Assembly (NCBI GenBank): GCA_018302335.1
Contig: JAGVZT010000047.1
Span: 1-61,042 of the forward strand
DNA from: Candidatus Woesearchaeota archaeon
GTDB taxonomy: Archaea; Nanobdellota; Nanobdellia; Woesearchaeales; JAGVZT01
Direction: 5' to 3'
DNA: 61,042 nucleotides
Position numbers and translations under genes: made by a program. A model generated the notes under the pieces. That model was not told the origin of the DNA and did no database searches. It saw only the letters and a list, made by a program, of their open reading frames with translations. Of this stretch, positions 1 to 61,042 are shown piece by piece (positions within the stretch are counted from its first letter, which is position 1; every line of letters starts with the position of its first letter).

Positions 1-12
1 GCGCCGCCGGGA

Positions 13-24
13 AGATATATAAGG
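13..24 (+). promoter_or_regulatory. TATA box for nadE
   Basis: AGATATATAAGG, 22 nt upstream of ATG at 46. Confidence 0.6.
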
Positions 25-45
25 GGCAGAAGCGGAAGACGCGGC

Positions 46-1665
46 ATGGCCAGCATCCGCGCGGCGCTCTGCCAGACGAACCCGGTCACGGGCGACCTGG
101 CCGGGAATGTCCGGGGCATCGTCGCGGCGATGCGCAGCGCGTCCGGCGCTGACCTCGCGGTCTTCCCTGAACTTTCGCTCACGGGGTATCTCTGCAGGGA
201 CCTCTTCCTCGAGCGGAGCTTCCAGAGGAAAGCCGCCTCAGCGCTCCGCAGACTTGCCGAGAAGAGCAGGTGCCATCCCCGCACGCATTTCATCGTCGGG
301 ACCATCATGCCCTGCCGCGCGCCCGAAGGCCGCTTCCTCTCCGGGGGGTGGGGAGACGATGCGGTGAAGCGGCTCCAGAACGTCGCAGCCGTGCTGCATC
401 AGGGCCGCATCGTGGACACGGTGGCGAAGACCCATCTCGCGACCTACGACATCTTTGATGAGGATAGGTATTTCCTTTCAGGAGAGCCGAAGGCGCTCTC
501 CCTTCCATTCCCTCATGGTGTCCGGAGAGCGGGTATCTCGGTGTGCGAGGACATCTGGTGGAGCGATGTCCCTGAGGCCCAGGTGGCGCAGGGCGCCGAG
601 CTGCTGGTGAATCTCTCCGCATCGCCTTTCCATGCGGGAAAGGATGTCCTGCGGCAGCGGCTCCTGTGCCAGAGGGCGCGCCAGCACCGTGTCCCGGTGC
701 TCTACGCGAACGCCGCGGGAGCGGAGGACGAGGTCATCTTCGACGGAAGAAGCTATGCGGTGAGCGCCTCCGGGAAGGTGCTCGCCCAGGCCCGCGCCTT
801 TGCGGAGGATGTGCTGCTGGTCGATGTCCCCCTCGGCCCATCCGCGAGAGGCAGTCTTCCGCGGCGCGCACCGCGCATCGCGGACATCCGTGCAGCGCTG
901 GTGCTCGGCATCCGGGACTACTGCAGGAAGAACGGCTTCTCACGCGCGGTGCTCGGCCTCTCCGGAGGAGCTGATAGCGCCGTGACCGCGGCCCTCGCCG
1001 CCGAGGCCCTCGGTGCCGCGCAGGTAGAGGCGCTGTTCATGCCGTCGGAGCACACCTCCGCGTTGAGCGAGCGCTGCGCGCGGGAGACTGCGCGAAGACT
1101 GGGCATCGCTCTTCACGTCGTTGATATCCGACGGCTCTGCGACGCCGCGCAAGACGCGCTTCCCGCCAGGGGCATCGCAGCGGAAAACCTCCAGGCGCGC
1201 GTCCGCGGCACGTTGCTCATGACGCGGAGCAACGCGACAGGGGCGCTGGCCCTCGCCTGCGGGAACAAGAGCGAGCTCGCGACGGGATACTGCACCCTGT
1301 ACGGGGACCTTGCAGGCGGACTTGCGCCGCTGGGCGACCTCTACAAGAGCGGCGTCTACGCCCTTGCGCGTCATCTCAACATTCCCAAGGTGGTTATACC
1401 GCGCGAGGTCCTGACGCGGCCGCCCACCGCGGAGCTCCGGCAGGGGCAGACCGACCGGGACACGCTGCCGCCGTATCCTCGACTGGACGCGGTGCTTCGC
1501 GCTTTCGTGGAAGGGCGCGAGACACCCTACCCTCACCGGCCGGAAAACAGACAGGTCATCAAGATGCTCCGCAGGAGCGAGTTCAAGCGGAGGCAGATGC
1601 CTCCCGCGCTGCGCGTCAGCGTGAGGTCGCTCGCTGCGAGGAGGTATCCGTTGCGGGCCCTATAG
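46..1665 (+). CDS. nadE: Glutamine-dependent NAD+ synthetase (CN-hydrolase domain + PP-loop NAD synthase domain)
   Basis: 539-aa ORF. N-terminal nitrilase-like region (VFPELSLTGY, CEDIWW). C-terminal PP-loop LGLSGGADSAV and GNKSELATGYCTLYGD. Confidence 0.9.
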   Translation: MASIRAALCQTNPVTGDLAGNVRGIVAAMRSASGADLAVFPELSLTGYLCRDLFLERSFQRKAASALRRLAEKSRCHPRTHFIVGTIMPCRAPEGRFLSGGWGDDAVKRLQNVAAVLHQGRIVDTVAKTHLATYDIFDEDRYFLSGEPKALSLPFPHGVRRAGISVCEDIWWSDVPEAQVAQGAELLVNLSASPFHAGKDVLRQRLLCQRARQHRVPVLYANAAGAEDEVIFDGRSYAVSASGKVLAQARAFAEDVLLVDVPLGPSARGSLPRRAPRIADIRAALVLGIRDYCRKNGFSRAVLGLSGGADSAVTAALAAEALGAAQVEALFMPSEHTSALSERCARETARRLGIALHVVDIRRLCDAAQDALPARGIAAENLQARVRGTLLMTRSNATGALALACGNKSELATGYCTLYGDLAGGLAPLGDLYKSGVYALARHLNIPKVVIPREVLTRPPTAELRQGQTDRDTLPPYPRLDAVLRAFVEGRETPYPHRPENRQVIKMLRRSEFKRRQMPPALRVSVRSLAARRYPLRAL

Positions 1666-1673
1666 AAACTCAC

Positions 1674-1731
1674 CGGCCGCAGTCCTCAGCGTATCCGGCA
1701 TGCCGGCGGAACACGTCCGGCATTCCGACCG
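1674..1731 (-). repeat. CGGCCG-bounded intergenic repeat, copy A (short variant, reverse orientation)
   Basis: CGGCCGCAGTCCTCAGCGTATCCGGCATGCCGGCGGAACACGTCCGGCATTCCGACCG. Lies between convergent genes. Shares the GCATTCCG-CCG terminus and TATCCGGCAT block with other copies. Confidence 0.65.
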
Positions 1732-1755
1732 AGAGACTAGAGTTTCACAGCTGCG

Positions 1756-2535
1756 CTAGAGGTCCCCATACAGGCGGCGCCCGTCCGGGAGCCTGCCCTG
1801 CTTCGCGTGGGCCAGAGTGTCGCGCAGCTCAGGCTCGTCCATGTCCAGCGAGCCTGCGTGCAGGTCTTCCATGAGCCGCCAATCGATATAGCTCTGCTCT
1901 CCCGGGAGCATGAGGGAGTATGAGCGGAGCAGCGCCACGGGCTTCTCTGCCATGAGGTTGCTCGCGTTGCGGAGGTGGAGGCTACGCTCGACGACGCGGG
2001 AAAGGGCTCCCATCTCGGTGAACGCATTGCGCACATACGCCGCGGTGGACTCCATCTCCTCCTTGCCTGGATGGAGGATTCCTGACATCAGCTCTGCCCC
2101 CAGACCCCAGATTCCCATGGCGAGCCCGATGGGGGCCAGCGGAGGCACCACGATGAGACCCGCTCCGCCGACTGCGGCACCGAACCCGCCGGCAAACATG
2201 TAGTTGCTGGCGCGCGCCCGGAACTGGATGTCGAAGGACCAGACAAGTTCCTCCGAAGAGTAGCTAGGGTAGGTCCCCATGGCCCCCAAGGTCTCCGAGA
2301 ACTCCTCCATCTCTGCCATGTACTGCTTGGCGTTCTTGTACCAACGGAGCAGCCTGAGGAAGGTCTTGCCCGTGGGCATCAGGGCATCGTACTGCTCGGC
2401 AAGCTCCACGGCCCGTCCGGCGGTGGACGCCCTGCCGTGGAAAGTGTCCCGGAGGAGCGTATGCCTCTCCAAGACTGGTTCGAGGGCAGCGCGCTCGCGG
2501 ACGATGCGCGCCTCGAGATTGTGCGTGTCCCCCAT
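1756..2535 (-). CDS. Hypothetical protein with a Gly/Ala-rich hydrophobic core segment
   Basis: The track ORF is 1756..2661, but its first 42 codons read through repeat copy B. The ATG at 2535 lies 21-32 nt from a TATA box. Hydrophobic segment: FAGGFGAAVGGAGLIVVPPLAPIGLAMGIWGLGAELM. No family recognised. Confidence 0.55.
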   Translation of the reverse strand: MGDTHNLEARIVRERAALEPVLERHTLLRDTFHGRASTAGRAVELAEQYDALMPTGKTFLRLLRWYKNAKQYMAEMEEFSETLGAMGTYPSYSSEELVWSFDIQFRARASNYMFAGGFGAAVGGAGLIVVPPLAPIGLAMGIWGLGAELMSGILHPGKEEMESTAAYVRNAFTEMGALSRVVERSLHLRNASNLMAEKPVALLRSYSLMLPGEQSYIDWRLMEDLHAGSLDMDEPELRDTLAHAKQGRLPDGRRLYGDL

Positions 2536-2555
2536 GGTCCCGGGGGGTGGGCGGG

Positions 2556-2567
2556 CCAATAAAAAGC
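2556..2567 (-). promoter_or_regulatory. TATA box for the 1756..2535 gene
   Basis: Forward CCAATAAAAAGC, reverse complement GCTTTTTATTGG; 21 nt upstream of ATG 2535. Confidence 0.5.
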
Positions 2568-2601
2568 TTCGCTCGGAGCCACGGAAGCTGAGAGGGCGAA
2601 T

Positions 2602-2669
2602 CGGCCGCCCTGCGGAGAATGCCCGCCCTTCCGGTGGGGCAGCCCGGAACTCATGCGGCATTGCGGCCG
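2602..2669 (-). repeat. CGGCCG-bounded intergenic repeat, copy B (68 bp)
   Basis: CGGCCGCCCTGCGGAGAATGCCCGCCCTTCCGGTGGGGCAGCCCGGAACTCATGCGGCATTGCGGCCG. Aligns with the reverse complement of copy L over its whole length. Confidence 0.8.
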
Positions 2670-2675
2670 GGTCGT

Positions 2676-3287
2676 TCAGAGCACGACCATCAGCGCAAGG
2701 CTCCCGAGGAAGAGCGCTGCGAACGCGCGCTTGTCCCAGAGGAGCACCTTGAGTCCGTCGAAGCTCCCGAAGGGCAGCATGTTGAAGAACGCCAGGAAGA
2801 TGTTGACCGAGGCGCCGTAGGCCAGGAGGGATGCGGCCGGTAAGAAAACGGCGAGAGCGGAGAAGAGCAGCGCCAGCGCGATGTTCACCAGCGGACCTGC
2901 GGCGGCGATGCGCCCGCTCTTCTGGTACGTCACCGCGCCAGAGATGAACACCGCTCCTGGAGCGGCGAACAGGAATCCCAGGAAGGAGGAGAACACCGCG
3001 ATGAGCAGCATGGTGTCGAAGCTCTTGAAGCGCGCGACACAGCCGTAGCGCTGCGCGACGAACTTGTGGCCGAGTTCGTGCAGCACGAAGCCGATGCCGA
3101 CCGTCACCGCAGCGGTGCCCATCGCGCGGAGCAGCTCACCGGGAGACGCGGTGAAGAGGCGCGTTCCCCCAAGGAGCAGCACCGCGAACGCGAAGCTTAT
3201 CGCAGCCCATGCCTTGGCGATGTCCCGCAATTCTTCCCGGGTGAAGGTCTGGAAGTCCACGCGGCAGCGAGGCATCGCCGCCTTCAA
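2676..3287 (-). CDS. Site-2 protease family (M50) intramembrane zinc metalloprotease
   Basis: HExxH in FVLHELGHKFVAQRYG. Second conserved motif FFNMLPFGSFDG (NxxPxxxxDG). Several TM segments. The track start is TTG at 3287; the first ATG is at 3275. Confidence 0.8.
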   Translation of the reverse strand: MKAAMPRCRVDFQTFTREELRDIAKAWAAISFAFAVLLLGGTRLFTASPGELLRAMGTAAVTVGIGFVLHELGHKFVAQRYGCVARFKSFDTMLLIAVFSSFLGFLFAAPGAVFISGAVTYQKSGRIAAAGPLVNIALALLFSALAVFLPAASLLAYGASVNIFLAFFNMLPFGSFDGLKVLLWDKRAFAALFLGSLALMVVL

Positions 3288-3342
3288 AAGGGTTCCGGTC
3301 GAAGGAGAACGCTGGAATAATTATCCATTCTGCAGTGATAAA

Positions 3343-3353
3343 ATTTATATAAT
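3343..3353 (+). promoter_or_regulatory. TATA box in an AT-rich divergent spacer
   Basis: ATTTATATAAT, 21 nt upstream of ATG 3375. A second AT box, AATAATTAT (3317-3325), faces the M50 gene. Confidence 0.55.
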
Positions 3354-3374
3354 ATTTTACCTAACCTCAGGTAT

Positions 3375-3578
3375 ATGGCACATCCGTATGAAGGCCGGGA
3401 CGCGTACGCTCCACGCGATGCGGAGCCATCCTATCGTCCCCTTTTTGCCGTGCGGAAGCCGACCATCGTGCTCGGCAAGCCAACCCTCGACCAGAAAGTC
3501 CGTGAGGCGCTCGAATCTCTCGGCCTCGCCCCCCGCGAACGGGTTCCGGTGCGCGTTCCTGCACGTCCCAAGCGCTGA
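3375..3578 (+). CDS. Small hypothetical protein (67 aa)
   Basis: The ORF starts at leaderless distance from a strong TATA box. Codon composition matches its neighbours. No homology recognised. Confidence 0.35.
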   Translation: MAHPYEGRDAYAPRDAEPSYRPLFAVRKPTIVLGKPTLDQKVREALESLGLAPRERVPVRVPARPKR

Positions 3579-3579
3579 G

Positions 3580-4473
3580 CTACGCTCCCAAGGCTATCAC
3601 TGCGCCTCCGCCGACAATGAGCGCCGTCGCCAGCCCCTTCTGGAGCAGTTGTCCCGTGGTGTGCGACTCGTTCAGCACCGTCGGCGCCACGACCGACACT
3701 CCCGTGGCGATGAGGAGGATGTACAGCGGTTCTATCGCTCCCAGGGCGGCGACATAGCTGACCTGCGTCAGGCTCGCCGCGACGAGATGGGTCATGATGG
3801 CGAGGAGCGAGATGCTCTCATTCCCCATGACCAGGAGGATGGTGCGGTTCCTGATGATGTCCGAGAATACCTGGCGGGTGCCTTTGCCCAGCAGGAGCAG
3901 GGAGAGCACCAGCCCGTAGGTGATGAACTGCACCGAGAAGACATTCCAGTAGCTCAGGGAGCGCAGAGCCCATTTCTCCACGACGGCCTGCGCGCCGAAG
4001 AGCACGGCGGCGAGGACCACGAGCCACGCGGCTGGAGAGAACGAGAGCTTTCCGAGGTCCTTCACCGATATCAGGAAGGCTCCGGCGATCATGGCGAGCG
4101 TCGCCAGGTAAAAATGCCCGGAGAAGGAGGCGCCGAGCAAGAGCGTCTCCAGCACCGCGGCGACCACCGCGAGCAGGTAGAGCAGCGGAATCACGCGGGA
4201 GACCTCCTCCTTCTGGAGCGCGGCCAGGTAGACCACCACCGCAGCGGCGAAGAGCAGGCCGCCGCCGACCGCAGGCAGCAGCGCGCGCGGCTCCATCGTC
4301 TCCAGGGGATAGGCCAGCAGGAGGATAATCGCGTAGAGCCCGAGAGCGGCGCCGCTCGCGACCGCGAATGCGAACGGGCTCCTGATGCGCTTGTCAATCA
4401 GGAACTTGTCGACCGTCGCGACGAGCGCGAAGAAGAACGGGGAGAGCAGGGCGAAGACAATCCAACTGGCCAC
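3580..4473 (-). CDS. EamA/DMT-superfamily transporter
   Basis: 297 aa with about 10 hydrophobic helices in a two-half EamA-like layout. GTG start lies 22-33 nt from a TATA box. Confidence 0.75.
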   Translation of the reverse strand: MASWIVFALLSPFFFALVATVDKFLIDKRIRSPFAFAVASGAALGLYAIILLLAYPLETMEPRALLPAVGGGLLFAAAVVVYLAALQKEEVSRVIPLLYLLAVVAAVLETLLLGASFSGHFYLATLAMIAGAFLISVKDLGKLSFSPAAWLVVLAAVLFGAQAVVEKWALRSLSYWNVFSVQFITYGLVLSLLLLGKGTRQVFSDIIRNRTILLVMGNESISLLAIMTHLVAASLTQVSYVAALGAIEPLYILLIATGVSVVAPTVLNESHTTGQLLQKGLATALIVGGGAVIALGA

Positions 4474-4494
4474 GATGCGGTGGGGGACCGCAGG

Positions 4495-4506
4495 CTTAAA
4501 AATATG
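4495..4506 (-). promoter_or_regulatory. TATA box for the EamA transporter gene
   Basis: Forward CTTAAAAATATG, reverse complement CATATTTTTAAG; 22 nt upstream of GTG 4473. Confidence 0.5.
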
Positions 4507-4524
4507 CGCGTGGCAGACGTCCCC

Positions 4525-4588
4525 CGGCCGGAATGCCGCGCGAGGTCTGCGCTGTCTCGCAGGGCGGACATTCTCCGCAACGCGGCCG
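4525..4588 (+). repeat. CGGCCG-bounded intergenic repeat, copy C (64 bp)
   Basis: CGGCCGGAATGCCGCGCGAGGTCTGCGCTGTCTCGCAGGGCGGACATTCTCCGCAACGCGGCCG. The first 20 nt are identical to copy L. Confidence 0.85.
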
Positions 4589-4627
4589 AAGAAACTGAGG
4601 GTCTCTCTGGAGCCTCAGCACGCGCAA

Positions 4628-4638
4628 TCTATAAATAG
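4628..4638 (+). promoter_or_regulatory. TATA box for ppdK
   Basis: TCTATAAATAG, 32 nt upstream of ATG 4670. Confidence 0.6.
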
Positions 4639-4669
4639 TCCGTCCCCGGCTGGAGCGTGGGGTGATTCC

Positions 4670-7231
<2,562 letters not shown>

Positions 7232-7234
7232 AGC

Positions 7235-7300
7235 CGGCCGCACTGCGGAGAATATCCGTGGTTCCTGGGGCAATGCGGGTACTGCACTACACTGCGGCCG
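7235..7300 (-). repeat. CGGCCG-bounded intergenic repeat, copy D (66 bp)
   Basis: CGGCCGCACTGCGGAGAATATCCGTGGTTCCTGGGGCAATGCGGGTACTGCACTACACTGCGGCCG. Confidence 0.75.
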
Positions 7301-7330
7301 AAGGATGCTGGCAATGCTCCGGCCGGCAAA

Positions 7331-7341
7331 ACTATTTAAGG
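7331..7341 (+). promoter_or_regulatory. TATA box
   Basis: ACTATTTAAGG, 23 nt upstream of ATG 7364. Confidence 0.55.
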
Positions 7342-7363
7342 CGCTTCCCGCAGGAGCGGACCG

Positions 7364-8218
7364 ATGGTCCTGTTCAACGAGACTCTGGGCAGCGGCCTGG
7401 CGGAGATTTCCAACTCCAGCGCCGCGGCCTTCGCCCTTGATTACGGCAGGCAGCTGCCATCTCTCGCGCTGCAGGGCAACTTTTTCGCGCTCGTGTTGGT
7501 GTGCATCTTCGGATGGGTGCTCATGGTCGTCCTCAACAAGCTCACCGGGGTGCTGCTGCAGCTCATCCGGCACACGTTCGTGTTCATCATCACCGGCTTC
7601 GGGGCGCTGTTCTTCTTCCTGGAGTTCCGGAGGCGTCTTGCCGGCGGCCTGACCACCGAGACGCTGGTGTTCGGCGCCCTCGGCCTGGCGGTGAGTGTCG
7701 TCGGGCTGCTCTTCGCGGTCTATGCCGTCGTCATGAAGGTAAGGGAGGCGCGTTCTCCCTGGCCCAAGCGGAGCTACGACCAGGCCAACGCCCTGCCGGT
7801 GGAGATGCCGGAGGAGCCTGAGCCGCCGAGGAACCTCGGAGAGTTCAGCGACATCTTCACCAACGTCAAGGACACGAGCCTGTTCTCGGCGCTGGCCTTC
7901 ATGGTGGTGGGGCAGTTTGGGGTGTTCAGCACCGAGACCTTCTCCGCCCCCACCGCGATGACCGGGTTCATCTTCCTTGTCGCATTCCTCATCGCCGCAA
8001 TGGTCTTCATCCGGCAGAGCTACAAGCGTTACATGCTCGGGGTGACCCATCTTATCGTGACGTTCGTGGTCGGTGTGATTCTCTCCATCTTCCTCGGCTC
8101 TGCCTGGGCGCAGTTGCCCTTGACCACCCTGCTCTCGGGTGCATACTTCACCACATCTTCCCTCGTCGCGCTCATCAGCGGGATGGCGCTTTCCATCTTC
8201 GCGGGAAGCAAGACCTGA
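7364..8218 (+). CDS. Integral membrane protein, function unknown
   Basis: 284 aa with multiple hydrophobic helices and a central acidic loop (PVEMPEEPEPPRNLGEF). Promoter lies at leaderless distance. Confidence 0.6.
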   Translation: MVLFNETLGSGLAEISNSSAAAFALDYGRQLPSLALQGNFFALVLVCIFGWVLMVVLNKLTGVLLQLIRHTFVFIITGFGALFFFLEFRRRLAGGLTTETLVFGALGLAVSVVGLLFAVYAVVMKVREARSPWPKRSYDQANALPVEMPEEPEPPRNLGEFSDIFTNVKDTSLFSALAFMVVGQFGVFSTETFSAPTAMTGFIFLVAFLIAAMVFIRQSYKRYMLGVTHLIVTFVVGVILSIFLGSAWAQLPLTTLLSGAYFTTSSLVALISGMALSIFAGSKT

Positions 8219-8237
8219 GGACGCATCCTGAGGGCCC

Positions 8238-8305
8238 CGGCCGCAATGCGGCAGGATATCCGCGTGGTCTCGCCGGCATACCGATGATTCTCCCCAGCGC
8301 GGCCG
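8238..8305. repeat. CGGCCG-bounded intergenic repeat, copy E (68 bp, both arms resemble the GGATAT arm)
   Basis: CGGCCGCAATGCGGCAGGATATCCGCGTGGTCTCGCCGGCATACCGATGATTCTCCCCAGCGCGGCCG. Confidence 0.75.
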
Positions 8306-8347
8306 GCCATGTGCCCGGGCATTTCTCTACGGCCGGCGCGACGAAAG

Positions 8348-8358
8348 CCTTATAAAAG
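8348..8358 (+). promoter_or_regulatory. TATA box
   Basis: CCTTATAAAAG, 21 nt upstream of ATG 8379. Confidence 0.6.
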
Positions 8359-8378
8359 TGGTTCCCCAGCGGAAAGGC

Positions 8379-9359
8379 ATGACTCTCCTGCTGGAGTTGC
8401 TCTTCTTCGTGCTGGCATGCGTGGTGCTGGTGAAGAGCGCCGGCATCATCGTCAATCACCTGACGCGTATCTCCTCCTTTCTCGGGCTGAACGAGTTCGC
8501 GATAGGGTTCATCATCATGGCCATCTCGACCACCCTGCCCGAACTCTTCATCGGCATCACCTCCGGGCTCCGGAAGGACACCGCCATCGCCCTCGGCACG
8601 GTCATCGGGAGCAACATCGCGGACCTCACCATCATCATCGGCGTGGTGGTCCTGGTCACGAAAAGCATCCGCATCCGGAGCCATATCATCCGGCGCGACC
8701 TCGTGTACATGCTCTTCATCCTCGTCCTGCCCATCCTGCTCATGCTCTGGCCGCCGACGTGGCTCAACGGCGCGCCAACGGAGGCCACCCTCTCCAGGGC
8801 CGAGGGGCTGCTGCTCATCCTCGTCTTCGTGTTCTACCTGTACATGACCATCCGACAGGAGCATTCCTTCCACAAGGAGATCCACCGCGCCTCCAGGCAC
8901 GAGGCCATGTCGAGCTTCCTGGTCACCGCGCTCATGGCCGGCGCCCTCTTCGGGAGCTCCCACTTCGTGGTGAAGCACGGCCTGGTCATCTCGGCCGCGC
9001 TCAATGTGCCTCCGATTCTCGTCGGCATCTTCCTCATCGCCCTGGGCACCTCGCTTCCCGAGCTGAGCTTCCAGCTCAAGGCGGTGAAAGGGAAGCACGA
9101 GGAGATGGCGCTCGGTGACCTCATCGGGGCGGTCATCGTCAATTCGACCCTCGTGCTGGGCATCACCGCGCTCATCTCCCCCATCCATGCCAACTTCTTC
9201 ATCTTCTTCACCAGCGCGATGTTCATGGTGGTCATCGCCTTCATCTTCCTCACCTTCGCGGAGTCCGACGGTGGCCTGAACTGGAAGGAGGGCATCTCCC
9301 TCGTGATGCTCTACGTCTTCTTCGTCATCGTGGAGAGCTACATCAAGACCCTGCAGTGA
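8379..9359 (+). CDS. Ca2+/cation antiporter (CaCA family, Na+/Ca2+ exchanger-like)
   Basis: Alpha-repeat motifs GTVIGSNIADLTIIIG and GTSLPELSF / GDLIGAVIVNSTLVLG, with about 10 TM helices. The track GTG at 8358 overlaps the TATA box, so the ATG at 8379 is preferred. Confidence 0.85.
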   Translation: MTLLLELLFFVLACVVLVKSAGIIVNHLTRISSFLGLNEFAIGFIIMAISTTLPELFIGITSGLRKDTAIALGTVIGSNIADLTIIIGVVVLVTKSIRIRSHIIRRDLVYMLFILVLPILLMLWPPTWLNGAPTEATLSRAEGLLLILVFVFYLYMTIRQEHSFHKEIHRASRHEAMSSFLVTALMAGALFGSSHFVVKHGLVISAALNVPPILVGIFLIALGTSLPELSFQLKAVKGKHEEMALGDLIGAVIVNSTLVLGITALISPIHANFFIFFTSAMFMVVIAFIFLTFAESDGGLNWKEGISLVMLYVFFVIVESYIKTLQ

Positions 9360-9366
9360 TTTTTTT
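9360..9366 (+). terminator. Oligo-T tract (T7) immediately after the stop codon
   Basis: TGATTTTTTTG. An archaeal-type oligo-T terminator, rare in this GC-rich sequence. Confidence 0.5.
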
Positions 9367-9412
9367 GTCCCACCGTGAGGGGAAATCCTTTTAGCGTCGG
9401 AAAGCCCTATCG

Positions 9413-9422
9413 CTTATATAAG
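9413..9422 (+). promoter_or_regulatory. TATA box
   Basis: CTTATATAAG, 17 nt upstream of ATG 9439. Confidence 0.55.
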
Positions 9423-9438
9423 AATCAGGGTGTCACAC

Positions 9439-9963
9439 ATGGTCTGCAGGTCGCACCTCCCGGTGTTCATGGGTCTCGCGCTCGCCGGCCAGGGGTACCG
9501 CCAGGCATACCCGGCCGCCATGGGGAGCGCGTATCGCTCTGCTCCGCTGTATGGCACCGCCGGAGCGGAGCTGGAGCGACTTGCCGCTGTCCGCGCGGAG
9601 CGCACCTCTGTGGTGGGAAGCGTGGACCGGCTGCTCTACAATCCCGTCAGCGCCGCCAGCGAGCCGCGCTACACCACGTCCTATCGGGCGGCGCGGCCTT
9701 ACGCGTCGCGGAGCCTCGAGGCTGCGGTGTCCTCCGTGCGCGTCGGCGAACAGATGGTCATCGGGCCGAAGCAGGAATCTCTCGAGGTCATCTCCCTCGA
9801 TGCGCCAGGACGGATGCCTGAGCTTCCGGTGGACCCAGAGCGACCGATCGCAGCAATCCAAAAAAATCCGGAGCCTGAGTTCCGCCGGAAGCAGGAGGAC
9901 CTGGCGCGGCGCATCCTGGAGGAGCTGCAGCGCACCTCCGCAGAAGAGATGGAGGTGATGTGA
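9439..9963 (+). CDS. Hypothetical protein: Tyr/Ala/Pro-rich N-terminal part and acidic helical C-terminus, SD-coupled to the downstream AAA+ ATPase
   Basis: The stop TGA (9961-9963) is 1 nt before the ATPase ATG. GGAGGTGA (9951-9958) inside its 3' end serves as SD for the next gene. C-terminal helix: EFRRKQEDLARRILEELQRTSAEEMEVM. Confidence 0.5.
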   Translation: MVCRSHLPVFMGLALAGQGYRQAYPAAMGSAYRSAPLYGTAGAELERLAAVRAERTSVVGSVDRLLYNPVSAASEPRYTTSYRAARPYASRSLEAAVSSVRVGEQMVIGPKQESLEVISLDAPGRMPELPVDPERPIAAIQKNPEPEFRRKQEDLARRILEELQRTSAEEMEVM

Positions 9964-9964
9964 G

Positions 9965-11029
9965 ATGTGCACGAGCGATGACGCAGAACGCAAGGTGAAG
10001 GCTGCGAGAGGCGACCCGGCCCAGGCCCGGAAAGAGCTTCTCGAGGCGGCCGAGATATATCTCACCCTGTCCATGAACGCCGACGGCAGGGAACGCGAGC
10101 ACCTCGCGAAGGCCGAGGAGCTCTTCAGCGAGGCTCGAAAGATTCCCGTGCCCGAGCACGTGCACGCCCCTGCCGCGAGACGCGGGCTGACCTTCAAGGA
10201 CATCGGGGGGCTGTCGGCGTTGAAGGAGGAGATACGCTTCAAGATCATCGAGCCCCTGCTCCACCCGGAGGTGTACGCGCATTACGGCAAGAAGGCAGGG
10301 GGCGGCATCCTGCTCTACGGCCCGCCCGGCTGCGGGAAGAGCCTCATCGCGGAAGCCACTGCCGGAGAGGCGAAGGCCGCGTTCTTCCACGTCAAGCCGA
10401 GCAACATCAAGAGCAAGTACGTGGGCGAGGCGGAGCGGAACATCGCGGAGCTCTTCCGCGCCGCTCGGGAGCAGCAGCCGAGCATCATCTTCTTCGACGA
10501 GTTCGAGACCCTTGGCGCCGAGCGCGGAGAGACCGCGGCGAACGAGCGCGGAGCCATCGCCCAGCTGCTGGCGGAGACCGACGGCATGGGCGCAAAGGGC
10601 CAGCAGGTCCTGCTGCTCGCGGCGACGAACGAACCGTGGAGCGTGGACCTGGCGCTGCAGCGCGAGGGGCGGTTCGGCGCGACGGTCTTCGTCCCCGCGC
10701 CGGACTCCGAGGCGCGGAAGGAGATATTCAAGATTCACCTGGCCGGGAAGCCCCTCTCCCGGGACATCCGCGGCGAGGAGCTGCTGGCCATGACCGAGGG
10801 TTTCTCAGGTGCAGACATCAAGGCGGTGTGCGAGAAGGCTGCGGACATCCCGTTGCGGGAGTACTTCCGCACCGGGGAGATGCGGCCCCTCCACATGGCG
10901 GATTTCCTTTCCGCGTTGAAGGGCCACCGCTCCGTCGTGGGACAGTGGCTGGCCAAGGCGAGGCGCGAGATGGGGAGCAGGAATGCGCTGGAGCAGTATC
11001 CCGAGCTTACTTGCGGAGCCGCGCCGTGA
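9965..11029 (+). CDS. Single-domain AAA+ ATPase (classic CDC48/Vps4-type clade) with a short N-terminal helical domain
   Basis: Walker A GPPGCGKS, Walker B IIFFDEFE, second region of homology ATNEPWSVDLALQREGRFG. About 60 aa of N-terminal helical region (AQARKELLEAAEIYL...AKAEELFSEARK). Confidence 0.88.
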   Translation: MCTSDDAERKVKAARGDPAQARKELLEAAEIYLTLSMNADGREREHLAKAEELFSEARKIPVPEHVHAPAARRGLTFKDIGGLSALKEEIRFKIIEPLLHPEVYAHYGKKAGGGILLYGPPGCGKSLIAEATAGEAKAAFFHVKPSNIKSKYVGEAERNIAELFRAAREQQPSIIFFDEFETLGAERGETAANERGAIAQLLAETDGMGAKGQQVLLLAATNEPWSVDLALQREGRFGATVFVPAPDSEARKEIFKIHLAGKPLSRDIRGEELLAMTEGFSGADIKAVCEKAADIPLREYFRTGEMRPLHMADFLSALKGHRSVVGQWLAKARREMGSRNALEQYPELTCGAAP

Positions 11030-11333
11030 AGGCGTGGTACGCCCGCACGTACCCAAGGTACAGCAGCCCGAAGAGCCCGCTGAAGAACGCCCACCGTTCG
11101 ACTCCGGAGAGGTCCACCTTGCCGAACCAGAGCGCGCTGGTCCCGGGCCCGCCGATGGTGAGGGATTCCCAGCCTTCCTGGCCGCAGAGCGCCCAACGGC
11201 CCGCGTGCGCGCCCTCGGGCGCCTGTGCGTACTTGCACGGCGAGAGGGGCAACAGCAGGATGACCGTGAACAGGGCCAGCGCGGCGACCGCGCCCGTGCG
11301 CAGGATGGGGTCCTCGATGAAGGATTCGCGCAT
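11007..11333 (-). CDS. Small membrane protein (108 aa)
   Basis: From the internal ATG of track ORF 11007..11540: two hydrophobic helices (GAVAALALFTVILLLPL and WAFFSGLFGLLYLGYV). The upstream part of that ORF has shadow-like composition. Confidence 0.4.
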   Translation of the reverse strand: MRESFIEDPILRTGAVAALALFTVILLLPLSPCKYAQAPEGAHAGRWALCGQEGWESLTIGGPGTSALWFGKVDLSGVERWAFFSGLFGLLYLGYVRAYHAFTARLRK

Positions 11334-11355
11334 ACTCCTGCTTCGGGAAGCGGTG

Positions 11356-12582
11356 CTACTTAAGATTTGTGGTGCGTTCGAGCGCCAGGATGAGCATCGC
11401 GTGGCTCCACGCAAGGGGCGTGATGCTGGGCTTCCCGTGGGCCTGCTCAGGCAGGTAGGGCCACGTTGGCTCCGCGGAGCGCAGGACGAAGCGGAGCTGC
11501 TCCATGGCGTGGGGATGCTGGCCCGCCTCCTCCAGGACAATCGCCGCGAAACAGCTCAGCAGGGGCCATGGCCCCGCGCCGGTGAATGTGGGCGTGCCGT
11601 GCCCCATTCCGCCGCAATACACATCGCCAGGGTAGCGGACCAGTCCCCCGTCGCGGCCGCACTCCCGGAAGATGCTCTCCAACGTAGGGGACATCCGTGC
11701 ATCGTCCGGCGGGAGGAGCTGAGCGGGCCACACCAGGCCGAGAAGGGAGCTGTCGGTCAGGGAGGAGACATCCCCTGCGGCGTGGGCATGCCGGTACTGC
11801 GACGTCTCGGGATAGGTCCTCGGCAGGGGGCCGCTTCCCGAGGCGTAGGCCAGCCCGAACATTCTCCGCATTCCAGCCGAAAGCTCCCGCCAGTCCGGCA
11901 CGTTCTGGTGCGCGGGAAGCATCTCCGCAGCGAGGTCCATCGCCCGGATGCACATGGCAAGGGAATAGAGGTGATGCTCGCCTGGCTGCGCCGCGCGCTC
12001 CTCCCAGCAGTCATAGTGGGGAAGCGTGAAGCCACCCGCTCTCCCCAAGCTGGCATCCCAGTGGCTGACGAGCCCATCGGCCGCAGTGGAGACAAGTTCC
12101 GCCAGCGAGCCCTCCGGCGCGAGGTTCCAGCGCCTGCAGTGCTCTGCAGCCGCGATGATGACGCTGCCGTTCTGGTCCGGCTGGAACTGGCTGCACGTTC
12201 CTCCGATGTGGAGGAAGCTGCGCTCGAGCTCGGGGGCGAGATGGAGCTCCTCGCGGTTCAGGCCCGTGCCCCCGACGGTGCCGTTGACGTGGTACGCGGT
12301 GTGGAAGATGCCTGTCTCGCGGAAGCCCTCGGCGCGCTCAACGCACCAGGAGAAGAACCTCCGTGGAATGTCCCGCATGCCGAGGCAGTCAGCCGCCATG
12401 GCGATGTATGCCGCGTCCCGGGGCCACACCGCGAGGTAGTCCTGGCAGTCCTTGGGATAGACGGAGAGTCCGCTGTTCGCCGCGACGAGCGCGCCGTTCG
12501 GGAAGGCACTGGCGGCGATGACATCACGGCTGGCCCGGACAAGCTCCGCGACTCTTCCCCGCTCAGCGGCGGAGAAGGGCAT
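11356..12582 (-). CDS. Glycoside hydrolase family 15 (glucoamylase/trehalase-like catalytic domain)
   Basis: AFPNGALVAANSG, YLAVWPRDAAY, (alpha/alpha)6-barrel-like length. Its ATG overlaps the upstream gene's stop as ATGA at 12580-12584. The track extension to 12744 was rejected. Confidence 0.82.
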   Translation of the reverse strand: MPFSAAERGRVAELVRASRDVIAASAFPNGALVAANSGLSVYPKDCQDYLAVWPRDAAYIAMAADCLGMRDIPRRFFSWCVERAEGFRETGIFHTAYHVNGTVGGTGLNREELHLAPELERSFLHIGGTCSQFQPDQNGSVIIAAAEHCRRWNLAPEGSLAELVSTAADGLVSHWDASLGRAGGFTLPHYDCWEERAAQPGEHHLYSLAMCIRAMDLAAEMLPAHQNVPDWRELSAGMRRMFGLAYASGSGPLPRTYPETSQYRHAHAAGDVSSLTDSSLLGLVWPAQLLPPDDARMSPTLESIFRECGRDGGLVRYPGDVYCGGMGHGTPTFTGAGPWPLLSCFAAIVLEEAGQHPHAMEQLRFVLRSAEPTWPYLPEQAHGKPSITPLAWSHAMLILALERTTNLK

Positions 12583-13379
12583 CAGTGCCCACCGGAGAAG
12601 GCGCCCGTGAGCGGGACGGCGAGGAGCTCCTTGGCCATCGTGGGCTCGACGAGGCGCACTTCCTGGGGCGACAAGCCAAGCGCCTGCCTGGTCTTCTCGT
12701 CCACGACAGCGATGAGCTTGGACTGGCGCTCGATGATGGGCCACTGCTTCTTGTAGGGCTCGTCGCCGATGCCGAGGTCGTAGGAGCGCTTCCCCCGTGA
12801 GATGGTATCGAGGATGTCACGGTGCAGCAGGAAGGTGGGGATGCAGCGTCGCTTGTGCTCGCGGTTCCACCAGCAGCCGAGGTAGTAGACCTGCTCGCCA
12901 TCCTCCATGGTGAGATGCACTCCCAGGAGTTCTTCTCCGACGAAGGCCGCGGTCCATCGCGCCTCCTTGAGGTAGAGGTCCATGCGCTGCCTCATGTCGC
13001 GCTTGGACTCCTTGAACTGGGCGACGAACCATGCGGACGCAGCCTCGAGGTCCCCGGGGCGGCCCTCGCGGAAGGTGACATCGGCGTTGAGCTTCGCGAT
13101 GCGCTTCAGGTCCTTTCTCAGGTCGGAGTCCAGCGCAAGCTCCTCCTGCCGCGGCGGGAGCGCGATGATGTTGGTCTTCGCGTCCTCGTCGTCGCAGACG
13201 GTCCCGACGGGACTATCGCAGTGCACCGAGAACGAGACAAAGGGGAGAGGGAGCTGCCCGACGTCGCGCTCCTCGAGCCAGATGTAGGGGAGGTACCAGA
13301 CGTCGCGGTGGGTCCAGTAGCTCACGTCGCGGGTGAGGCGCACCTTCCGGAACCGAAGCGGCATCGACTTGATGTCCAT
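12582..13379 (-). CDS. FemAB-like / BioF2-like GNAT-fold acyl- or peptidyl-transferase (Acetyltransf_6-like)
   Basis: C-terminal signature SYDLGIGDEPYKKQW, preceded by YYLGCWWNREHKR. The ATG at 13379 is 21 nt from an A/T box. Confidence 0.68.
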   Translation of the reverse strand: MDIKSMPLRFRKVRLTRDVSYWTHRDVWYLPYIWLEERDVGQLPLPFVSFSVHCDSPVGTVCDDEDAKTNIIALPPRQEELALDSDLRKDLKRIAKLNADVTFREGRPGDLEAASAWFVAQFKESKRDMRQRMDLYLKEARWTAAFVGEELLGVHLTMEDGEQVYYLGCWWNREHKRRCIPTFLLHRDILDTISRGKRSYDLGIGDEPYKKQWPIIERQSKLIAVVDEKTRQALGLSPQEVRLVEPTMAKELLAVPLTGAFSGGH

Positions 13380-13399
13380 AGCCAGAGTGAACACCGATA

Positions 13400-13411
13400 G
13401 GAATAAAAAGC
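13400..13411. promoter_or_regulatory. Shared A/T box in a 74-bp divergent spacer
   Basis: GGAATAAAAAGC. 21 nt from the minus-strand ATG at 13379 and 43 nt from the plus-strand ATG at 13454. Confidence 0.45.
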
Positions 13412-13453
13412 CTGCGGATTTTTTCCGGACCAGATGCATGCCGTAGGTGCGTG

Positions 13454-15871
13454 ATGACCGAAGAATTCTCCGGGAAGACTCTCCTGTTCGTGAACTCCGG
13501 TTCCAGGAAGAAGGAATTCATCTTCCAGCGCGCGAAGGACCTCGGCCTGAAGGTCGTGCTGGTCAACTCCCAGCTGAGCTGGGAGAAGAAGTATGTGGAC
13601 CACTTCATCCAGGCGGACACCTATCAGCACGGTGAGGTCCTGCGCAAGCTCCGCTCCTTCCTGAAGCAGGAGCGCTTCGACGGGGCAGTGACGTTCTGGG
13701 AGGACGACGTCCCGCTGCTGGGCGCGATATGCGAGAAGTTCAAGTTTCCCGGCCCCGACAGGGCGAGCGCCCGGCTCTCCAGGAACAAGTACGAGATGCG
13801 GAGCGCCTTCAAGGCGAACGGGACTCCCTGCCCGGACTTCAGGCTCGTGACATCCGAGGAGGAGCTCATCGCCGCCATGCCGGTGATAGGCTTTCCTTCG
13901 GTCATCAAGCCCGCATGGGGTTCAGATAGCGAGTTCGTCATCAAAGTCACCTCCGAAGAGGAGGCGAAGCAGGTCTTCTCCTACGTGAAGAAGAACGCGA
14001 CCCCGAAGTTCAATCCCATCTTCCGCTACAACGATTCGCAGTTCGTGTTCGAACAGTTCATGGAGGGCCACGAGGTCAGCGTGGAGAGCGTGACGCAGGA
14101 CGGCGCGACGCACGTGCTGGCCATCGTGGACAAGGCCCCGATGCGCGAGCCGTACTTCATGGAGCGCGGGGACAGCGCGCCGACGCGCTACCCTGGCGAC
14201 ATGAAGAGGCGCATCGACGAGGCGGTGAAGCTCGCCCACGCCGCGGTGGGGGTGAAGAGCGCGGTGACCCACACCGAGGTGAAAATCACTCCGAACGGCC
14301 CGATGGTCGTGGAGATAGCGTCGCGCATGGGCGGCGACTACATCTGGGACTGGGTCAAGACCATCTGGGGCGTGGACCTCGTGGAGGAGAGCTTCCGCAT
14401 CGCGTTGGGCATCCCTGTTCGGGCGGAGAAGCGCAGGGATCCCGCCTGCCACCTGGTGGGGCAGTACATCATCCCGGAGAACAGCGGCATCATCTCAACC
14501 ATCCAGGGAGCGTCTGACCTGGGGAAGCAGCCCGGCATCCACAGCGTCTACCTCGCCAAGCGCGTCGGAGACACCATCCTCGTCCCGCCCGAGGGCTTCG
14601 AGACCGTGGGGTGGGTGGTAGCCCAGGGGGAGAGCGAGACCGAGGCCGAGCGCAACCTCTTCAACGCCGTGTCGGCGCTGAAGGTGGAGGTCATCCAGTT
14701 CAAGCCCACGAGCAGCATCGGGAAGACGGTGCGGCCGAACAAGTGGAGCGCAGCGTCCCTGAACCGGCGCGAGATCCTCTCCGGGGCGCGCATCGAGCGC
14801 CTCAGGACCTTCACTCGGGAGGACGTGAAGAAGCTGAACGTGGGTATCCTCTGCAATGTCTACGACACCGGCGCAAATGGCACCGCGAGCGAGGTGGAGG
14901 CGGACCTCATGTCAGTGGGTCTGAACATCCAGAAGGCCCTGGAATCCCGGGGCCACAAGGTGACCTTCTTTGACATGAACGAGGACCCCATCCCCTTCAT
15001 GAAGCTCTACCGCTCCAAGGTGGACATCCTCTTCAATGTCTGCGAGCGCATCAACGACTCCTCCCTCCTGGAATCCCACGGCGCCGCCCTGCTGGACATC
15101 CTGAAATACCCGTACACTGGCTCGAATCCCCTGACGCTGGCGCTCTCGATAGACAAGATACGAGTCAAGCAGCTGCTGGACTTCCACAACATCCCCACGC
15201 CGAAGTGGGACTACGCGTACAGCATGGACGACGACATAGATGAGGAGCTGCGCTACCCCCTCATCGTGAAGCCGGCAGACACGGACAACTCCATCGGCAT
15301 CACGAACGAGTCCGTGGTGACGGACAAGGAGCAGCTCCGGGGCCAGCTCCAGAAAGTCATCGTGGACAACGGCAGGCCGGCGCTGGTGGAGGAGTACATC
15401 GACGGCGACGAGTACGACGTGAGCATCATGGGGAGCGAGGACGACGTGAAGGTCCTGCCGCTCTCGCGGAGCATCTTCGACGACCTGCCCCCGGGCTTCT
15501 GGCACATCTTCCCCTACGACGCGAAGTGGCATGATGGCACGGTCTACGACAAGATACGCAGCGAGCGGCCGCCGAAGATACTCAACAGGCTGGCGCGGCT
15601 CATCACGGAGATTGCCCTGGATACGTACAACATCCTCGACTGCCACGACTACGGACGTGTGGAGATACGCGTGGACAAGGAAGGGAATCCTTTCGTGCTG
15701 GAGCTGAACCCGAACCCGAGCATCAACCGGAATGACTGCGTCCCGGCGTGCGCGGAGCTGGTGGGGATGAGCTACGAGGACTTCATCGAGGAGATACTGT
15801 TCTCTGCCATCAAGCGCTACAAGGACAGGCCACCCTACTACCACTTGCAGAGCACCCAGGCGTTCTTCTGA
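13454..15871 (+). CDS. Tandem ATP-grasp ligase: N-terminal L-amino-acid-ligase/carboxylate-amine-ligase-like half fused to a C-terminal D-Ala-D-Ala-ligase-like half
   Basis: 805 aa. First half: FPSVIKPAWGSDSEFV, FEQFMEGHEVSVES, VVEIASRMGGD. Second half: RYPLIVKPADTDNSIGI, VEEYIDGDEYDVSI, DYGRVEIRVDKEGNPFVLELNPNPSI. Confidence 0.85.
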   Translation: MTEEFSGKTLLFVNSGSRKKEFIFQRAKDLGLKVVLVNSQLSWEKKYVDHFIQADTYQHGEVLRKLRSFLKQERFDGAVTFWEDDVPLLGAICEKFKFPGPDRASARLSRNKYEMRSAFKANGTPCPDFRLVTSEEELIAAMPVIGFPSVIKPAWGSDSEFVIKVTSEEEAKQVFSYVKKNATPKFNPIFRYNDSQFVFEQFMEGHEVSVESVTQDGATHVLAIVDKAPMREPYFMERGDSAPTRYPGDMKRRIDEAVKLAHAAVGVKSAVTHTEVKITPNGPMVVEIASRMGGDYIWDWVKTIWGVDLVEESFRIALGIPVRAEKRRDPACHLVGQYIIPENSGIISTIQGASDLGKQPGIHSVYLAKRVGDTILVPPEGFETVGWVVAQGESETEAERNLFNAVSALKVEVIQFKPTSSIGKTVRPNKWSAASLNRREILSGARIERLRTFTREDVKKLNVGILCNVYDTGANGTASEVEADLMSVGLNIQKALESRGHKVTFFDMNEDPIPFMKLYRSKVDILFNVCERINDSSLLESHGAALLDILKYPYTGSNPLTLALSIDKIRVKQLLDFHNIPTPKWDYAYSMDDDIDEELRYPLIVKPADTDNSIGITNESVVTDKEQLRGQLQKVIVDNGRPALVEEYIDGDEYDVSIMGSEDDVKVLPLSRSIFDDLPPGFWHIFPYDAKWHDGTVYDKIRSERPPKILNRLARLITEIALDTYNILDCHDYGRVEIRVDKEGNPFVLELNPNPSINRNDCVPACAELVGMSYEDFIEEILFSAIKRYKDRPPYYHLQSTQAFF

Positions 15872-15888
15872 GCTCGGGTGGGGACCGG

Positions 15889-15959
15889 CGGCCGCAATGG
15901 CGTCCGTTCTCCGCGCTGTCTCGCTGCTCTCGGTGCGAGCAAACGCTTAAGAGCGGCCG
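15889..15959 (+). repeat. CGGCCG-bounded intergenic repeat, copy F (71 bp, divergent right arm)
   Basis: CGGCCGCAATGGCGTCCGTTCTCCGCGCTGTCTCGCTGCTCTCGGTGCGAGCAAACGCTTAAGAGCGGCCG. Retains the central GCTGTCTCGC core. Confidence 0.65.
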
Positions 15960-15981
15960 GGCGTTCCCTCCGCCGGGGGAG

Positions 15982-16899
15982 ATGGCAACTTCGCTGGACT
16001 ATCAAGGACTGAGCTACCAGCAGCTGCTCTGGAGCCTCATCGCGAAGGCCTGCTCCGCTGGCCTGAAGGCCGAGTTCTACGGAGTGCTGCGCTATCCGGA
16101 GGGGGAGTTCCCGCTGCTGAAGCTCTCCTCCATGGAGCACGAGAGGCTCGTGGTCGTCTCGGCGAACATCCACGGGGACGAGGTCGCCGGCGCGCTCACC
16201 TTCGAGCACCTCGGGGATATCTTCTCCTACGCGGATGCCCGGAAGGTGAGCCTCATTGCCTACCCCTGCACCAATCCCACAGGCTTCGACCGCCGCATCC
16301 GCTACAACATCCGGAACGAGATGGGGAACAACGATTTCCTGCGGTACATCCTCCCTGACGGCAGCGCGGTGGACGACATCGGCGAGGGGCGGGATTTCGT
16401 CGAGTGGAAGTGGTCCTCGGACGCATCACTGGGCCAGAAGCTCCCTCTGGAGACGCAGCTGCTGCATGAGGAGCTGAAGAGGCTGCCCTTCGGGTGCATC
16501 AAGGGTGCTGCGGACCTGCACCAGGACTGCTTCCTGGACTTCTGCGCCACGCACTATGGCAGCTATGCGTATGTCCTGGACAAGAAGGAGGAGTTGGCGC
16601 CCATCGCGCGGCAGGCTGAGGGCATCGTGCCGCTCCTGCGGAACACCCAGATCACCTCTGGCTACGGCACGGTCGTCGACGAGAACGGGCAGGTCATTGC
16701 CAACTCCTCCATCGGGCCGTGGACGGACGGGCATGGCTTTGTGAAGCGCCACGACGGCTCGCTGCAGGACCTCTTCCATCGGCTTGGCGTTCCGTACACC
16801 GTCACCGTGGAAACGACGGGAAATGTCCCGCTGGAGAAGTCTGTCGCGGTCAATCTCGCCTGGGTCCGGGGCATCATCGACCTCGCGGCGCGGGCGTAG
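15982..16899 (+). CDS. M14-family zinc peptidase / AstE-AspA (succinylglutamate desuccinylase-aspartoacylase)-like amidohydrolase
   Basis: HxxE zinc motif in VVVSANIHGDEVAG, a second His in GAADLHQD, and a C-terminal acidic catalytic candidate in YTVTVETTG. The track extension from 15748 overlaps the ATP-grasp gene and copy F. Confidence 0.72.
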   Translation: MATSLDYQGLSYQQLLWSLIAKACSAGLKAEFYGVLRYPEGEFPLLKLSSMEHERLVVVSANIHGDEVAGALTFEHLGDIFSYADARKVSLIAYPCTNPTGFDRRIRYNIRNEMGNNDFLRYILPDGSAVDDIGEGRDFVEWKWSSDASLGQKLPLETQLLHEELKRLPFGCIKGAADLHQDCFLDFCATHYGSYAYVLDKKEELAPIARQAEGIVPLLRNTQITSGYGTVVDENGQVIANSSIGPWTDGHGFVKRHDGSLQDLFHRLGVPYTVTVETTGNVPLEKSVAVNLAWVRGIIDLAARA

Positions 16900-16969
16900 G
16901 CTCTGCTGGTGAGCCGAAATCCTTCCGGAATCGGAACAGCAACCGTTATGAACGCTGCGTCCTGGCTTC

Positions 16970-17089
16970 ATGACTGAAGCTTTTTACCGGCTGCGCGTCG
17001 GCCAATACCGTGTCATTCTGGACATTGCTGATGCGGAACTCATCATCTACGTCATCGAGCTTTGCCACAGCCGGGACATCTACGCCTGA
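16970..17089 (+). pseudogene. Remnant (C-terminal ~39 aa) of a RelE/ParE-family type II toxin
   Basis: Translation is MTEAFYRLRVGQYRVILDIADAELIIYVIELCHSRDIYA*, which matches the conserved RelE/ParE C-terminal block (yRlRvGdYRviY.i....i.v..i.HRkdiY). An in-frame stop lies at 16949-16951. No N-terminal half and no antitoxin gene are present. Confidence 0.5.
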
Positions 17090-18198
17090 GTCCAGCGCTC
17101 GCCGTCCCACGCGTACGGGACGCCGTCGAACGCGATTCTTCCGCCTTCTCTGAGGTCCTTGATGAGGTCCCAGTGGATTGCGCTCTTGTTGAGGCCGCCG
17201 TTCTCGTCATAGGCGCGGCCCAGCGCGAAGTGCGCGCTGCCGCCGATTTTCTCGTCGAAAAGGATGCGCTTGGTGCTGCGCTGGATGCCCGGGTTCGTGC
17301 CGATGCCGAGCTCTCCCAGCGTCCGCGAGCCGCTGTCCGTGTCGAGCATGGCGATGAGGAACTCCTCGTTCTTCGCTGCGCTGGCGTCGATGACTTTCCC
17401 GGCTGAGAACTTCAGGGTGACATCAGCGACCTCGCGCGCCTGGTAGACCTGCGGGAACTCCGAGAAGCGGATGATGCCGTCGACCGCGTCCTCCAGGGGC
17501 GCGGTGAAGACCTCGCCGCTCGGCATGTTGTGTGTGCCCGCTGAGTTTATTGCATTCCGGCCGGAGACTCCGAGGGTGAGGTCGGTGTCCTTGCCCAGGA
17601 TGCGCACTTCGCTGGAGCGGTTGAGCAGGTCCGCGAGAGACTGCTGCGTGGCCTCGAGCTCCTTCCATGCGCGCATCGGGTCCTCGCGCTCGAGGAACAT
17701 CGAGGCGTAGACGAAGCGCTCGAACTCCGGGAGGGACATCTCCGCATCCTGGGCGTAGGCGTCGGTGGGGTAGAGCGTCGAGGTCCAGCGGACTTTTTCG
17801 CTTCCGTCCGGATTCCTGCCCATGATGCGCTCGCTCACGGGTTGGAGAACCTTGCTTCTTGCGGAGACGCGGCCGGGGTCGACGCCCGAGAGCGATTTCG
17901 TGTTGGTCTCCGAGGCGACGTGGACGAGGACGTCTGCATGCTCCGCGTCGAACATCTCGAAGACAGAGCGCGCCATGACGTCGTCGCTCGCATGCTCGTA
18001 GTAGAGCGGCCCTTGCCAGCCGAAAGCAATGCGCAGGACGGGCTCCGCCCCTCGGCGCAGCACCGCGGCGTACAGTTCGCGGAGCAGCGGTTCCGCCACC
18101 GGCGTTCCGCGGATGAGCACGCGGTCTCCGGAGGCTACCGGCGCGCTGTAGTCGATAAGAAGCGACGCGTACCTCTCCATCAGGTCCATAACACTCAC
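17080..18198 (-). CDS. Aminopeptidase, M29 (AmpS/aminopeptidase T) family
   Basis: GTHNMPSGEVFTAP, LGELGIGTNP, FDEKIGGSAHFALG. The track start is GTG at 18198; the first ATG is at 18189. Confidence 0.87.
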   Translation of the reverse strand: MSVMDLMERYASLLIDYSAPVASGDRVLIRGTPVAEPLLRELYAAVLRRGAEPVLRIAFGWQGPLYYEHASDDVMARSVFEMFDAEHADVLVHVASETNTKSLSGVDPGRVSARSKVLQPVSERIMGRNPDGSEKVRWTSTLYPTDAYAQDAEMSLPEFERFVYASMFLEREDPMRAWKELEATQQSLADLLNRSSEVRILGKDTDLTLGVSGRNAINSAGTHNMPSGEVFTAPLEDAVDGIIRFSEFPQVYQAREVADVTLKFSAGKVIDASAAKNEEFLIAMLDTDSGSRTLGELGIGTNPGIQRSTKRILFDEKIGGSAHFALGRAYDENGGLNKSAIHWDLIKDLREGGRIAFDGVPYAWDGERWTQA

Positions 18199-18270
18199 CC
18201 CGCGCAGGGGGGTGGCTGGGCGCTTAAAAGCGTTTGCCGGGCTTGGCGTCGGTCGGGCTAACCTCGAACC

Positions 18271-18864
18271 CTACCTGCTCGAGTCCGCCTGGCGCTCAAT
18301 CTCGAGCTTGCGCGCGATGGCCAGGGAGTTGGCGTTCGACTGGAACGCGGAGAGAATCTCGTCAGCGAGCGCGTGCTCCGCGCTAACCTTCTTGTCGAAG
18401 CACCGCGTGTACGTGCCCTGGACGAAGAAGCGCAGCGCCACGTCGACGCGCCGCTGGGGAGCGCACTCGACTGCCTTCGGGTATCTCGCGCCGCCGTACT
18501 CAATCGAGATGATCTCCTCGCGCGGAGCGGCGTTCTCAATCGCCTTGACAAAGACTTCGAGGGGGTTCTTCTTGGTGCGTTGCTCGATGATGGTAAAGGC
18601 AGACTCGACAAGCTTGAGGGTATGGACCTTCTTCCCGGTGTTGTGGCCCGAGGAGCGGTTGTGCTTCTTTCCCTTGTGGCCAGGGACCATGAGCTTGCCT
18701 ACCAGCCGCTCCACGATGAACGTCTTGGACCTGTGGAATCGCAATTTCGCATTTCTGCCGCCGGTGCTCGCGACCACGGAGGTCGCAAGGGAGATATAGT
18801 CCTTCAGCCCGGGGTCGGTGACCTTGATGCCTTCTGCGCTCCAGCGGTTGAATGACAGCACCAT
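18271..18864 (-). CDS. rps7: 30S ribosomal protein uS7
   Basis: LVGKLMVPGHKGKKHNRSSGHNTGKK...ARYPKAVECAPQRRVDVALR. ATG at 18864 is 23 nt from a TATA box. The track TTG start at 18879 is less likely. Confidence 0.93.
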   Translation of the reverse strand: MVLSFNRWSAEGIKVTDPGLKDYISLATSVVASTGGRNAKLRFHRSKTFIVERLVGKLMVPGHKGKKHNRSSGHNTGKKVHTLKLVESAFTIIEQRTKKNPLEVFVKAIENAAPREEIISIEYGGARYPKAVECAPQRRVDVALRFFVQGTYTRCFDKKVSAEHALADEILSAFQSNANSLAIARKLEIERQADSSR

Positions 18865-18886
18865 GTTCCCTGGGAGCAATCCCGGT

Positions 18887-18899
18887 GGCTTTTTAAAGG
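18887..18899 (-). promoter_or_regulatory. TATA box for rps7
   Basis: GGCTTTTTAAAGG, 23 nt upstream of ATG 18864. Confidence 0.55.
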
Positions 18900-18912
18900 T
18901 TTCTCTGAGAAA

Positions 18913-18923
18913 GGTTTTAATAC
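18913..18923 (+). promoter_or_regulatory. TATA box for gatD-gatE
   Basis: GGTTTTAATAC, 22 nt upstream of ATG 18945. Confidence 0.55.
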
Positions 18924-18944
18924 TGTCAGGACGCCCGGGAAGCC

Positions 18945-20231
18945 ATGCCAGAGCCCGGCGACCGCGTCCGCGTGCGCACCCCGAAGGAGACGGTGGAAGG
19001 CCTGCTCATGCCCACTCCCGAGTACCAGGCGGACATCCTGGTGCTCAAGCTTGACAGCGGCTACAATGTCGGTATCGATAGGAAGACTCTTTCTTCGGTC
19101 GAGTTGGTGAGCAGTCAGCGAGATGCCCACGCGGCAACGCGGCCGAGAGAGCAGAAGAAAAATCTTCCTCTCATCACCGTGCTGCACACCGGGGGCACCA
19201 TCGCGAGCAAGGTGGACTACAAGACCGGAGGGGTCGTCGCACGATTCTCCCCCGAGGAGCTCCTGGGCCTCTTCCCTGAGCTGGGGGACATCGCCCAGGT
19301 CCGTTCGAGACTGGTGCGCAACATGTGGAGCGAGGACATGCGCTTCCCGCATTACAACCTCCTCGCGGAAGAGGTCGCGAAAGAGGCGAGGGCCAGGGGC
19401 GTCATCATCACTCACGGGACAGACACCTTGCACTACTCGGCCGCCGCTCTTGCCTTCGCCCTGGAGAACATCAACATCCCCGTGCTCCTCGTGGGCGCCC
19501 AGCGGAGCTCCGATAGGGGAAGCAGCGACGCAGGGATGAATCTTCTGAGCGCCGCGCGGTTCATCGCGGCGAACACCGGCTTCCATGGCGTCGCGCCCTG
19601 CATGCACGCATCGCGGAGCGATGACGACTGCTGGATACTGCCGCCCTGCCGGACGAGGAAGATGCACACCTCGCGCAGGGACGCATTCCGTCCGGTGAAC
19701 GCGGGGCCGCTCGCGCGCGTGCGCCATGGCGAAGTCACCATCCTCGACCGGAGCAGCCATCACTTCAGCCAGCCCGGCCCGTTCCGCCTTCGCCCCTTCC
19801 AGGATGTCAAGGTCGGCCTCCTGAAGGCCCATACCAACATGTTCGCCTCCGAGTGGCTCGCATACAAGGGCTTCCACGGACTCGTGGTCGAGGCCACCGG
19901 CCTCGGCCAGGCTCCGGTCAACGAGATTGACGCGGAGACGAAAGAGCACGCGAAGATACGCACCGCGCTCAAGGAGCTTCTCGCGGAAACCGTTGTCGCG
20001 TTCGCCCCCCAGACCATCTATGGACGCCTGAACATGGATGTCTACCAGCCTGCGAGGGAGCTGCAGGACCTTGGCGTCCTTGGGCACCTGTGCGACATGA
20101 CGCCCGAGACCGCGTTCATCAAACTCGCGTGGCTGCTGAGCAACGAGCCAAAGCGTGTCAGAGAGCTTTACGCGAAGGACCTGCGCGGAGAGCTCAGGGA
20201 GCGCAGCGAGCCCGAGCGCTTCCTGGTGTGA
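18945..20231 (+). CDS. gatD: Glu-tRNA(Gln) amidotransferase subunit D
   Basis: Asparaginase-type motifs VLHTGGTIAS and IITHGTDTLHYSA; archaea-specific GatD length (428 aa). Confidence 0.93.
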   Translation: MPEPGDRVRVRTPKETVEGLLMPTPEYQADILVLKLDSGYNVGIDRKTLSSVELVSSQRDAHAATRPREQKKNLPLITVLHTGGTIASKVDYKTGGVVARFSPEELLGLFPELGDIAQVRSRLVRNMWSEDMRFPHYNLLAEEVAKEARARGVIITHGTDTLHYSAAALAFALENINIPVLLVGAQRSSDRGSSDAGMNLLSAARFIAANTGFHGVAPCMHASRSDDDCWILPPCRTRKMHTSRRDAFRPVNAGPLARVRHGEVTILDRSSHHFSQPGPFRLRPFQDVKVGLLKAHTNMFASEWLAYKGFHGLVVEATGLGQAPVNEIDAETKEHAKIRTALKELLAETVVAFAPQTIYGRLNMDVYQPARELQDLGVLGHLCDMTPETAFIKLAWLLSNEPKRVRELYAKDLRGELRERSEPERFLV

Positions 20232-20232
20232 G

Positions 20233-22077
20233 ATGGCATCGACCAGAGCGACAAAGACTGCGCCACCTCGGCCGGATTTTTCGGGCAGTCTCCGGTGCGG
20301 CCTGGAGATTCACCAGCAGCTTGACACGGAAAAGCTCTTCTGCTCCTGCCCGAGCAGCCTCAGGGACGACCAGCCGGACATCCTCGTCGAGAGAGAGCTG
20401 CGCGCGTCAGCGGGAGAGGAAGGCGGAGTGGATATCGCCGCCGCTGCCGAGCAGGCGAAGCGCAAGAGCTACCTCTACCAGGCCTACAGCGATACCACCT
20501 GTCTCGTGGAACTCGATGAAGAGCCGCCCCATCCGCTCAACCGCGACGCCCTGGGCGTCGCCCTCCAGGTCTCGCGGATGCTCGGCATGGTCCCCGTCGC
20601 GAGCATCCAGGTCATGCGCAAGACCGTCGTCGACGGCAGCAACACCAGCGGCTTCCAGCGCACCGCGCTCGTCGCGAGGAACGGCGTCCTGAAGACCGCG
20701 CACGGCGATGTGACCATCCCGACCCTGTGCATCGAGGAGGACGCCGCGAAAATCGTCGCGCGGGAGGCGCAGCGGGATGTGTACAATCTCTCCAGATTGG
20801 GCATCCCGCTCATCGAGATTGCCACCGGGCCGGACATCACCTCGCCGGAGATGGCCCGCGAGGTCGCGCTCCAGCTGGGGATGCTTCTCCGCTCGACCGG
20901 CAGGGCGAAGCGCGGTCTCGGCACCATCCGCCAGGACCTCAATGTCTCCATTCCCCAAGGGGCGCGCATCGAGATCAAGGGCGCGCAGGAGCTGGACCTG
21001 CTCCCGAAGCTTGTCGAGATGGAAGCGCTTCGGCAGCGGAACTTGCTTGACATCGCGGCCGGGCTGCGCGACGCGAAAGCCGGCAAGCCCGTGGATGTCA
21101 GCAGCGTCCTCAAGAAGAGCGCGAGCAAGGTCATCCGGGCCGCGCTCGACTCCGGCGGAGCGGCGCTCGCCTGTCGCATGGAGGGCTTCGCCGGCATGCT
21201 CGGAAAGGAGGTCCAGCCGGGCAGACGTCTCGGCACGGAACTTGCGGACCATGCGAAGGTCATGGGTGTCAAGGGGCTGTTCCACAGCGATGAGTTGCCT
21301 GCGTATGGCATCACTGTCGAAGAAGTCGCCGCATTGAGGAAGGCGCTCGGGTGCAAGGAGCACGATGGCTTCATCCTCATCGCGGACGCGAAGGAGCGCG
21401 CGGAGCGGGCGATGGCCGCGGCGCTCGGCCGCGCCGAACAGGCACGCAGTGAGGTGCCGCGCGAAGTCCGCAAGGCGAACGAGGACGCGACAACGAGCTT
21501 CCTGCGGCCCATGCCAGGCTCCTCACGGATGTATCCGGAGACCGATGTGCGCAGCATCCGCGTCACCGCGGAGATGCTCTCTTCTCCCCTTCCTGAGCTG
21601 CTCTCATCGAAGGAAGAGCGCTTCGCGAAGCAGCTTCCGCGGGACCTCGCGCACCAGCTGGTCTGGGGAGAGCGCTGGCCGCTGTACGAGCGGGCGGCGC
21701 GGCGCTGGCCGGAGCTGAAGCCAGTCTTCGTCGCGGAGACGCTCGTTTCTGCGCCGAAAGAGATACGGAAACGCCACGGTTTCGACCTCGACGCGTCCGA
21801 TGCGGATTTCGAGTTGCTGTTCGATGCGGTGAGCCATGGCACCATCGCCCAGGAGGCGGTCTTCGAGCTCCTCGTGCAGAAGGCGCAGGGCAAGCCTCTG
21901 GACATCGCATCCTTCTCGCTGCTGTCCGACAAGGAACTGCAGCTTAGGCTCAGGGCGATAGTCGCCGCGAATCCGAAAGCGCCTCTCAACGCCCTGATGG
22001 GCATCGCGATGAAGGAGCTGCGCGGCAAGGCGGACGGCAAGAGGATTGCGGCGCTGCTCCAGGAGTTCAGCGGGTAG
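20233..22077 (+). CDS. gatE: Glu-tRNA(Gln) amidotransferase subunit E
   Basis: LRCGLEIHQQLDT...LFCSCPS with a GatB/E core. The ATG is 2 nt after the gatD stop. Confidence 0.93.
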   Translation: MASTRATKTAPPRPDFSGSLRCGLEIHQQLDTEKLFCSCPSSLRDDQPDILVERELRASAGEEGGVDIAAAAEQAKRKSYLYQAYSDTTCLVELDEEPPHPLNRDALGVALQVSRMLGMVPVASIQVMRKTVVDGSNTSGFQRTALVARNGVLKTAHGDVTIPTLCIEEDAAKIVAREAQRDVYNLSRLGIPLIEIATGPDITSPEMAREVALQLGMLLRSTGRAKRGLGTIRQDLNVSIPQGARIEIKGAQELDLLPKLVEMEALRQRNLLDIAAGLRDAKAGKPVDVSSVLKKSASKVIRAALDSGGAALACRMEGFAGMLGKEVQPGRRLGTELADHAKVMGVKGLFHSDELPAYGITVEEVAALRKALGCKEHDGFILIADAKERAERAMAAALGRAEQARSEVPREVRKANEDATTSFLRPMPGSSRMYPETDVRSIRVTAEMLSSPLPELLSSKEERFAKQLPRDLAHQLVWGERWPLYERAARRWPELKPVFVAETLVSAPKEIRKRHGFDLDASDADFELLFDAVSHGTIAQEAVFELLVQKAQGKPLDIASFSLLSDKELQLRLRAIVAANPKAPLNALMGIAMKELRGKADGKRIAALLQEFSG

Positions 22078-22139
22078 GCCGCGCTGCGGAGAATATCCGG
22101 CAGCGAGGCCTTGCGGAACTCCTGCGGCATCGCGGCCCG
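22077..22139 (-). repeat. CGGCCG-bounded intergenic repeat, copy G (63 bp)
   Basis: GGCCGCGCTGCGGAGAATATCCGGCAGCGAGGCCTTGCGGAACTCCTGCGGCATCGCGGCCCG. Starts within the gatE stop codon. Confidence 0.75.
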
Positions 22140-22156
22140 TTCTGCGAGGCCCCATA

Positions 22157-22843
22157 ATGCATAAGAAGCCAGCTTCGTTCCCTTGGGCCATGGGGACCCT
22201 CTTCGACATCTGCCGTTCAGAATTCGAGCGTCTCAGGCCGCTGTACGAGGAGCAGTGCGGCGTGGACCTCTCCGAGGTGCGGTTCCTCAATCCAAGGGAA
22301 TTCGCCAGCCAGAGCATCCGGAATGAGAATATCCTGCCGCTCAAGGGGGTGAAGGCCCTCACGTCTGCGTACTGCACCGCGAGCTACCCCGCATGGTACG
22401 ACGCAGGCCTGCCCGCCATCACGGTCAATGAGCGCGTGCTGCAGAAGCGTGACATGCCTCCAGCGTACGCCGTCGCGCACGAGCTCGGCCATGCGACCCA
22501 GGAGGCGAGGGCTCACCTGGACCCGAATTTCTACGGCAGTCTCTGGACCAAGGCAGCGAAGCGCGGCCTTCAGGAAGTCCGCGGCCTGCGTGACGCTCTT
22601 GACCTGGTGACGGAGGCGGGAGAATTCTTCGGGGAGGTCACCAAGGTACAGCAGATTCTCCTGGAGGGCGGCGCCATCGCGCTCCAGAGCGATTATCTCA
22701 CCGGGCTCGACACGGCGCTCGCGGAGCACACCGCAGACGTGCGCGAAGCCCTGCTGGACAGCGCCATCTGGCTGCCCTTCCGGAAACCCGCTCTCTCGAT
22801 GGAGGAGATAGGGAATCCCGCGGCGTATCTGGGGCGGGCCTGA
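22157..22843 (+). CDS. Putative zinc metalloprotease-like protein (HELGH motif), family unknown
   Basis: AYAVAHELGHATQEA. Start ambiguous: ATG 22157, or ATG 22190, which lies 22 nt downstream of CATAATGCATAAG (22153-22165). Confidence 0.5.
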   Translation: MHKKPASFPWAMGTLFDICRSEFERLRPLYEEQCGVDLSEVRFLNPREFASQSIRNENILPLKGVKALTSAYCTASYPAWYDAGLPAITVNERVLQKRDMPPAYAVAHELGHATQEARAHLDPNFYGSLWTKAAKRGLQEVRGLRDALDLVTEAGEFFGEVTKVQQILLEGGAIALQSDYLTGLDTALAEHTADVREALLDSAIWLPFRKPALSMEEIGNPAAYLGRA

Positions 22844-23374
22844 CTATTTGTCGTCCGGGTCCGAGAGGTCCATCCAGTCCGGCTCTTCCTCTGCTGGCGC
22901 AGCCTCCTCGGGTTCCGGGTCAGGAGCAACCGGCTGCGTGAAGACGGAGGGCACCTGCGCCGGGGGAGCCTGCGGTGCCTGGTAGCCAGGCAACCGCTCG
23001 CGGATGAGGCCGATGAGCGTCGGGAAGCCGCCCTTCTTCGAGGGGTCGTTCCTGTTCTTGATGTCCGCGTAGAGGCCGAGCAGCCCGTCCGCGCTCATGT
23101 AGGACATGGCTGCGAGATAGGCGTAGAACGCGGGCCTCCACTTTCGCGCCGCGCGTCCGAGGCCGAAGGTGCTGCCGGAGCGCGCCAGGCGCTCCAGGGT
23201 CATCCCAGCCTGGTACTCCTTTTGCTTCCCCTCGCTCTGCGCGCGCTGGAACAGCGCGAGGTTCTCCTCCTCGGTGCCCCCGAGGCTTTTCGCGTAGGAT
23301 TCTGCGATGAATTCGAGGTCCAGCCCGGTGGCCTTCTCGAAACGCTCAGTAAGCTCCTTGAGGTAGTCGGTCAT
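22844..23374 (-). CDS. Hypothetical protein with a Pro/Glu-rich acidic C-terminal tail
   Basis: 176-aa ORF with coding-like composition. Tail: QAPQAPPAQVPSVFTQPVAPDPEPEEAAPAEEEPDWMDLSDPDDK. Confidence 0.5.
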   Translation of the reverse strand: MTDYLKELTERFEKATGLDLEFIAESYAKSLGGTEEENLALFQRAQSEGKQKEYQAGMTLERLARSGSTFGLGRAARKWRPAFYAYLAAMSYMSADGLLGLYADIKNRNDPSKKGGFPTLIGLIRERLPGYQAPQAPPAQVPSVFTQPVAPDPEPEEAAPAEEEPDWMDLSDPDDK

Positions 23375-23450
23375 GTTTCCCCCCTCCGGTGCAGGGGGGG
23401 CGGGAAACGCAATATAAACCTATCCGCATGGCCGCAGAACGGCTGTTCCG

Positions 23451-23693
23451 TCAACGAGCCAGGAGCGCCCCGGCGAGCAGCCCGAGCGAGGAGCCAAGGA
23501 GCCACCCGACAAAGCCGGTCTCGAACCCGGAGATGCCGTAGCCGATGAGGAAGCCGAAGACTCCCACCTGAAAGCTTGTCAGCGCGGTGAGAATCGTGCC
23601 GCGCTCAAAAGAGGGCCTGCGGATGGAAGGCAGCACTCGCAGCGTTGGCATCCCGAGCATCCCGTCGTAGTACGTCTGCACCACTTCGTTCAC
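23451..23693 (-). CDS. Small membrane protein (Gly-zipper-like C-terminal helices)
   Basis: FQVGVFGFLIGYGISGFETGFVGWLLGSSLGLLAGALLAR. GTG start; an internal ATG alternative exists. Confidence 0.4.
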   Translation of the reverse strand: MNEVVQTYYDGMLGMPTLRVLPSIRRPSFERGTILTALTSFQVGVFGFLIGYGISGFETGFVGWLLGSSLGLLAGALLAR

Positions 23694-23866
23694 CCCCTCT
23701 GTTCAGGGGTCCCTGCTCTGTCCTACCCTTCTGCATCCGTTGCCTCCGGTTATAAACGGGGGAAACGTCTATTTAAACATTAGGCTCCTGTTTCTGTACA
23801 GGCGTGCCACGCGTCAGCACCTGTGCGGGATAGCCTATACTGGCCCACCGCTCAACTCTCAGGAGT

Positions 23867-23933
23867 CGGTCGTGATGCGGATAAGATATGGTATCCCGGC
23901 GAAACCACCGGTACTCGCGCGGCATTGCGGCCG
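23867..23933 (-). repeat. CGGCCG-bounded intergenic repeat, copy H (67 bp, CGGTCG left end)
   Basis: CGGTCGTGATGCGGATAAGATATGGTATCCCGGCGAAACCACCGGTACTCGCGCGGCATTGCGGCCG. Confidence 0.7.
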
Positions 23934-23947
23934 AACGCATCTCCCGC

Positions 23948-25495
23948 CTACGCCTTCGGGGGTTCTGGAGGAGCTGCCCGCGCGACGCCAAGCGCCTTCG
24001 ACGAGGCGATCTGCCACAGCCCTTTCTCGTTCCTGTCCACGAGGACGAATTGCCCCTCCGCAAGGTCCTCAGCAAGGGACTGGGCGAAGAAGTAGCTGTC
24101 CGTCAGAGGGCAGAAGCACAGTGCGATGGTCAGCGGCGCGGTGAAGCCAGGAGGTGGGTAGTGGAGCTTGGTCTTCACGTAGACCCTCGCGTGGAACGGC
24201 CCGTCGGGAAGCTTCCCGATGGACAGGTCGAGGTCCTTCGCGGTGATCTCCGGGATGGGCTTCAGGTGGAAGCTCCTGCCGGAGTCCTTGCTCGCGTGCA
24301 GGAGGGTGAGGCAGTTGTACACGTGCAGCCCTCCGACAGAGAGGGCCATCGCGTAGTGCGGGTACTGGAGATTCTCGACCGCGATTTCCGATTCTCCCTT
24401 CGCCTGGCGGAGCAGCTCCACGACCTGGCCGAGCCCTGACGCTGCCAGGGCATGGCCGCACATCACCCCGCCAGAGAGGTTGGTGGGCAGCTTCCCCCCG
24501 GGAGCGAGCGCGCCCTGGAGGATGAGGTCCGAGACTCCGGTGACAGGAAGCAGCGCGGTGTCCTGCAGGCCATAGTACAGCACCGCGAAGAAAGCGTCGT
24601 GCATCTCCGCATAGGAGACCCTGACCTGGGTGAGGTCCACCATCTCCTTGAGCTGCTCCATGGCCATGAGCGTCGCGCGGCTCCGGTGGAAGCTCTCCCT
24701 CGCGGTCAGGGCAAGGGTGTCGGTGCCCTGGCCGTATCCGGCGACCTTGACCTTGACCTCGTCGGCCGGCGCATGCCTGGACGCCACGAGCGCCGCATAG
24801 CCGGAACTCCGCGGCGCGACGTCATACAGACGGAGCGGGGTGCTCACCGAGACGTTCTTGTCGCTGGCGAGATACTCCTCGACCGTGAATGCCTTGCGCA
24901 GCTGCGTCCGCGGATTGCGGCTCCCGTTCGTGTGCGCGAAGGCGCTGTAGTGCTTCATCGCCGGCGAGACCAAGGGATCCCTGCACACCGCAATCTCCGT
25001 CATGAGCGCGCCTAGCGCGGGCATGGTCAGCCCGTACTTCGCCTCCTCGGGATGGATGAGCGCGCGCAGCACCTCGATGCTGCGTTCCGAGGGAACGGTC
25101 CGCATCTGCTCAGCGGCGACGAGGCCGATGGTCGAGTAACGCTCCCCGAACGCGACGGACTGGATGCCCTCGTGCAGCAGCGCGGCGCCCGCAGAAGATG
25201 CCGCGAGATTCGCGTCTTCTGCGTATGGGGCGGGCTTGTGCGAATAGAACACCGGGATGCTCAGTCCCTTCGTGCGGAGGTACGCGGAGACCGCCTTGCA
25301 CGCCTCGTCGGCGGAGACCCCGTTCAGTTCCCTGCCGTGCGCGCTGGTGAGTACGATGGCCTCGAGTCTCTTGCCCGGGTAGCTCTTCGAGAATTCTGCG
25401 AGCAGGGCCTCGGTTCCCTTGACGAAAAGGTCCTGAAGCGGCTCCTCGCTGTCCCCGACCTGGCGCACCCCGCACGACAGGTAGACGTCCGCCAT
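23948..25495 (-). CDS. Thiolase-like protein (SCP2-thiolase type) fused to a C-terminal DUF35-like OB-fold domain
   Basis: Thiolase topology with NLSGGVMCGHALAASGLGQVVELLRQ (GHP.GA.G-like His loop). The C-terminal ~110 aa (GPFHARVYVKTKLHYPPPGFTAPLTIALC...GQFVLVD) resembles DUF35. The ATG at 25495 is 21 nt from a TATA box; the track extension to 25570 runs into copy I. Confidence 0.78.
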   Translation of the reverse strand: MADVYLSCGVRQVGDSEEPLQDLFVKGTEALLAEFSKSYPGKRLEAIVLTSAHGRELNGVSADEACKAVSAYLRTKGLSIPVFYSHKPAPYAEDANLAASSAGAALLHEGIQSVAFGERYSTIGLVAAEQMRTVPSERSIEVLRALIHPEEAKYGLTMPALGALMTEIAVCRDPLVSPAMKHYSAFAHTNGSRNPRTQLRKAFTVEEYLASDKNVSVSTPLRLYDVAPRSSGYAALVASRHAPADEVKVKVAGYGQGTDTLALTARESFHRSRATLMAMEQLKEMVDLTQVRVSYAEMHDAFFAVLYYGLQDTALLPVTGVSDLILQGALAPGGKLPTNLSGGVMCGHALAASGLGQVVELLRQAKGESEIAVENLQYPHYAMALSVGGLHVYNCLTLLHASKDSGRSFHLKPIPEITAKDLDLSIGKLPDGPFHARVYVKTKLHYPPPGFTAPLTIALCFCPLTDSYFFAQSLAEDLAEGQFVLVDRNEKGLWQIASSKALGVARAAPPEPPKA

Positions 25496-25515
25496 CGTAC
25501 GGGAGATGTCCCCTG

Positions 25516-25525
25516 CTTTTATATG
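25516..25525 (-). promoter_or_regulatory. TATA box for the thiolase-like gene
   Basis: Forward CTTTTATATG, reverse complement CATATAAAAG; 21 nt upstream of ATG 25495. Confidence 0.6.
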
Positions 25526-25561
25526 GGTTTCTGCCGGGACGTCCAGAATGTCCGCGGTTCT

Positions 25562-25628
25562 CGGCCGCACTGGCGCGCGCTGTCCGCATGGTCTCGCGGT
25601 ATGCCGGATATTCCCCGCAATGCTGCCG
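25562..25628 (+). repeat. CGGCCG-bounded intergenic repeat, copy I (67 bp)
   Basis: CGGCCGCACTGGCGCGCGCTGTCCGCATGGTCTCGCGGTATGCCGGATATTCCCCGCAATGCTGCCG. Confidence 0.8.
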
Positions 25629-25634
25629 GGTCCC

Positions 25635-26399
25635 TCAACCTGCCGGCCGGAAATCCAGAGAAAGGCCCTTCACCGCTTCGGAGAGCGCGGCGCAGCTCTG
25701 ACGGATGACCTCCCTCTCGTCCAGGGCGAGGTACGCCTCAAGGTTGTCCTGGAAGGATGCCGAGAGCCTCGCGTGCGCCTCGGTATACTTGGCCGCGATG
25801 TCCTCGGTCCCGTCGAGCGCAATCGAGGTGATTCCCGCCGGGCTGGCGATGCGGAACTCGCCATGCACAAGCGGATTCGCGTCTGCGAAATGCCGGAAGC
25901 TCACGAGGTCCCGCGCGCTGGGCAGGGCCAGCTCCGCTCCGAGGTAGCGATACGCGGCCTTCCGCAGGCCGGCCAGCGTCTCTGACGACGCGTCCCCGTA
26001 CCACTCCTGGAGCCTCCAGCTGTCCTCGACGCTTCCCATATAGAGGGTGCGCATCACCTCGGGCTGGATGTGGTAATGCACATAGTCCTGCCCGATGTCC
26101 GCGATGAGATTCAGGAAGCCCTGCGTCGCTGTTCCGCGCTCCTCGTCGACGAACACGATGCGCTGCACCGGGGGATAGAGCCACAGCGCCTCCGGCAAGT
26201 AGAGCCAGAGCGATTCGAGCTCTTCCGAGGAGGCGAGCGCGCAAAGCTGTCTCTCGCCGTCTTCCTGGCCGAGCCGGACCGCGTGCGCCGTCTTATCCGA
26301 GGAAAGAGCGCCATCCCGAACGGGAAAGCTCAGCGGCTGCCGAGGGCCGTAGCCGCCCTGGACAAGCGCATGCCTGACGAGAAGCTCCAGGTCCCCCAC
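25635..26399 (-). CDS. Hypothetical protein (254 aa)
   Basis: Coding-like composition. GTG start is 23 nt from a TATA box. No family recognised. Confidence 0.5.
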   Translation of the reverse strand: MGDLELLVRHALVQGGYGPRQPLSFPVRDGALSSDKTAHAVRLGQEDGERQLCALASSEELESLWLYLPEALWLYPPVQRIVFVDEERGTATQGFLNLIADIGQDYVHYHIQPEVMRTLYMGSVEDSWRLQEWYGDASSETLAGLRKAAYRYLGAELALPSARDLVSFRHFADANPLVHGEFRIASPAGITSIALDGTEDIAAKYTEAHARLSASFQDNLEAYLALDEREVIRQSCAALSEAVKGLSLDFRPAG

Positions 26400-26421
26400 G
26401 GGACGCGGGAACGCAAAAGGC

Positions 26422-26431
26422 GATATAAAGC
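26422..26431 (-). promoter_or_regulatory. TATA box
   Basis: Forward GATATAAAGC, reverse complement GCTTTATATC; 23 nt upstream of GTG 26399. Abuts the stop of the upstream gene. Confidence 0.5.
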
Positions 26432-27396
26432 TACCGCGCGAGCAGCGGCTCTCTCTCTGCGGCCTCGCGGACGGGGTGCTCGATGTCCCACTGGGCGAGG
26501 TAGAACGCCACGGTCTTCTTCAGCCCCTCCTCGAACGAGGTAGGCGGTCTCCAGCCGAGGAGTTCCTGGCAGAGGGAGCCGTCCCCGCGGAGGCACTTGA
26601 CGTGGCCCCAGCGGTCGTCCACGTGGTCAACGTGCACCACCGCGCTGCGTTCGTTCTGCAGGATGCGCTTCACGAGTGTGCAGACGTCAAGGACGGTGTA
26701 GTTGACGCCGGTGGCGATGTTGACAGCGGTGCCGTCCGGCAGTTTCGGCGCGAGCCAGAGCGCCTCGCACGTATCGCGCACGAAGACCCAGTCGCGCCTC
26801 GCGAGGCCGTCCGCATAGACAGGCATGGACTTCCCGTCGAGGGCTCGGCGGATGAGCTTTGGGATGAGCTTCTCCTCGGTCTGGTAAGGGCCGTACTGGT
26901 TGAACGGCCGGAGCATCTTCACCGGCAGCCCGTAGGTCTGCCAGTAGGAATAGCACAGGCGCTCCGCTGCCACCTTCGAGGCCGCGTACGGAGAGTGCGG
27001 GGCGAGGGGATGCTCCTCGGACATGGGCCGCGGCTCCCACTGGCTCGTGCCGTAGACCTCGGAACTGCTCATGTACACCACGGTCATCGGATCCTTCCCG
27101 CCGGCCCGTTGCGCGTTCTCCTCGCGCGCGGCCTCCAGCACGTTGAACGTGCCGTTGACGTTGCTGTCCCAGAAGGGCCAGGGCTCCTTGATGCTCTGGT
27201 CGATGTTGGTCAGCGCGCCGAGGTGGTAGACGACATCATAGTTCTTCCCCAGGATGGCAGCCTTCACTGCAGCTGGGTCGCGAAGGTCCTGGCCGTACTT
27301 CCGGTCGAAGAGCGTGACCTCGGCAGGGGTCTGGGAAAGGAACTGGAAGAAGTTCGTCGCGATGAAACCGCTCCCGCCGGTGACAAGTACTCTCAT
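26431..27396 (-). CDS. NAD-dependent sugar-nucleotide epimerase/dehydratase (extended SDR, dTDP-glucose 4,6-dehydratase-like)
   Basis: MRVLVTGGSGFIATNF Rossmann motif, catalytic YAASKVAAE (YxxxK), 321 aa. Confidence 0.87.
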   Translation of the reverse strand: MRVLVTGGSGFIATNFFQFLSQTPAEVTLFDRKYGQDLRDPAAVKAAILGKNYDVVYHLGALTNIDQSIKEPWPFWDSNVNGTFNVLEAAREENAQRAGGKDPMTVVYMSSSEVYGTSQWEPRPMSEEHPLAPHSPYAASKVAAERLCYSYWQTYGLPVKMLRPFNQYGPYQTEEKLIPKLIRRALDGKSMPVYADGLARRDWVFVRDTCEALWLAPKLPDGTAVNIATGVNYTVLDVCTLVKRILQNERSAVVHVDHVDDRWGHVKCLRGDGSLCQELLGWRPPTSFEEGLKKTVAFYLAQWDIEHPVREAAEREPLLAR

Positions 27397-27420
27397 TCCC
27401 CAAGCTCGTGAAGCAGGGAC

Positions 27421-27433
27421 CCCTTTAAAAGAC
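27421..27433 (-). promoter_or_regulatory. TATA box for the epimerase/dehydratase gene
   Basis: Forward CCCTTTAAAAGAC; 25 nt upstream of ATG 27396. Confidence 0.55.
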
Positions 27434-27470
27434 TTGCGATGGGACGGGTTTGGCAGAAAACTCCGTGTCT

Positions 27471-27538
27471 CGGCCGTCGTGCCGTAGGAGTTGCGGATGG
27501 CATCGCCGGCATGTAGGATATCCCTCGCAACGCGGCCG
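27471..27538 (+). repeat. CGGCCG-bounded intergenic repeat, copy J (68 bp)
   Basis: CGGCCGTCGTGCCGTAGGAGTTGCGGATGGCATCGCCGGCATGTAGGATATCCCTCGCAACGCGGCCG. Confidence 0.75.
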
Positions 27539-27546
27539 TCTCCGGC

Positions 27547-29409
27547 CTACGGAGATGATAGAATGCACGCCCCGGCGCTGCATTCCCGGTCCGCGTCGCA
27601 GGGCATCACGCGCGTCTTCCGCTCGTCACCGTTGCAGAACTGCTCCTCCACCTCGCGCGCAGAGCGGCAGACATCCGGGTAGGTATCTTCGTCCGATTTC
27701 GGGGGGCAGAAGGGGCAGTCGCGCAATTCCACCCTCGCCGCGGTGCGGGGGCTCTGTCCGGAGTCGCTGTCCCAGCAGAGCGGTTCGGTGTTCAGCTTGG
27801 CCTGCCGCGCCTCCTCGGTCGAGAGATAGAAGTCGGTGATGTCCCCGCGAGGCACGCAGGCCCCGAGGTAGCACATCTTTTGCGCAGGGCAGGGCAGCGC
27901 GAGCGTGACCACAGGGCCGTCAGCAGAGTCGCAGAGGAAATCGTACACCTTTCCATCATAGCACTCGTCCTGGTAGATGGTGTAGTTGCAGCTCTCGCAC
28001 TGCTTGTAGTACACCCGGTCGCGCGCGTCTCCCGGGAAGGCGCTGAGGGTGGTGCGCTGCCAGACGCAGCGCTGCCCGCTCTCTTTCGCGACATCGTAGT
28101 ACACCGAGGCGCTCATCTGCTCGCGCTCCCGCTGGACCTTCGCTGCTGCTCCTGGCTCAGAGGTGCATCTCCCCGCCTCGCAATGGGTGAAGCCGACCTC
28201 CTGGCAGTTCACCGAGCGCTCCCTCCGCACCGCGTCGCAGACCTGCTCCTTCAGGATGGCCGATGTCTCGCAGCTGTCCGCGGTTGCCTGCAGCGCGCAG
28301 GTCGGGCACTCCCGCACCTGCGCCTCTCCCGGGCGCTCGTAGCGTTCTCCCCCGTCACTGTCCTCGCAGACGACATGCTGCGCGAGCCACTCGCGCTGCA
28401 TCTCCAGCACCTCGCCTGGCGCCTCGGCGCAGCGGCCGAAGGCGCACGCGCATTGCACCTCCTGGCTCGTCGGGTAGAGCTTTCCGGAGACCGAGCTTCC
28501 ACAGCTGTACTCCTTCAGCGTGAAATCCGAAAGGCAATAGTCCTCCCGGCGCTCCTCGGCGCAGGAGGAGCAGTTCCTCGCGAAGACCGTGCCGCGCTCC
28601 TCGGGCTGGCCGAGGTCGCTGTCGAAGCACTCGGCGCCCTGGCTGCGCAGCGCGAGGATGTGCTCCGCCTCGGTGAATCCCTGCACGCTCGTCGAGCGGG
28701 AGGTGTTCCTGCTGCACGCCCCCTCGGCGCAGATGCGCCGCAGGGACGAGCAGTCGATGCCCTCCTCGACCAGGACTCCGGAGACACAGGTCCGCTCGAC
28801 GAGGGTGAACAGGCCTGCACAGGAATCAGACAGGAGCTCGACCTCGCACGTGGAGCAGTTCCTCGCGAAGACCTCCTCGCGAACCAGCGCGTTGCCTGTC
28901 GTCCGGCCGGCACAGGTTCTCGGAGCAGTCTCCTCCACCTCGGCAGGCGGCTTCTCCTCCTCCGGCGCGAGGAGCACGACGCGGGGAGGATGGCTGAACC
29001 GCGCGCGCAGGCGCAGGAGCGCGATGCCCATCCGTTTGAACAATCCCGTCTCGTAGCGGAGCGTGCCGTCGGCGAGCGCCTCGCGCAGCCCCTTCTCCCC
29101 CCTCGCGAGGGAGAGCAGCGCCTTTCGGGTGACATGGACGCGCATGGTGCTGTCCTGCAGCTCGGAATGGACCACCTTCCCGATGCGCACGCCGTCCATC
29201 ACGATGCCCAGGGTCTCTTCAGGACGCTGGCGCTCGAGGTGCTGTTCGCTCTCGTACACCGAGAGGGTGATGCGCTCGTCGTGGAGGGCGCTCTGCAACT
29301 CGGCCGGAAGGGAGTCCATCCCGTTCCACGCTGCGACGATGTCGTCGAAATCATCGGCGCGCGCGAGGGGAAGCGCAAGGAGCAGCATGAGGAGCAGCGG
29401 CAGTCTCAT
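27547..29409 (-). CDS. Secreted protein: signal peptide + N-terminal domain + five tandem 8-cysteine repeats
   Basis: Signal peptide MRLPLLLMLLLALPLARA. Five ~70-75 aa units, each with 8 Cys in the order C...CxxC...C...C...C..C...C (for example ECFDSDLGQPEERGTVFARNCSSCAEERREDYC...CACAFGRC). 40 Cys in the repeat region. Confidence 0.8.
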   Translation of the reverse strand: MRLPLLLMLLLALPLARADDFDDIVAAWNGMDSLPAELQSALHDERITLSVYESEQHLERQRPEETLGIVMDGVRIGKVVHSELQDSTMRVHVTRKALLSLARGEKGLREALADGTLRYETGLFKRMGIALLRLRARFSHPPRVVLLAPEEEKPPAEVEETAPRTCAGRTTGNALVREEVFARNCSTCEVELLSDSCAGLFTLVERTCVSGVLVEEGIDCSSLRRICAEGACSRNTSRSTSVQGFTEAEHILALRSQGAECFDSDLGQPEERGTVFARNCSSCAEERREDYCLSDFTLKEYSCGSSVSGKLYPTSQEVQCACAFGRCAEAPGEVLEMQREWLAQHVVCEDSDGGERYERPGEAQVRECPTCALQATADSCETSAILKEQVCDAVRRERSVNCQEVGFTHCEAGRCTSEPGAAAKVQREREQMSASVYYDVAKESGQRCVWQRTTLSAFPGDARDRVYYKQCESCNYTIYQDECYDGKVYDFLCDSADGPVVTLALPCPAQKMCYLGACVPRGDITDFYLSTEEARQAKLNTEPLCWDSDSGQSPRTAARVELRDCPFCPPKSDEDTYPDVCRSAREVEEQFCNGDERKTRVMPCDADRECSAGACILSSP

Positions 29410-30563
29410 CGCAGCACCCTCGCGGTCTCTCTCGCGATTTCCCGCTCCTCGTCCGTGGGGATGACCAGCGCGGCGATGCGGGAGCTGCTCCGGGTGATGA
29501 CCGCGCGGTTCGCGGGGTTCGCGCGAGGGCAGAGCCGCAAGCCCTGGTGCCGGAATCCGGAGAGGACGCGTCTCCGGACCTCAGGAGCGTTCTGCCCGAT
29601 GCCCGCGGTGAACACGATAGCGTCCGCTCCATTGAGCAGCGCCATGTACGCGCCGATGTGCTTCGCGACCGCGCGGCAGTAGATGTTGAGCGCGAGTCTC
29701 GCTTTCCGCTCGCCGCGTTTCGCGCGCGAGAGGATGTCGCGCATGTCCCTCGTGCCGGCGAGGGCCTTGAGGCCGCTCTCGCGGTTGAGCAGTTTCTCCA
29801 CCTCCGCCGGGGAGAGGCGCTCGCGCTGCGCGATGAGCAGGGGGATGGCAGGGTCGAGGCTGCCGCAGCGCGTCCCCATGACCAGGCCTTCGAGCGGGGT
29901 GTACCCCATGGTGTTGTCCACCGAGCGGCCGTTGCGGACCGCGGTGAGGGAACTGCCGTTGCCCAGATGGCAGGTGATGAGCTTCAGCTGCGAGAGCGGC
30001 CTGCGAAGGATGCGCGCGGCCTCCCTCGCGACGTACTGGTGCGAGATGCCGTGGAAGCCGAAGCGGCGGATGTCCCGGAAGCGCTCGGGCAGCGCATAGC
30101 GCCAGGCCTCTTCCGGCATGGCGGCGTGGAACGCCGTGTCGAACACCGCGACCTGCGGCCTGCGGAGCTTCCCGCAGGCGAGGATGCCCGCGAGGTTGTG
30201 CGGGTTGTGCAGCGGTGCGAGACGGATGCTCCTGCGTATCGCGGCGATGCTCGCGCCGTCGAGCAGGGTGCTCTGCGTGAACGACCCGCCGTGCACCACC
30301 CGGTGGCCGACCGCGTCAATCTCTTCCACGGACCTCACCACGTCCTGCGCGATGATGAGCCGCATCAGGTGCGAGATTCCCTCGCGATGGGTCCGGACGG
30401 GCAGCTTCAGCGCGATGGCCCGGTCTCCGGGAAGGGAGATGCTGAGCGAGGAGCCGGGGATGCCTATCCGGTCCACCAGCCCGCGGCACCGCTCTGCGCT
30501 TCCGCGGAAGACCGCGAACTTCACCGTGGAGCTGCCGCAGTTGATGACCAGGATGGTCCGCAC
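29406..30563 (-). CDS. ackA: Acetate (propionate) kinase
   Basis: ILVINCGSSTVKFAVF, HRVVHGG, LAPLHNP, VAVFDTAFH, RFGFHGISH, TCHLGNGSS, IVFTAGIGQN. GTG start is 23 nt from a TATA box. Its stop overlaps the downstream ATG as ATGA. Confidence 0.9.
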   Translation of the reverse strand: MRTILVINCGSSTVKFAVFRGSAERCRGLVDRIGIPGSSLSISLPGDRAIALKLPVRTHREGISHLMRLIIAQDVVRSVEEIDAVGHRVVHGGSFTQSTLLDGASIAAIRRSIRLAPLHNPHNLAGILACGKLRRPQVAVFDTAFHAAMPEEAWRYALPERFRDIRRFGFHGISHQYVAREAARILRRPLSQLKLITCHLGNGSSLTAVRNGRSVDNTMGYTPLEGLVMGTRCGSLDPAIPLLIAQRERLSPAEVEKLLNRESGLKALAGTRDMRDILSRAKRGERKARLALNIYCRAVAKHIGAYMALLNGADAIVFTAGIGQNAPEVRRRVLSGFRHQGLRLCPRANPANRAVITRSSSRIAALVIPTDEEREIARETARVLR

Positions 30564-30585
30564 GCTGCCGTTCTGGGAGAGAGGG

Positions 30586-30595
30586 GCTTTAAAGC
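30586..30595 (-). promoter_or_regulatory. TATA box (palindromic) for ackA
   Basis: GCTTTAAAGC, 23 nt upstream of GTG 30563. Confidence 0.55.
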
Positions 30596-30627
30596 TTTCT
30601 CCCGGTCGCTGAAACCCTTAGGTTCTT

Positions 30628-30695
30628 CGGCCGTAATGCCGCACGATATCCGCGCTGCTTCGCCGGAATGACGGAATGTGGCAGCAATGCGGCCC
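30628..30695 (+). repeat. CGGCCG-bounded intergenic repeat, copy K (68 bp)
   Basis: CGGCCGTAATGCCGCACGATATCCGCGCTGCTTCGCCGGAATGACGGAATGTGGCAGCAATGCGGCCC. Confidence 0.75.
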
Positions 30696-30718
30696 AAGGT
30701 CGCCAAGCACACATGGTG

Positions 30719-31615
30719 TCAATACTGCGCTGTCCCGTAGAAGTCCTTCTCCAGGGTCTCCCACTCGCGCTTCACGCTCTCGGCGATGCGGGCAATCTGC
30801 TCCCCGCTCAGGTGCCGGAAGCGCTTCTGCCTGCGCATCCAGGGCGTGATGTCCCCGAAGCGGGGCCGCATGGTCACCTTCAGCTTCCCCTCGCGGATCT
30901 CGAAGAGCGGCCAGATGCCGAGGTCCACCAGCTCGCGGCCGATGGTCTTCGCGTCCTCCGGGTCGTGCCCCCATCCCGTGGGGCAGGCGGTGAGCACCTC
31001 GATGTACCGGAATCCCCTGATGTCGCGCGCAGCCTCGACTTTCTTCAGGAAGTCCATCTCGTACCCAACGGATGCCGTCGCGACGTACGGGATGCCGTGC
31101 GCAGCCATGATGCGGGGCATGTTCTTCCTGTTCGCGTCGTTGCCCCAGGGCGCGGCGCTTCCCGGTGGGGTGGTGAGGGTCATGCTTCCCAAGGGCGTCG
31201 CGGAGCTCGCCTGGAATCCGGTGTTGCCGTAGGAGGAGTTGTTGTAGCAGATGTAGATGATGTCCTCGTTCCGCTGGGCTGCCCCGCTGAGGGACTGGAA
31301 GCCGATGTCGTACGTCGCGCCGTCCCCTGCCTGGCACACGACGTGCGCCTGCTTCCCGGAGGCGCGGAGGCCGGCCTTGACGCCGCTTGCGACCGCCGAG
31401 GCGTTCTCTATCGCGCCATGCACCCAGGGCACTCCGTAGGGCGTGAAGGGATAGACCGCGCTGAGGGTCATGCAGCCCGCCGGGTTGACGAGCACGGTGT
31501 CCTTGCCGAGGACCTTGAGCGCGAGCCGGAAGGCGAGAATCGCCTGGCAGCCGGCGCAGGCCGCGCTCCCGCCGGTGACCAGCTCCTCCTCGGGAAGGGT
31601 CTTGAGGCTCACCAT
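30719..31615 (-). CDS. porB: 2-oxoacid (pyruvate):ferredoxin oxidoreductase, beta (TPP-binding) subunit
   Basis: GGSAACAGCQ N-terminus and the GDGATYDIGFQSLSGA TPP motif. Its ATG abuts the porA stop. Confidence 0.9.
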   Translation of the reverse strand: MVSLKTLPEEELVTGGSAACAGCQAILAFRLALKVLGKDTVLVNPAGCMTLSAVYPFTPYGVPWVHGAIENASAVASGVKAGLRASGKQAHVVCQAGDGATYDIGFQSLSGAAQRNEDIIYICYNNSSYGNTGFQASSATPLGSMTLTTPPGSAAPWGNDANRKNMPRIMAAHGIPYVATASVGYEMDFLKKVEAARDIRGFRYIEVLTACPTGWGHDPEDAKTIGRELVDLGIWPLFEIREGKLKVTMRPRFGDITPWMRRQKRFRHLSGEQIARIAESVKREWETLEKDFYGTAQY

Positions 31616-32773
31616 CTACATCACCCACTTCACGGTGTCCGTCTTCGAGCGCATCGCGTTCTCGGCGATGTCCCGCACGTCGCTCACGCTCACGGGCTTG
31701 CCCCCGAGGCCCGCGATGTAGTCGCACACTACTCCGCGGTATTTCCGCAATGCGCGGCTGACCTCGGTGTAGAGGATGCCCCCGGACCCCGGCGAGAGGT
31801 TCTGGTCCACCACCGCGACGCACTTCGTCCCGCGGAGGGCCTCCGCGACCTCGTCGTACGGAAAGGGCCGGATGAGACGCAGCCTGACCATCCCGACTGC
31901 CCTGCCTTCCTTGCGCATCTCCTCGACGGCCGCCTTCATGATGGAGGCATTGGCGCCGATGCCCACGATGGCGCATTCAGCGTTTTCCATGCGGAAGGAT
32001 TCCACCGAGCTGTACTTCCTTCCCGTGAGCTTGGCGAACTCGCGGTGCGCCCTGTCCACCACCGTCAGGGCGTTGCGCTGCGCGCGATGGACCTGCTGCC
32101 TGAACAGGGTGTACTCGGACATGACCGGGATGCCCAGGGTCTTCGGATGCTCCGTGTCGAGGGTCACTTCCTGGCGCAACTCCGGGAGGAAGCTCCGCAC
32201 CTCCTTGACCGAGGGGATGTCCACGGGTTCCCGGGTGAAGGAGTGGGTGAAGCCGTCCATGTTGACCATCGCCGGGAGGAGCACCCGCTCGTCCTCCGCG
32301 ACGCGGTAGGCGATGATGACGCTGTCCAGTATCTCCTGGTTGCTCTCGCAGATGAAGGTGACGAATCCTGTGTCGCGCGTCATAAGGACGTCGTTGTGGT
32401 CGCACCACAGGGTGATGGGCGCGCTGAGCCCCCGCGAGACATTCGCCACAACCATCGGCAGCCGCAGCCCGGAGGCGATGGGGAGCATCTCGAACATGAG
32501 CATCAGCCCCTGGGAGCTGCTCCCGGTGAAGGTCCGCTGCCCGGTGAGCTGGCTCCCTATCGCCGAGGACAGCACCGAGTGCTCGCTTTCCAGGGTGTGG
32601 AACTCGCCCTGGTAGACTCCCGCTGATTTCCATTCCGCGAAGGCTTCCATGATGCCTGTCTGGGGAGTGATGGGGAAGAACGGCGCGCAGCGCACCTCCG
32701 AGAGCAGCGCGCCGTATGCCGCGCTCTTGTTGCCGGTCAGCAGCTCTCGCTCTCCTTCATGCGGGATGGCCAT
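31616..32773 (-). CDS. porA: 2-oxoacid (pyruvate):ferredoxin oxidoreductase, alpha subunit
   Basis: LLTGNKSAAYGALLSEVRCAPFFPITPQT. ATG at 32773 is preferred (17-nt overlap with porD); an alternative ATG is at 32800. Confidence 0.9.
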   Translation of the reverse strand: MAIPHEGERELLTGNKSAAYGALLSEVRCAPFFPITPQTGIMEAFAEWKSAGVYQGEFHTLESEHSVLSSAIGSQLTGQRTFTGSSSQGLMLMFEMLPIASGLRLPMVVANVSRGLSAPITLWCDHNDVLMTRDTGFVTFICESNQEILDSVIIAYRVAEDERVLLPAMVNMDGFTHSFTREPVDIPSVKEVRSFLPELRQEVTLDTEHPKTLGIPVMSEYTLFRQQVHRAQRNALTVVDRAHREFAKLTGRKYSSVESFRMENAECAIVGIGANASIMKAAVEEMRKEGRAVGMVRLRLIRPFPYDEVAEALRGTKCVAVVDQNLSPGSGGILYTEVSRALRKYRGVVCDYIAGLGGKPVSVSDVRDIAENAMRSKTDTVKWVM

Positions 32774-33053
32774 GGGTGTCACGCTCGTGGGTGATGGCAT
32801 CGGGCTGGCAGACCTCTTCGCAGAGCAGGCAGCCCTTGCAGATGTCGTAGTTGATGTGGGGATAGCCGTCCTTGTCCAGGGTGATGGCGCTCTCCGGGCA
32901 GCTCACCCAGCACATGCGGCACGCGATGCATTTCTCCTGATGGACCTCGGGCATGAACGTGCGCCAGTCGCCCGTGATGCGCTTCTGTCCCGGAACAGCG
33001 AAGGGCACTCCTTTGCTTCCGGTGAACTGCAGGTCCTCGTCCTCGACAATCAT
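32757..33053 (-). CDS. porD: 2-oxoacid:ferredoxin oxidoreductase, delta (2x[4Fe-4S] ferredoxin-like) subunit
   Basis: CIACRMCWVSCP and CKGCLLCEEVCP cluster motifs. ATGA overlap with the porG stop. Confidence 0.88.
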   Translation of the reverse strand: MIVEDEDLQFTGSKGVPFAVPGQKRITGDWRTFMPEVHQEKCIACRMCWVSCPESAITLDKDGYPHINYDICKGCLLCEEVCQPDAITHERDTHGHPA

Positions 33054-33568
33054 CGTCGCGCCTCGTATCCCTTCTGCGCAGCGAGCTTGTTCCGCTCCAC
33101 CATCTCCGGAGCGAGGTCCGCCATCTCTATCGCGATGGACTGCAGGAGATGCTCCAGCTTCAGCTCGGGCAGCAGCGAGAGCGACGCCCCTGCGATGACC
33201 GTGTTCGGGATGGGTTTCTTGAGTATCTCGAGAGCCATGCCGGTCGCGTCCAGGCACGCTGCGCCTTTCATCGGCTGCGATGCGTTCACGAGGATCGCGG
33301 TGTCCGGCTTCTTCCCGGCAAGGCAGGCCTCCATGGGGATGGTGGTGTCGAGGATGATGATGACGTCAGGGTTGGGGATGGCCCCCCGCATGAGAATCCG
33401 GCTGGAGTCGAAGCGCACGAAACTCACCACCGGCGCCCCCCTGCGTTCGGCTCCGTAGATGGGGAAGTCCTGCACCCAGAATCCCGCAAGGTAAGCCGCG
33501 CGCCCGATAATCTGCGCCACGGTCTTCACTCCCTGGCCCCCGCGGCCGTGGATGCGTATCTCCCTCAT
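33050..33568 (-). CDS. porG: 2-oxoacid:ferredoxin oxidoreductase, gamma subunit
   Basis: MREIRIHGRGGQGVKTVAQIIGRAA, FPIYGAERRGAPV. Confidence 0.88.
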   Translation of the reverse strand: MREIRIHGRGGQGVKTVAQIIGRAAYLAGFWVQDFPIYGAERRGAPVVSFVRFDSSRILMRGAIPNPDVIIILDTTIPMEACLAGKKPDTAILVNASQPMKGAACLDATGMALEILKKPIPNTVIAGASLSLLPELKLEHLLQSIAIEMADLAPEMVERNKLAAQKGYEARR

Positions 33569-33590
33569 CGCAAAAACCGGGAGGGAAGAG

Positions 33591-33601
33591 CTCTTTTAAA
33601 C
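33591..33601 (-). promoter_or_regulatory. TATA box for the porGDAB operon
   Basis: Forward CTCTTTTAAAC, reverse complement GTTTAAAAGAG; 23 nt upstream of ATG 33568. Confidence 0.6.
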
Positions 33602-33652
33602 ATCGTGTATAGACAGTATGGCCGTGCCCAGGGGATTGAAGACCCTGGAATC

Positions 33653-33720
33653 CGGCCGGAATGCCGCGCGAGTTCCGGGCTGTCTCACGGGAATGCCGGA
33701 TATTCTCAGCAATGCGGCCG
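33653..33720 (+). repeat. CGGCCG-bounded intergenic repeat, copy L (68 bp, used as archetype)
   Basis: CGGCCGGAATGCCGCGCGAGTTCCGGGCTGTCTCACGGGAATGCCGGATATTCTCAGCAATGCGGCCG. Its reverse complement matches copy P at 62/68 positions (hand alignment). Confidence 0.9.
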
Positions 33721-33757
33721 ACCCGTTCCTCGACTCTCTCTATCCGCCCAGGCACGC

Positions 33758-33769
33758 AATATTTATATC
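33758..33769 (+). promoter_or_regulatory. TATA box
   Basis: AATATTTATATC, 26 nt upstream of ATG 33796. Confidence 0.6.
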
Positions 33770-33795
33770 CTGCGCGGAGCATTGAAGAAAATTGC

Positions 33796-34653
33796 ATGCA
33801 GCGTCGGATTATTCTGTGGATTATTCTGGCGATTCTTCTCACCTCAATCACACTTGCAACTCCCGATGTCACCACCGAACTGCTCACGGAGCCGCTTGCG
33901 GGCATCGCGTACACCCCGGACTGCCTCGTGGAGTGTCACCTGCCGGTCCGTTTCACGTTTGATGCAGATTACACGGTCACCAACGTGGCTGCGGGGTGGG
34001 CAAAGACCACCGGGTTGGCGGGGCTAACGGCAGAAGCAATGGCTGAGCTGCTGCCCTGGTGGGATGCCACCAGTTCTTTCTTGCACCGTCTGTACATACC
34101 TGATTTTGACAGCCACAGTCTACGCGCAGTGATTCCTGCATTCAGGGTGAGAAGTCTCATTTTCAGGCAGCCCGCCAGCAAAACAGATTCGACGCAGCAC
34201 GTGCTGCCGTTACTGGCCCATACCCCATACCACCGTTCACTCAGTGTTCGCGACCGGCTGCACGTTTTCGGATTAAGGGCCCTTTTGGTTTTACCCCCCC
34301 TCATCGCGTACGTCATACTAATTATAAAATTATGGAGGTCCACTGAACCAGGGGAGTCTACCGGTAGACGGTTGCTGTACCTTTGCGCGGGAGGCATCGC
34401 ATCGGTCCTTAACGTAGGTCTATTCGCTGTCGGGTGGTTATTTTTCTATGGTGTCAGCCTTACGATGAGGCTCACAGGTTGGCTGCTCCTCGTCGTGGTA
34501 GCGAGCCAACCCCTCTTCTATATTTACATCAAGAGGCATCATAGGGGTTTTCTCACCAACGTCCTAAAATATGATTTGGTGCTCGGTTCGCTCCATGTCG
34601 TGACACTTCTTTTTTGGTATCTTTATTTCTCGCCTTTGATGATTATGTCCTGA
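33796..34653 (+). CDS. Membrane protein: signal/anchor + ~190-aa non-hydrophobic (presumed extracytoplasmic) region + C-terminal multi-TM region; lies in a GC trough
   Basis: MQRRIILWIILAILLTSITLA N-terminus and about 4 C-terminal TM helices. The 3' half uses A/T-rich codons (TTA, TTT, TAT, ATA) that are unusual for this window. The track extension from 33661 reads through copy L. Confidence 0.6.
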   Translation: MQRRIILWIILAILLTSITLATPDVTTELLTEPLAGIAYTPDCLVECHLPVRFTFDADYTVTNVAAGWAKTTGLAGLTAEAMAELLPWWDATSSFLHRLYIPDFDSHSLRAVIPAFRVRSLIFRQPASKTDSTQHVLPLLAHTPYHRSLSVRDRLHVFGLRALLVLPPLIAYVILIIKLWRSTEPGESTGRRLLYLCAGGIASVLNVGLFAVGWLFFYGVSLTMRLTGWLLLVVVASQPLFYIYIKRHHRGFLTNVLKYDLVLGSLHVVTLLFWYLYFSPLMIMS

Positions 34654-34825
34654 CCAAATAGGTGATTGAGAAGTTTGGTTACGTTCTCTTTCTGAATCAC
34701 AGGGTCCTGGGCTCCGGTGAAAGTCTCTCGCCGTTTCTCGACGTCAATCTCAGATTTCCGGTCACCTGCCAGGCATTTCTCCGGTGTCGAGGAGAAAACG
34801 CTCAAAACTCGCCGACTCTTTCACC

Positions 34826-34849
34826 GAAGCCGGTCATTAGAGCGGCTTC
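34826..34849 (-). terminator. 7-bp stem hairpin immediately 3' of the transporter stop codon
   Basis: GAAGCCG-GTCATTAGAG-CGGCTTC; the stop codon TCA (reverse complement TGA) is at 34850-34852. Terminator function is inferred only. Confidence 0.3.
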
Positions 34850-36058
34850 TCACAGGAAGGGCAGGTAGGTCAGGACATTCAGGATGGTGAGCGGGACGCC
34901 GACTTTCGCGAACTCCAAGAAGGAGATGCTTTCGCCCCGCCGCTCCGCGTTCTGGATGATGATGACATTGCTCGCCGCTCCCATGATGAGGAGGTTCCCC
35001 GCGAGGGTGCTCCCGGCGGCGAGGGCCAGGAGTTGGGCCGTGGTGGGCGCGCTGAGCGCGGGGAGGTACAGCGCCACGAGGGGCACGTTCGAAAGGAGCT
35101 GGGAAAGGGTCACGCTGACGGCGAGTATCGCCGGCGCAGAGCGCATCTCGTCGAGCAGCCCGATGGCCTGAAGGAATCCGCTTTGCCACACCGCGGCCAT
35201 GAGCACGAACATGGAGGCGAAGAACACCAGGGTGCGCCAGTCCGTCCTGCGGAGGAGCTCCAGCCTGCGGCCGCTGAGGAGCACGATGGCCGCGGGAAGG
35301 AGCGCGATGGCGACCAGCGGCAACTCGCGGCCGAGCGCCACGAGGATGACCTTTACGGCGACCAGCCCGACGAGCGCGAGCAGCGCGATGCGCGCGATGC
35401 GCGCAAGAGACGCGTCGCGGATGGGCTCCTGGGAATGGCTCAGCGAGGCGCGGGTGAAGTGCGGCCGGTACCAGATGCGCAGCACGATGAAGGCCTCGAG
35501 CAGCGCGAGGAAGGTGGGGACCGCAAGCCCCCGGAGGAACGTGACGAAGGGATTCCGCACCGGGCCGTGCAGCGCGATGAGCAGGTTCTGGGGGCTGCCG
35601 ATGGGCGACATCACTCCTCCGATGGTGACGCCGAACGCGAGCGCGAGGAGCAGCACCTTCGGAGGCATGCCATGCCGCCTGGCGAGGAGCAGCACCACCG
35701 GAGTGCCGATGATGGCGAGGGTGTCGTTCATGAGGAGCGCCGATGCGAAGCCCGCGCCCAGCAGCACCGCGAGCAGGAGGCCGTCGAGGGTCCGGCTGCG
35801 GCGGAACCAGCGGTACGCGGCGTGCGAGAGGTAGCCGCTCTCCTCCAGCGCCGCGCCGAGGAGGAAGACCCCGGAGAGGAAGAGCATCACCTCGGGGTCG
35901 ATGGCCGCGAGGGCCTCACGCGGGGATATCTGGCCGGTGAGGAGCGATGCGAGCGCGCCGAGAAGCATGACCTGCCATATCTGCAGGCGGATGCTGCCCA
36001 CCTGCCGCACCGCGATGAGCAGGAGCACGGCGGCCAGAATGATGACTGCGGGATTCAC
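34850..36058 (-). CDS. Anion/ion permease of the ArsB/NhaD (CitMHS-like) superfamily
   Basis: 402 aa with more than 10 TM helices. N-terminus VIILAAVLLLIAVRQVGSIRLQIWQVMLLGALASLLTGQISPREALAAIDPEVMLFLSGVFLLGAALEESG is typical of this family. GTG start. Confidence 0.78.
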   Translation of the reverse strand: MNPAVIILAAVLLLIAVRQVGSIRLQIWQVMLLGALASLLTGQISPREALAAIDPEVMLFLSGVFLLGAALEESGYLSHAAYRWFRRSRTLDGLLLAVLLGAGFASALLMNDTLAIIGTPVVLLLARRHGMPPKVLLLALAFGVTIGGVMSPIGSPQNLLIALHGPVRNPFVTFLRGLAVPTFLALLEAFIVLRIWYRPHFTRASLSHSQEPIRDASLARIARIALLALVGLVAVKVILVALGRELPLVAIALLPAAIVLLSGRRLELLRRTDWRTLVFFASMFVLMAAVWQSGFLQAIGLLDEMRSAPAILAVSVTLSQLLSNVPLVALYLPALSAPTTAQLLALAAGSTLAGNLLIMGAASNVIIIQNAERRGESISFLEFAKVGVPLTILNVLTYLPFL

Positions 36059-36115
36059 GCCCCCTGCGCCTGAAGCGGCTTCTTATGCTTTGCGCCGTGC
36101 TCACGTACCGGGAGT

Positions 36116-36176
36116 CGGCCGCGCTGCGGAGCATATCCGGGATTCCGGCGCCGAGGATTGTACGACTTTCCGGCCG
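36116..36176 (-). repeat. CGGCCG-bounded intergenic repeat, copy M (61 bp)
   Basis: CGGCCGCGCTGCGGAGCATATCCGGGATTCCGGCGCCGAGGATTGTACGACTTTCCGGCCG. Confidence 0.75.
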
Positions 36177-36185
36177 AGAGACGGT

Positions 36186-37550
36186 CTATTTTCCGCTGAG
36201 TCCCCACGGCCGAGCCGAGGAGAAATCAAGTTTCGCTTCCGTCACAGCGGTGAGCTGCTCCTGCGTCACTCCCTGAGCGAGCTCTCTCACGAGAAGGGGT
36301 TTTCCCGGCCGCACCTCGAGGACCGCCATCTCGGTGATGATGAGGCTCGCTGCGCGCACCGCCGTGAGGGGATAGGTGCATCGCCTGAGTATCTTGGGCG
36401 CGCCCTTGAGGGTGTGCCGCATGGTCACGATGAGGCGCTTCGCCCCTGCGGCAAGGTCCATGGCCCCTCCCATGCCCGGGCCCAGCCTCCCCGGGATGCT
36501 CCAGCTCGCAAGATTCCCCTCCTGGTCCACCTGCAGGGCGCCAAGGATGGTGACATCGACATGGCCACCGCGAATCATCCCGAAGGAGTCCGCGCTGTCG
36601 AACACCGAGCCGCCTGCCTGCACACTGACGTAATGCCTGCCTGCGTCGATGAGGCCGTGGTCGATGTCCTCCCTGCGCTTCGGCGGGGGCCCCATGCCGA
36701 GGATGCCGTTCTCGGACTGGACCCACACCCGGATGCCTTTCGGGAGAAAGCCCACCACCTGCGTCGGGATGCCGACGCCGAGATTCACCACGTCGCCATC
36801 GCGGAGCTCCATCGTGGCGCGGGCGGCGATGCGCCCCGCTGCCTCGTCGAGCTCCTCGGCATGCTGGGGCCAGATGCCCTCGGCGCAGACCGCGGCCTGC
36901 ACGACATAGTCCACGAAACAGTGCGGGACGTGGACCTCCTCCGGGTCCAGCGGCGCCTTCTGGATGACCTCCGCTTCCGCGATGGTGATGTCCGCGGCGC
37001 GCGCCACCGCGATGTTGAAATTGCGCTCGATGCCCCGGAAGTGCAGGTTTCCGAGCGTGTCGGCCTTCCACGCCTTCACCAGGGCGTATTTCGCGCGCAG
37101 GGGCTTCTCGAGGACATATTCCTTGCCATCGATGACCCTGCTCTCCTTGCCCTTCGCCGCTTCTGTTCCTGCCCCCGTCCGGGTGAAGAAGCCTCCAAGG
37201 CCATAGCCTCCCGCGCGGATGCGCTCGATGAGGGTGCCTTGCGGGATGAACTCCACTGCCATCCTGCCTGCATCGGCCAGTTCCTTCACCCGGTCGACCA
37301 CTTTGGGATTGGTCCCGAGGAAGGAGAGCGCGAGCCTTCGCACCTGTCCTGCGGCGATGAGGAGGTTTGGGCCCTTGTCCGGAGTGACGGGGTCGTTGAT
37401 GGTGAGCGCGAGGTCCTTGATGCCGCGCTCGTGCAGGGCGTGCAGCAGGGTGTCCGGCCTGCCGAAGTCGTAGAACCCCGAGACGAGGATGCTGTCGCCG
37501 TCGCGGAAGAGAGCGATCACCTCGGCAAGCTCTTTCACCATGGCGACCAT
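36186..37550 (-). CDS. 3-oxoacid/acyl-CoA:acetate CoA-transferase, fused A and B subunits
   Basis: Subunit-A-like N-terminal half (DGDSILVSGF..., GGYGLGGFFTRTGAGT). Subunit-B-like half has the catalytic-Glu motif VWVQSENGILGMGP. The ATG at 37550 is 21 nt from a TATA box; the track extension to 37670 reads through copy N. Confidence 0.87.
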   Translation of the reverse strand: MVAMVKELAEVIALFRDGDSILVSGFYDFGRPDTLLHALHERGIKDLALTINDPVTPDKGPNLLIAAGQVRRLALSFLGTNPKVVDRVKELADAGRMAVEFIPQGTLIERIRAGGYGLGGFFTRTGAGTEAAKGKESRVIDGKEYVLEKPLRAKYALVKAWKADTLGNLHFRGIERNFNIAVARAADITIAEAEVIQKAPLDPEEVHVPHCFVDYVVQAAVCAEGIWPQHAEELDEAAGRIAARATMELRDGDVVNLGVGIPTQVVGFLPKGIRVWVQSENGILGMGPPPKRREDIDHGLIDAGRHYVSVQAGGSVFDSADSFGMIRGGHVDVTILGALQVDQEGNLASWSIPGRLGPGMGGAMDLAAGAKRLIVTMRHTLKGAPKILRRCTYPLTAVRAASLIITEMAVLEVRPGKPLLVRELAQGVTQEQLTAVTEAKLDFSSARPWGLSGK

Positions 37551-37570
37551 GTCCTTTCCCGGGAAAAGCC

Positions 37571-37581
37571 CCTTTAATAAT
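37571..37581 (-). promoter_or_regulatory. TATA box for the CoA-transferase gene
   Basis: Forward CCTTTAATAAT, reverse complement ATTATTAAAGG; 21 nt upstream of ATG 37550. Confidence 0.55.
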
Positions 37582-37610
37582 CTGTCCTCTAGAGAATATC
37601 TCGCGGACCT

Positions 37611-37678
37611 CGGCCGGAATCCCGTACGAGTTTCTGGCTGACTCGCCGGAATGGCGGATATTCTCAGCAATGCGTCCG
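37611..37678 (+). repeat. CGGCCG-bounded intergenic repeat, copy N (68 bp)
   Basis: CGGCCGGAATCCCGTACGAGTTTCTGGCTGACTCGCCGGAATGGCGGATATTCTCAGCAATGCGTCCG. 58/68 identical to copy L (hand alignment). Confidence 0.88.
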
Positions 37679-37711
37679 ACTGCGGACTCTTTCTATGGAG
37701 CTATGCGTGAG

Positions 37712-37721
37712 TTTTATATAG
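37712..37721 (+). promoter_or_regulatory. TATA box for the citrate synthase-IDH operon
   Basis: TTTTATATAG. 24 nt upstream of in-frame GTG 37745 and 33 nt upstream of ATG 37754. Confidence 0.6.
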
Positions 37722-37753
37722 CGGTTGCCTTCCCCCTGCTCGGGGTGAGCGTG

Positions 37754-38878
37754 ATGGACGTCAAGAAGGGTCTTGAGGGTCTGGTCGTCGATGTCACGAG
37801 GAAGAGCCTCGTGGACGGAGAGAACGGAAAGCTCGTCATCTGCGGCTACGACATCGCCGAGCTGTGCGAAAAATCCACTTTTGAAGAAAGCATCTTCCTC
37901 GTGTGGAACGAGCGGCTGCCCACGAAGTCGGAGCTCGATTCCCTCAGTCAGCGGCTCACTGCCGAGATGCAGCTCTCTCCTCCCATGGTGGGGCTGCTGG
38001 AGTCCTTTCCCGTCAATGCGAATCCCATGGACGTGCTGCGCACGGCGCTCTCCGCCTATGCGGTGTTTCACATTCCTCCCCCGAAGGGCATCGAGAAGTC
38101 GCGTGCGGACGCAGCGAGTACCATCGTCGGCCAGATTGCCTCGCTCGTGCCCGCCTGGGGCAGAATCTCCCGGGGGACGGCGAACATCGCCCCGAGAGGA
38201 GACCTGTCCATCGCCGGCAATTTCCTGTACATGCTGCAGGGGAGCGAGGCGAGCAAGGAGGAGACGCGCATCCTCGACGAGGCGCTCATCATGCACATCG
38301 ACCACAATCTCAACGCGAGTACCTTCACCGCCCGCGTTGTCGCGTCCACCATGGCAGACCTCTACGGAGCGGTGACTGCGGGCATCGCGGCCCTGAAGGG
38401 CCCGCTGCACGGCGGTGCGAACGAGAAGGCCCTGAAGGAGCTGCAGGACATCTGGGTCAACGCGAACCAGGCCTATCCCCAGCCCGTGGAGCAGCAGGTG
38501 CTCGACAAGCTCGCTCGCAAGGAGAAGATCATGGGCATCGGCCACCGGGAGTACAAGGTGAAGGACCCGAGAAGCTCCATCATCGAGGAGCACGCGAAGC
38601 GCCTCGCTCCCGCAGGGCTGTACCAGACCGCGAAGACGGTGGAGGAGGTCATGGTCCGCGAGCGAGGGCTGTACCCCAACGTCGATTTCTTCTCCGGGAT
38701 GGTGTACGAGGCGCTGGGCATACCATCCGCGCTGTTCACCCCGCTCTTCGCGGTGAGCCGCGCCCCGGGCTGGATTGCCCATGTCCAGGAGCAGTACGCG
38801 GACAACCGCATCATCCGGCCTCGCGCTGAATACGTCGGCGAGCCGTTGCGGAGCTATGTTCCCATCGAGAAGCGCTGA
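37754..38878 (+). CDS. gltA: Citrate synthase
   Basis: GLEGVVVDVT-like N-terminus (GLEGLVVDVTRKS), LIMHIDHNLNAST, GPLHGGANE, MGIGHREYK, DFFSG. The start may be GTG 37745. Confidence 0.92.
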   Translation: MDVKKGLEGLVVDVTRKSLVDGENGKLVICGYDIAELCEKSTFEESIFLVWNERLPTKSELDSLSQRLTAEMQLSPPMVGLLESFPVNANPMDVLRTALSAYAVFHIPPPKGIEKSRADAASTIVGQIASLVPAWGRISRGTANIAPRGDLSIAGNFLYMLQGSEASKEETRILDEALIMHIDHNLNASTFTARVVASTMADLYGAVTAGIAALKGPLHGGANEKALKELQDIWVNANQAYPQPVEQQVLDKLARKEKIMGIGHREYKVKDPRSSIIEEHAKRLAPAGLYQTAKTVEEVMVRERGLYPNVDFFSGMVYEALGIPSALFTPLFAVSRAPGWIAHVQEQYADNRIIRPRAEYVGEPLRSYVPIEKR

Positions 38879-38887
38879 GGTGCGAGC

Positions 38888-39982
38888 ATGACATACCACG
38901 TGACGCTGATCACCGGAGACGGCACCGGACCTGAGCTTGCGCAGCAGATACGCCGCTGCGTGGACGCCACGGGCGTCGACATCGCGTGGGACCCGCAGGA
39001 GGCGGGCGTCGATGTCTACGCGCGCGAGGGCACTCCGCTTCCCCAGCGCGTGCTGGATTCTGTCCGGAAGAACAAGGTGGCAATCAAGGCTCCCATCACC
39101 ACCCCGGTCGGCACGGGATTCCGCAGCGTCAATGTCGCGCTGCGGAAGGAGCTGGACCTCTACCAGTGCATCCGGCCGGTGAAGTCCTACAAGGGCGTCC
39201 GCTCGAGGTTCGAGAACATCGACCTGGTCATCTTCCGAGAGAACACGGATGACCTGTACGTCGGAGTCGAGTTCGAGCAGGCGAAGCCGGAGACGCTGGA
39301 GCTCATCCTCAAGATTCAGGAGCTGAACTCGGACGGGAAGGTCATCCGGCAGGACTCCGGGCTGAGCATCAAGCCGATAAGCATCTTCCGCACCGAGCGC
39401 ATCGTCAGGGCCGCGTTCGAGTACGCGCGCTCGCACGGCCGGAAGAAGGTCACCGCGGTGCACAAGGCCAACATCATGAAATTCACCGACGGCCTTTTCC
39501 TCGCGACCGCGCGCGAGGTCGCGAAGCGGTACCCGGACATCGCGTTCGAGGACCGCATCGTGGACAACATGTGCATGCAGCTGGTCCAGAAGCCGGAGCT
39601 GTACGATGTCTTAGTGCTTCCCAACCTCTACGGCGACATCATCAGCGACCTCTGCGCCGGGCTCATCGGCGGGCTGGGCATCGCCCCAGGAGCGAACATC
39701 GGGGACAAGTACGCGGTGTTCGAGGCCGTGCACGGCAGCGCGCCGAAGTACGCGGGGATGAACAAGGTCAATCCCACCGCGGTCATCCTCTCCGCGGTGC
39801 TCATGCTGGAGCATCTGGGCGAGAAGGACGCGGCGCGCAGGCTGGAGTCCGCGGTCGCCGGGGTCATCGCGGAAGGAAAGCGCGTCACCTACGATCTCAA
39901 GCAGGACCGGGACGACCCCACTGCAGTGGGGACGAAGGAGATGGCCGACGCCATCATCGCCAGGCTGCGGAAGACTCGGTAG
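38888..39982 (+). CDS. icd: Isocitrate dehydrogenase (short IDH3-like member of the isocitrate/isopropylmalate dehydrogenase family)
   Basis: [70 protein letters not shown] lies 6 nt upstream of the ATG, 9 nt after the citrate synthase stop. Specificity (isocitrate vs homoisocitrate/IPM) cannot be proven by eye. Confidence 0.78.
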
Positions 39983-39998
39983 GGCCGGCCGCATTCCT

Positions 39999-40066
39999 CG
40001 GCCGCATTGCCATACGCTTCCCGCGTTGTCTCGCAGTGATTCCGGTGATTCTCAGCAGCGCGGCCG
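39999..40066 (+). repeat. CGGCCG-bounded intergenic repeat, copy O (68 bp) preceded by a 13-bp duplicate of its own left terminus (39986-39998)
   Basis: CGGCCGCATTGCCATACGCTTCCCGCGTTGTCTCGCAGTGATTCCGGTGATTCTCAGCAGCGCGGCCG. CGGCCGCATTCCT lies immediately upstream and matches the element's CGGCCGCATTGCC at 11/13 positions. Confidence 0.82.
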
Positions 40067-40104
40067 GGCGTCTCCGCGCTTTTTCTGCAACACTCCGGCC
40101 GTGA

Positions 40105-40116
40105 GGTATAAATAGG
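40105..40116 (+). promoter_or_regulatory. TATA box
   Basis: GGTATAAATAGG, 21 nt upstream of ATG 40137. Confidence 0.6.
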
Positions 40117-40136
40117 ACCTCTGCCAGAGGGCTGGC

Positions 40137-40565
40137 ATGCAGCTGGCGTCAGGCTATGAAGCGGAACTCGTGTTGGGGCTCATCGGCTCGCTGATTGCCG
40201 GATATCTCATTGGCGCAGAGCGCGAGTCGCGCAGGAAGCCCGCGGGCATCAGCACGCACAGCCTCGTGATAGGAGGCTCGATGTTCTTCACCTTCCTCTC
40301 GCCGCTGCTCGGCCCGGACTCGCCGGACCGCATCGCCGCGGGCATCGTGAGCGGCATCGGCTTCCTTGGAGCGGGCATCATCCTGCGCGGCCAGTCCGGC
40401 CACATCACCAATCTCACCACCGCGGCGGGCATCTGGTTCAGCGCCTCCATAGGGATGGCGCTGGGGATGGGATGGTACCTCGCGGCGGCCATCATGACCA
40501 TCTTCTCCATCGCCGTGCCCCGCATCCCTCACCTGCAGTCGCACGTGGGAATCCAGAGCGACTAG
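40137..40565 (+). CDS. MgtC/SapB-family membrane protein
   Basis: LIGAERESRRKPAGISTHSLVIGGSMFF and GIGFLGAGIIL motifs; 142 aa. Confidence 0.85.
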   Translation: MQLASGYEAELVLGLIGSLIAGYLIGAERESRRKPAGISTHSLVIGGSMFFTFLSPLLGPDSPDRIAAGIVSGIGFLGAGIILRGQSGHITNLTTAAGIWFSASIGMALGMGWYLAAAIMTIFSIAVPRIPHLQSHVGIQSD

Positions 40566-41677
40566 AGGAAGCGCTCCACCACTGAAGGCACGAGGGTCGC
40601 GCTGTCCACCCGGAAGAGGTACCGTTTCTTTTTCGTGAGCCAGCCCTGGGCGCCCTTTTCGTCCAGCACGAGTTTCGCTCCCTTGAGGTCCTGCTCGAAT
40701 CTCGTCGCGCCGTCCGCGAACCAGGTCAGCACGGGGATCCAAATCCGGTGGAGTCCCTTCGCAGGGGCGAGGTCGCCGTCGTAGTCGTTGCCGATGGCGA
40801 TTGCCTTGCTCTCGGGCACGTTCCCGATGAGCTCCCGGTAGAGCCTGGGCGTCTTCACGCTGACCACGCGGACCTGCTCCCGCGGGATCCAGCGGGTCAT
40901 CCTGCACACCTCGTACTTCCGCCACTGGGCGTTGAGCTGGTTGTCGGTCACCGTCCGCGGGTTGTCCCTTGGCCCCTTGGTGAGGAGGGCCATCCGCGCG
41001 TGCTGCCTGAAATAATCGAGCATGTCCTCTGCGCCGGGGAGGAACTCCGGGAGGACATGGAAGGCCTTCCTTCCGATTTCCTCCGCCTGGTAGGCATGCT
41101 CCCACTCCGGACGCGCTCCGAGAAGATGGCAGGAGAAGAGGTAGGCCTCCAGGCAGGCCAGGGGGAACCGTCCCTGGTTGTACGGCTGCCCCTCGCTCCG
41201 GAAGGTGTGGTACTTCTGGACCTCCTCCAGATGGATGGCATGCGCCATGATGCGCAGGGCCACAGCGGCAGTGGTGTCCGCGCCCGCGTTCTTCAGGCGG
41301 CCGAGCGCGCGCAGGAGGAGCGCCTCATCCATGCATGGCGCCGCTTGCAGGAGGTTGACGCGCTCTGCCCATCCCTCTCCGCTCCGCGATGCGTGGAGCT
41401 TCTCGATGGCGTCCTTTTCCTGGAGCCAGAAGGCCGCGGCCTCCCTGCTGAGCATCCCGTCCAGCAGCTCATCGACGTCCTGTGTGGGATGCTCCGTGGC
41501 CAGGAGCGCATCCCGCACGTTTCGCGCGAGGGTGCGCGCCTCCCCAAGGCAGCTGTCCAGCTGCTCCGCGAACACCGCGGTGAGCCAGACGAGGAACTCG
41601 GCCTTGGCGCCGGTGAAATACTTCTTGCAGGGGATGAGGGTGTCGTCGAAGTCGAACACCGCCGCTCGCACCGTCAT
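40562..41677 (-). CDS. HAD-superfamily hydrolase-like protein with a large cap/insert domain
   Basis: Motif I AAVFDFDDTLIP. C-terminal AIAIGNDYDGDLAPA (motif IV-like). 371 aa. Confidence 0.62.
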   Translation of the reverse strand: MTVRAAVFDFDDTLIPCKKYFTGAKAEFLVWLTAVFAEQLDSCLGEARTLARNVRDALLATEHPTQDVDELLDGMLSREAAAFWLQEKDAIEKLHASRSGEGWAERVNLLQAAPCMDEALLLRALGRLKNAGADTTAAVALRIMAHAIHLEEVQKYHTFRSEGQPYNQGRFPLACLEAYLFSCHLLGARPEWEHAYQAEEIGRKAFHVLPEFLPGAEDMLDYFRQHARMALLTKGPRDNPRTVTDNQLNAQWRKYEVCRMTRWIPREQVRVVSVKTPRLYRELIGNVPESKAIAIGNDYDGDLAPAKGLHRIWIPVLTWFADGATRFEQDLKGAKLVLDEKGAQGWLTKKKRYLFRVDSATLVPSVVERFL

Positions 41678-41697
41678 GGGGCTGCACGGGCGATGGT

Positions 41698-41709
41698 GCT
41701 ATTTATACC
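41698..41709 (-). promoter_or_regulatory. TATA box
   Basis: Forward GCTATTTATACC, reverse complement GGTATAAATAGC; 21 nt upstream of ATG 41677. Confidence 0.6.
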
Positions 41710-41741
41710 AGCCGGATGGAACTGTTTTGTAGAGTCAGCAG

Positions 41742-41809
41742 CGGCCGCATTGCTGAGAATTTCCGCTATTCCGGTGAGACAGCCCGGAACCCGTGCGGCA
41801 TTCCGGCCG
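41742..41809 (-). repeat. CGGCCG-bounded intergenic repeat, copy P (68 bp)
   Basis: CGGCCGCATTGCTGAGAATTTCCGCTATTCCGGTGAGACAGCCCGGAACCCGTGCGGCATTCCGGCCG. Confidence 0.9.
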
Positions 41810-41817
41810 GAAATCGG

Positions 41818-42285
41818 TTATGGAGTCGGATGGAAATGCACCGTGTGGCTGGCCAGCTTGCCATCTGCGTACACGAATTTTCCGGAGAAGAAATCCTCGC
41901 GGTCCAGCCACGGGAGGAACACCCGGTCGCCTTCCCAGAGCTCAAGGGCGAGGAGTTCGCTGTCCGGCACCCAGCGGAGCACGCCCTCCGGTGAGTCGAT
42001 GAGCTGCCCCTCGAACTGCTCCGCGGTGAAGACGAAGACGTACCAGTCCTCGATGCCATCGAAGGCCGGGAAGGTGAGGATACCCCGCAGTCTCGGAGAT
42101 GCGATGTCCAGCCCGCTCTCCTCCTGGACCTCGCGGATGACGCATTCCTCCGGGGACTCGCCGGGGATGACCTTGCCGCCGAGGCCGTTCCACTTGCCCT
42201 GGTGCATGTCCCGCTCCTTCTTGATGCGGTGGAGCATGAGCGTCCTGCCGCTGCTGCGCACATAGCAGAGGGTGCCGAGCATCAT
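41818..42285 (-). CDS. NUDIX hydrolase (MutT-like)
   Basis: Nudix box GKWNGLGGKVIPGESPEECVIREVQEESGL; 155 aa. Confidence 0.88.
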   Translation of the reverse strand: MMLGTLCYVRSSGRTLMLHRIKKERDMHQGKWNGLGGKVIPGESPEECVIREVQEESGLDIASPRLRGILTFPAFDGIEDWYVFVFTAEQFEGQLIDSPEGVLRWVPDSELLALELWEGDRVFLPWLDREDFFSGKFVYADGKLASHTVHFHPTP

Positions 42286-42305
42286 GCCGCGTGGTCTGCG
42301 GTCGT

Positions 42306-42316
42306 CCTTTTATACC
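42306..42316 (-). promoter_or_regulatory. TATA box
   Basis: Forward CCTTTTATACC, reverse complement GGTATAAAAGG; 21 nt upstream of ATG 42285. Confidence 0.6.
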
Positions 42317-42318
42317 TT

Positions 42319-42378
42319 CGGTCGTGCAGGCTGCGGACGGTCTGGCTGGAATCCCGGAGATTCTCAGCATCAGGGCCG
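42319..42378 (+). repeat. CGGCCG-bounded intergenic repeat, copy Q (60 bp, degenerate left arm)
   Basis: CGGTCGTGCAGGCTGCGGACGGTCTGGCTGGAATCCCGGAGATTCTCAGCATCAGGGCCG. Confidence 0.65.
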
Positions 42379-42410
42379 ACCACGACTCCTTTGACAGAGC
42401 GAGGCGGCAG

Positions 42411-42421
42411 CCTTATAATAG
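42411..42421 (+). promoter_or_regulatory. TATA box
   Basis: CCTTATAATAG, 21 nt upstream of ATG 42442. Confidence 0.6.
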
Positions 42422-42441
42422 AAAGAGGACGCGCTCTCCGG

Positions 42442-43065
42442 ATGGATCTCGCAGACATACTTCGCGAAGGCACCAAGGACGCCCACCGCAGGACGGAGAG
42501 GGGGGTGCCGCTGCGCGCGGTGAAACGGTTTCTTTCACGCGAGGTGTACAGCAGCTATCTCCGCGACCTGCATGACGTCTACGAAGCGCTTGAATCCGGG
42601 CTTGAGCAAGCGCAGCATCCCTTGGTGGCGCCTCTCCGCATCCCCGAGCTCTACCGGACGCATGCCCTCGAAGAAGACCTCCTTTACTTCTGCGGCGCAG
42701 GGTGGGCGACAGCGCAGGTGAGTCCCGCTGGCGCTGCCTACCGGTCGCGCCTCGAGGAGCTGGCATCGCAGCAGCCGGAACTGCTTGTCTCGCACGCCTA
42801 TGTCCGCTATCTCGGGGACCTGTTCGGCGGGCAGGTCATCCGGAAAATCATCCGCGCGGCCCTGCAACTGCCGAAGGGAGAAGGCACTGCGTTCTACGAA
42901 TTTCCTCTTGGCATCAAAGAGGGGCGCGACTCCGTCCGGAGCGCCCTCAACGCCCTTCCCGTGGACGAAGCCATGTCCCAGCGGCTCGTCGCGGAGGCGA
43001 ACTACGCTTTCGAGCTCACCGGTGCGATTTTCCGAGAGCTTGCCAACGCCGGGACTGGGATTTGA
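42442..43065 (+). CDS. Heme oxygenase (canonical HO-1/HmuO family)
   Basis: Proximal-His region LREGTKDAHRRTE and distal-helix motif YLGDLFGGQVIRKI, both close to HO-1 signatures. 207 aa. The last 19 nt overlap the tRNA-Ser gene on the opposite strand. Confidence 0.85.
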   Translation: MDLADILREGTKDAHRRTERGVPLRAVKRFLSREVYSSYLRDLHDVYEALESGLEQAQHPLVAPLRIPELYRTHALEEDLLYFCGAGWATAQVSPAGAAYRSRLEELASQQPELLVSHAYVRYLGDLFGGQVIRKIIRAALQLPKGEGTAFYEFPLGIKEGRDSVRSALNALPVDEAMSQRLVAEANYAFELTGAIFRELANAGTGI

Positions 43066-43130
43066 ACCCAGAAATCCTTGCGGAAACAGGATTTCCAGTC
43101 CTGCGCACTACCAGGTTATGCGATCCCGGC
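43047..43130 (-). tRNA. tRNA-Ser (anticodon GGA), class II with a long variable arm; no encoded CCA, no intron
   Basis: Reverse complement: GCCGGGA-TC-GCAT-AACCTGGTA-GTGC-G-CAGGA-CTGGAAA-TCCTG-TTTCCGCAAGGATTT-CTGGG-TTCAAAT-CCCAG-TCCCGGC-G. 7-bp acceptor stem, 5-bp anticodon and T stems. Confidence 0.85.
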
Positions 43131-43158
43131 ACGAATCAGGACGGCGGGGGAACGTGGC

Positions 43159-43170
43159 CCTTAAAAAAGC
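43159..43170 (-). promoter_or_regulatory. TATA box for tRNA-Ser
   Basis: Forward CCTTAAAAAAGC, reverse complement GCTTTTTTAAGG; 28 nt upstream of the tRNA 5' end (43130). Confidence 0.55.
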
Positions 43171-43172
43171 TT

Positions 43173-43619
43173 TCAGTCCCAGAGGCCGCGGGTCACCCCA
43201 CGGCGGCGCCACTGCTCCAGCGCTTGGGGACAGACGATGTTGACGCGCAGCCCATAGGCGTCGCTGACCTCGGCCGCCGCCCGCTCGAGCCTGGCAGGTA
43301 CGAAACCCTCGCGGAGGAACACGTAGACATTCCCGGAATACTGGCGGCCGCGGGACTGCTCAAGACGGACAGCCTCAGCAATGCGACCGAGCTGTTCGGT
43401 GTACTCCGAAGGCCTCTTCTTCCCGGTGAACGCCTCGATGACCGTGCCATCGCGAGTCACGATGTCGAAATCAGTCAGCTCGCTGCCGTCCTCCCGGTAG
43501 ATGATGCGATGCACATCCTGCACGGCAGGCTCGCCCACGAAGCCGCGCACCGCCTCTTCCAGAGAAGAGCGTTCCTGCTGCTGCACACCCCTGCGGTCTA
43601 GCAGGGTCCCCAGGTCCAT
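43173..43619 (-). CDS. Hypothetical protein (148 aa)
   Basis: Coding-like composition. ATG is 19 nt from a TATA box. The segment TDFDIVTRDGTVIEAFTGKK is faintly reminiscent of a PD-(D/E)xK core, but it is not convincing. Confidence 0.5.
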   Translation of the reverse strand: MDLGTLLDRRGVQQQERSSLEEAVRGFVGEPAVQDVHRIIYREDGSELTDFDIVTRDGTVIEAFTGKKRPSEYTEQLGRIAEAVRLEQSRGRQYSGNVYVFLREGFVPARLERAAAEVSDAYGLRVNIVCPQALEQWRRRGVTRGLWD

Positions 43620-43637
43620 GATACCCTAGGGGGGTGG

Positions 43638-43648
43638 GTATTTAAAAG
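43638..43648 (-). promoter_or_regulatory. TATA box
   Basis: GTATTTAAAAG, 19 nt upstream of ATG 43619. Confidence 0.5.
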
Positions 43649-43766
43649 ATTTGTCACTGGACGGTAGAATATACGTTCCGAGCCGCTTCGTCCGGAATGA
43701 CTGCCCCACTCTGTCGGCAACAATCATAAATATCCTTCAGATTCCCATGACGCGGAGGCACGAACC

Positions 43767-44186
43767 ATGACCGATGAGCGGACTATCGGAGATATCCTTA
43801 CCGAGGGGAGACAGCGGCTGGAGATTCTGGCAGAGAAGGGAAGCAAGCGCACGAGAGACTTCGCCGAGAGCCTGGAGCCTCAAATCCAGGAGCTTCGCGC
43901 CCAGTCCCGGGAGCAGGCTTCGCGCGTGGAGAAGGAAGTGCGCGGAACCTGGAAGCGCGCGCAGGAGGAGGAGCATCTCGGCTATACCATGCTCACCTCG
44001 GGATACCGCGCAGTGCAAGGTGGAGCGCGCAAGGTCCTCGCGGCGAAGCCAGACATGGGGCTCAAGCAGGCTGCGAGCTACGCCGCGGAAATCGCGGGAG
44101 GGGCGTTCGTGGCCGCGCTGGGCGTTCCGGTCTATCTCGCAGAGGAGGGCGCACGGGCGCTGCTCCGGAAAAAGAAGACGAACTGA
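43767..44186 (+). CDS. Hypothetical protein (139 aa), paralog of the following gene over its C-terminal half
   Basis: N-terminal charged helical region. C-terminal half SGYRAVQGGARKVL...AAEIAGGAFVAALGVPVYLAEE is shared with 44297..44500. TATA-like ATCATAAATATCC at 43723-43735. Confidence 0.5.
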   Translation: MTDERTIGDILTEGRQRLEILAEKGSKRTRDFAESLEPQIQELRAQSREQASRVEKEVRGTWKRAQEEEHLGYTMLTSGYRAVQGGARKVLAAKPDMGLKQAASYAAEIAGGAFVAALGVPVYLAEEGARALLRKKKTN

Positions 44187-44296
44187 GGGGGTCTTTCTTG
44201 TACGCCCATGCCACCTGACGGCATGAACGCTTCTCTTTCCGACCAGTGAATATAATAATCCGTATACTAATAGGGACTTAATGTGTTGGTGGTGCG

Positions 44297-44500
44297 ATGG
44301 CTGGCATGCTCGACCTGATGGGTCATGAGATGGTCTCGTCCGGCATGAGGACCGTGCGGCGAGGGGTGCGCGCTCTCTTCGAGGAAGACGAGTTCGCCGG
44401 CAGCATCGGGGACAGCGCGGACATCCTCGGGGGCGCTCTCGCTGTCGCGCTGGGAATGCCTGTCTACGCTCTTGAGACACTCACGAAGAAGAGGCGCTAG
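44297..44500 (+). CDS. Small hypothetical protein (67 aa), paralog of the 43767..44186 C-terminal half
   Basis: [14 protein letters not shown]...[24 protein letters not shown]-rich upstream spacer with AATATAATAATC (44249-44260). Confidence 0.45.
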
Positions 44501-44808
44501 CGCTCCACCATCTCAATCTCGATGTGCAGCCCTTCCGGGATGGGCACGCGCATGATGAGGCGGAGGGCGCGCTCATCGACGGCGAGGTCGATGAGCCGCT
44601 TGTGCACGCGCATCTCGAATCTGTCCCAGGTCGCGGTCCCGTCTCCCGATGGAGATTTTCTCGTGGTGACCTTGAGCTTCTTCGTCGGAAGGGGGATGGG
44701 GCCGCTCATGTCCACGCCCGTCTTCTGGACGATGTCCCGGATGTAGTCGCACGTCTGGTTGATCTTGTCAATCTCCGTGCTGACCAGCTTGATGCGCGCG
44801 CGTTGCAT
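44497..44808 (-). CDS. rps10: 30S ribosomal protein uS10
   Basis: [23 protein letters not shown]...[13 protein letters not shown]. The ATG is 2 nt after the tuf stop. Confidence 0.92.
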
Positions 44809-44810
44809 GG

Positions 44811-46094
44811 TTACTTCTTCACCAGTTCGATGCACATCCCCGCTGCGACCGTCTGGCCGGAGTCGCGCACCGCGAAGCGGGCGAGCTGGGGAATGTCCTT
44901 CTGCACCTCAATCACCACCGGATGCACCGGCTTGACCCTGACCTTCGCCGCGTCGCCGTTGCGGAGCATATCCACCTTGCCCTCGGACACGCCGGTCGCG
45001 GGGTTGATCTTGTCGATAATCTCGGTAATCTGGCAGGCGACCTGCGCGGTGTGGATGTGGAACACCGGGGTATAGCCCGCGGTGAGCACCGTCGGATGGT
45101 TCAGCACCACAATCTGCGCCGTGAACTCCGTCGCGATGGTGGGCACATTGTCCGAGCGTCCCAGGACGTCGCCGCGCGCCACGTCCTTCTTGGTGACGCC
45201 GCGGATGTTGAACCCGACGTTGTCTCCGGGCTCAGCCTCGTTCATGGACTCGTGGTGCATCTCGATGGACTTGACTTCGCCGGAGACTCCCTTGCCATCA
45301 CGGCCCGGGACCACGGTGACCTTGTCGTTGACCTTCATCTTGCCGGTCTCGATGCGTCCCACGCACACGACGCCGATGCCGGTGATGTTGTACACGTCCT
45401 GCAGGGGCAGGCGCAGCGGGAGGTTCACGGGCTTCTCGGGAACCTTGAGGTTGTCCACCGCCTGCACCAGCGTCGGGCCTGCGTACCAGGTGGTGTTCTC
45501 GCTCTTCTTCACGATGTTGTCGCCGTGGAATCCACTGGTGGGGATGAACTGAATCTGGTCGGGCTTGTAGCCCACGACTTTCAGGAGCTTGCTCACCTCT
45601 TCCTTGACCTCCTCGAAGCGCTTCTGGTCCCACTTGGCCATGTCCATCTTGTTCACGTCGACGATGAGCTGGCCGACTCCCAGGGTCTTCGAGAGGAAGA
45701 TGTGCTCCTTGGTCTGCTGCTGCACCCCCTCTCCGGGGTTGGCGCTCACGACCAGCACTGCGGCGTCCGCCTGGCTTGCTCCGGTAATCATGTTCTTCAC
45801 GAAGTCCCGGTGGCCTGGGGCGTCGATGATGGTGAAATAGTACTTCGGGGTGTCGAACCTGCGGTGCGCGAGGTCGATGGTGAGACCACGCTCCTGCTCC
45901 TCCTTCAGGTTGTCCATGACATAGGCGAACTCGAAGCCGGGCTTGCCGAGCTCCTTCGCCTTGTCCTTGAGCTTGCGCATGGTCTGCTCATCGACATTCC
46001 CGGAATCGTACATGAGCCTGCCGACTGTGGTGGACTTGCCGTGGTCCACGTGCCCGATGAAAATCAGATTCAGGTGTTCCTTCGTCCTTGCCAT
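44811..46094 (-). CDS. tuf: Translation elongation factor EF-1alpha (aEF-1A)
   Basis: [26 protein letters not shown]. 427 aa. GGAGGT SD about 10 nt upstream of the ATG; TATA-like GATTTATAAAGC (reverse complement of 46151-46162). Confidence 0.96.
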
Positions 46095-46203
46095 GTTGAG
46101 TGACCTCCAGTCTGCCCTTGAAGATGGGGCGCGTCAAGGGTTCCAGCGATGCTTTATAAATCTTTTCTTCGGGCGGCTCTCGCGAAACCCCTGGGCAAAG
46201 AGG

Positions 46204-46259
46204 CGGTCGGAATCCTCGGCGTATCGGGGAGGACGGCGAGACAACCCGGAACACGGCCG
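46204..46259. repeat. CGGCCG-bounded intergenic repeat, copy T (56 bp, divergent)
   Basis: CGGTCGGAATCCTCGGCGTATCGGGGAGGACGGCGAGACAACCCGGAACACGGCCG. Keeps the CGG(T/C)CGGAAT end and a GAGACA(A/G)CCCGGAAC core. Confidence 0.55.
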
Positions 46260-46311
46260 ACCTTCCTGCCGGGAGAAGGGAGGTTTTCTCCACGGCCGCC
46301 GCCGCGAAGAG

Positions 46312-46320
46312 TTTATATAT
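46312..46320 (+). promoter_or_regulatory. TATA box
   Basis: TTTATATAT. 22 nt upstream of in-frame GTG 46342 and 70 nt upstream of ATG 46390. Confidence 0.55.
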
Positions 46321-46389
46321 CCGGCGGACGGGCAGCGTCCCGTGCCCCACAAGAAGCAGCCTGACTTGCATCTTGACCTGGAGCCCCCG

Positions 46390-47049
46390 ATGCACGAGCA
46401 CCGCCGGCAGAAGGTCGACCGCGTGGCGTACGGCGCTGCGAGCATCGCGCTCATCACCCTCGCGGTGCTCTTCCGGGAGGAGCTCGGCGCCCTGGTTGTG
46501 CCGGTGTTCGGGGTCATCCTCCTGCTCATCATGTACGAGCTGCGTACCCCGGTGGTGCGCATCGAGCGCCTGGCGCTCTTCATGGTGATGTTCCTCCTGT
46601 TCGTGACCTGGGGGCTTTTCACCCTGGACAGCAGGGTGGCACGCCTGCTTGACTTCCAGGAAAGGGAGCTGTCGCCCGCCATTGGGGAGATGCGGCAGTG
46701 GAGCCAGTCGCGGCGGCTGCTCCAGCCGGCGCGCGTCCAGGTCCAGCTCGTGCAATGGAATGGAAGTGTCAGCATCCCTGAAGCTCTGGAATGGCGCTCG
46801 GTGACCGGTCCGAGCATGCAGCCCGCCATCTTCCCGGGCCATACCGTGCTGCTCCGTCCCTACGCCGAGGGGATGGGCCTGCGCGAGGGCCATATCATCC
46901 GCTTCGTCCGGGACGGCCAGGCTGAGGTCCACCGCATCGTGGCGGTCTACGACGACGAGGTCGTCACTCAGGGGGACAACGCGCTGGAGCGCGAGACCAT
47001 CACCCGGGACATGGTGACCCATGTCGCGGTGGGGGTACTGTTCACATGA
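46390..47049 (+). CDS. Signal peptidase I-like serine peptidase (S26/S24 clan), membrane-anchored
   Basis: Three N-terminal TM helices, then TGPSMQPAIFPGHTVLL (catalytic-Ser motif GxSMxP) and a beta-rich C-terminus (VTQGDNA). The start may be the leaderless GTG at 46342. Upstream track ORF sequence (from 45943) is antisense to tuf. Confidence 0.72.
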   Translation: MHEHRRQKVDRVAYGAASIALITLAVLFREELGALVVPVFGVILLLIMYELRTPVVRIERLALFMVMFLLFVTWGLFTLDSRVARLLDFQERELSPAIGEMRQWSQSRRLLQPARVQVQLVQWNGSVSIPEALEWRSVTGPSMQPAIFPGHTVLLRPYAEGMGLREGHIIRFVRDGQAEVHRIVAVYDDEVVTQGDNALERETITRDMVTHVAVGVLFT

Positions 47050-48077
47050 ACGCGACCGACATCGTCTGCACCGTGGGCCCGATGAGTTCGCGGAGCTATA
47101 TCCTGCGCGAGATGCGCCTCGCGGGGATGACCAGCGTCAGGGTCAACATGGCGCACGCCTCCGCCCGGGACCTGCTGTATTTCGCGAGCCGCGTCCGGGC
47201 AATCACGCCGCGCATCAAGGTGCTCGCGGACCTGCCCGGCCCGAAGATACGCATCGGGGACATCCAGCCGCGGAAGATAGCGCCGGGAATGCAGGTCTCC
47301 TTCACCACGGAGCAGCATCCTCACCTCGGCCGCATCCCCGTGGGCTTTGCGGGCTTCCCTTCCTGTGTCTCGCCGGGAGAGGTGCTGCACACCGATGATG
47401 GCCGTACCGCCCTGGAAGTGAAAGAGGTGCAGGGCAACGAGGTCCACTGCGAGGTGCTCTTCGGGGAATGGCTCCTTCCGAGGAAGGGCATCAACTGTCC
47501 GGGCGAAGAGGATTTTGACCCTATCACCGCAGAGGACGAGGCCCTCATCCCCCAGCTCAAGGCCGCTGAGCCGCAGTACGTCGCGGCGTCCTTCGTACAG
47601 TCAGCGGAAGGCGTGCTTGCGGTGCGCCGCGCCCTCGACGGCGCGGGCATGCCGGCAGATGTGCTCGCGAAGATAGAGACGCCCCATGGCGTTGAGCACA
47701 TCCGCGAGATTGTCGAGTGCGATGCCACCGCAGGGGTCATCGTGGCGCGCGGGGACCTGGCATACGAAGCCGAGCGGGCGGAGCTGCTGCACAACGCCCT
47801 GCGCGTCATCCTCGAGGCGAAACGCGCGGGAAAGCTGGTCATCATGGCGACGCAGATGCTCGACTCCATGGTCCGCGAGCGCGTGCCCACTCGCGCTGAA
47901 ATCTTTGACGTGTCCCTTGCGGTCGCGCTGGGGTGCGATGGGGTGATGACTTCGAACGAGACAGCAGAAGGCAGCAACCCGGTGGAGACCGTGAAGGTCA
48001 TGCGCGAGATTGTCAGTGCCGCCGAGGGCCGGCGGGAGGAGCTGCGCTCGCTGATGCAGGAGATTTTCGCTCTATGA
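47046..48077 (+). CDS. pyk: Pyruvate kinase, short form lacking the C-terminal (allosteric) domain
   Basis: IVCTVGPMS, VRVNMAHA, LADLPGPKIRIG, AKIETPHGVE, IVARGDLAYE, MATQMLDSM, MTSNETAEG. Only 343 aa. ATGA overlaps at both ends. Confidence 0.87.
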   Translation: MNATDIVCTVGPMSSRSYILREMRLAGMTSVRVNMAHASARDLLYFASRVRAITPRIKVLADLPGPKIRIGDIQPRKIAPGMQVSFTTEQHPHLGRIPVGFAGFPSCVSPGEVLHTDDGRTALEVKEVQGNEVHCEVLFGEWLLPRKGINCPGEEDFDPITAEDEALIPQLKAAEPQYVAASFVQSAEGVLAVRRALDGAGMPADVLAKIETPHGVEHIREIVECDATAGVIVARGDLAYEAERAELLHNALRVILEAKRAGKLVIMATQMLDSMVRERVPTRAEIFDVSLAVALGCDGVMTSNETAEGSNPVETVKVMREIVSAAEGRREELRSLMQEIFAL

Positions 48078-48262
48078 CTTGTCCGTGCGGCGCACCGCTG
48101 GACCCGGACGAGGAGTTCTGCCTCCGCTGCGGTCATGTCGTCGGGTTCCGCGAGGAGAGGCCACGTTCCGCAAGATGGCTCTGGCTCCTCCTCGCGGCCG
48201 CTCTTGTCGTGATGCTCGTCATGGGCTTCTATTCTACGTTCTTCTCCTGGCTCTTCCGCTAG
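48074..48262 (+). CDS. Small zinc-ribbon + single-TM protein (62 aa)
   Basis: CPCG...x10...CLRCG followed by WLWLLLAAALVVMLVMGFY. Its ATG overlaps the pyk stop (ATGA). Confidence 0.5.
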   Translation: MTCPCGAPLDPDEEFCLRCGHVVGFREERPRSARWLWLLLAAALVVMLVMGFYSTFFSWLFR

Positions 48263-48277
48263 GTTTTTAAAAAAAGG
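48263..48277 (+). promoter_or_regulatory. A/T-rich TATA-like box
   Basis: GTTTTTAAAAAAAGG, 17 nt upstream of ATG 48294. Confidence 0.5.
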
Positions 48278-48293
48278 TCCGCTCCCTTCCTGC

Positions 48294-48770
48294 ATGCCTT
48301 CCCTCCGCAGCCCTCTCCTTGAAGAGGCTGAGCGCGGGCTCTCGGCGGCAATCGACACTCTTCTGGAGAGATACGCGGTGGAGCCTCGCCTACCCAGGCC
48401 GGAGGTGTACCTGGACATGAAGGCACGCACCTCTCGGTACGAGCCGCGGAGCAACACCGTGGCGTACGCGAACGGCGCCATCTCCCGATGGACGCACGGG
48501 GAGGAGGCCGGGCACTGGCTTTACTATGCGGTGAATCCCGACCTGGACATCGTGGGATTCGACCCGAGCTCTGATGACCTCGGCCTTCGCGCGCTGCACG
48601 AGCTCATGGGGCGATACGCCGCGAATATCGTGACGCAAGGCGAGCCGGCCGCGCTGACCGGCGACTACTCGCACTACGATGAGGAGCACCGCGCTGGCTA
48701 CCTCGCTGCAGACAGCATCTGGCGCGGTAAACGAACCCCCACTCCCTTCCGGCATGGGGAACTCACTTGA
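48294..48770 (+). CDS. Hypothetical protein (158 aa)
   Basis: Coding-like composition. No family recognised; HGEEAGH is not a true HExxH motif. Confidence 0.5.
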   Translation: MPSLRSPLLEEAERGLSAAIDTLLERYAVEPRLPRPEVYLDMKARTSRYEPRSNTVAYANGAISRWTHGEEAGHWLYYAVNPDLDIVGFDPSSDDLGLRALHELMGRYAANIVTQGEPAALTGDYSHYDEEHRAGYLAADSIWRGKRTPTPFRHGELT

Positions 48771-49254
48771 GGAGCTGGTGGAGCAGCGCATCGGGGACGC
48801 AAAGGAGAACGACATCGCGAACAAGGCGGCGTGCGTCGCCAGCGTGCTCGGCAAGGTTGTGAAACCTCGGGAAGGTTATGATGGATATCAGGCAACCTAC
48901 CAGGGAAAGGGTTGGAGTGCGGTGCTCACGACGTCGTCCACCTCTGTTGTCTGCGAGGGAAGACTGCTCATTGCCCTTCTTGAGGGAAAGCAGGAAAGCA
49001 CCGTATTCGAGGCAAAGGGGACTGTTGACCTCACACCGAACGACTCGACTGCCGTGCTCCGCAGGAAGGCAGGCATGACGGAGGACACCCGGCTGTTCGG
49101 GTCGTTCCGGGAAGACAGATATGACGTCACTGCATACCGGCCGGGCGAGTGGGAGGCTGCGCTTGATATGCTCTACAAGGAGGCGCAGCAGCTGCGCGCA
49201 GACCAGGACGAGAAAATCCTCCTTGAGGTCAGGGAGCGCTTCGGCCTGCAATAA
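48754..49254 (+). CDS. Hypothetical protein (166 aa)
   Basis: Internal ATG of track ORF 48679..49254, overlapping the previous gene by 17 nt. No family recognised. Confidence 0.45.
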   Translation: MGNSLEELVEQRIGDAKENDIANKAACVASVLGKVVKPREGYDGYQATYQGKGWSAVLTTSSTSVVCEGRLLIALLEGKQESTVFEAKGTVDLTPNDSTAVLRRKAGMTEDTRLFGSFREDRYDVTAYRPGEWEAALDMLYKEAQQLRADQDEKILLEVRERFGLQ

Positions 49255-49310
49255 GGATAAATACTCCCTCACTGTCCCAGCCGCAGGCGCACTGCGCCGG
49301 GGTGTTATTC

Positions 49311-49766
49311 ATGGATAAGGATTGCTGTTCGGACAATTGCTGCTCGGACTGGGCCTACAAGATTCACATCCTGCTCCTCGGCCTGGTGATGCTTGTCCCG
49401 GGACTGATGAAACTCTTCGTCATGAAGCCGGCAAACGTGGCGGGTTTCCTCGGGGGTCTGGGCATTCCCGCCCCGAATGTGCTGGTGTGGGTGCTCATCG
49501 CTTCGGAGATAGGGAGCGGCGCGGCCATCCTCGCCTCGCTCGTCCTGAAAGGCATGCCGCTGAAGTACGTCGCATGGCTGCCCGTCGTCGTGCTCGTGGT
49601 CGCAGCAGCGACCGCGCTGAAGCCCTACGGCCAGAACTCCTCGAACATCCTGCTGCATCTCATCGCGGCGAGCGACTTCGCGCTGCTGGCGTTGTGGAAC
49701 TGCGGCACGGAGCCCGCGCCCAAGGCTCCGATGGCGAAGCTGGCTGTGAAAGGCGCGAAGAAGTAG
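49311..49766 (+). CDS. DoxX-family membrane protein
   Basis: Four hydrophobic helices (KIHILLLGLVMLVPGLMKLF...). Cys-rich N-terminus MDKDCCSDNCCSD. The track GTG start is at 49302. Confidence 0.65.
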   Translation: MDKDCCSDNCCSDWAYKIHILLLGLVMLVPGLMKLFVMKPANVAGFLGGLGIPAPNVLVWVLIASEIGSGAAILASLVLKGMPLKYVAWLPVVVLVVAAATALKPYGQNSSNILLHLIAASDFALLALWNCGTEPAPKAPMAKLAVKGAKK

Positions 49767-49776
49767 GCTTTTATTC
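49767..49776 (+). promoter_or_regulatory. TATA box
   Basis: GCTTTTATTC, 21 nt upstream of GTG 49797. Confidence 0.5.
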
Positions 49777-49796
49777 TGCCTCTCCTTCCGTTTCCT

Positions 49797-51065
49797 GTGC
49801 CCCGAGTATTCATCGAGTCCCACGGCTGCTCCCTCAACTTGGGAGAAGGCGAGATGATGGCCGGCCTCCTGCGCAAGGAGGGGTACGCCATCGCCGCCTC
49901 TCCCGAGCAGGCGGACTGCGTGGTGCTCAACATGTGCTCGGTCAAGCTCAAGACCGAGCGGAGGATGGTCCGTCGCGCGGGAGAGCTGCACATGCAGAGG
50001 CCGCTCGTGGTAGCGGGCTGCATCCCCCCCGGGAGGAAATTCCGCCGCATCCCGGGAGTCTCGCTCGTCAATACGCAGAACCTCCACCACATCGGCCGGG
50101 CGGTCTCGGCCGCGGTGGATGGGCATGCAGTCGCCTATCTCTTGCGGGAAGAGCGGCCGAAGCTCGGGCTGCCCCGCATCCGCAGGAACCCCGCGGTGAG
50201 CATCGTGCCCATCAGCACCGGCTGCGACCTCGCCTGCGCATTCTGCGTCACCACCATCATCAAGGGGAAGCTGCAGAGCTATCCGATGCGCGCCATCTGC
50301 GACGAGGTCTCCCGCGGGCTGCAGGAGGGCTGCCGGGAGTTCTGGCTGACCTCTCAGGACAACGGCGCGTATCTCACCGGGACGGGGAGGAGCATGCTGC
50401 CGGAGCTCATCCGCTCCGTCGCCGCGCTGGACGGGGAGTTCCGCGTGCGCGTGGGGATGACGAATCCTGTCCATGTGAAAGGCGTCCTCGATTCCCTTTT
50501 GGACGCCTATGAGCACGCGAACGTCTACAAGTTCCTGCACCTCCCGTTGCAGTCCGGCAGCGACCGCATCCTCGCCGAGATGGGGCGCGGCTACACAGCC
50601 CGTGAATTCCTTGCCATCGCGGCCGCATTCCGTGCGCGGTTTCCCGAATCCACGCTCTCGACTGATGTCATCTGCGGCTATCCCGGGGAGAGCGAGGAGG
50701 ATTTCCGGGAGACCATGGCCGCGCTGGAGGAGCTGCGGCCGGAGATGCTGCACCTCTCCCGGTACTCGCCGCGGGACGGGACACGCGCAGCGCTGCAGGA
50801 GCAGGTCCACTGGGGCATCGTCAAGGAGCGGACGCGCGCGGGATTCCGCACATTCCTCGGCATCTCGGCCGGGAGGTGCGCGGAGTGGAAGGGGTGGTCT
50901 GGCCGCGTGCTGGTGTCCGAGGAGGGAAAGCCGGGCACGATGGTCGCCCACAACGATGCCTACCGGCAGATTGTCATCCCCGGAGATGCCTCGCTGCTCG
51001 GTCGTTTTGTCAACGTGCGCGTCACAGGCGTCGGCAGGCATTACCTGCGCGGGGAGCTCTGCTGA
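49797..51065 (+). CDS. Radical-SAM methylthiotransferase (MiaB/MtaB/RimO family; archaeal tRNA methylthiotransferase-like)
   Basis: UPF0004 N-terminal domain VFIESHGCSLNLGEGE, radical-SAM CxxxCxxC in STGCDLACAFCVT, and a TRAM-like C-terminus (GRFVNVRVTG). Confidence 0.9.
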   Translation: MPRVFIESHGCSLNLGEGEMMAGLLRKEGYAIAASPEQADCVVLNMCSVKLKTERRMVRRAGELHMQRPLVVAGCIPPGRKFRRIPGVSLVNTQNLHHIGRAVSAAVDGHAVAYLLREERPKLGLPRIRRNPAVSIVPISTGCDLACAFCVTTIIKGKLQSYPMRAICDEVSRGLQEGCREFWLTSQDNGAYLTGTGRSMLPELIRSVAALDGEFRVRVGMTNPVHVKGVLDSLLDAYEHANVYKFLHLPLQSGSDRILAEMGRGYTAREFLAIAAAFRARFPESTLSTDVICGYPGESEEDFRETMAALEELRPEMLHLSRYSPRDGTRAALQEQVHWGIVKERTRAGFRTFLGISAGRCAEWKGWSGRVLVSEEGKPGTMVAHNDAYRQIVIPGDASLLGRFVNVRVTGVGRHYLRGELC

Positions 51066-52822
51066 CGCAGCTCGCGCCGCATCACCTTGCCGGATGCGGT
51101 GCGGGGCAGGGCGTCCACCACGCGGACCTCGCCCACGCGGAACAGCGGACTCAGTTCCTCCCGTATGGCCTGCTGCAGAGCTTCTTTCAGTTTCGCGGGA
51201 CTCGTCTCACGGAGTGGCACCACATACAGGACGAGCCGCTCGGGCCCTCCATCCGCAGGAGGGACGCCGACTGCGGCGCACTCCTTCACCGCGCCGAGGC
51301 ACGCCCGCTCCACATCCGCGGAGCTGACCTTGATGCCGGAGAGCTTCATGGTGTCGTCAATCCTGCCGAGGAGCTGGTAGTACCCGTTCGGCAGCCTTCG
51401 CGCGGCGTCCCCGTGCCTGCGGAGCACCTTTCCGTCCGGGGAGGGACACCCCGCGTAGTACACCTCGTGATGGTCTTTGTTGAGCAGCCGCTGGGATAGC
51501 CCGACGCTGGGCGGGATGAGGAAGACCTCGCCGCTGTCTGCCTCCCTGTCGCCGTCGAGCAGCGCGAAGTCAAGCCCCAGCGCCGGAGTGGAGAACTGCG
51601 AGGGATAATTCTGCTGCACGACCGTCGAGGTGACATAGCCGCCGCCGAGCTCGGTGCCCCCGCAGTACTCGATGACCGGCCTGCCGCCCGCGCGCTGCAT
51701 GAGCCATTCCATGTCCTCTGCGTTCGAGCACTCTCCTGTCGAACTGAACGCCCGTATCGAAGACCAGTCAAGTCCCTCGGCCGCCCTGCTGGCTCGCCAC
51801 GCCTTGACCAGCGTGGGGACCACGCCGAGCATGGTCACGTTCGCGTCCTGCACGAACTCGCAGAATTCCCGCGATGTCGGAGAGCCCTGGTAGAGGCAGA
51901 TGCTCGCCCGGTTGATGAGCGAGGCATAGATGAGCCAGGGGCCCATCATCCATCCGAGCGAGGTCGGCCAGCACAGCCGGCCTCCAGGATGGATGTCGTG
52001 ATGCAGGTGCGCGTCCGACGCGCATTTCATCGGAGTGCTGTGCGTCCAGGGGATGGCCTTCGGGTCTCCTGTCGTCCCGGAGGAGAAGAGCACGGTGGTG
52101 GTGTCCTCGGCGTCCCGAGAGACCGCGCGGAAGGGCTTCTCCGGTCCGAGGAAATCCTCCCACGCGGTATCGCCTGCCTGGGCCTTGCCGAGCACGACCG
52201 CTTTTCCGTGCGCTGCGGCCCGCACGCGCTCGTACGGCGACAGCTCCCTGCCCCCGTAGCGATACCGCTCGATGGTGAACACGGCTTTCGCGCCGCTGAT
52301 GGCCACTCTCCGCGCGATCTCCTTCGAGGAGAAGCTGTCCGCGATGCCCACCGCGGCACAGCCCGCCTTGATGATGCCCAGGTAGAGTGCGATGCTCTCG
52401 GGAGACAGGGGCATGACGATGGCCAGCGCATCCCCTGGCTTGTACGCGCTGCTGATGCCCTGGGCGACTTGGTCGGTCAGCCCGCTGAGCGCACGGTAGG
52501 ACATCTCGCGCATCGGGCTCTCTCCTTCGGCGCGCCATCGCACCGCCATCGCATCCTCGGGAGCCTGAAAGCAGCTCTCCACGATGTTCAGCCGCGCGCC
52601 CGGGAACCATACCGGGTGTTCCGGGTCACGAAGGTCAGCTTTGCCAGGCTTCTTCAGGAAGTGGATGTCCAGGCGCGCCACCATGGCGGACCAGAATTCC
52701 TTGCGGGAAGAGACACTCCACTTCCACAGTTCCTCATACGACGAGAGGCCGCGCTCCTGCATCAGGGCGTGGAGATTGCTGCTGCGGATGTCTGCCTCGG
52801 AGGGCTGCCAAACGTAGGGCAT
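51041..52822 (-). CDS. AMP-forming acyl-CoA synthetase (acetyl-/acetoacetyl-CoA synthetase family)
   Basis: WQPSEADIRSSNLHALM N-terminus, AMP-binding motif VLFSSGTTGDPKAI, YCGGTELGG, C-terminal LPRTASGKVMRRELR. The ATG at 52822 is 23 nt from a TATA box. 25-nt convergent overlap with the preceding gene. Confidence 0.87.
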   Translation of the reverse strand: MPYVWQPSEADIRSSNLHALMQERGLSSYEELWKWSVSSRKEFWSAMVARLDIHFLKKPGKADLRDPEHPVWFPGARLNIVESCFQAPEDAMAVRWRAEGESPMREMSYRALSGLTDQVAQGISSAYKPGDALAIVMPLSPESIALYLGIIKAGCAAVGIADSFSSKEIARRVAISGAKAVFTIERYRYGGRELSPYERVRAAAHGKAVVLGKAQAGDTAWEDFLGPEKPFRAVSRDAEDTTTVLFSSGTTGDPKAIPWTHSTPMKCASDAHLHHDIHPGGRLCWPTSLGWMMGPWLIYASLINRASICLYQGSPTSREFCEFVQDANVTMLGVVPTLVKAWRASRAAEGLDWSSIRAFSSTGECSNAEDMEWLMQRAGGRPVIEYCGGTELGGGYVTSTVVQQNYPSQFSTPALGLDFALLDGDREADSGEVFLIPPSVGLSQRLLNKDHHEVYYAGCPSPDGKVLRRHGDAARRLPNGYYQLLGRIDDTMKLSGIKVSSADVERACLGAVKECAAVGVPPADGGPERLVLYVVPLRETSPAKLKEALQQAIREELSPLFRVGEVRVVDALPRTASGKVMRRELRQQSSPRR

Positions 52823-52844
52823 CGCCAGCGCGGTGCGCTGCCGG

Positions 52845-52855
52845 GCTAATAAAGC
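52845..52855 (-). promoter_or_regulatory. TATA box for the acyl-CoA synthetase gene (the spacer is shared with the divergent PIN gene)
   Basis: Forward GCTAATAAAGC, reverse complement GCTTTATTAGC; 23 nt upstream of ATG 52822. Confidence 0.5.
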
Positions 52856-52898
52856 TTTGCAGGTCCGGAAAACCTGCGAATCCCTCCGGCAAGGACAT

Positions 52899-53402
52899 AT
52901 GAAGGGCAGGCCTCCCATGAGGGGCATGCCCAACGCATTCCGAAGGCGGGCGGCAGTCAAGCCGCGACGGGTGATTGACGCGTGCGTCCTCATCGCATCC
53001 TTGATGCGGGACATCCCCGGCTGCGCGCAGTATCTCGCCGGTCTGACGGTGCAGCATCATGGTTACATCACCCATGCGCTTCTTGGGGAGGTGTGGTACG
53101 GCACGGTCAATCATGTGCGAGACGCCTTCGTGCGGCAGCGCCTTTACCAGTATGTTGATGGGCTGTTTGCGGAGCAGCGGTTGCACATGCTCCCTCTCGT
53201 GCGAGTCTCCCCGGAGCTGGTCGGAAGCTTCCGGACGCTTCTGCCCTTCTTGTCCGAAGACGACGCCCTGCATCTCGCTGAAGCACGAACGCACGGATTC
53301 TCCGATTTTGTCACCACGGATGAAGAACTGACGGCCCCTCGGAATGCGCTCCGTCTGTCAGAACTCGGCATTCGGATATTCGATCCTACGAGAATCTCTT
53401 GA
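52899..53402 (+). CDS. PIN-domain (VapC-like) ribonuclease
   Basis: Acidic triad context: RVIDACVLIASL (first Asp), SEDDALHLAEA, and DFVTTDEEL. Start ambiguous (ATG at 52899, 52917 or 52926). Confidence 0.72.
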   Translation: MKGRPPMRGMPNAFRRRAAVKPRRVIDACVLIASLMRDIPGCAQYLAGLTVQHHGYITHALLGEVWYGTVNHVRDAFVRQRLYQYVDGLFAEQRLHMLPLVRVSPELVGSFRTLLPFLSEDDALHLAEARTHGFSDFVTTDEELTAPRNALRLSELGIRIFDPTRIS

Positions 53403-53511
53403 GGAGCTTGCTGGTGATGCCAGCCCTGCGGAAGGCTTCCCGAGCCTCCTCGAAGGCCTTCTGGAGCGCCTCATTCCCCCAGTCAATCTTTGGCTCCTCT
53501 TTCCTTGCCAT
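53386..53511 (-). CDS. Possible small protein (41 aa), convergent with and overlapping the PIN gene 3' end
   Basis: MARKEEPKIDWGNEALQKAFEEAREAFRRAGITSKLLKRFS*. The ATG is 23 nt downstream of TATA-like TTCATAAAG (reverse complement of ~53534-53542). Below the ORF-track size cutoff. Confidence 0.3.
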   Translation of the reverse strand: MARKEEPKIDWGNEALQKAFEEAREAFRRAGITSKLLKRFS

Positions 53512-53575
53512 GCAACACCATGAGTCCGATGCGCTTTATGAATGTTACGCCGCAGCGGCCGGAGAATCTCCGGCG

Positions 53576-54433
53576 CTAGAACTCCCTCAGGAACTTCACC
53601 AGCTCGCGCGCCTCCTGCAGCTCGAGGAACTCCTCCTTGCGCATGGACGGCAAATCCTTGTCCTTCGGTGCGCGTTCGTCAAAGATGACCAGGTTGTCCG
53701 CGTCCAGCAGTCGGGAGAGGGACTGCATCTCCGGATGGACCTTGCCCATCTCGGTGAAGATGAGCTCGCGGTCCTGGCGGGCGATGACGTCGAAGGGCGC
53801 CTTCCGGAACTCCTGGACCCTGAAGCCCAGCTCAGAGTATTTGAGCGAGATCTCGTCCTGTGGTTGAGCATAGTCGAGGGGGATATCGAAGAGCTCCACA
53901 GGGAGGAAGACATCTTCTCCCAGGACCTCGTGGATGCGGAATCCGCGCTGCAGGGTCACCTCGGAGTCGCTCTCGTAGCGGTCCAGCATCCTCGGCGATA
54001 CGCCGAGCCTGCGGGATAGCTCCAGCCGGGAGAGTTCCATCTCGTCGCGCTTCGCGCGCACCTTCTGGCCGGAGAGCCTGAGGGTGGGTCCCGCGGAGGT
54101 GCTGAGCACCATGGGCAGCCGGTCGTGGAGGCTCTCGCGGAAGGTCTCCATGGTGGTGGTGTATACCCCGAACCTGCTGTACACGATTCCCGGCTCCAGA
54201 GGGCGTCCTGCGCGTTCCGCGATGACCAGCACCGAGGCATTGACCATGCCTGCGGCGCGCTTCATCTCTGCAGCTCCCTCTGGAGTGAGAGCGTTGGCAT
54301 CGCCCAGCATGCGCAGCAGCAGGGTGTGCTCCCCGCGCGCCACGAGGTCGAAGCATCCCCGCACGCGCTTGATGGCGTACCCCTCCTTCAAGAGGGTGAC
54401 ACATGCCTGCTCGATGAGGTCCTCCTTGCCCAT
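53576..54433 (-). CDS. Archaeal putative transcriptional regulator with a central XRE-type HTH (COG1395-like)
   Basis: 285 aa. Central HTH region LSGQKVRAKRDEMELSRLELSRRLGVSPRMLDRYE, flanked by N- and C-terminal domains as in the conserved archaeal family. Confidence 0.78.
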   Translation of the reverse strand: MGKEDLIEQACVTLLKEGYAIKRVRGCFDLVARGEHTLLLRMLGDANALTPEGAAEMKRAAGMVNASVLVIAERAGRPLEPGIVYSRFGVYTTTMETFRESLHDRLPMVLSTSAGPTLRLSGQKVRAKRDEMELSRLELSRRLGVSPRMLDRYESDSEVTLQRGFRIHEVLGEDVFLPVELFDIPLDYAQPQDEISLKYSELGFRVQEFRKAPFDVIARQDRELIFTEMGKVHPEMQSLSRLLDADNLVIFDERAPKDKDLPSMRKEEFLELQEARELVKFLREF

Positions 54434-54453
54434 GGGTGAGACAAGGATGCCGT

Positions 54454-54466
54454 CCCTTTAAAAAAC
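54454..54466. promoter_or_regulatory. Single A/T box centred between two divergent start codons
   Basis: CCCTTTAAAAAAC. 21 nt from ATG 54433 (minus strand) and 22 nt from GTG 54488 (plus strand). Confidence 0.55.
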
Positions 54467-54487
54467 TTATGATTTAACCATCGCGCT

Positions 54488-55657
54488 GTGGCAACATTTA
54501 AGAATGGACAGCCGCTCTCTTGGGTCATGGGGCTCGGGAAAGCGACGCTCATCACCGGAGTGCTTGCCGGCTCCGCCCTGCTTGGGGGCATTGCTGGTTT
54601 CCGGAGCGTCACTTCCGATGACCGGCCGGCGGTGGCCATGAGCCCCGCCCCGCAGGAGCTTGATGGCATCGTGGTGCGCGAGCGCCTGGAACTGCTCCCC
54701 ACCGGGCCTGACATCGGCGGATACACCCTTTTCGAGGACCGCTACACCCTCGTGGTGATGGATTCCTGCGTTCCGAGGACGGTGCAGTTCAGCGCCATCG
54801 CCGTGGGGGACACCTCGCGCTACGAGGATTATGATTTCCGGGTGCGCCCGGGAGATAGGGTGCGGGTCAGCGTGCTTCCCGACGGCGACCTGTTCAAGGG
54901 CGTTGCCCTCATCGCGTACGGCGACCCGAGCGGAGCGGCGCAGTGCGACGGCGTCGAGGCTGCGTTCCAGGCTGCGCTCCGCGAGGCGGAGCGGAGCATG
55001 CCGCTCGACCAGCTCCTCTCTCTCGGATGGTACGCCGAACAGGACGCATATCTCCTGAGGACACTTTCCTCGGCCGAGCTGTGGGAGGAGTATCGGGATG
55101 CCGATGCGCTCCGCGAATCTGTGCGGGAACGTCTGCAGGCCGCGAGCCCGAGCACCTGTCCCACGGGCATGGAGAATCTTGAGCTGCTGAACCATGCCGA
55201 GCTGATTCGCGCGAGCCTGCTTTTAGACTATATCGATAATCCCGAGAACCAGCGCTCCATCATGGAGGAGCTTGCTGCCGACCGGGCCGACACCCGGACG
55301 GAATATGGCGGGGCGTTCGCGCTCCAGGATGGTGGCCTGATGCGGCTCCGCATGGCCTCGACCTGCCGGGGAGGGTGTAAGGATTACGAGTATTCATTTC
55401 CCACGGTCGCGCTCCGGCCGAATGTCGCGCTGCACTACCATAACCATACGATGCCAGGATTCCTGGAGCCCGATGCAGCGTTCCGCCACGATGCCTGTCC
55501 CTCTCCGGAGATTTCTCCTGGCGTAGGGGACCTCAGTGTCGCGCAGGGCGCGGGGAGCGATGGCGTCGTGTTCTCGGAGGAGGACGCCGCGTTCGGCACA
55601 GTGCTCTACACCGACAGCGGGGTGCTGCTCGACCTCGGGATACGCCTCCTGCCATAA
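54488..55657 (+). CDS. Membrane-anchored or secreted hypothetical protein (389 aa)
   Basis: N-terminal hydrophobic anchor GLGKATLITGVLAGSALLGGIAGF. GTG start at leaderless distance. No family assigned. Confidence 0.55.
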   Translation: MATFKNGQPLSWVMGLGKATLITGVLAGSALLGGIAGFRSVTSDDRPAVAMSPAPQELDGIVVRERLELLPTGPDIGGYTLFEDRYTLVVMDSCVPRTVQFSAIAVGDTSRYEDYDFRVRPGDRVRVSVLPDGDLFKGVALIAYGDPSGAAQCDGVEAAFQAALREAERSMPLDQLLSLGWYAEQDAYLLRTLSSAELWEEYRDADALRESVRERLQAASPSTCPTGMENLELLNHAELIRASLLLDYIDNPENQRSIMEELAADRADTRTEYGGAFALQDGGLMRLRMASTCRGGCKDYEYSFPTVALRPNVALHYHNHTMPGFLEPDAAFRHDACPSPEISPGVGDLSVAQGAGSDGVVFSEEDAAFGTVLYTDSGVLLDLGIRLLP

Positions 55658-55667
55658 TCATTATAAG
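55657..55667 (+). promoter_or_regulatory. TATA box for hutU
   Basis: ATCATTATAAG, 23 nt upstream of ATG 55690. Overlaps the previous stop codon. Confidence 0.55.
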
Positions 55668-55689
55668 TCCGTAAACCCGCTGCCTCCGC

Positions 55690-57396
55690 ATGGACGAGCT
55701 CGCCCGCTTCGGCCGGCCGATGCGGATGGACCTGAAGCCGAAGAAGCCGATTCTCGCGCCCACCGGCCCGAAGACCTGCGCGACCTGGGATGCCGAGGCT
55801 GCGATGCGGATGCTGATGAACAACCTTCATCCGCAGGTCGCGCTGGACTGGGAGCAGCTGGTCGTCTACGGCGGCTCCGGGCGCGCCGCGCGGAACTGGC
55901 AAGCGTATCACGACATCATCGTGTCGCTGAAGAAGCTGAAGGCGGATGAGACCCTCTGCGTCCAGAGCGGGAAGCCGGTGTACGTCGCGCGGACCTTCGA
56001 GCACGCCCCGCGCGTGGTCATCGCGAACAGCAACCTCGTCCCAAAGTGGGCCACCCCGGAGAACTTCTCCCGGCTCGATATGCTGGGACTGACGATGTAC
56101 GGCCAGATGACCGCAGGCTCGTGGATCTACATCGGCACCCAGGGCATCCTGCAAGGGACCTACGAGACGCTGAGCGCGTGCGCGAAGCGCGAGTTCAGAA
56201 CAGACTCCCTGAAAGGGAAGTTCCTCCTCAGCGCAGGGATGGGTGCGATGTCCGGCGCACAACCCCTTGCGGCGTCGATGTGCCACGCCGCCGCGCTCAT
56301 CGTCGAGGCGCGCAAGGAGCGCATCGGGCGAAAGGTCAAGGAAGGGTACTGCGACCGCATGACGGAGTCGCTGGACGAGGGGCTTGCCTGGGTGCTGGAC
56401 GCGAAGCAGCGCAAAGAGGGGCTGAGCGTGGGCCTTGTGGGCAATGCTGCCGAAGTCCATCCGGAACTGGTGCGCAGGAACATCATCCCCGATGTGGTGA
56501 CGGACCAGACCAGCGCCCACGACCTGCTGAGCTACGTTCCCGAGGGGGATATCCCGGAGCTCGACGCCCTGCGCGTCCAGAATCCCGAAGCATACCGCGC
56601 GCGTTCCCTGGCCTCCGTGCGGAAGCATGTCGCCGCGATGCTGGCGATGCAGGCGCGCGGCGCGGTGTGCTTCGACTACGGCAACAACCTGCGCCAGCAG
56701 GCCGAACTCGCGGGCCTCCGGGTGCGCGATGGCCGGGGAACATACCTCTATGATGGCTTCGTCCCGCGCTACATCAGGCCGCTCTTCTGCGAGGGCAAGG
56801 GCCCCTTCCGGTGGGCCGCTCTCTCCGGCAGCGTGGAGGATATCCGGCGGATGGACGAGAGGCTGCTGAAGCTGTTCCCGAAAGACCGGGCGCTGGCGCG
56901 CTGGATCCGGCTCGCATCGGAAAAGGTGCCGCAGCTCGGCCTCCCCTCGAGGATATGCTGGCTCGCGTACGGCGACCGCGCGACGTTCGGCCTGGCCATC
57001 AACGACATGGTCCGCTCGAAAGAGCTCGGGGCTCCGGTGGTCATCGGCCGGGACCATCTCGATTGCGGCTCCGTCGCATCGCCCGAGCGCGAGACCGAGG
57101 GGATGGCCGACGGCAGCGACGCCATCGCGGACTGGCCCCTGCTGAACTTCGCGCTCAACACCGCAGCGGGCGCGTCCTGGGTGAGCTTCCATCATGGCGG
57201 AGGAGTCGGCATCGGGAATTCGCTCCACGCGGGGATGGTCATTGTCGCGGATGGCAGCGCGAAACGCGCCGAGCGTCTTGAACGCGTTCTCACCGTGGAC
57301 CCAGGCATCGGGGTCGCGCGCCATGCGGACGCGGGCTATCCCGAGGCGCTTCGCGCCGCGCGCAAGGGGGTGCGCATCCCGGGCAAGATTTCTTAA
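55690..57396 (+). CDS. hutU: Urocanate hydratase
   Basis: 568 aa. [71 protein letters not shown]. Confidence 0.93.
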
Positions 57397-57420
57397 AGAG
57401 CGGCTGGTTCCTTTGAGGGG

Positions 57421-58185
57421 ATGCTGCTCCTGACCAACGACGACGGCTACCGCGCCAGGGGATTGCGCGCACTTGCGGATGCGGTTCAGAACCTGGACGA
57501 CCTCGTCATCGTCGCCCCGCTCGGCAACCGCAGCGGCATCGGGCACACGATTTCCTTCAAGGAAGTGCGCGTGCAGCAACGTCTCTACGCGGGCAGGGAG
57601 ATGCTCACCCTGAGCAGCAGCCCCTCGGACTGCGCCTCCTACGGCCTTGAGGCGCTGCTCCCCCGGCCGGAATACGTGCTCTCCGGGGTGAACCGCGGCA
57701 CCAATTCCGGGATGAGCCTCTACATGTCCGGCACCATCGCTGCGGCGAGGCAGGCCGCTATCCTGGGGGTTCCTGGCATCGCGGTGTCCGCAGCGGGATT
57801 CGAGGACCCGGATTACGACCTTGCGGCCGCGTTCGGCCGGGAGTTCTTCCTCTGGCTGCGCGCCGCCCAGGTCGAAGGATGCTACTTCAACCTTGTCGCT
57901 CCGAAGAAAAACCTGCCACGTCAGGGTGTCGCGGTCACCAGGCCCTCGCTCGACAAGGACCTGCGCTCGCGTTGGGAACTCCAGCCCTCAGGCAAGTACC
58001 TGCACCGCACGGAATGGCTTCCCTCGACAGAGAGGTGGAGCGACCAGTGGGCCCTGGACCGCGGCTATCTCACCCTGACGGTGAACACCCTCGACCGGGA
58101 CTGCGCCCGCGCCGAGGCGCTCGAGGAGCGCATCTTCTCCGAGTTCAGGTTCGCAGGGCTGCCCACCGTTCTGCCGGCTCCGTAG
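57421..58185 (+). CDS. surE: 5'/3'-nucleotidase SurE
   Basis: MLLLTNDDGYRARGLRALA, GVNRGTNSG, SGTIAAARQAA. Confidence 0.9.
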   Translation: MLLLTNDDGYRARGLRALADAVQNLDDLVIVAPLGNRSGIGHTISFKEVRVQQRLYAGREMLTLSSSPSDCASYGLEALLPRPEYVLSGVNRGTNSGMSLYMSGTIAAARQAAILGVPGIAVSAAGFEDPDYDLAAAFGREFFLWLRAAQVEGCYFNLVAPKKNLPRQGVAVTRPSLDKDLRSRWELQPSGKYLHRTEWLPSTERWSDQWALDRGYLTLTVNTLDRDCARAEALEERIFSEFRFAGLPTVLPAP

Positions 58186-58195
58186 GAAGAGTCGT

Positions 58196-58263
58196 CGGCC
58201 ATGCTGCTCAGAAGTACCGGCATGCCGGCAGGACCTTCCGGAACTTGTGCGGCCTGGCGGCCG
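58196..58263 (-). repeat. CGGCCG-bounded intergenic repeat, copy R (68 bp)
   Basis: CGGCCATGCTGCTCAGAAGTACCGGCATGCCGGCAGGACCTTCCGGAACTTGTGCGGCCTGGCGGCCG. Confidence 0.7.
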
Positions 58264-58288
58264 GATTTTCAAAGTCCCCGCGACCGAA

Positions 58289-58303
58289 GGATATATAATA
58301 AGG
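58289..58303 (+). promoter_or_regulatory. TATA box
   Basis: GGATATATAATAAGG, 19 nt upstream of ATG 58322. Confidence 0.6.
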
Positions 58304-58321
58304 CATCTCGCCGCAGGCTGC

Positions 58322-58729
58322 ATGGCAAAGTTCAAGCCCACGATGGAGATGCCCCACGCGAAAATCCTCATCGTGGACGACTCCTCATTCACCCGGGAGC
58401 TGGTCTCGAAGATGCTTGTCCAGGCGGGATTCTCGAAGCCCCTGGAGGCGGAGAGCGCGGGCAGCGCTCTGGGCGCGGTCAAGGCGAACAAGCCGGACCT
58501 GCTCATCCTGGACATCGACCTCGGAGGGGAGCTGGACGGCGTCGATGTCCTCCGCGCGGTGAAGAGGGACACTCCCGCGGTGAAGGTCATCGTGCTCTCC
58601 GCGCTGTCGCAGCGCCTGCTCGAGGAGAAGCTCATGGAGGAGCAGGCCGATGCATTCATCGTCAAGCCCTTCCGGCAGGAGCAGCTCCTCTTCGCGGTGG
58701 GCCTCGCGCTCGGCTACGACGTGATGTAG
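58322..58729 (+). CDS. Stand-alone response-regulator receiver domain (CheY-like)
   Basis: KILIVDDSSFTR, phospho-acceptor context DLLILDIDLGG, VIVLSAL, FIVKPF. 135 aa. Confidence 0.85.
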   Translation: MAKFKPTMEMPHAKILIVDDSSFTRELVSKMLVQAGFSKPLEAESAGSALGAVKANKPDLLILDIDLGGELDGVDVLRAVKRDTPAVKVIVLSALSQRLLEEKLMEEQADAFIVKPFRQEQLLFAVGLALGYDVM

Positions 58730-58732
58730 AGG

Positions 58733-58794
58733 CGGCCGCATTGCGGAGGATATCGGGGTTTTGATGAGACGGATAATGTACGGCACTGCAGCCG
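58733..58794 (-). repeat. CGGCCG-bounded intergenic repeat, copy S (62 bp, divergent distal half)
   Basis: CGGCCGCATTGCGGAGGATATCGGGGTTTTGATGAGACGGATAATGTACGGCACTGCAGCCG. Confidence 0.6.
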
Positions 58795-58824
58795 AGGAGA
58801 GCTTTTCTGCCGGGCCGATGTAAA

Positions 58825-58836
58825 CATTTAATAAGG
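58825..58836 (+). promoter_or_regulatory. TATA box
   Basis: CATTTAATAAGG. 27 nt upstream of TTG 58863 and 33 nt upstream of ATG 58869. Confidence 0.55.
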
Positions 58837-58868
58837 CCTTTTTCCCAGAGCCGCCTGAGGGATTGCAC

Positions 58869-59720
58869 ATGGAATTCAAGATGGAGAAGCGTACCATCGG
58901 CAGGCAGAAGGAGGAGGTCCGTCAGGAGGACTTCGAGCTCGCGTACAAGTTCTCCAAGATTCTCTTCCGCGAGATGGGCGACATGCTCAAGGCCCTGGTG
59001 CTCTTCGGCTCCACTGCGCGCACGGGGCGCAAGGAGAAGGACATCGACCTCCTGGTCATCGTGGACGACGTCACGGTGCGCATATCACCGGAGCTGGTGG
59101 AGACCTACCGCATCATCACCGAGAAGGCCGTCGTCGAGGTGAGCGAGCGGCTGCACATCACCTCCATGAAGTTCAGCTCCTTCTGGGAATACGCGCGCGC
59201 CGGGGATCCGGTGGCCGTGAACATCCTCCGCGAGGGCATTCCCCTCATCGACGCGGGCTTCTTCCGGCCGCTGCAGGCGCTGCTCTTCGACGGGCGCATC
59301 CGTCCGAGCCCCGAGAGCGTCTGGACCTACTTCGCGCGCTCGCCGCGCGCGCTCTTCTCCGCGCGCAGGCACGTCCTCGGCGCGGTCCTCGACCTCTACT
59401 GGGCCGTGGTGGACAGCGCCCACGCCTCGCTGATGATGCTCAACGTCACCCCGCCGAGCCCGGACCATGTGGCGGAGCTGCTGGACAAGATGCTCGTCGC
59501 GCGGGGACTGCTCAAGCCGCACCACGTCGAGACCATGAAGAAGTTCTACGACCTCCAGAAGCGCGTCGTCCACCGTGAGCTCAAGGAGCTCAAAGGCGCA
59601 GAGTACGACGAGCTCTACAAGGAGGCCGCGGCGTTCGTCGATGACATGAAGCGCTTCGTCGAGAGCCGGGAGTTCGCCTCCGACGGGAAAAAGCACCCTT
59701 CCGCACGCAAGGCACCATAA
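58869..59720 (+). CDS. Pol-beta-superfamily nucleotidyltransferase domain protein with a C-terminal helical domain
   Basis: Minimal NTase motif LVLFGSTARTGRKEKDIDLLVIVDD (GS...D.D), followed by a ~170-aa helical region. No clear HEPN Rx4-6H motif seen. Confidence 0.72.
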   Translation: MEFKMEKRTIGRQKEEVRQEDFELAYKFSKILFREMGDMLKALVLFGSTARTGRKEKDIDLLVIVDDVTVRISPELVETYRIITEKAVVEVSERLHITSMKFSSFWEYARAGDPVAVNILREGIPLIDAGFFRPLQALLFDGRIRPSPESVWTYFARSPRALFSARRHVLGAVLDLYWAVVDSAHASLMMLNVTPPSPDHVAELLDKMLVARGLLKPHHVETMKKFYDLQKRVVHRELKELKGAEYDELYKEAAAFVDDMKRFVESREFASDGKKHPSARKAP

Positions 59721-59786
59721 GGTTTTTATAGGGGCACCCCCGAGGGAATCCGAACGGCGACGAGTGCGTCGACGGGAGGAACCGCA

Positions 59787-59915
59787 ATGGCAAAAGTGCA
59801 GAAGGTTTTCAAGGCAGGCATCAAGAAGGAGAAGGGCTACCTGTACTTCATCGACAAGCAGGGCGACATCTCCCGCGCTGCCATGGTGCGTGGCGGGAAG
59901 AAGGGCAAGAAATAA
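59787..59915 (+). CDS. Small, highly basic protein (42 aa), below the ORF-track cutoff
   Basis: MAKVQKVFKAGIKKEKGYLYFIDKQGDISRAAMVRGGKKGKK*. GGGAGGA SD (59774-59780) lies 6 nt upstream of the ATG. A T7 tract follows. Confidence 0.5.
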   Translation: MAKVQKVFKAGIKKEKGYLYFIDKQGDISRAAMVRGGKKGKK

Positions 59916-59932
59916 GCGTGCCCTCTCTATGA

Positions 59933-59939
59933 TTTTTTT
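59933..59939 (+). terminator. Oligo-T tract (T7) plus a T-rich stretch downstream of the small basic protein gene
   Basis: GATTTTTTTG, then TTCTTCTTTTTCTTTTCC. Confidence 0.5.
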
Positions 59940-59970
59940 GTCACATATTCTTCTTTTTCTTTTCCACTTT

Positions 59971-59980
59971 CCTTAAATCC
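59971..59980 (+). promoter_or_regulatory. TATA-like box
   Basis: CCTTAAATCC, 24 nt upstream of ATG 60004. Confidence 0.45.
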
Positions 59981-60003
59981 TCAGGCATCCTTCTATCCTC
60001 GGT

Positions 60004-60741
60004 ATGACATACCTGTCATCGGGACCCCTGTATCGTGCCCCTGCGTACGCGCGCCCTGCCAGCGCTGTGCCGGCGGCTGCGTATGCGACGGAGGCCATGC
60101 CGGTCTATTCGGCGGATATCGACATCCCGGTGTACCAGGGCCGCGGGCATGCCCCCTATATGCCCCCGTTCGACCCGCGGCCCTTCCTTCTTCCCGGCAG
60201 GCCGGAGGCGCAGTTCGTCGGCAGGGCGTCCCAGCTTGAAAGCGTTGTCCGCGAGGCCTTCACCGCGACGACCGGGCAGCCGCTTCCCTACGGCATCACG
60301 ATACATGTCAACACCCCGGCCGAACTGAAGGGTATCCACTCTCGTCTTGGCGGCGTGTGGAGCGAGGGCATCCAGGGCTTCGCCCTGAACAGCCGGAGCA
60401 GCATCTTCCTCCGCGAAGGCCCACTGGACGAGGTTCTCCTGGTCGCAGGCCACGAGCTCGGCCACGTGCTCACCCCGCAGCTGCCCTCCATGCGGGACGA
60501 GGAGGCGAAGGCCTTTGCGTTCGAGCTGGCGTGGATGCAGGCCATCCACCGCGAGGACATCGCAGGGCTGCGAGGCAGCATCCGCCTGGGAGCGCCTGCG
60601 CGGAATGGGCTGCACAACGTCGCGCTGGACTTCGTCCTCGGTGCGCTGCGCAAGGGTGCCGACGCCCTTGAGCTCTTCCGGAGCATCGCGGCAGGCACCC
60701 TTTCGGCCTCACAGAAGTCCATGTTTATTACTACTAATTAG
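60004..60741 (+). CDS. Putative zinc metalloprotease-like protein (HELGH), with a Tyr/Pro/Ala-rich N-terminal region
   Basis: LLVAGHELGHVLTP with downstream EEAKAFAFELAW (candidate third ligand Glu). N-terminus GPLYRAPAYARPASAVPAAAYATEAMPVY. Confidence 0.55.
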   Translation: MTYLSSGPLYRAPAYARPASAVPAAAYATEAMPVYSADIDIPVYQGRGHAPYMPPFDPRPFLLPGRPEAQFVGRASQLESVVREAFTATTGQPLPYGITIHVNTPAELKGIHSRLGGVWSEGIQGFALNSRSSIFLREGPLDEVLLVAGHELGHVLTPQLPSMRDEEAKAFAFELAWMQAIHREDIAGLRGSIRLGAPARNGLHNVALDFVLGALRKGADALELFRSIAAGTLSASQKSMFITTN

Positions 60742-60756
60742 TTCTGAAAATAGAAA

Positions 60757-60767
60757 CATTTATATAC
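60757..60767 (+). promoter_or_regulatory. TATA box
   Basis: CATTTATATAC, 22 nt upstream of ATG 60789. Confidence 0.6.
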
Positions 60768-60788
60768 TTGCGATGCCCCGTACTCAGT

Positions 60789-61042
60789 ATGGCAAACGAC
60801 CAGCCCTATGGAACTCCGGCGGATGATTCCCACTACAGGTCAGACCGCAAGGGCGAGCCCGAGCAGAAGGACCTTGAGGGCGCCCAGCGCCGGGTGGAGC
60901 AGCTGAGCGGCGCGAGCCATCTCCATGCGCTCCTTGAGGCCAACGGCTTCTCCGACACCCTCTCCGTCGAGCAGCGCATCTCGCTCACCGATTTGATGGC
61001 CCGGCAGGGCCTGGAGAGGACCGATCTCGGCGCTGCCTTGCA
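60789..61042 (+). CDS. Hypothetical protein, 5' part only (runs off the window end)
   Basis: MANDQPYGTPADDSHYRSDRKGEPEQKDLEGAQRRVEQLSGASHLHALLEANGF... Open to the window edge, with a leaderless-distance TATA box. Confidence 0.4.
   Translation, partial: MANDQPYGTPADDSHYRSDRKGEPEQKDLEGAQRRVEQLSGASHLHALLEANGFSDTLSVEQRISLTDLMARQGLERTDLGAAL

Follow-up and report, generated by a model that had tools for sequence, protein, structure and literature searches.

A dense family of 68-bp intergenic repeats, probably small mobile elements, in an uncultured GC-rich archaeon

Repeat copies across the window

The stretch of DNA analysed here, a 61,042-nucleotide contig of a Candidatus Woesearchaeota archaeon that we refer to as the window, carries a dispersed repeat in the spacers between its genes. 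A first-pass annotation had listed 20 copies of a unit of about 68 bp; using an nhmmer profile built from 14 copies, we recovered a family member at all 20 positions, 18 of them at E<1e-4 (21-72 bits, E from 1e-5 to 1e-21). The window total is 18 full or near-full copies and two half-length fragments (15889, 15 bits; 46204/46234, 13 bits) in 61 kb. The core is exactly 68 bp long in nine copies (2602, 8238, 27471, 30628, 33653, 37611, 39999, 41742 and 58196), the same number as counted before. The conserved 3' block TTCTCNGCANNGCGGCCG occurs 17 times in the window with at most two mismatches, against 0.66 ± 0.81 times in 100 dinucleotide shuffles. No window copy lies inside a confident gene and the 68-bp core contains no ORF, in agreement with its earlier description as non-coding. 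A scan of the metagenome added 86 copies on 42 contigs, about one per 3.3 kb. The repeat family is thus real, very dense, and located between the genes of an uncultured GC-rich archaeon. The window copies are as follows, with copy 33653 as the reference orientation and profile scores in brackets.

1674..1731, minus: copy with an internal deletion of about 10 nt, between convergent genes, 8 nt past the NAD-synthase stop (21.2 bits)
2602..2669, minus: full 68-bp copy, 6 nt past the stop of gene 2676-3275 (minus strand); TATA-like TTTTTATT 36 nt beyond (59.2 bits)
4525..4588, plus: 64-bp copy of the 4-nt-deletion subfamily, between divergent promoters of an EamA-like gene and PPDK (53.1 bits)
7235..7300, minus: copy 3 nt past the PPDK stop; TATA 32 nt beyond (46.9 bits)
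8238..8305, plus: full copy, 19 nt past the stop of 7364-8218 (plus strand); TATA 43 nt beyond (58.6 bits)
15889..15924, plus: left-half fragment only, 36 nt, model positions 4-39 (15.2 bits)
22076..22138, minus: 63-bp copy, its terminus sharing bases with the GatE stop codon (TAGGCCG) (51.8 bits)
23867..23933, minus: copy 14 nt past the stop of a thiolase-like gene; an exception, more than 100 nt from the next TATA (53.5 bits)
25562..25628, plus: copy 6 nt past a stop; TATA 37 nt beyond (53.4 bits)
27471..27538, plus: full copy, 8 nt past a stop; TTTTC tract 11 nt and TATA 40 nt beyond (53.6 bits)
30628..30695, plus: full copy, 23 nt past the POR beta-subunit gene stop; TATA 33 nt beyond (60.7 bits)
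33653..33720, plus: best copy, between divergent promoters; 91% identical to copy 41742 (72.3 bits)
36116..36176, minus: copy with a 7-nt deletion, 9 nt past the CoA-transferase stop; absent from strain contig L003 (35.5 bits)
37611..37678, plus: full copy flanked by the divergent TATA boxes of the CoA-transferase and citrate-synthase genes; missing from L003 as a clean 110-bp indel (64.5 bits)
39999..40066, plus: full copy, 16 nt past the isocitrate-dehydrogenase stop; T5 tract 14 nt and TATA 40 nt beyond (57.0 bits)
41742..41809, minus: full copy, 8 nt past the NUDIX-gene stop; TATA 34 nt beyond (70.2 bits)
42322..42380, plus: copy without left terminus (start first listed as 42319), in a divergent promoter region, model positions 15-73 (28.5 bits)
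46234..46273, minus: left-half fragment (start first listed as 46204), upstream of EF-1alpha in a divergent region (12.8 bits)
58196..58263, minus: full copy, 10 nt past the SurE stop; TTTTC 3 nt and TATA 27 nt beyond (52.2 bits)
58733..58794, minus: 62-bp copy, 3 nt past a stop; TTTTCTGCC 9 nt and TATA 30 nt beyond (23.5 bits)

Anatomy and history of the unit

Each unit consists of a 68-bp core that has a definite orientation (consensus CGGCCGCAATGCCGCACGAGTTCCGGGTTGTCTCGCCGGAATGCCGGATATTCTCCGCAATGCGGCCG) and is bounded by an imperfect terminal inverted repeat of about 12-13 bp, (T)CGGCCGCAATGC. The termini are the best-conserved columns: they read CGGCCG in more than 90% of copies, and 88.9% of the cells in the 11 terminal pairs are paired across 68 copies. 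The three conserved blocks that had been described are real, but the accompanying view of the unit as an imperfect palindrome needs correction, since nearly all of the symmetry resides in the outer 12 positions. There, 11 of the 12 consensus positions are complementary, and they account for nearly all of the 36 of 68 positions at which the consensus matches its own reverse complement; profile hits on the reverse strand score 5-9 bits, against 47-72 bits on the forward strand. Within the core, G[CG]AATGC[CG]G is present as a direct repeat at positions 6, 38 and 57, and a YCT is conserved just to its left. Further out, at 11-20 nt from the core, a weak RGAAA(A)/TTTTCY 'arm' is found on about 15-40% of flanks, and GCAGAAAAC-like tracts are enriched 5-fold on both sides.

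Pairwise identity among copies averages 67%, with a nearest-neighbour median of 82% and values reaching 91-99%; copy 33653 and the reverse complement of copy 41742, previously matched by hand at 62/68 positions, align with 91% identity over 70 nt. Subfamilies share indels and diagnostic blocks, and truncations or internal deletions affect many copies. On strain contig L003, where the CoA-transferase allele is 76.5% identical, neither of the two flanking copies is present; the differences are clean indels of 110 and 106 bp that leave both TATA boxes in place. Comparing L167 with L156, the core and right flank are held in common while the left flanks are unrelated, and in two haplotypes upstream of MetRS 100% identity resumes inside the last 11 nt of the core. 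Because the indels measure 106-110 bp and not 68 bp, and because the arm is present on some flanks, the 68-bp core may not be the exact mobile unit. Apart from L003, the sampled population is near-clonal, has no insertion polymorphism and gives no sign of ongoing transposition. No copies were found in about 50 kb of syntenic contigs from relatives (EF-1alpha 81% identical), nor in viral contigs.

Placement in spacers and RNA structure

To describe the placement of the repeat, we used 157 non-redundant flanks from the window and metagenome copies. An AT-rich octamer lies within 100 nt in 90 of them (57%), compared with 13.5% at random positions, and in 53 of these 90 (59%) it is 25-39 nt from the core edge, so that the regular distance to a TATA box noted in the window extends to the larger set. 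The spacing varies over about 15 nt, without helical phasing. In co-directional pairs, the other end of the core lies at a median of 7 nt past the stop codon of the upstream gene (range -3 to 51), a proximity that had not been remarked on before. Across 51.8 kb, 19 co-directional spacers reach 40 nt or more and 11 of them hold a copy; the corresponding counts are 4 of 8 for divergent and 0 of 3 for roomy convergent spacers (p about 0.09 for the convergent contrast). About half of the promoter-bearing spacers are thus occupied. In the window, five of the 20 copies lie between divergent promoters, and only one of about eight convergent junctions has a copy. The median co-directional spacer measures 140 nt when it holds an element and 76 nt when it bears a promoter but no element, so that the two differ by nearly the 68 nt of the core. 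About half of the co-directional copies in the window are followed, after 3-20 nt, by a T3-T5 tract; in element-free genes here, T tracts come directly after the stop. Orientation relative to the upstream gene is unbiased (7 sense and 8 antisense in the window, about 22 versus 23 over all loci), in line with the first-pass annotation. The regularity of the TATA distance can come from compact spacers combined with selection or target preference, and does not by itself demonstrate function.

It had been proposed that each unit folds into a long imperfect hairpin or forms a structured-RNA module. RNAalifold retains only a 4-bp terminal stem, and none of four explicit structures shows covariation, the observed pairing being no higher than with shuffled partners, which holds for the long hairpin as well. 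Single copies fold with z = -0.9 to -1.7, a small gain over shuffles. In the mini-hairpins no compensatory change was counted and pairing falls short of that of shuffled partners, and neither half constitutes a conserved hairpin. A gathering-threshold search of Rfam returned tRNA-Ser only and no match to the repeat, and at E<=5 no copy was matched in 9 kb holding six of them. Given the lack of covariation, the weak single-copy folds and the empty Rfam searches, the structured-RNA proposal is therefore not supported. Terminator-like sites are not enriched (11 versus 10 ± 3), and two of the matches consist of an element terminus and the adjacent arm.

Interpretation and relation to known repeat families

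We consider that the repeats probably constitute a lineage-specific family of very small non-autonomous mobile elements, MITE/REP-like in behaviour. Of the several options offered by the first-pass annotation this one fits the evidence best, because of the terminal inverted repeat, the occurrence in both orientations, the subfamilies and decayed copies, the restriction to a single lineage, the absence from a divergent allele, and the haplotype breakpoints at core termini. MITEs are defined as non-coding elements of less than 500 bp with terminal inverted repeats of about 4-30 bp and, at least in young copies, target-site duplications (PMC10969869). The 68-bp non-coding core and its inverted repeat fall within these sizes, and the copies are dispersed and differ in presence, two being absent from L003 and the whole family from the syntenic contigs of relatives. 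Target-site duplications were not detected: in 68 copies, direct repeats of 2-8 bp at offsets 0-2 are not above flank permutation, and none is seen at the two filled/empty sites, although a palindromic CGGCCG target would look identical to the inverted repeat. The window has no transposase, as previously stated, nor an integrase or Y1/RAYT domain; no transposase sharing the repeat's ends was found there or on the repeat-bearing contigs examined, where two IS elements (IS6-like and DDE_Tnp_1) have inverted repeats unrelated to those ends. Strict membership of the MITE class is thus unproven, since neither a target-site duplication nor a cognate transposase was detected in the sequences examined.

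As a potential mechanism, we infer transposition by an enzyme encoded elsewhere in the genome, which would recognise the ends and would have spread copies of the unit over hundreds of spacers. In a compact genome with leaderless transcripts, 68 additional bases would be tolerated, and copies would survive, in a narrow slot only: right behind the stop codon of the upstream gene with the next BRE/TATA 25 nt or more further downstream, or in the gap separating a divergent pair of TATA boxes. A different possibility is that TATA boxes, as AT-rich islands in DNA of 64% GC, attract the insertions; the regularity of 25-39 nt would follow from either process. Where neighbouring genes point the same way, the upstream transcript probably includes the core in its 3' UTR, where it might affect expression.

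One could also speculate that the TATA peak, and the occupancy of about half the promoter spacers against none of three convergent ones, have a host function as their cause. The repeat would then be a host-selected DNA element of promoter architecture, serving upstream of BRE/TATA as a platform for a chromatin or regulator protein or as an insulator separating transcription units, maybe with a co-opted mobile ancestor, and the three direct motifs in the core would suit such a role. We regard this as unlikely: truncated or internally deleted copies are numerous, identity averages only 67%, a natural allele dispenses with two copies while both promoters stay intact, and related genomes, as far as covered by their 50 kb or so of syntenic contigs, live without the family. 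Orientation is moreover random, the spacing is spread over some 15 nt without phasing, copy 23867 has no TATA within 100 nt, and the convergent contrast comprises three spacers. The short distance from stop codon to core, the T tracts beyond the core and directly after the stops of element-free genes, the flanking GCAGAAAAC-like tracts and the two terminator-like matches would instead suit an RNA module of the 3' UTR, in which a transcribed hairpin and T tract terminate transcription or shield the upstream mRNA from 3' exonucleases, like bacterial REP, ERIC and SPRITE. This seems quite improbable in view of the folding results and the unenriched terminator-like sites, and a quarter of the window copies (5/20) sit between divergent promoters, where no gene ends, while the convergent junctions are nearly free of them. 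Transcription termination in archaea is, furthermore, known to rely on oligo-T rather than on a hairpin.

The missing target-site duplication is what would be expected of a REP/REPIN-type element moved as single-stranded DNA by a Y1 transposase (RAYT or IS200/IS605-like), and the high copy number, the confinement to extragenic DNA and the GC-rich palindromic ends point the same way; the conserved YCT could correspond to an IS200/IS605-style target tetranucleotide. Yet the unit is 68 bp long with only 12 bp of symmetry, has no conserved hairpin in either half and no GTAG/CGTC tag, and the window and contigs examined revealed no Y1 transposase, which makes this version very unlikely. Least credible, and already disfavoured, is the idea that the repeats are cassette recombination sites analogous to integron attC, marking the 3' ends of exchangeable genes. 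It draws on the imperfect palindromes of attC-like length directly after stop codons and on two variable segments that end at elements (the CoA-transferase allele and a 63-aa ORF haplotype). Against it, RYYYAAC/GTTRRRY core sites are absent, copies are oriented at random with respect to the gene and occur between divergent promoters as well, the neighbouring genes have housekeeping roles and promoters of their own, and no integrase was found.

Integron attC (59-base) sites do resemble the repeat as imperfect palindromes of similar length right after stop codons, with conserved ends and a variable centre, but the repeat has no R''/R' core sites, fixed orientation or integrase, and its flanking genes are not promoterless cassettes; its CGGCCG ends and balanced orientation (7:8 in the window, about 22:23 overall) likewise place it outside that class. 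ERIC/IRU of enterobacteria and SPRITE, BOX and RUP of Streptococcus pneumoniae (PMC10969869, PMC3184786) are also small imperfect palindromes in transcribed spacers, some of which have terminator-like ends or alter mRNA stability in 3' UTRs. These, however, are bacterial, 100-130 bp or modular, and extensively self-complementary, whereas our repeat shares no sequence similarity with them and its RNA structure is unsupported. REP, BIME and REPIN elements of Proteobacteria, associated with RAYT (PMC2817692, PMC3116915, PMC3733652), are likewise GC-rich, extragenic, abundant, often just downstream of stop codons, without target duplication and restricted to single lineages. REPs are, however, 20-40-bp stem-loops tagged GTAG/CGTC and REPINs near-perfect long hairpins, while the repeat has CGGCCG termini, symmetry in its outer 12 bp, an oriented interior and neither a stem-loop nor a long hairpin of its own; no RAYT (Y1 transposase) gene was found in the window or the contigs examined. 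Prokaryotic MITEs such as Correia/NEMIS of Neisseria and SM1-SM4 of Sulfolobus solfataricus (PMC10969869) are similarly short, non-coding, intergenic elements with terminal inverted repeats, dispersed in both orientations and frequently found right in front of genes; they too form subfamilies and include decayed copies. Compared with them the repeat is at the very small end, GC-rich rather than AT-rich, without a detected target-site duplication or a parent IS of the same ends, and, at about one per 3.3 kb, far denser than SM1-SM4 with their 25-44 copies per genome. A k-mer search of the literature identified no described family, which together with the Rfam result is consistent with the earlier impression of novelty, and the repeat behaves like a new instance of a well-known type of genomic passenger.

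Membership and anatomy of the repeat family

The 20 positions listed in the first-pass annotation belong to one family, as is obvious by eye and from a repeat finder, which groups the copies in both orientations, and all of them are recovered by an nhmmer profile built from 14 copies, 18 of the 20 with E values of 1e-5 to 1e-21. By the same profile, the copies starting at window positions 15889 and 46234 are half-length fragments and the copy at 42322 is without its left end. Nine copies are exactly 68 bp long, as had been stated, and the near-identity noticed between copies 33653 and 41742 amounts to 91%. The conserved 3' block occurs 17 times in the window, against 0.66 occurrences expected from dinucleotide shuffles. 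Scanning public metagenome contigs with a specific gapped pattern gave 118 loci, of which 42 (286 kb, GC 0.53-0.66) contain another 86 copies with E<1e-4, or about one per 3.3 kb, the remaining loci being chance matches of the pattern; after identical sequences were dropped, 78 distinct copies were left. This density suggests several hundred copies per genome. Two pattern matches on viral contigs are likewise due to chance, and a viral link was discarded. In reference genomes the pattern CGGCCGNNNTGC-N40-46-GCANNGCGGCCG gave, among the matches listed, only chance ones in GC-rich bacteria, and it is too loose to describe the distribution of the family.

An alignment of 68 copies yields the consensus CGGCCGCAATGCCGCACGAGTTCCGGGTTGTCTCGCCGGAATGCCGGATATTCTCCGCAATGCGGCCG, with the terminal inverted-repeat ends (T)CGGCCGCAATGC. 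Conservation is highest in both CGGCCG termini and the adjoining ..ATGC and GCA..GC blocks and intermediate in TGTCTC and ATTCT, and the motif G[CG]AATGC[CG]G stands three times in direct orientation inside the core (positions 6, 38 and 57). The repeat had been described as an imperfect palindrome; it is instead an oriented element, in which 36 of the 68 consensus positions, nearly all of them among the outer 12, read the same in the reverse complement, and whose copies score 47-72 bits on the forward strand of the profile and 5-9 bits on the reverse. Pairwise identity averages 67%, with a nearest-neighbour median of 82% and values of up to 91-99%, and many copies are truncated or have an internal deletion. 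Subfamilies are recognisable by common indels or diagnostic blocks:

Subfamily with four bases missing after GCAGG
Subfamily carrying GTGATTCTCAGCAGCG
Subfamily carrying GGTCTCGCCGGCATACCGATGATTC

The window that holds these copies has a GC content of 61-68% throughout and encodes archaeal informational proteins (EF-1alpha, GatD/GatE, ribosomal proteins S7 and S10) together with enzymes of central metabolism (PPDK, pyruvate:ferredoxin oxidoreductase, citrate synthase, isocitrate dehydrogenase and urocanase). The closest named relatives of its EF-1alpha are from Woesearchaeota/Nanoarchaeota MAGs, at 75-77% identity. By exact-protein look-ups the window belongs to a near-clonal population with 99.6-99.9% identity, whose contigs come from assemblies of several groundwater and soil metagenomes, among them the Rifle aquifer set 'ANAN16'; ERZ27254754 k141_2077961 and ANAN16-1_SAMN03842431 scaffolds 3463 and 3624 are contigs of this population. 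For isocitrate dehydrogenase (38888-39982), the closest unnamed matches are 76-79% identical and the named homologues come from Omnitrophota and Planctomycetota MAGs, at about 73-75%, which suggests, as far as protein similarity can tell, horizontal transfer between bacteria and this archaeon. The sole Rfam or ARAGORN match in the window is a tRNA-Ser(GGA) at 43046-43131 on the minus strand. Three segments are missing relative to sibling assemblies, and are either strain deletions or assembly differences:

48728/48729, 90 nt missing: the 3' end and stop of a 171-aa gene and part of the next TATA box are gone
22764/22765, 108 nt missing, in frame, inside a 253-aa gene
5771/5772, about 67 nt missing, inside PPDK

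Pairing potential and extent of the unit

The long hairpin and structured-RNA module that had been proposed found no support in RNAalifold, in four explicit folds or in two Rfam searches. RNAalifold retains only a 4-bp CGGC/GCCG stem. For the explicit structures, we compared the pairing of the real copies with that obtained when the 3' partners were shuffled among copies; none of the four showed an excess of compensatory change, so that the covariation expected of a maintained hairpin is absent.

Pairing in four explicit structures, real copies versus 3' partners shuffled among copies
Minimum-energy fold of the consensus: 78.0 versus 78.5%
Terminal stem plus first, mis-registered inner stem: 74.7 versus 73.8%
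Terminal stem plus TTCCGG/CCGGAA inner stem: 81.0 versus 80.8%
Three mini-hairpins: 80.5 versus 81.6%

Folds of single copies beat dinucleotide shuffles by only 0.9-1.7 sd on either strand, and no copy was matched by Rfam, which was searched with gathering thresholds for the whole window and with E<=5 for 9 kb that include six copies. The pairing potential is therefore a property of the ancestral consensus, namely of its terminal inverted repeat, and is not kept up in individual copies.

The length of the inserted unit can be approached from its surroundings. Co-directional spacers have a median length of 140 nt with the element and of 76 nt when element-free and promoter-bearing, a difference that matches the 68-bp core, and in the most similar copy pairs at different loci similarity ends at the CGGCCG termini or a few bases from them. 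A weak feature further out is a purine/A tract, best match GCAGAAAAC, found on both sides in the arms, 11-20 nt outside the core. Tracts matching it at 7 or more of 9 positions occur in 15% of arms and 2.9% of controls. This 5-fold enrichment, and the fact that both indels in a strain contig (see below) exceed the core (110 and 106 bp), would agree with a longer unit of about 108 bp that may include 20-nt arms, but the spacer-length arithmetic fits 68 bp, the flanks of the most similar copy pairs are unrelated, and stop codons lie only 3-23 nt from the core.

On the exit strand, the arm tract reads as a tract of T3-T5. A T tract is the usual archaeal terminator signal, and in element-free genes of the window such tracts come immediately behind the stop codon, as in TGAttttttt and TGAaagctttttt. 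Tracts of T5-T7 follow the stop, with no repeat, at the 3' ends of:

8232-9359
43173-43619
49227-49766
58824-59720

These tracts fit oligo-T termination with very short 3' UTRs. Because element-free genes end in this manner, the tracts beyond the cores may be native terminators; alternatively, they may be part of a longer, faster-evolving form of the element. A generic scan for hairpins followed by T found 11 sites against 10 +/- 3, and is thus not enriched; two of the matches use an element terminus and its own arm.

Placement between genes and comparison of alleles

Using database gene calls on 51.8 kb of a sibling contig, we took a census of gene junctions. Copies are present at 11 of 38 co-directional junctions, in 4 of 8 divergent spacers, and at none of 8 convergent junctions, only three of which are roomy; copy 1674 in the window is one convergent case. 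Of the co-directional junctions with no copy, 19 are operon-tight (<40 nt) and 8 have promoter-bearing spacers of 40 nt or more. Copies are thus found in roughly half of promoter-bearing spacers. In co-directional pairs the core starts a median of 7 nt (range -3 to 51) after the upstream stop codon, a closeness also seen in the larger metagenome sample, and in 10 of the 11 cases 52-72 nt separate its end from the downstream start codon. That orientation shows no preference, as previously noted, is upheld by counts relative to the upstream gene of 7 versus 8 in the window and about 22 versus 23 overall. TATA-like boxes precede start codons by about 25 nt, the distance expected of leaderless transcripts, and the regular spacing reported between repeat and TATA box reappears in independent data: an AT-rich octamer occurs within 100 nt in 90 of 157 non-redundant flanks, as against 13.5% of random positions, and in 53 of these 90 it lies 25-39 nt from the core edge (mode 30-34).

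Two pairs of filled and empty sites come from L003, a strain contig with a divergent CoA-transferase allele; the window has a repeat copy on each side of this gene, and L003 has neither. The contig is 97-99% identical to the window on either side, but its CoA-transferase allele is only 76.5% identical (window 36098-37702 versus L003:2162-3552). In the divergent spacer between the CoA-transferase and citrate-synthase genes, the difference is a clean 110-bp indel, made up of 17 nt, the 68-nt core and 25 nt, at which both TATA boxes are conserved and stand just 21 nt apart in L003. On the other side of the gene, 106 bp are absent in L003; there the CoA-transferase gene is 12 codons longer and overlaps the start of the next gene, and the window's ORF ends at a TAG just outside the core. 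Since the TATA boxes are kept in the copy-less allele, they are no part of the element, and the promoters flanking the CoA-transferase gene would work without it. From the alignment, an allele seems to have been replaced in L003, with the ends of the exchange falling at the two repeat copies.

Two other comparisons also break at or in the element. Between the metagenome segments L167:1052-1125 and L156:8393-8466 the core differs at a single position and the right flanks are the same, but the left flanks bear no relation to each other, and the break falls exactly at the left terminus of the core; possible causes are a rearrangement, an assembly chimera, or a recent copy that brought its flank with it. 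Upstream of MetRS, about 150 nt past the right end of the window, one of two haplotypes (L255:13740-13940 and L256:13740-14092) has an extra 63-aa ORF; both have a repeat copy, the two copies being about 84% identical, and the haplotypes match at 100% again from within the final 11 nt of the core. In a further contig, L257, the same spacer contains Illumina adapter sequence (AGATCGGAAGAGCGTCGTGTAGGG), an assembly artefact.

Mobile-element and host-function readings

We consider the family to be, with somewhat better than even probability, a small non-autonomous mobile element that has expanded in this lineage, because it has an oriented interior with a terminal inverted repeat as its best-conserved part, falls into subfamilies, decays, is randomly oriented, is restricted to the lineage, has both filled and empty sites, and has termini that coincide with breakpoints. 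As to restriction, syntenic contigs, about 50 kb in all, of relatives whose EF-1alpha is 81% identical hold no copies; these relatives have a GC content of 0.50-0.53 and tight spacers. Among the options suggested in the first-pass annotation, the mobile MITE/REP-like one thus fits best and structured RNA is not supported, but a MITE in the strict sense should come with a target-site duplication, of which none of 2-8 bp was found, and with a cognate transposase. As had been stated, the window has none: transposase, integrase and Y1 enzyme were looked for, including in Pfam annotations. An IS6-like transposase (L206:5659-6540) and a DDE_Tnp_1 transposase (L173:3112-4293) are encoded in low-GC islands of contigs that also hold a repeat copy; the latter element has a 33-bp inverted repeat, GTACCCCAACTTTGACAG..., and both were rejected as the parent IS, their ends being unlike the repeat termini. 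The strict-MITE reading is further weakened by the contigs fetched around four window genes, which show no insertion polymorphism and the same arrangement, except for L003 and the adapter-contaminated L257.

The sharp peak in TATA spacing and the high occupancy of promoter-bearing spacers leave some room for a host function, either as an insulator or protein platform upstream of promoters, which we regard as unlikely, or as a terminator module in the 3' UTR, which we regard as very unlikely. One could also speculate, though we doubt it, that this compact archaeal genome with leaderless transcripts has recruited the family into the regular make-up of its promoters: an orientation-independent, GC-rich block 25-39 nt upstream of the TATA box would be present at about half of the boundaries between transcription units, where it would bind an abundant protein or take up supercoiling and in this way insulate the promoter from the gene ending a few bases upstream. 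The positional regularities would, however, also follow for a mobile element, in either of two ways. A 68-bp insert might be tolerated only between the upstream stop codon and a point some 25 nt short of the next TATA box, or insertion might favour the AT-rich patches that TATA boxes offer in DNA of 64% GC; MITEs in general prefer AT-rich spacers (PMC10969869).

Small dispersed repeats have been much studied in bacteria and are poorly described in archaea. The present family affects annotation, as gene callers extend ORFs through the repeats, and metagenome assembly, as several contigs end at copies, and it bears on strain-level recombination, as haplotype breakpoints coincide with element ends. 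It also lets one see, as a test set by nature, how much additional DNA the promoter regions of an archaeon can accommodate and, if copies were co-opted, would provide a rare case of a cis-element that serves archaeal transcription throughout a genome.

The kind of element, MITE/REP-class, is already known; the view that this sequence is no described family agrees with Rfam and a full-text search for the terminal 12-mers, neither of which gave a match to a known family, the literature search returning cloning primers only. In behaviour the repeats are closest to bacterial MITE/REP-class repeats (Correia, ERIC, SPRITE and REP/REPIN) and to the few archaeal MITEs of Sulfolobus, Halobacterium and Haloquadratum (PMC10969869). 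They resemble MITEs in size, inverted repeats, copy number and polymorphism and differ from them in the lack of a target-site duplication; they have neither the self-folding 20-40-bp unit nor the GTAG/CGTC head of REPs, and they lack the features of attC sites. Families in the MITE review have only tens of copies per genome, with 25-44 quoted for the archaeal SM1-SM4 families (PMC10969869). The density of the present family is far above the latter figure, and the family stands out by its very small size, its GC-richness and this density.

Follow-up and report, generated by a model that had tools for sequence, protein, structure and literature searches.

Natural-product pathways combine aminoacyl-tRNA-dependent transferases with other ligases. 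[quoted passage not shown] We analyzed a stretch of 61,042 nucleotides from a Candidatus Woesearchaeota archaeon (hereafter the window), in which an 805-aa tandem ATP-grasp ligase is encoded on the + strand (13454..15871) in the company of an Acetyltransf_6 (GNAT) gene, a GH15 gene and an M14/AstE-like gene. The first-pass annotation had placed these four genes and assigned their domains; ORFs and independent gene calls on identical public contigs confirmed the positions, and Pfam, NCBIfam, PDB and fold matches confirmed the assignments. It had also proposed the four genes as a candidate system for a small peptide. We favor a smaller functional unit, two genes rather than four, in which the fusion and the Acetyltransf_6 protein would form a putative short-peptide synthesis module; we put the probability of this reading at roughly 0.45.

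The assignment of the fusion protein was based on Pfam, NCBIfam and PDB matches and on conservation in 119 homologs. An L-amino-acid-ligase (LAL)-like module (residues 1–415; 13454–14698) is followed by a conserved linker with an invariant SSIGKTxR (residues 416–470; 14699–14863) and a Ddl-like module (residues 471–805; 14864–15871), all on the + strand. Residues 25–414 carry the LAL domain set ATPgrasp_N, ATP-grasp_4 and LAL_C2, which scored 41.2, 98.4 and 53.6 bits (Pfam cut-offs of 27, 27 and 29.4 bits, respectively), and residues 18–399 match the L-amino-acid ligase BL00235 (PDB 3VOT, E 1e-30). In the second half, Dala_Dala_lig_C covers residues 590–783 (Pfam), the NCBIfam Ddl model PRK01372 covers residues 477–787 (model positions 15–302 of 305), and residues 475–790 match Ddl structures in the PDB. 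These matches indicate that the fusion is, at the level of sequence, a complete LAL module followed by a complete Ddl-like module.

Across the 119 homologs, conserved residues are found in the N-half (K152, E207, H273, E275, E287 and R291), in the linker (S420, G423 and R427) and in the C-half (K606, E646/E647, K691, R735, E737, E750 and N752). N-half residues K152, H273/E275, E287 and R291 have counterparts in BL00235 and BacD by alignment and are kept in 114–119 of the 119 homologs, so that the catalytic Lys and Arg and both acidic Mg ligands are conserved. The C-half has equivalents of E. coli DdlB K144, K215, R255, D257 (as E), E270 and N272, with the DdlB numbering transferred to the fusion by way of the Yersinia orthologue 4ZQI. 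Ddl residues for ATP, Mg and the transition state are thus represented by K606, K691, R735, E737, E750 and N752, which are kept in 112–119 of the 119 homologs. Both ATP-grasp halves look catalytically competent on this alignment, as had been proposed from the first pass.

The substrate-binding residues of the C-half gave a different picture. Its scores were below those of curated Ddl proteins (191.6 versus 243 for PRK01372 and 150 versus 245.65 for TIGR01205), and every Ddl equivalog model in NCBIfam was far below its cut-off. The D-Ala-binding set of Ddl (H63, S150, Y216, S281 and L282) is not kept and reads E, N, W, D and C; the replacements N612, W692, D761 and C762 are conserved in 75–100% of the 119 homologs where counted, the equivalent of E15, which forms a triad with S150 and Y216 in Ddl, is partly kept (81 of 119), and a family-specific NVCERIN motif stands in for the HGxxGEDG loop. 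Nonetheless, Ddl is the top match of the C-half in both NCBIfam and the PDB, and in some bacteria the fusion occurs together with a MurL-like epimerase, which would fit if this half were a genuine ligase for D-Ala-D-Ala (or D-Ala-D-X) and the protein supplied a murein- or pseudomurein-like wall peptide. We consider such a role very improbable, given the sub-cut-off score, the exchange of the D-Ala-binding residues and loop for other family-conserved residues, and the fact that the fusion family is common in DPANN archaea, from which murein is not known.

The fusion is a member of a large inter-domain family and no local oddity; it is neither archaeon-specific nor rare. It was found in >519 GTDB species, comprising DPANN archaea, Patescibacteria, Elusimicrobia and others, at 47–62% identity, and representatives of the family with identities as low as 30% still gave a single continuous match over the fused architecture, implying selection for both activities on one chain. 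The database names of family members and of apparently unfused relatives are generic (ATP-grasp domain-containing protein, D-alanine-D-alanine ligase, biotin carboxylase). At least one of these apparent single halves, P0310, groups with a protein of 802 aa and comes from a short contig; it is probably a fragment, as the others may be too. No description of a LAL-Ddl fusion was found in the literature searched, no source names a function for the family, and, in line with the first pass, no characterized enzyme matches the fusion.

We compared the neighborhoods of the fusion in other genomes. Acetyltransf_6 was divergently paired with the fusion in five of five close relatives (loci L092, L093, L174, L175 and L176), in which the fusion halves are 67–82% and the GNAT proteins 54–60% identical, and the outer flanks of the pair (CorA, PmbA/TldD, aaRS, AAA) differed in all five. 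Ten further distinct loci had Acetyltransf_6 beside the fusion, namely L086 and, across several phyla, 9 of 80 GTDB loci, and Acetyltransf_6 and an extra ATP-grasp gene tied as the commonest same-strand downstream neighbors (5 of 45 each). Acetyltransf_6 is the only one of the three proposed partners that is linked to the fusion in other genomes. However, ∼80% of fusion loci lack any recurrent partner (Acetyltransf_6, extra ATP-grasp, MurL-like or PLP decarboxylase), and therefore the fusion can evidently work alone. Moreover, none of 80 loci of the DPANN GNAT family taken from metagenomes had the fusion within 8 kb, whereas a conserved 145-aa ORF lies directly upstream of the GNAT gene in 58 of the 64 loci with room for it, so that the pairing in the clade of the window could be inherited synteny. 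The fusion might then be a self-sufficient two-step ligase to which no neighbor in the window is tied, with the Acetyltransf_6 gene part of a separate DPANN-wide system centered on the 145-aa ORF. We regard this as possible but on the unlikely side, because the pair survives in five relatives although both outer flanks were rearranged, and because other Acetyltransf_6 subfamilies lie beside the fusion in bacteria, in 9 of 80 loci versus ∼1–2 expected by a rough, uncomputed estimate for a family with few copies per genome.

The Acetyltransf_6 protein (12582..13379, − strand; 265 aa from MDIKS) was assigned by Pfam and by an AF2 model with a FemX-like fold. It matched PF13480 at 43 bits (cut-off 22) and contains the motif DLGIGDEPYKKQW. 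The AF2 model (pLDDT 90.7) had its best PDB matches in FemX, Sbb17/Sba18, MprF/aaPGS, ATE1 and L/F-transferase, and the top 20 PDB matches all belong to the aminoacyl-tRNA-dependent transferase group (probability 1.00, TM 0.37–0.51), the best of them being moderate (TM 0.45–0.51, 11–15% identity). By this model, the protein has the GNAT-derived fold of FemX, MprF, ATE1 and L/F-transferase, and the earlier FemAB-like call holds at the level of fold. Class-II Asp/Asn/Lys-type aaRS genes, found beside the module in two loci (L092, L174) and in 5 of 32 DPANN GNAT loci, are a contextual hint at an aminoacyl-tRNA donor. With the MDIKS start (13379), which is backed by homolog lengths of 235–265 aa, the divergent spacer is 74 bp (13380..13453), as first reported; a start at 13439, as in the longest ORF and in the gene called on identical public contigs, would leave 14 bp. 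Read directly from the sequence, the 74-bp spacer contains two A/T-rich boxes, AATAAAAA (13402–13409, + strand) and AAAAAAT (13418–13424, − strand), and the host genome is 64% G+C. These are candidate archaeal TATA boxes, arranged back to back, each 39–45 nt from its own start codon.

The FemX/ATE1/L/F-transferase fold includes protein-aminoacylating enzymes, and weak RimK-family matches were present in both halves of the fusion (Pfam, NCBIfam). Since taggers of this kind exist among ATP-grasp enzymes, the fusion could instead act on a protein or a ribosomal peptide, perhaps adding amino acids to a C terminus or side chain in the manner of RimK or tubulin-ligase-type enzymes, with no free metabolite involved. 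We judge this improbable, because the best matches of the fusion are ligases of free amino acids (LAL, Ddl) and no conserved small substrate gene adjoined it in the fusion loci. A peptide-ligase or small-peptide role, as first suggested, is the most reasonable reading.

The M14/AstE-AspA-type zinc carboxypeptidase or deacylase (15982..16899, + strand; 305 aa) was assigned from PF24827, homolog alignment and AF2 fold, and a 110-bp gap that shows no obvious terminator separates its gene from the fusion upstream. The PF24827 score was marginal (27.5 bits, cut-off 25). H64, E67, H180 and E277 (IHGDE, DLH, VETTG) are invariant in 23 homologs, the zinc ligands HxxE...H and the catalytic Glu are present in the alignment, and the AF2 model (pLDDT 93) matches Shewanella M14-like metallopeptidases and carboxypeptidases. 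In 86 fusion loci, HMM searches, both direct and iterated, with the trimmed 305-aa protein as query (the longer ORF overlaps the 3′ end of the fusion in another frame), found M14 beside the fusion in only 1 of ∼85 other loci (L048, convergent). It was absent beside the fusion in L174, L175 and L092 wherever the contig reaches far enough, and in GCA_053531035.1 the M14 homologs and the fusion-GNAT pair do not share a contig. The contexts of three M14 homologs were unrelated and contained no fusion-locus genes. The M14 protein looks intact; as its adjacency is not conserved, it is probably no obligate part of the module.

The GH15 catalytic-domain protein (11356..12582, − strand; 408 aa) matched PF00723 at 46.2 bits (cut-off 22) over the catalytic domain only, the N-terminal domain being absent, and scored 72 versus 820.7 against the equivalog TIGR01577. 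The reported overlap of its start with the GNAT stop is real, although it amounts to one base, TGATG, and not ATGA. HMM searches found GH15 beside the fusion in 0 of ∼85 other loci, and the adjacency was seen only on contigs with an identical fusion protein. Both M14 and GH15 were also absent from the 80 metagenome loci examined from the GNAT side. A 108-aa hydrophobic ORF with no Pfam match follows GH15 on the same strand (11007..11333; gene call on identical contigs). The M29 protein of the window was searched by HMM in the 86 fusion loci and rejected as a partner.

Co-conservation in related genomes, on which the first-pass annotation had staked the four-gene system, thus failed for two of the three partners, with neither M14 nor GH15 beside the pair in the five close relatives where contigs reach. 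In the fullest form of that proposal, an analog of the NAGGN or NAA/NAAG systems, a peptide built by the ligase and the GNAT protein would be trimmed or recycled by M14 and attached to a glycan by GH15. Each of the four proteins looks intact, the genes are tightly spaced, L048 has an M14-like gene and a related genome contains both fusion and M14 homologs, if on separate contigs, and yet the neighborhood counts, the unrelated contexts of M14 homologs and the lack of an AsnO-type amidotransferase Pfam family among the called genes within 10 kb make this quite improbable. We conclude that the make-and-trim model is largely refuted by the missing co-conservation; with M14 and GH15 unlinked, the make-and-trim, glycan-linked stem peptide and NAGGN ideas lose their basis, and any coupling of either protein to the pair would be conjectural.

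Other neighborhoods of the fusion bear on the putative two-gene module. Three loci have an operon of MurL-like, fusion, ATP-grasp and PLP decarboxylase genes, and three others an operon of fusion, LAL, ATP-grasp and PLP decarboxylase genes; the PLP enzyme is DAP-decarboxylase-like, and the MurL-like protein is of the ATP-dependent epimerase type. These operons, too, point to the making of a short modified non-ribosomal peptide. A search of the window returned no MurL-like protein, third ATP-grasp, PLP decarboxylase, aminotransferase, 145-aa ORF or class-II aaRS. There was no recurrent Pfam family among same-strand upstream neighbors of the fusion and no PADLOC defense-model match, and Rfam found one tRNA only in the window.

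We infer that the fusion is a bifunctional amide ligase of the ATP-grasp type, in which each module would convert a carboxylate to an acyl-phosphate and then, with an amine, to an amide. The N-module resembles in sequence enzymes that couple free L-amino acids into α-dipeptides. The C-module has the Ddl fold with substrate pockets unlike those of Ddl and thus probably performs a second, different ligation, which, were both modules to act in this order on the same molecule, could lengthen the dipeptide or attach it to a further amine. The Asp in place of the Ddl Ser that binds the D-Ala2 carboxylate is a hint that the nucleophile is cationic. We would expect the product to be a tripeptide-sized molecule made by one polypeptide, and the Acetyltransf_6 protein, if it depends on tRNA, probably adds a residue from aminoacyl-tRNA to an amine of the product or prepares one substrate in this way. 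A bolder and rather doubtful proposal is that the fusion makes, as a single-chain synthetase, a tripeptide or peptide-amine that would be one conserved, central small molecule shared by DPANN, Patescibacteria and Elusimicrobia (e.g. a low-molecular-weight thiol, osmolyte or envelope building block), extended in some lineages by an aminoacyl-tRNA-dependent FemX-like transferase.

Biosynthetic genes are scarce in the very small genomes of DPANN archaea and Patescibacteria. Even so, this double ligase of ∼800 residues is retained by hundreds of archaeal and bacterial species, with ∼50% identity between the two domains, a level of conservation that argues for a defined, important product. If the bolder proposal is true, organisms thought to be almost devoid of biosynthetic capacity would share a widespread, undescribed peptide pathway of primary metabolism. 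The fusion is soluble, self-contained and easily tested, which makes it a tractable entry into this metabolism and a possible one-protein biocatalyst for tripeptides.

Compared with known LALs (BL00235, BacD/YwfE, RizA; ATP-grasp_4 plus LAL_C2), the N-half aligns end to end with BL00235 and shares with it the HTE...E-x-x-x-R-x-G-G catalytic motif. Identity is low, and substrate specificity is not readable from it; known LALs are stand-alone proteins of ∼410–470 aa, whereas this module shares its chain with a second ligase. Almost the entire Ddl model aligns to the C-half, which keeps the catalytic residues and differs from Ddl in score, D-Ala-binding residues, the HGxxGEDG loop and its position behind a LAL. 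The Acetyltransf_6 protein (∼240–265 aa) is shorter than FemX (335 aa), which is with Sbb17/Sba18, MprF and ATE1 among its best structural matches, at TM ∼0.5. NAGGN synthesis (the Ngg GNAT-ATP-grasp fusion, AsnO and a peptidase) likewise draws on GNAT, ATP-grasp and peptidase, but Ngg joins one ATP-grasp to its GNAT domain, whereas here the GNAT is a separate gene, no AsnO-type gene is among the called genes within 10 kb, and the peptidase partner is not conserved. FuzC/FuzH, HsvB/HsvC and RhiM/RhiC are separate ligases in taxon-restricted secondary-metabolite clusters; in contrast, the fusion carries two ligases on one polypeptide, kept at 47–62% identity across two domains of life.

The ORF listing and the gene calls on public contigs identical to the window, which come from the Rifle aquifer and other metagenomes, placed a GH15 gene (408 aa, 11356-12582) and an Acetyltransf_6 (PF13480) GNAT gene (12582-13379 or 12582-13439) on the minus strand, and the 805-aa tandem ATP-grasp fusion (13454-15871) and an M14/AstE-like gene (305 aa, 15982-16899) on the plus strand. 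In the stretch 17080-22077, an M29 aminopeptidase gene is convergent to the M14 gene, so that in this species two different metallopeptidases lie downstream of the ligase gene; after it come ribosomal protein S7, whose gene stands alone outside the usual S12-S7-EF cluster, GatD, and GatE. A hydrophobic 108-aa ORF (11007-11333, minus strand) follows GH15 on the same strand; its 3' end overlaps that of a convergent AAA ATPase gene, and a search for a family match found none. G+C is even across the window (about 0.63-0.68), and the named relatives of its genes belong to Woese-, Nano-, and Micrarchaeota and Diapherotrites, which, along with the presence of GatD and GatE, suggests a DPANN archaeon. 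The GNAT stop and GH15 start, previously described as an ATGA overlap, actually read TGATG and share one base. The 74-bp divergent spacer between GNAT and fusion holds if GNAT begins at MDIKS, the start favored by the 235-265-aa length of its homologues, and fails if it begins at 13439. Two A/T-rich boxes on opposite strands of the spacer, amid G+C-rich sequence, are plausible candidates for back-to-back archaeal promoters.

Searches with Pfam, NCBIfam, and PDB sequences agreed with each domain assignment of the first-pass annotation. Residues 25-414 of the fusion matched ATPgrasp_N, ATP-grasp_4, and LAL_C2, residues 18-399 aligned to the L-amino-acid ligase (LAL) BL00235, and residues 477-787 matched positions 15-302 of a 305-position D-Ala-D-Ala ligase (Ddl) model. 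An alignment of 119 full-length homologues revealed that catalytic residues are kept in both halves. In the N-half, Lys-152, Glu-207, His-273, Glu-275, Glu-287, and Arg-291 are invariant or nearly so, and they match the HTE...E-x-x-x-R-x-G-G motif shared by BL00235 and BacD. In the C-half, Lys-606, Glu-646/Glu-647, Lys-691, Arg-735, Glu-737, Glu-750, and Asn-752 correspond to Lys-144, the Glu-180 region, Lys-215, Arg-255, Asp-257, Glu-270, and Asn-272 of E. coli DdlB, mapped through the Yersinia orthologue 4ZQI. However, the residues that confer D-Ala specificity on Ddl are replaced (Ser-150 by Asn-612, Tyr-216 by Trp-692, and Ser-281/Leu-282 by Asp-761/Cys-762), the HGxxGEDG loop reads NVCERIN.SSLLE.H, and the residues at the specificity positions are themselves conserved in the family. 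Every Ddl model also scored under its cut-off (for example, 191.6 versus 243). The retained catalytic residues suggest that the C-half is a competent ATP-grasp ligase; given the replaced specificity residues and the sub-cut-off scores, identity as a D-Ala-D-Ala ligase does not follow. The linker between the modules (residues 416-470, window positions 14699-14863) is more than a loose tether: it carries the motif SSIGKTxR, whose Ser-420, Gly-423, and Arg-427 are fully or almost fully conserved, each in 116-119 of the 119 homologues.

The first-pass annotation had proposed the fusion, M14, GNAT, and GH15 genes as one candidate system. We compared fusion neighborhoods at 80 GTDB loci and on the contigs of close relatives and found that GH15 never adjoined the fusion and that an M14 family gene did so once, in convergent orientation (locus L048). 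On the sides covered by contigs, neither gene lay next to the fusion-GNAT pair in five close relatives. The first-pass annotation had named missing co-conservation in related genomes as grounds for rejecting the four-gene system, and by that measure the system fails. In the related DPANN genome GCA_053531035.1, the pair is on one contig and two M14 homologues are on another; the M14/AstE-like gene is present there as a tandem duplicate (296 and 294 aa; locus L178, 4369-6234). Further M14 homologues occupy unrelated contexts. M14 and GH15 appear to be intact enzymes whose adjacency to the fusion is probably specific to this species.

The divergent fusion-Acetyltransf_6 pair is kept in all five close relatives, whose fusion halves are 67-82% identical, and its outer flanks vary among them (CorA, PmbA/TldD, class-II aminoacyl-tRNA synthetase (aaRS), and AAA ATPase). 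An Acetyltransf_6 gene lies beside the fusion at 9 of the 80 GTDB loci, in several phyla, and also at locus L086. Acetyltransf_6 and an extra ATP-grasp (5 each), followed by a GalE-type epimerase (4), were the commonest Pfam families among 45 immediate same-strand downstream genes. About 80% of fusion loci, by comparison, are without any recurrent partner, and at none of 80 metagenome loci of the DPANN-wide GNAT family was the fusion nearby, so that the link as seen from the GNAT side is weak. The main rival explanation, which we consider rather unlikely, is that the double ligase acts alone and that its pairing with GNAT is inherited synteny.

From its AF2 model (pLDDT 90.7), the GNAT protein is predicted to fold like the aminoacyl-tRNA-dependent transferases; the top PDB structural matches were FemX, Sbb17/Sba18, the C-domains of MprF/aaPGS, ATE1, and L/F-transferase, with TM scores of only ∼0.5. 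Sbb17 and Sba18 are aminoacyl-tRNA-dependent peptide synthases. A class-II Asp/Asn/Lys-type aaRS gene, a weak hint to the aminoacyl-tRNA donor, is found in several DPANN lineages: it lies beside the module at two loci, downstream of the fusion (L092:4287-5069 and L174:3714-5015), and at 5 of 32 GNAT loci. In the latter (L140, L147, L152, L153, and L169) it is upstream of GNAT and of a 145-aa ORF, and four of the five have two tandem paralogues (36% identical in L152). This ORF is a near-obligate partner of the DPANN Acetyltransf_6 family that includes the window's protein. Of the 80 metagenome loci of this family (L094-L173), 64 offer room for the ORF, and 58 of these have it immediately upstream, on the same strand (for example, 7570-8007 on the plus strand in L144, with GNAT at 8013-8726). 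It has the conserved motifs HVaEWSRR, LCvHE.iEkF, D.EAH, GNWrSH, and WDWH; it had no Pfam match and was absent from the window and all fusion loci.

The evidence best supports the double ligase as the working unit, probably acting with the FemX-like transferase to build a short non-ribosomal peptide, a tentative reading to which we assign a probability of roughly 0.45. Elsewhere, a compact operon of Patescibacteria-type loci runs from a 456-aa PP-loop protein with weak similarity to the peptide epimerase MurL, through the fusion and a 445-aa ATP-grasp, to a DAP-decarboxylase-like PLP enzyme (L064, L070, and L074); in L064 it spans 8583-15076. An alternative arrangement comprises the fusion, a stand-alone LAL, an ATP-grasp, sometimes a GNAT, and a decarboxylase (L055, L061, and L072). 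These operons, with a third and sometimes a fourth ATP-grasp ligase, appear to be a so far undescribed assembly line in which ATP-grasp ligases build a peptide; none of their extra genes is present in the 61-kb window.

When a single genome of each GTDB species was scanned, at least 519 species proved to encode a relative of the fusion. Among 120 proteins listed by a word-indexed search, all but three were 789-947 aa long and 47-100% identical to the fusion, with 98% or more of the query covered; their named hosts include DPANN archaea, Elusimicrobia, Peregrinibacteria, Patescibacteria, and Nitrospirota. An exhaustive search of 50%-identity representatives recovered full-length relatives that align in a single stretch at identities as low as 30%, proteins with one half only, and giant proteins with terminal LAL-like domains. 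In P0301 (5940 aa), P0302, P0304, P0308, P0309, and others, very large multidomain proteins of 1100-5900 aa, domains that share 34-39% identity with the LAL-like half lie at or near the C terminus. Some proteins of ∼680-840 aa join one half to a different second region, possibly in reversed order. No source database entry checked gave the family a functional name, and the literature searched contained no description of an LAL-Ddl fusion. [quoted passage not shown]
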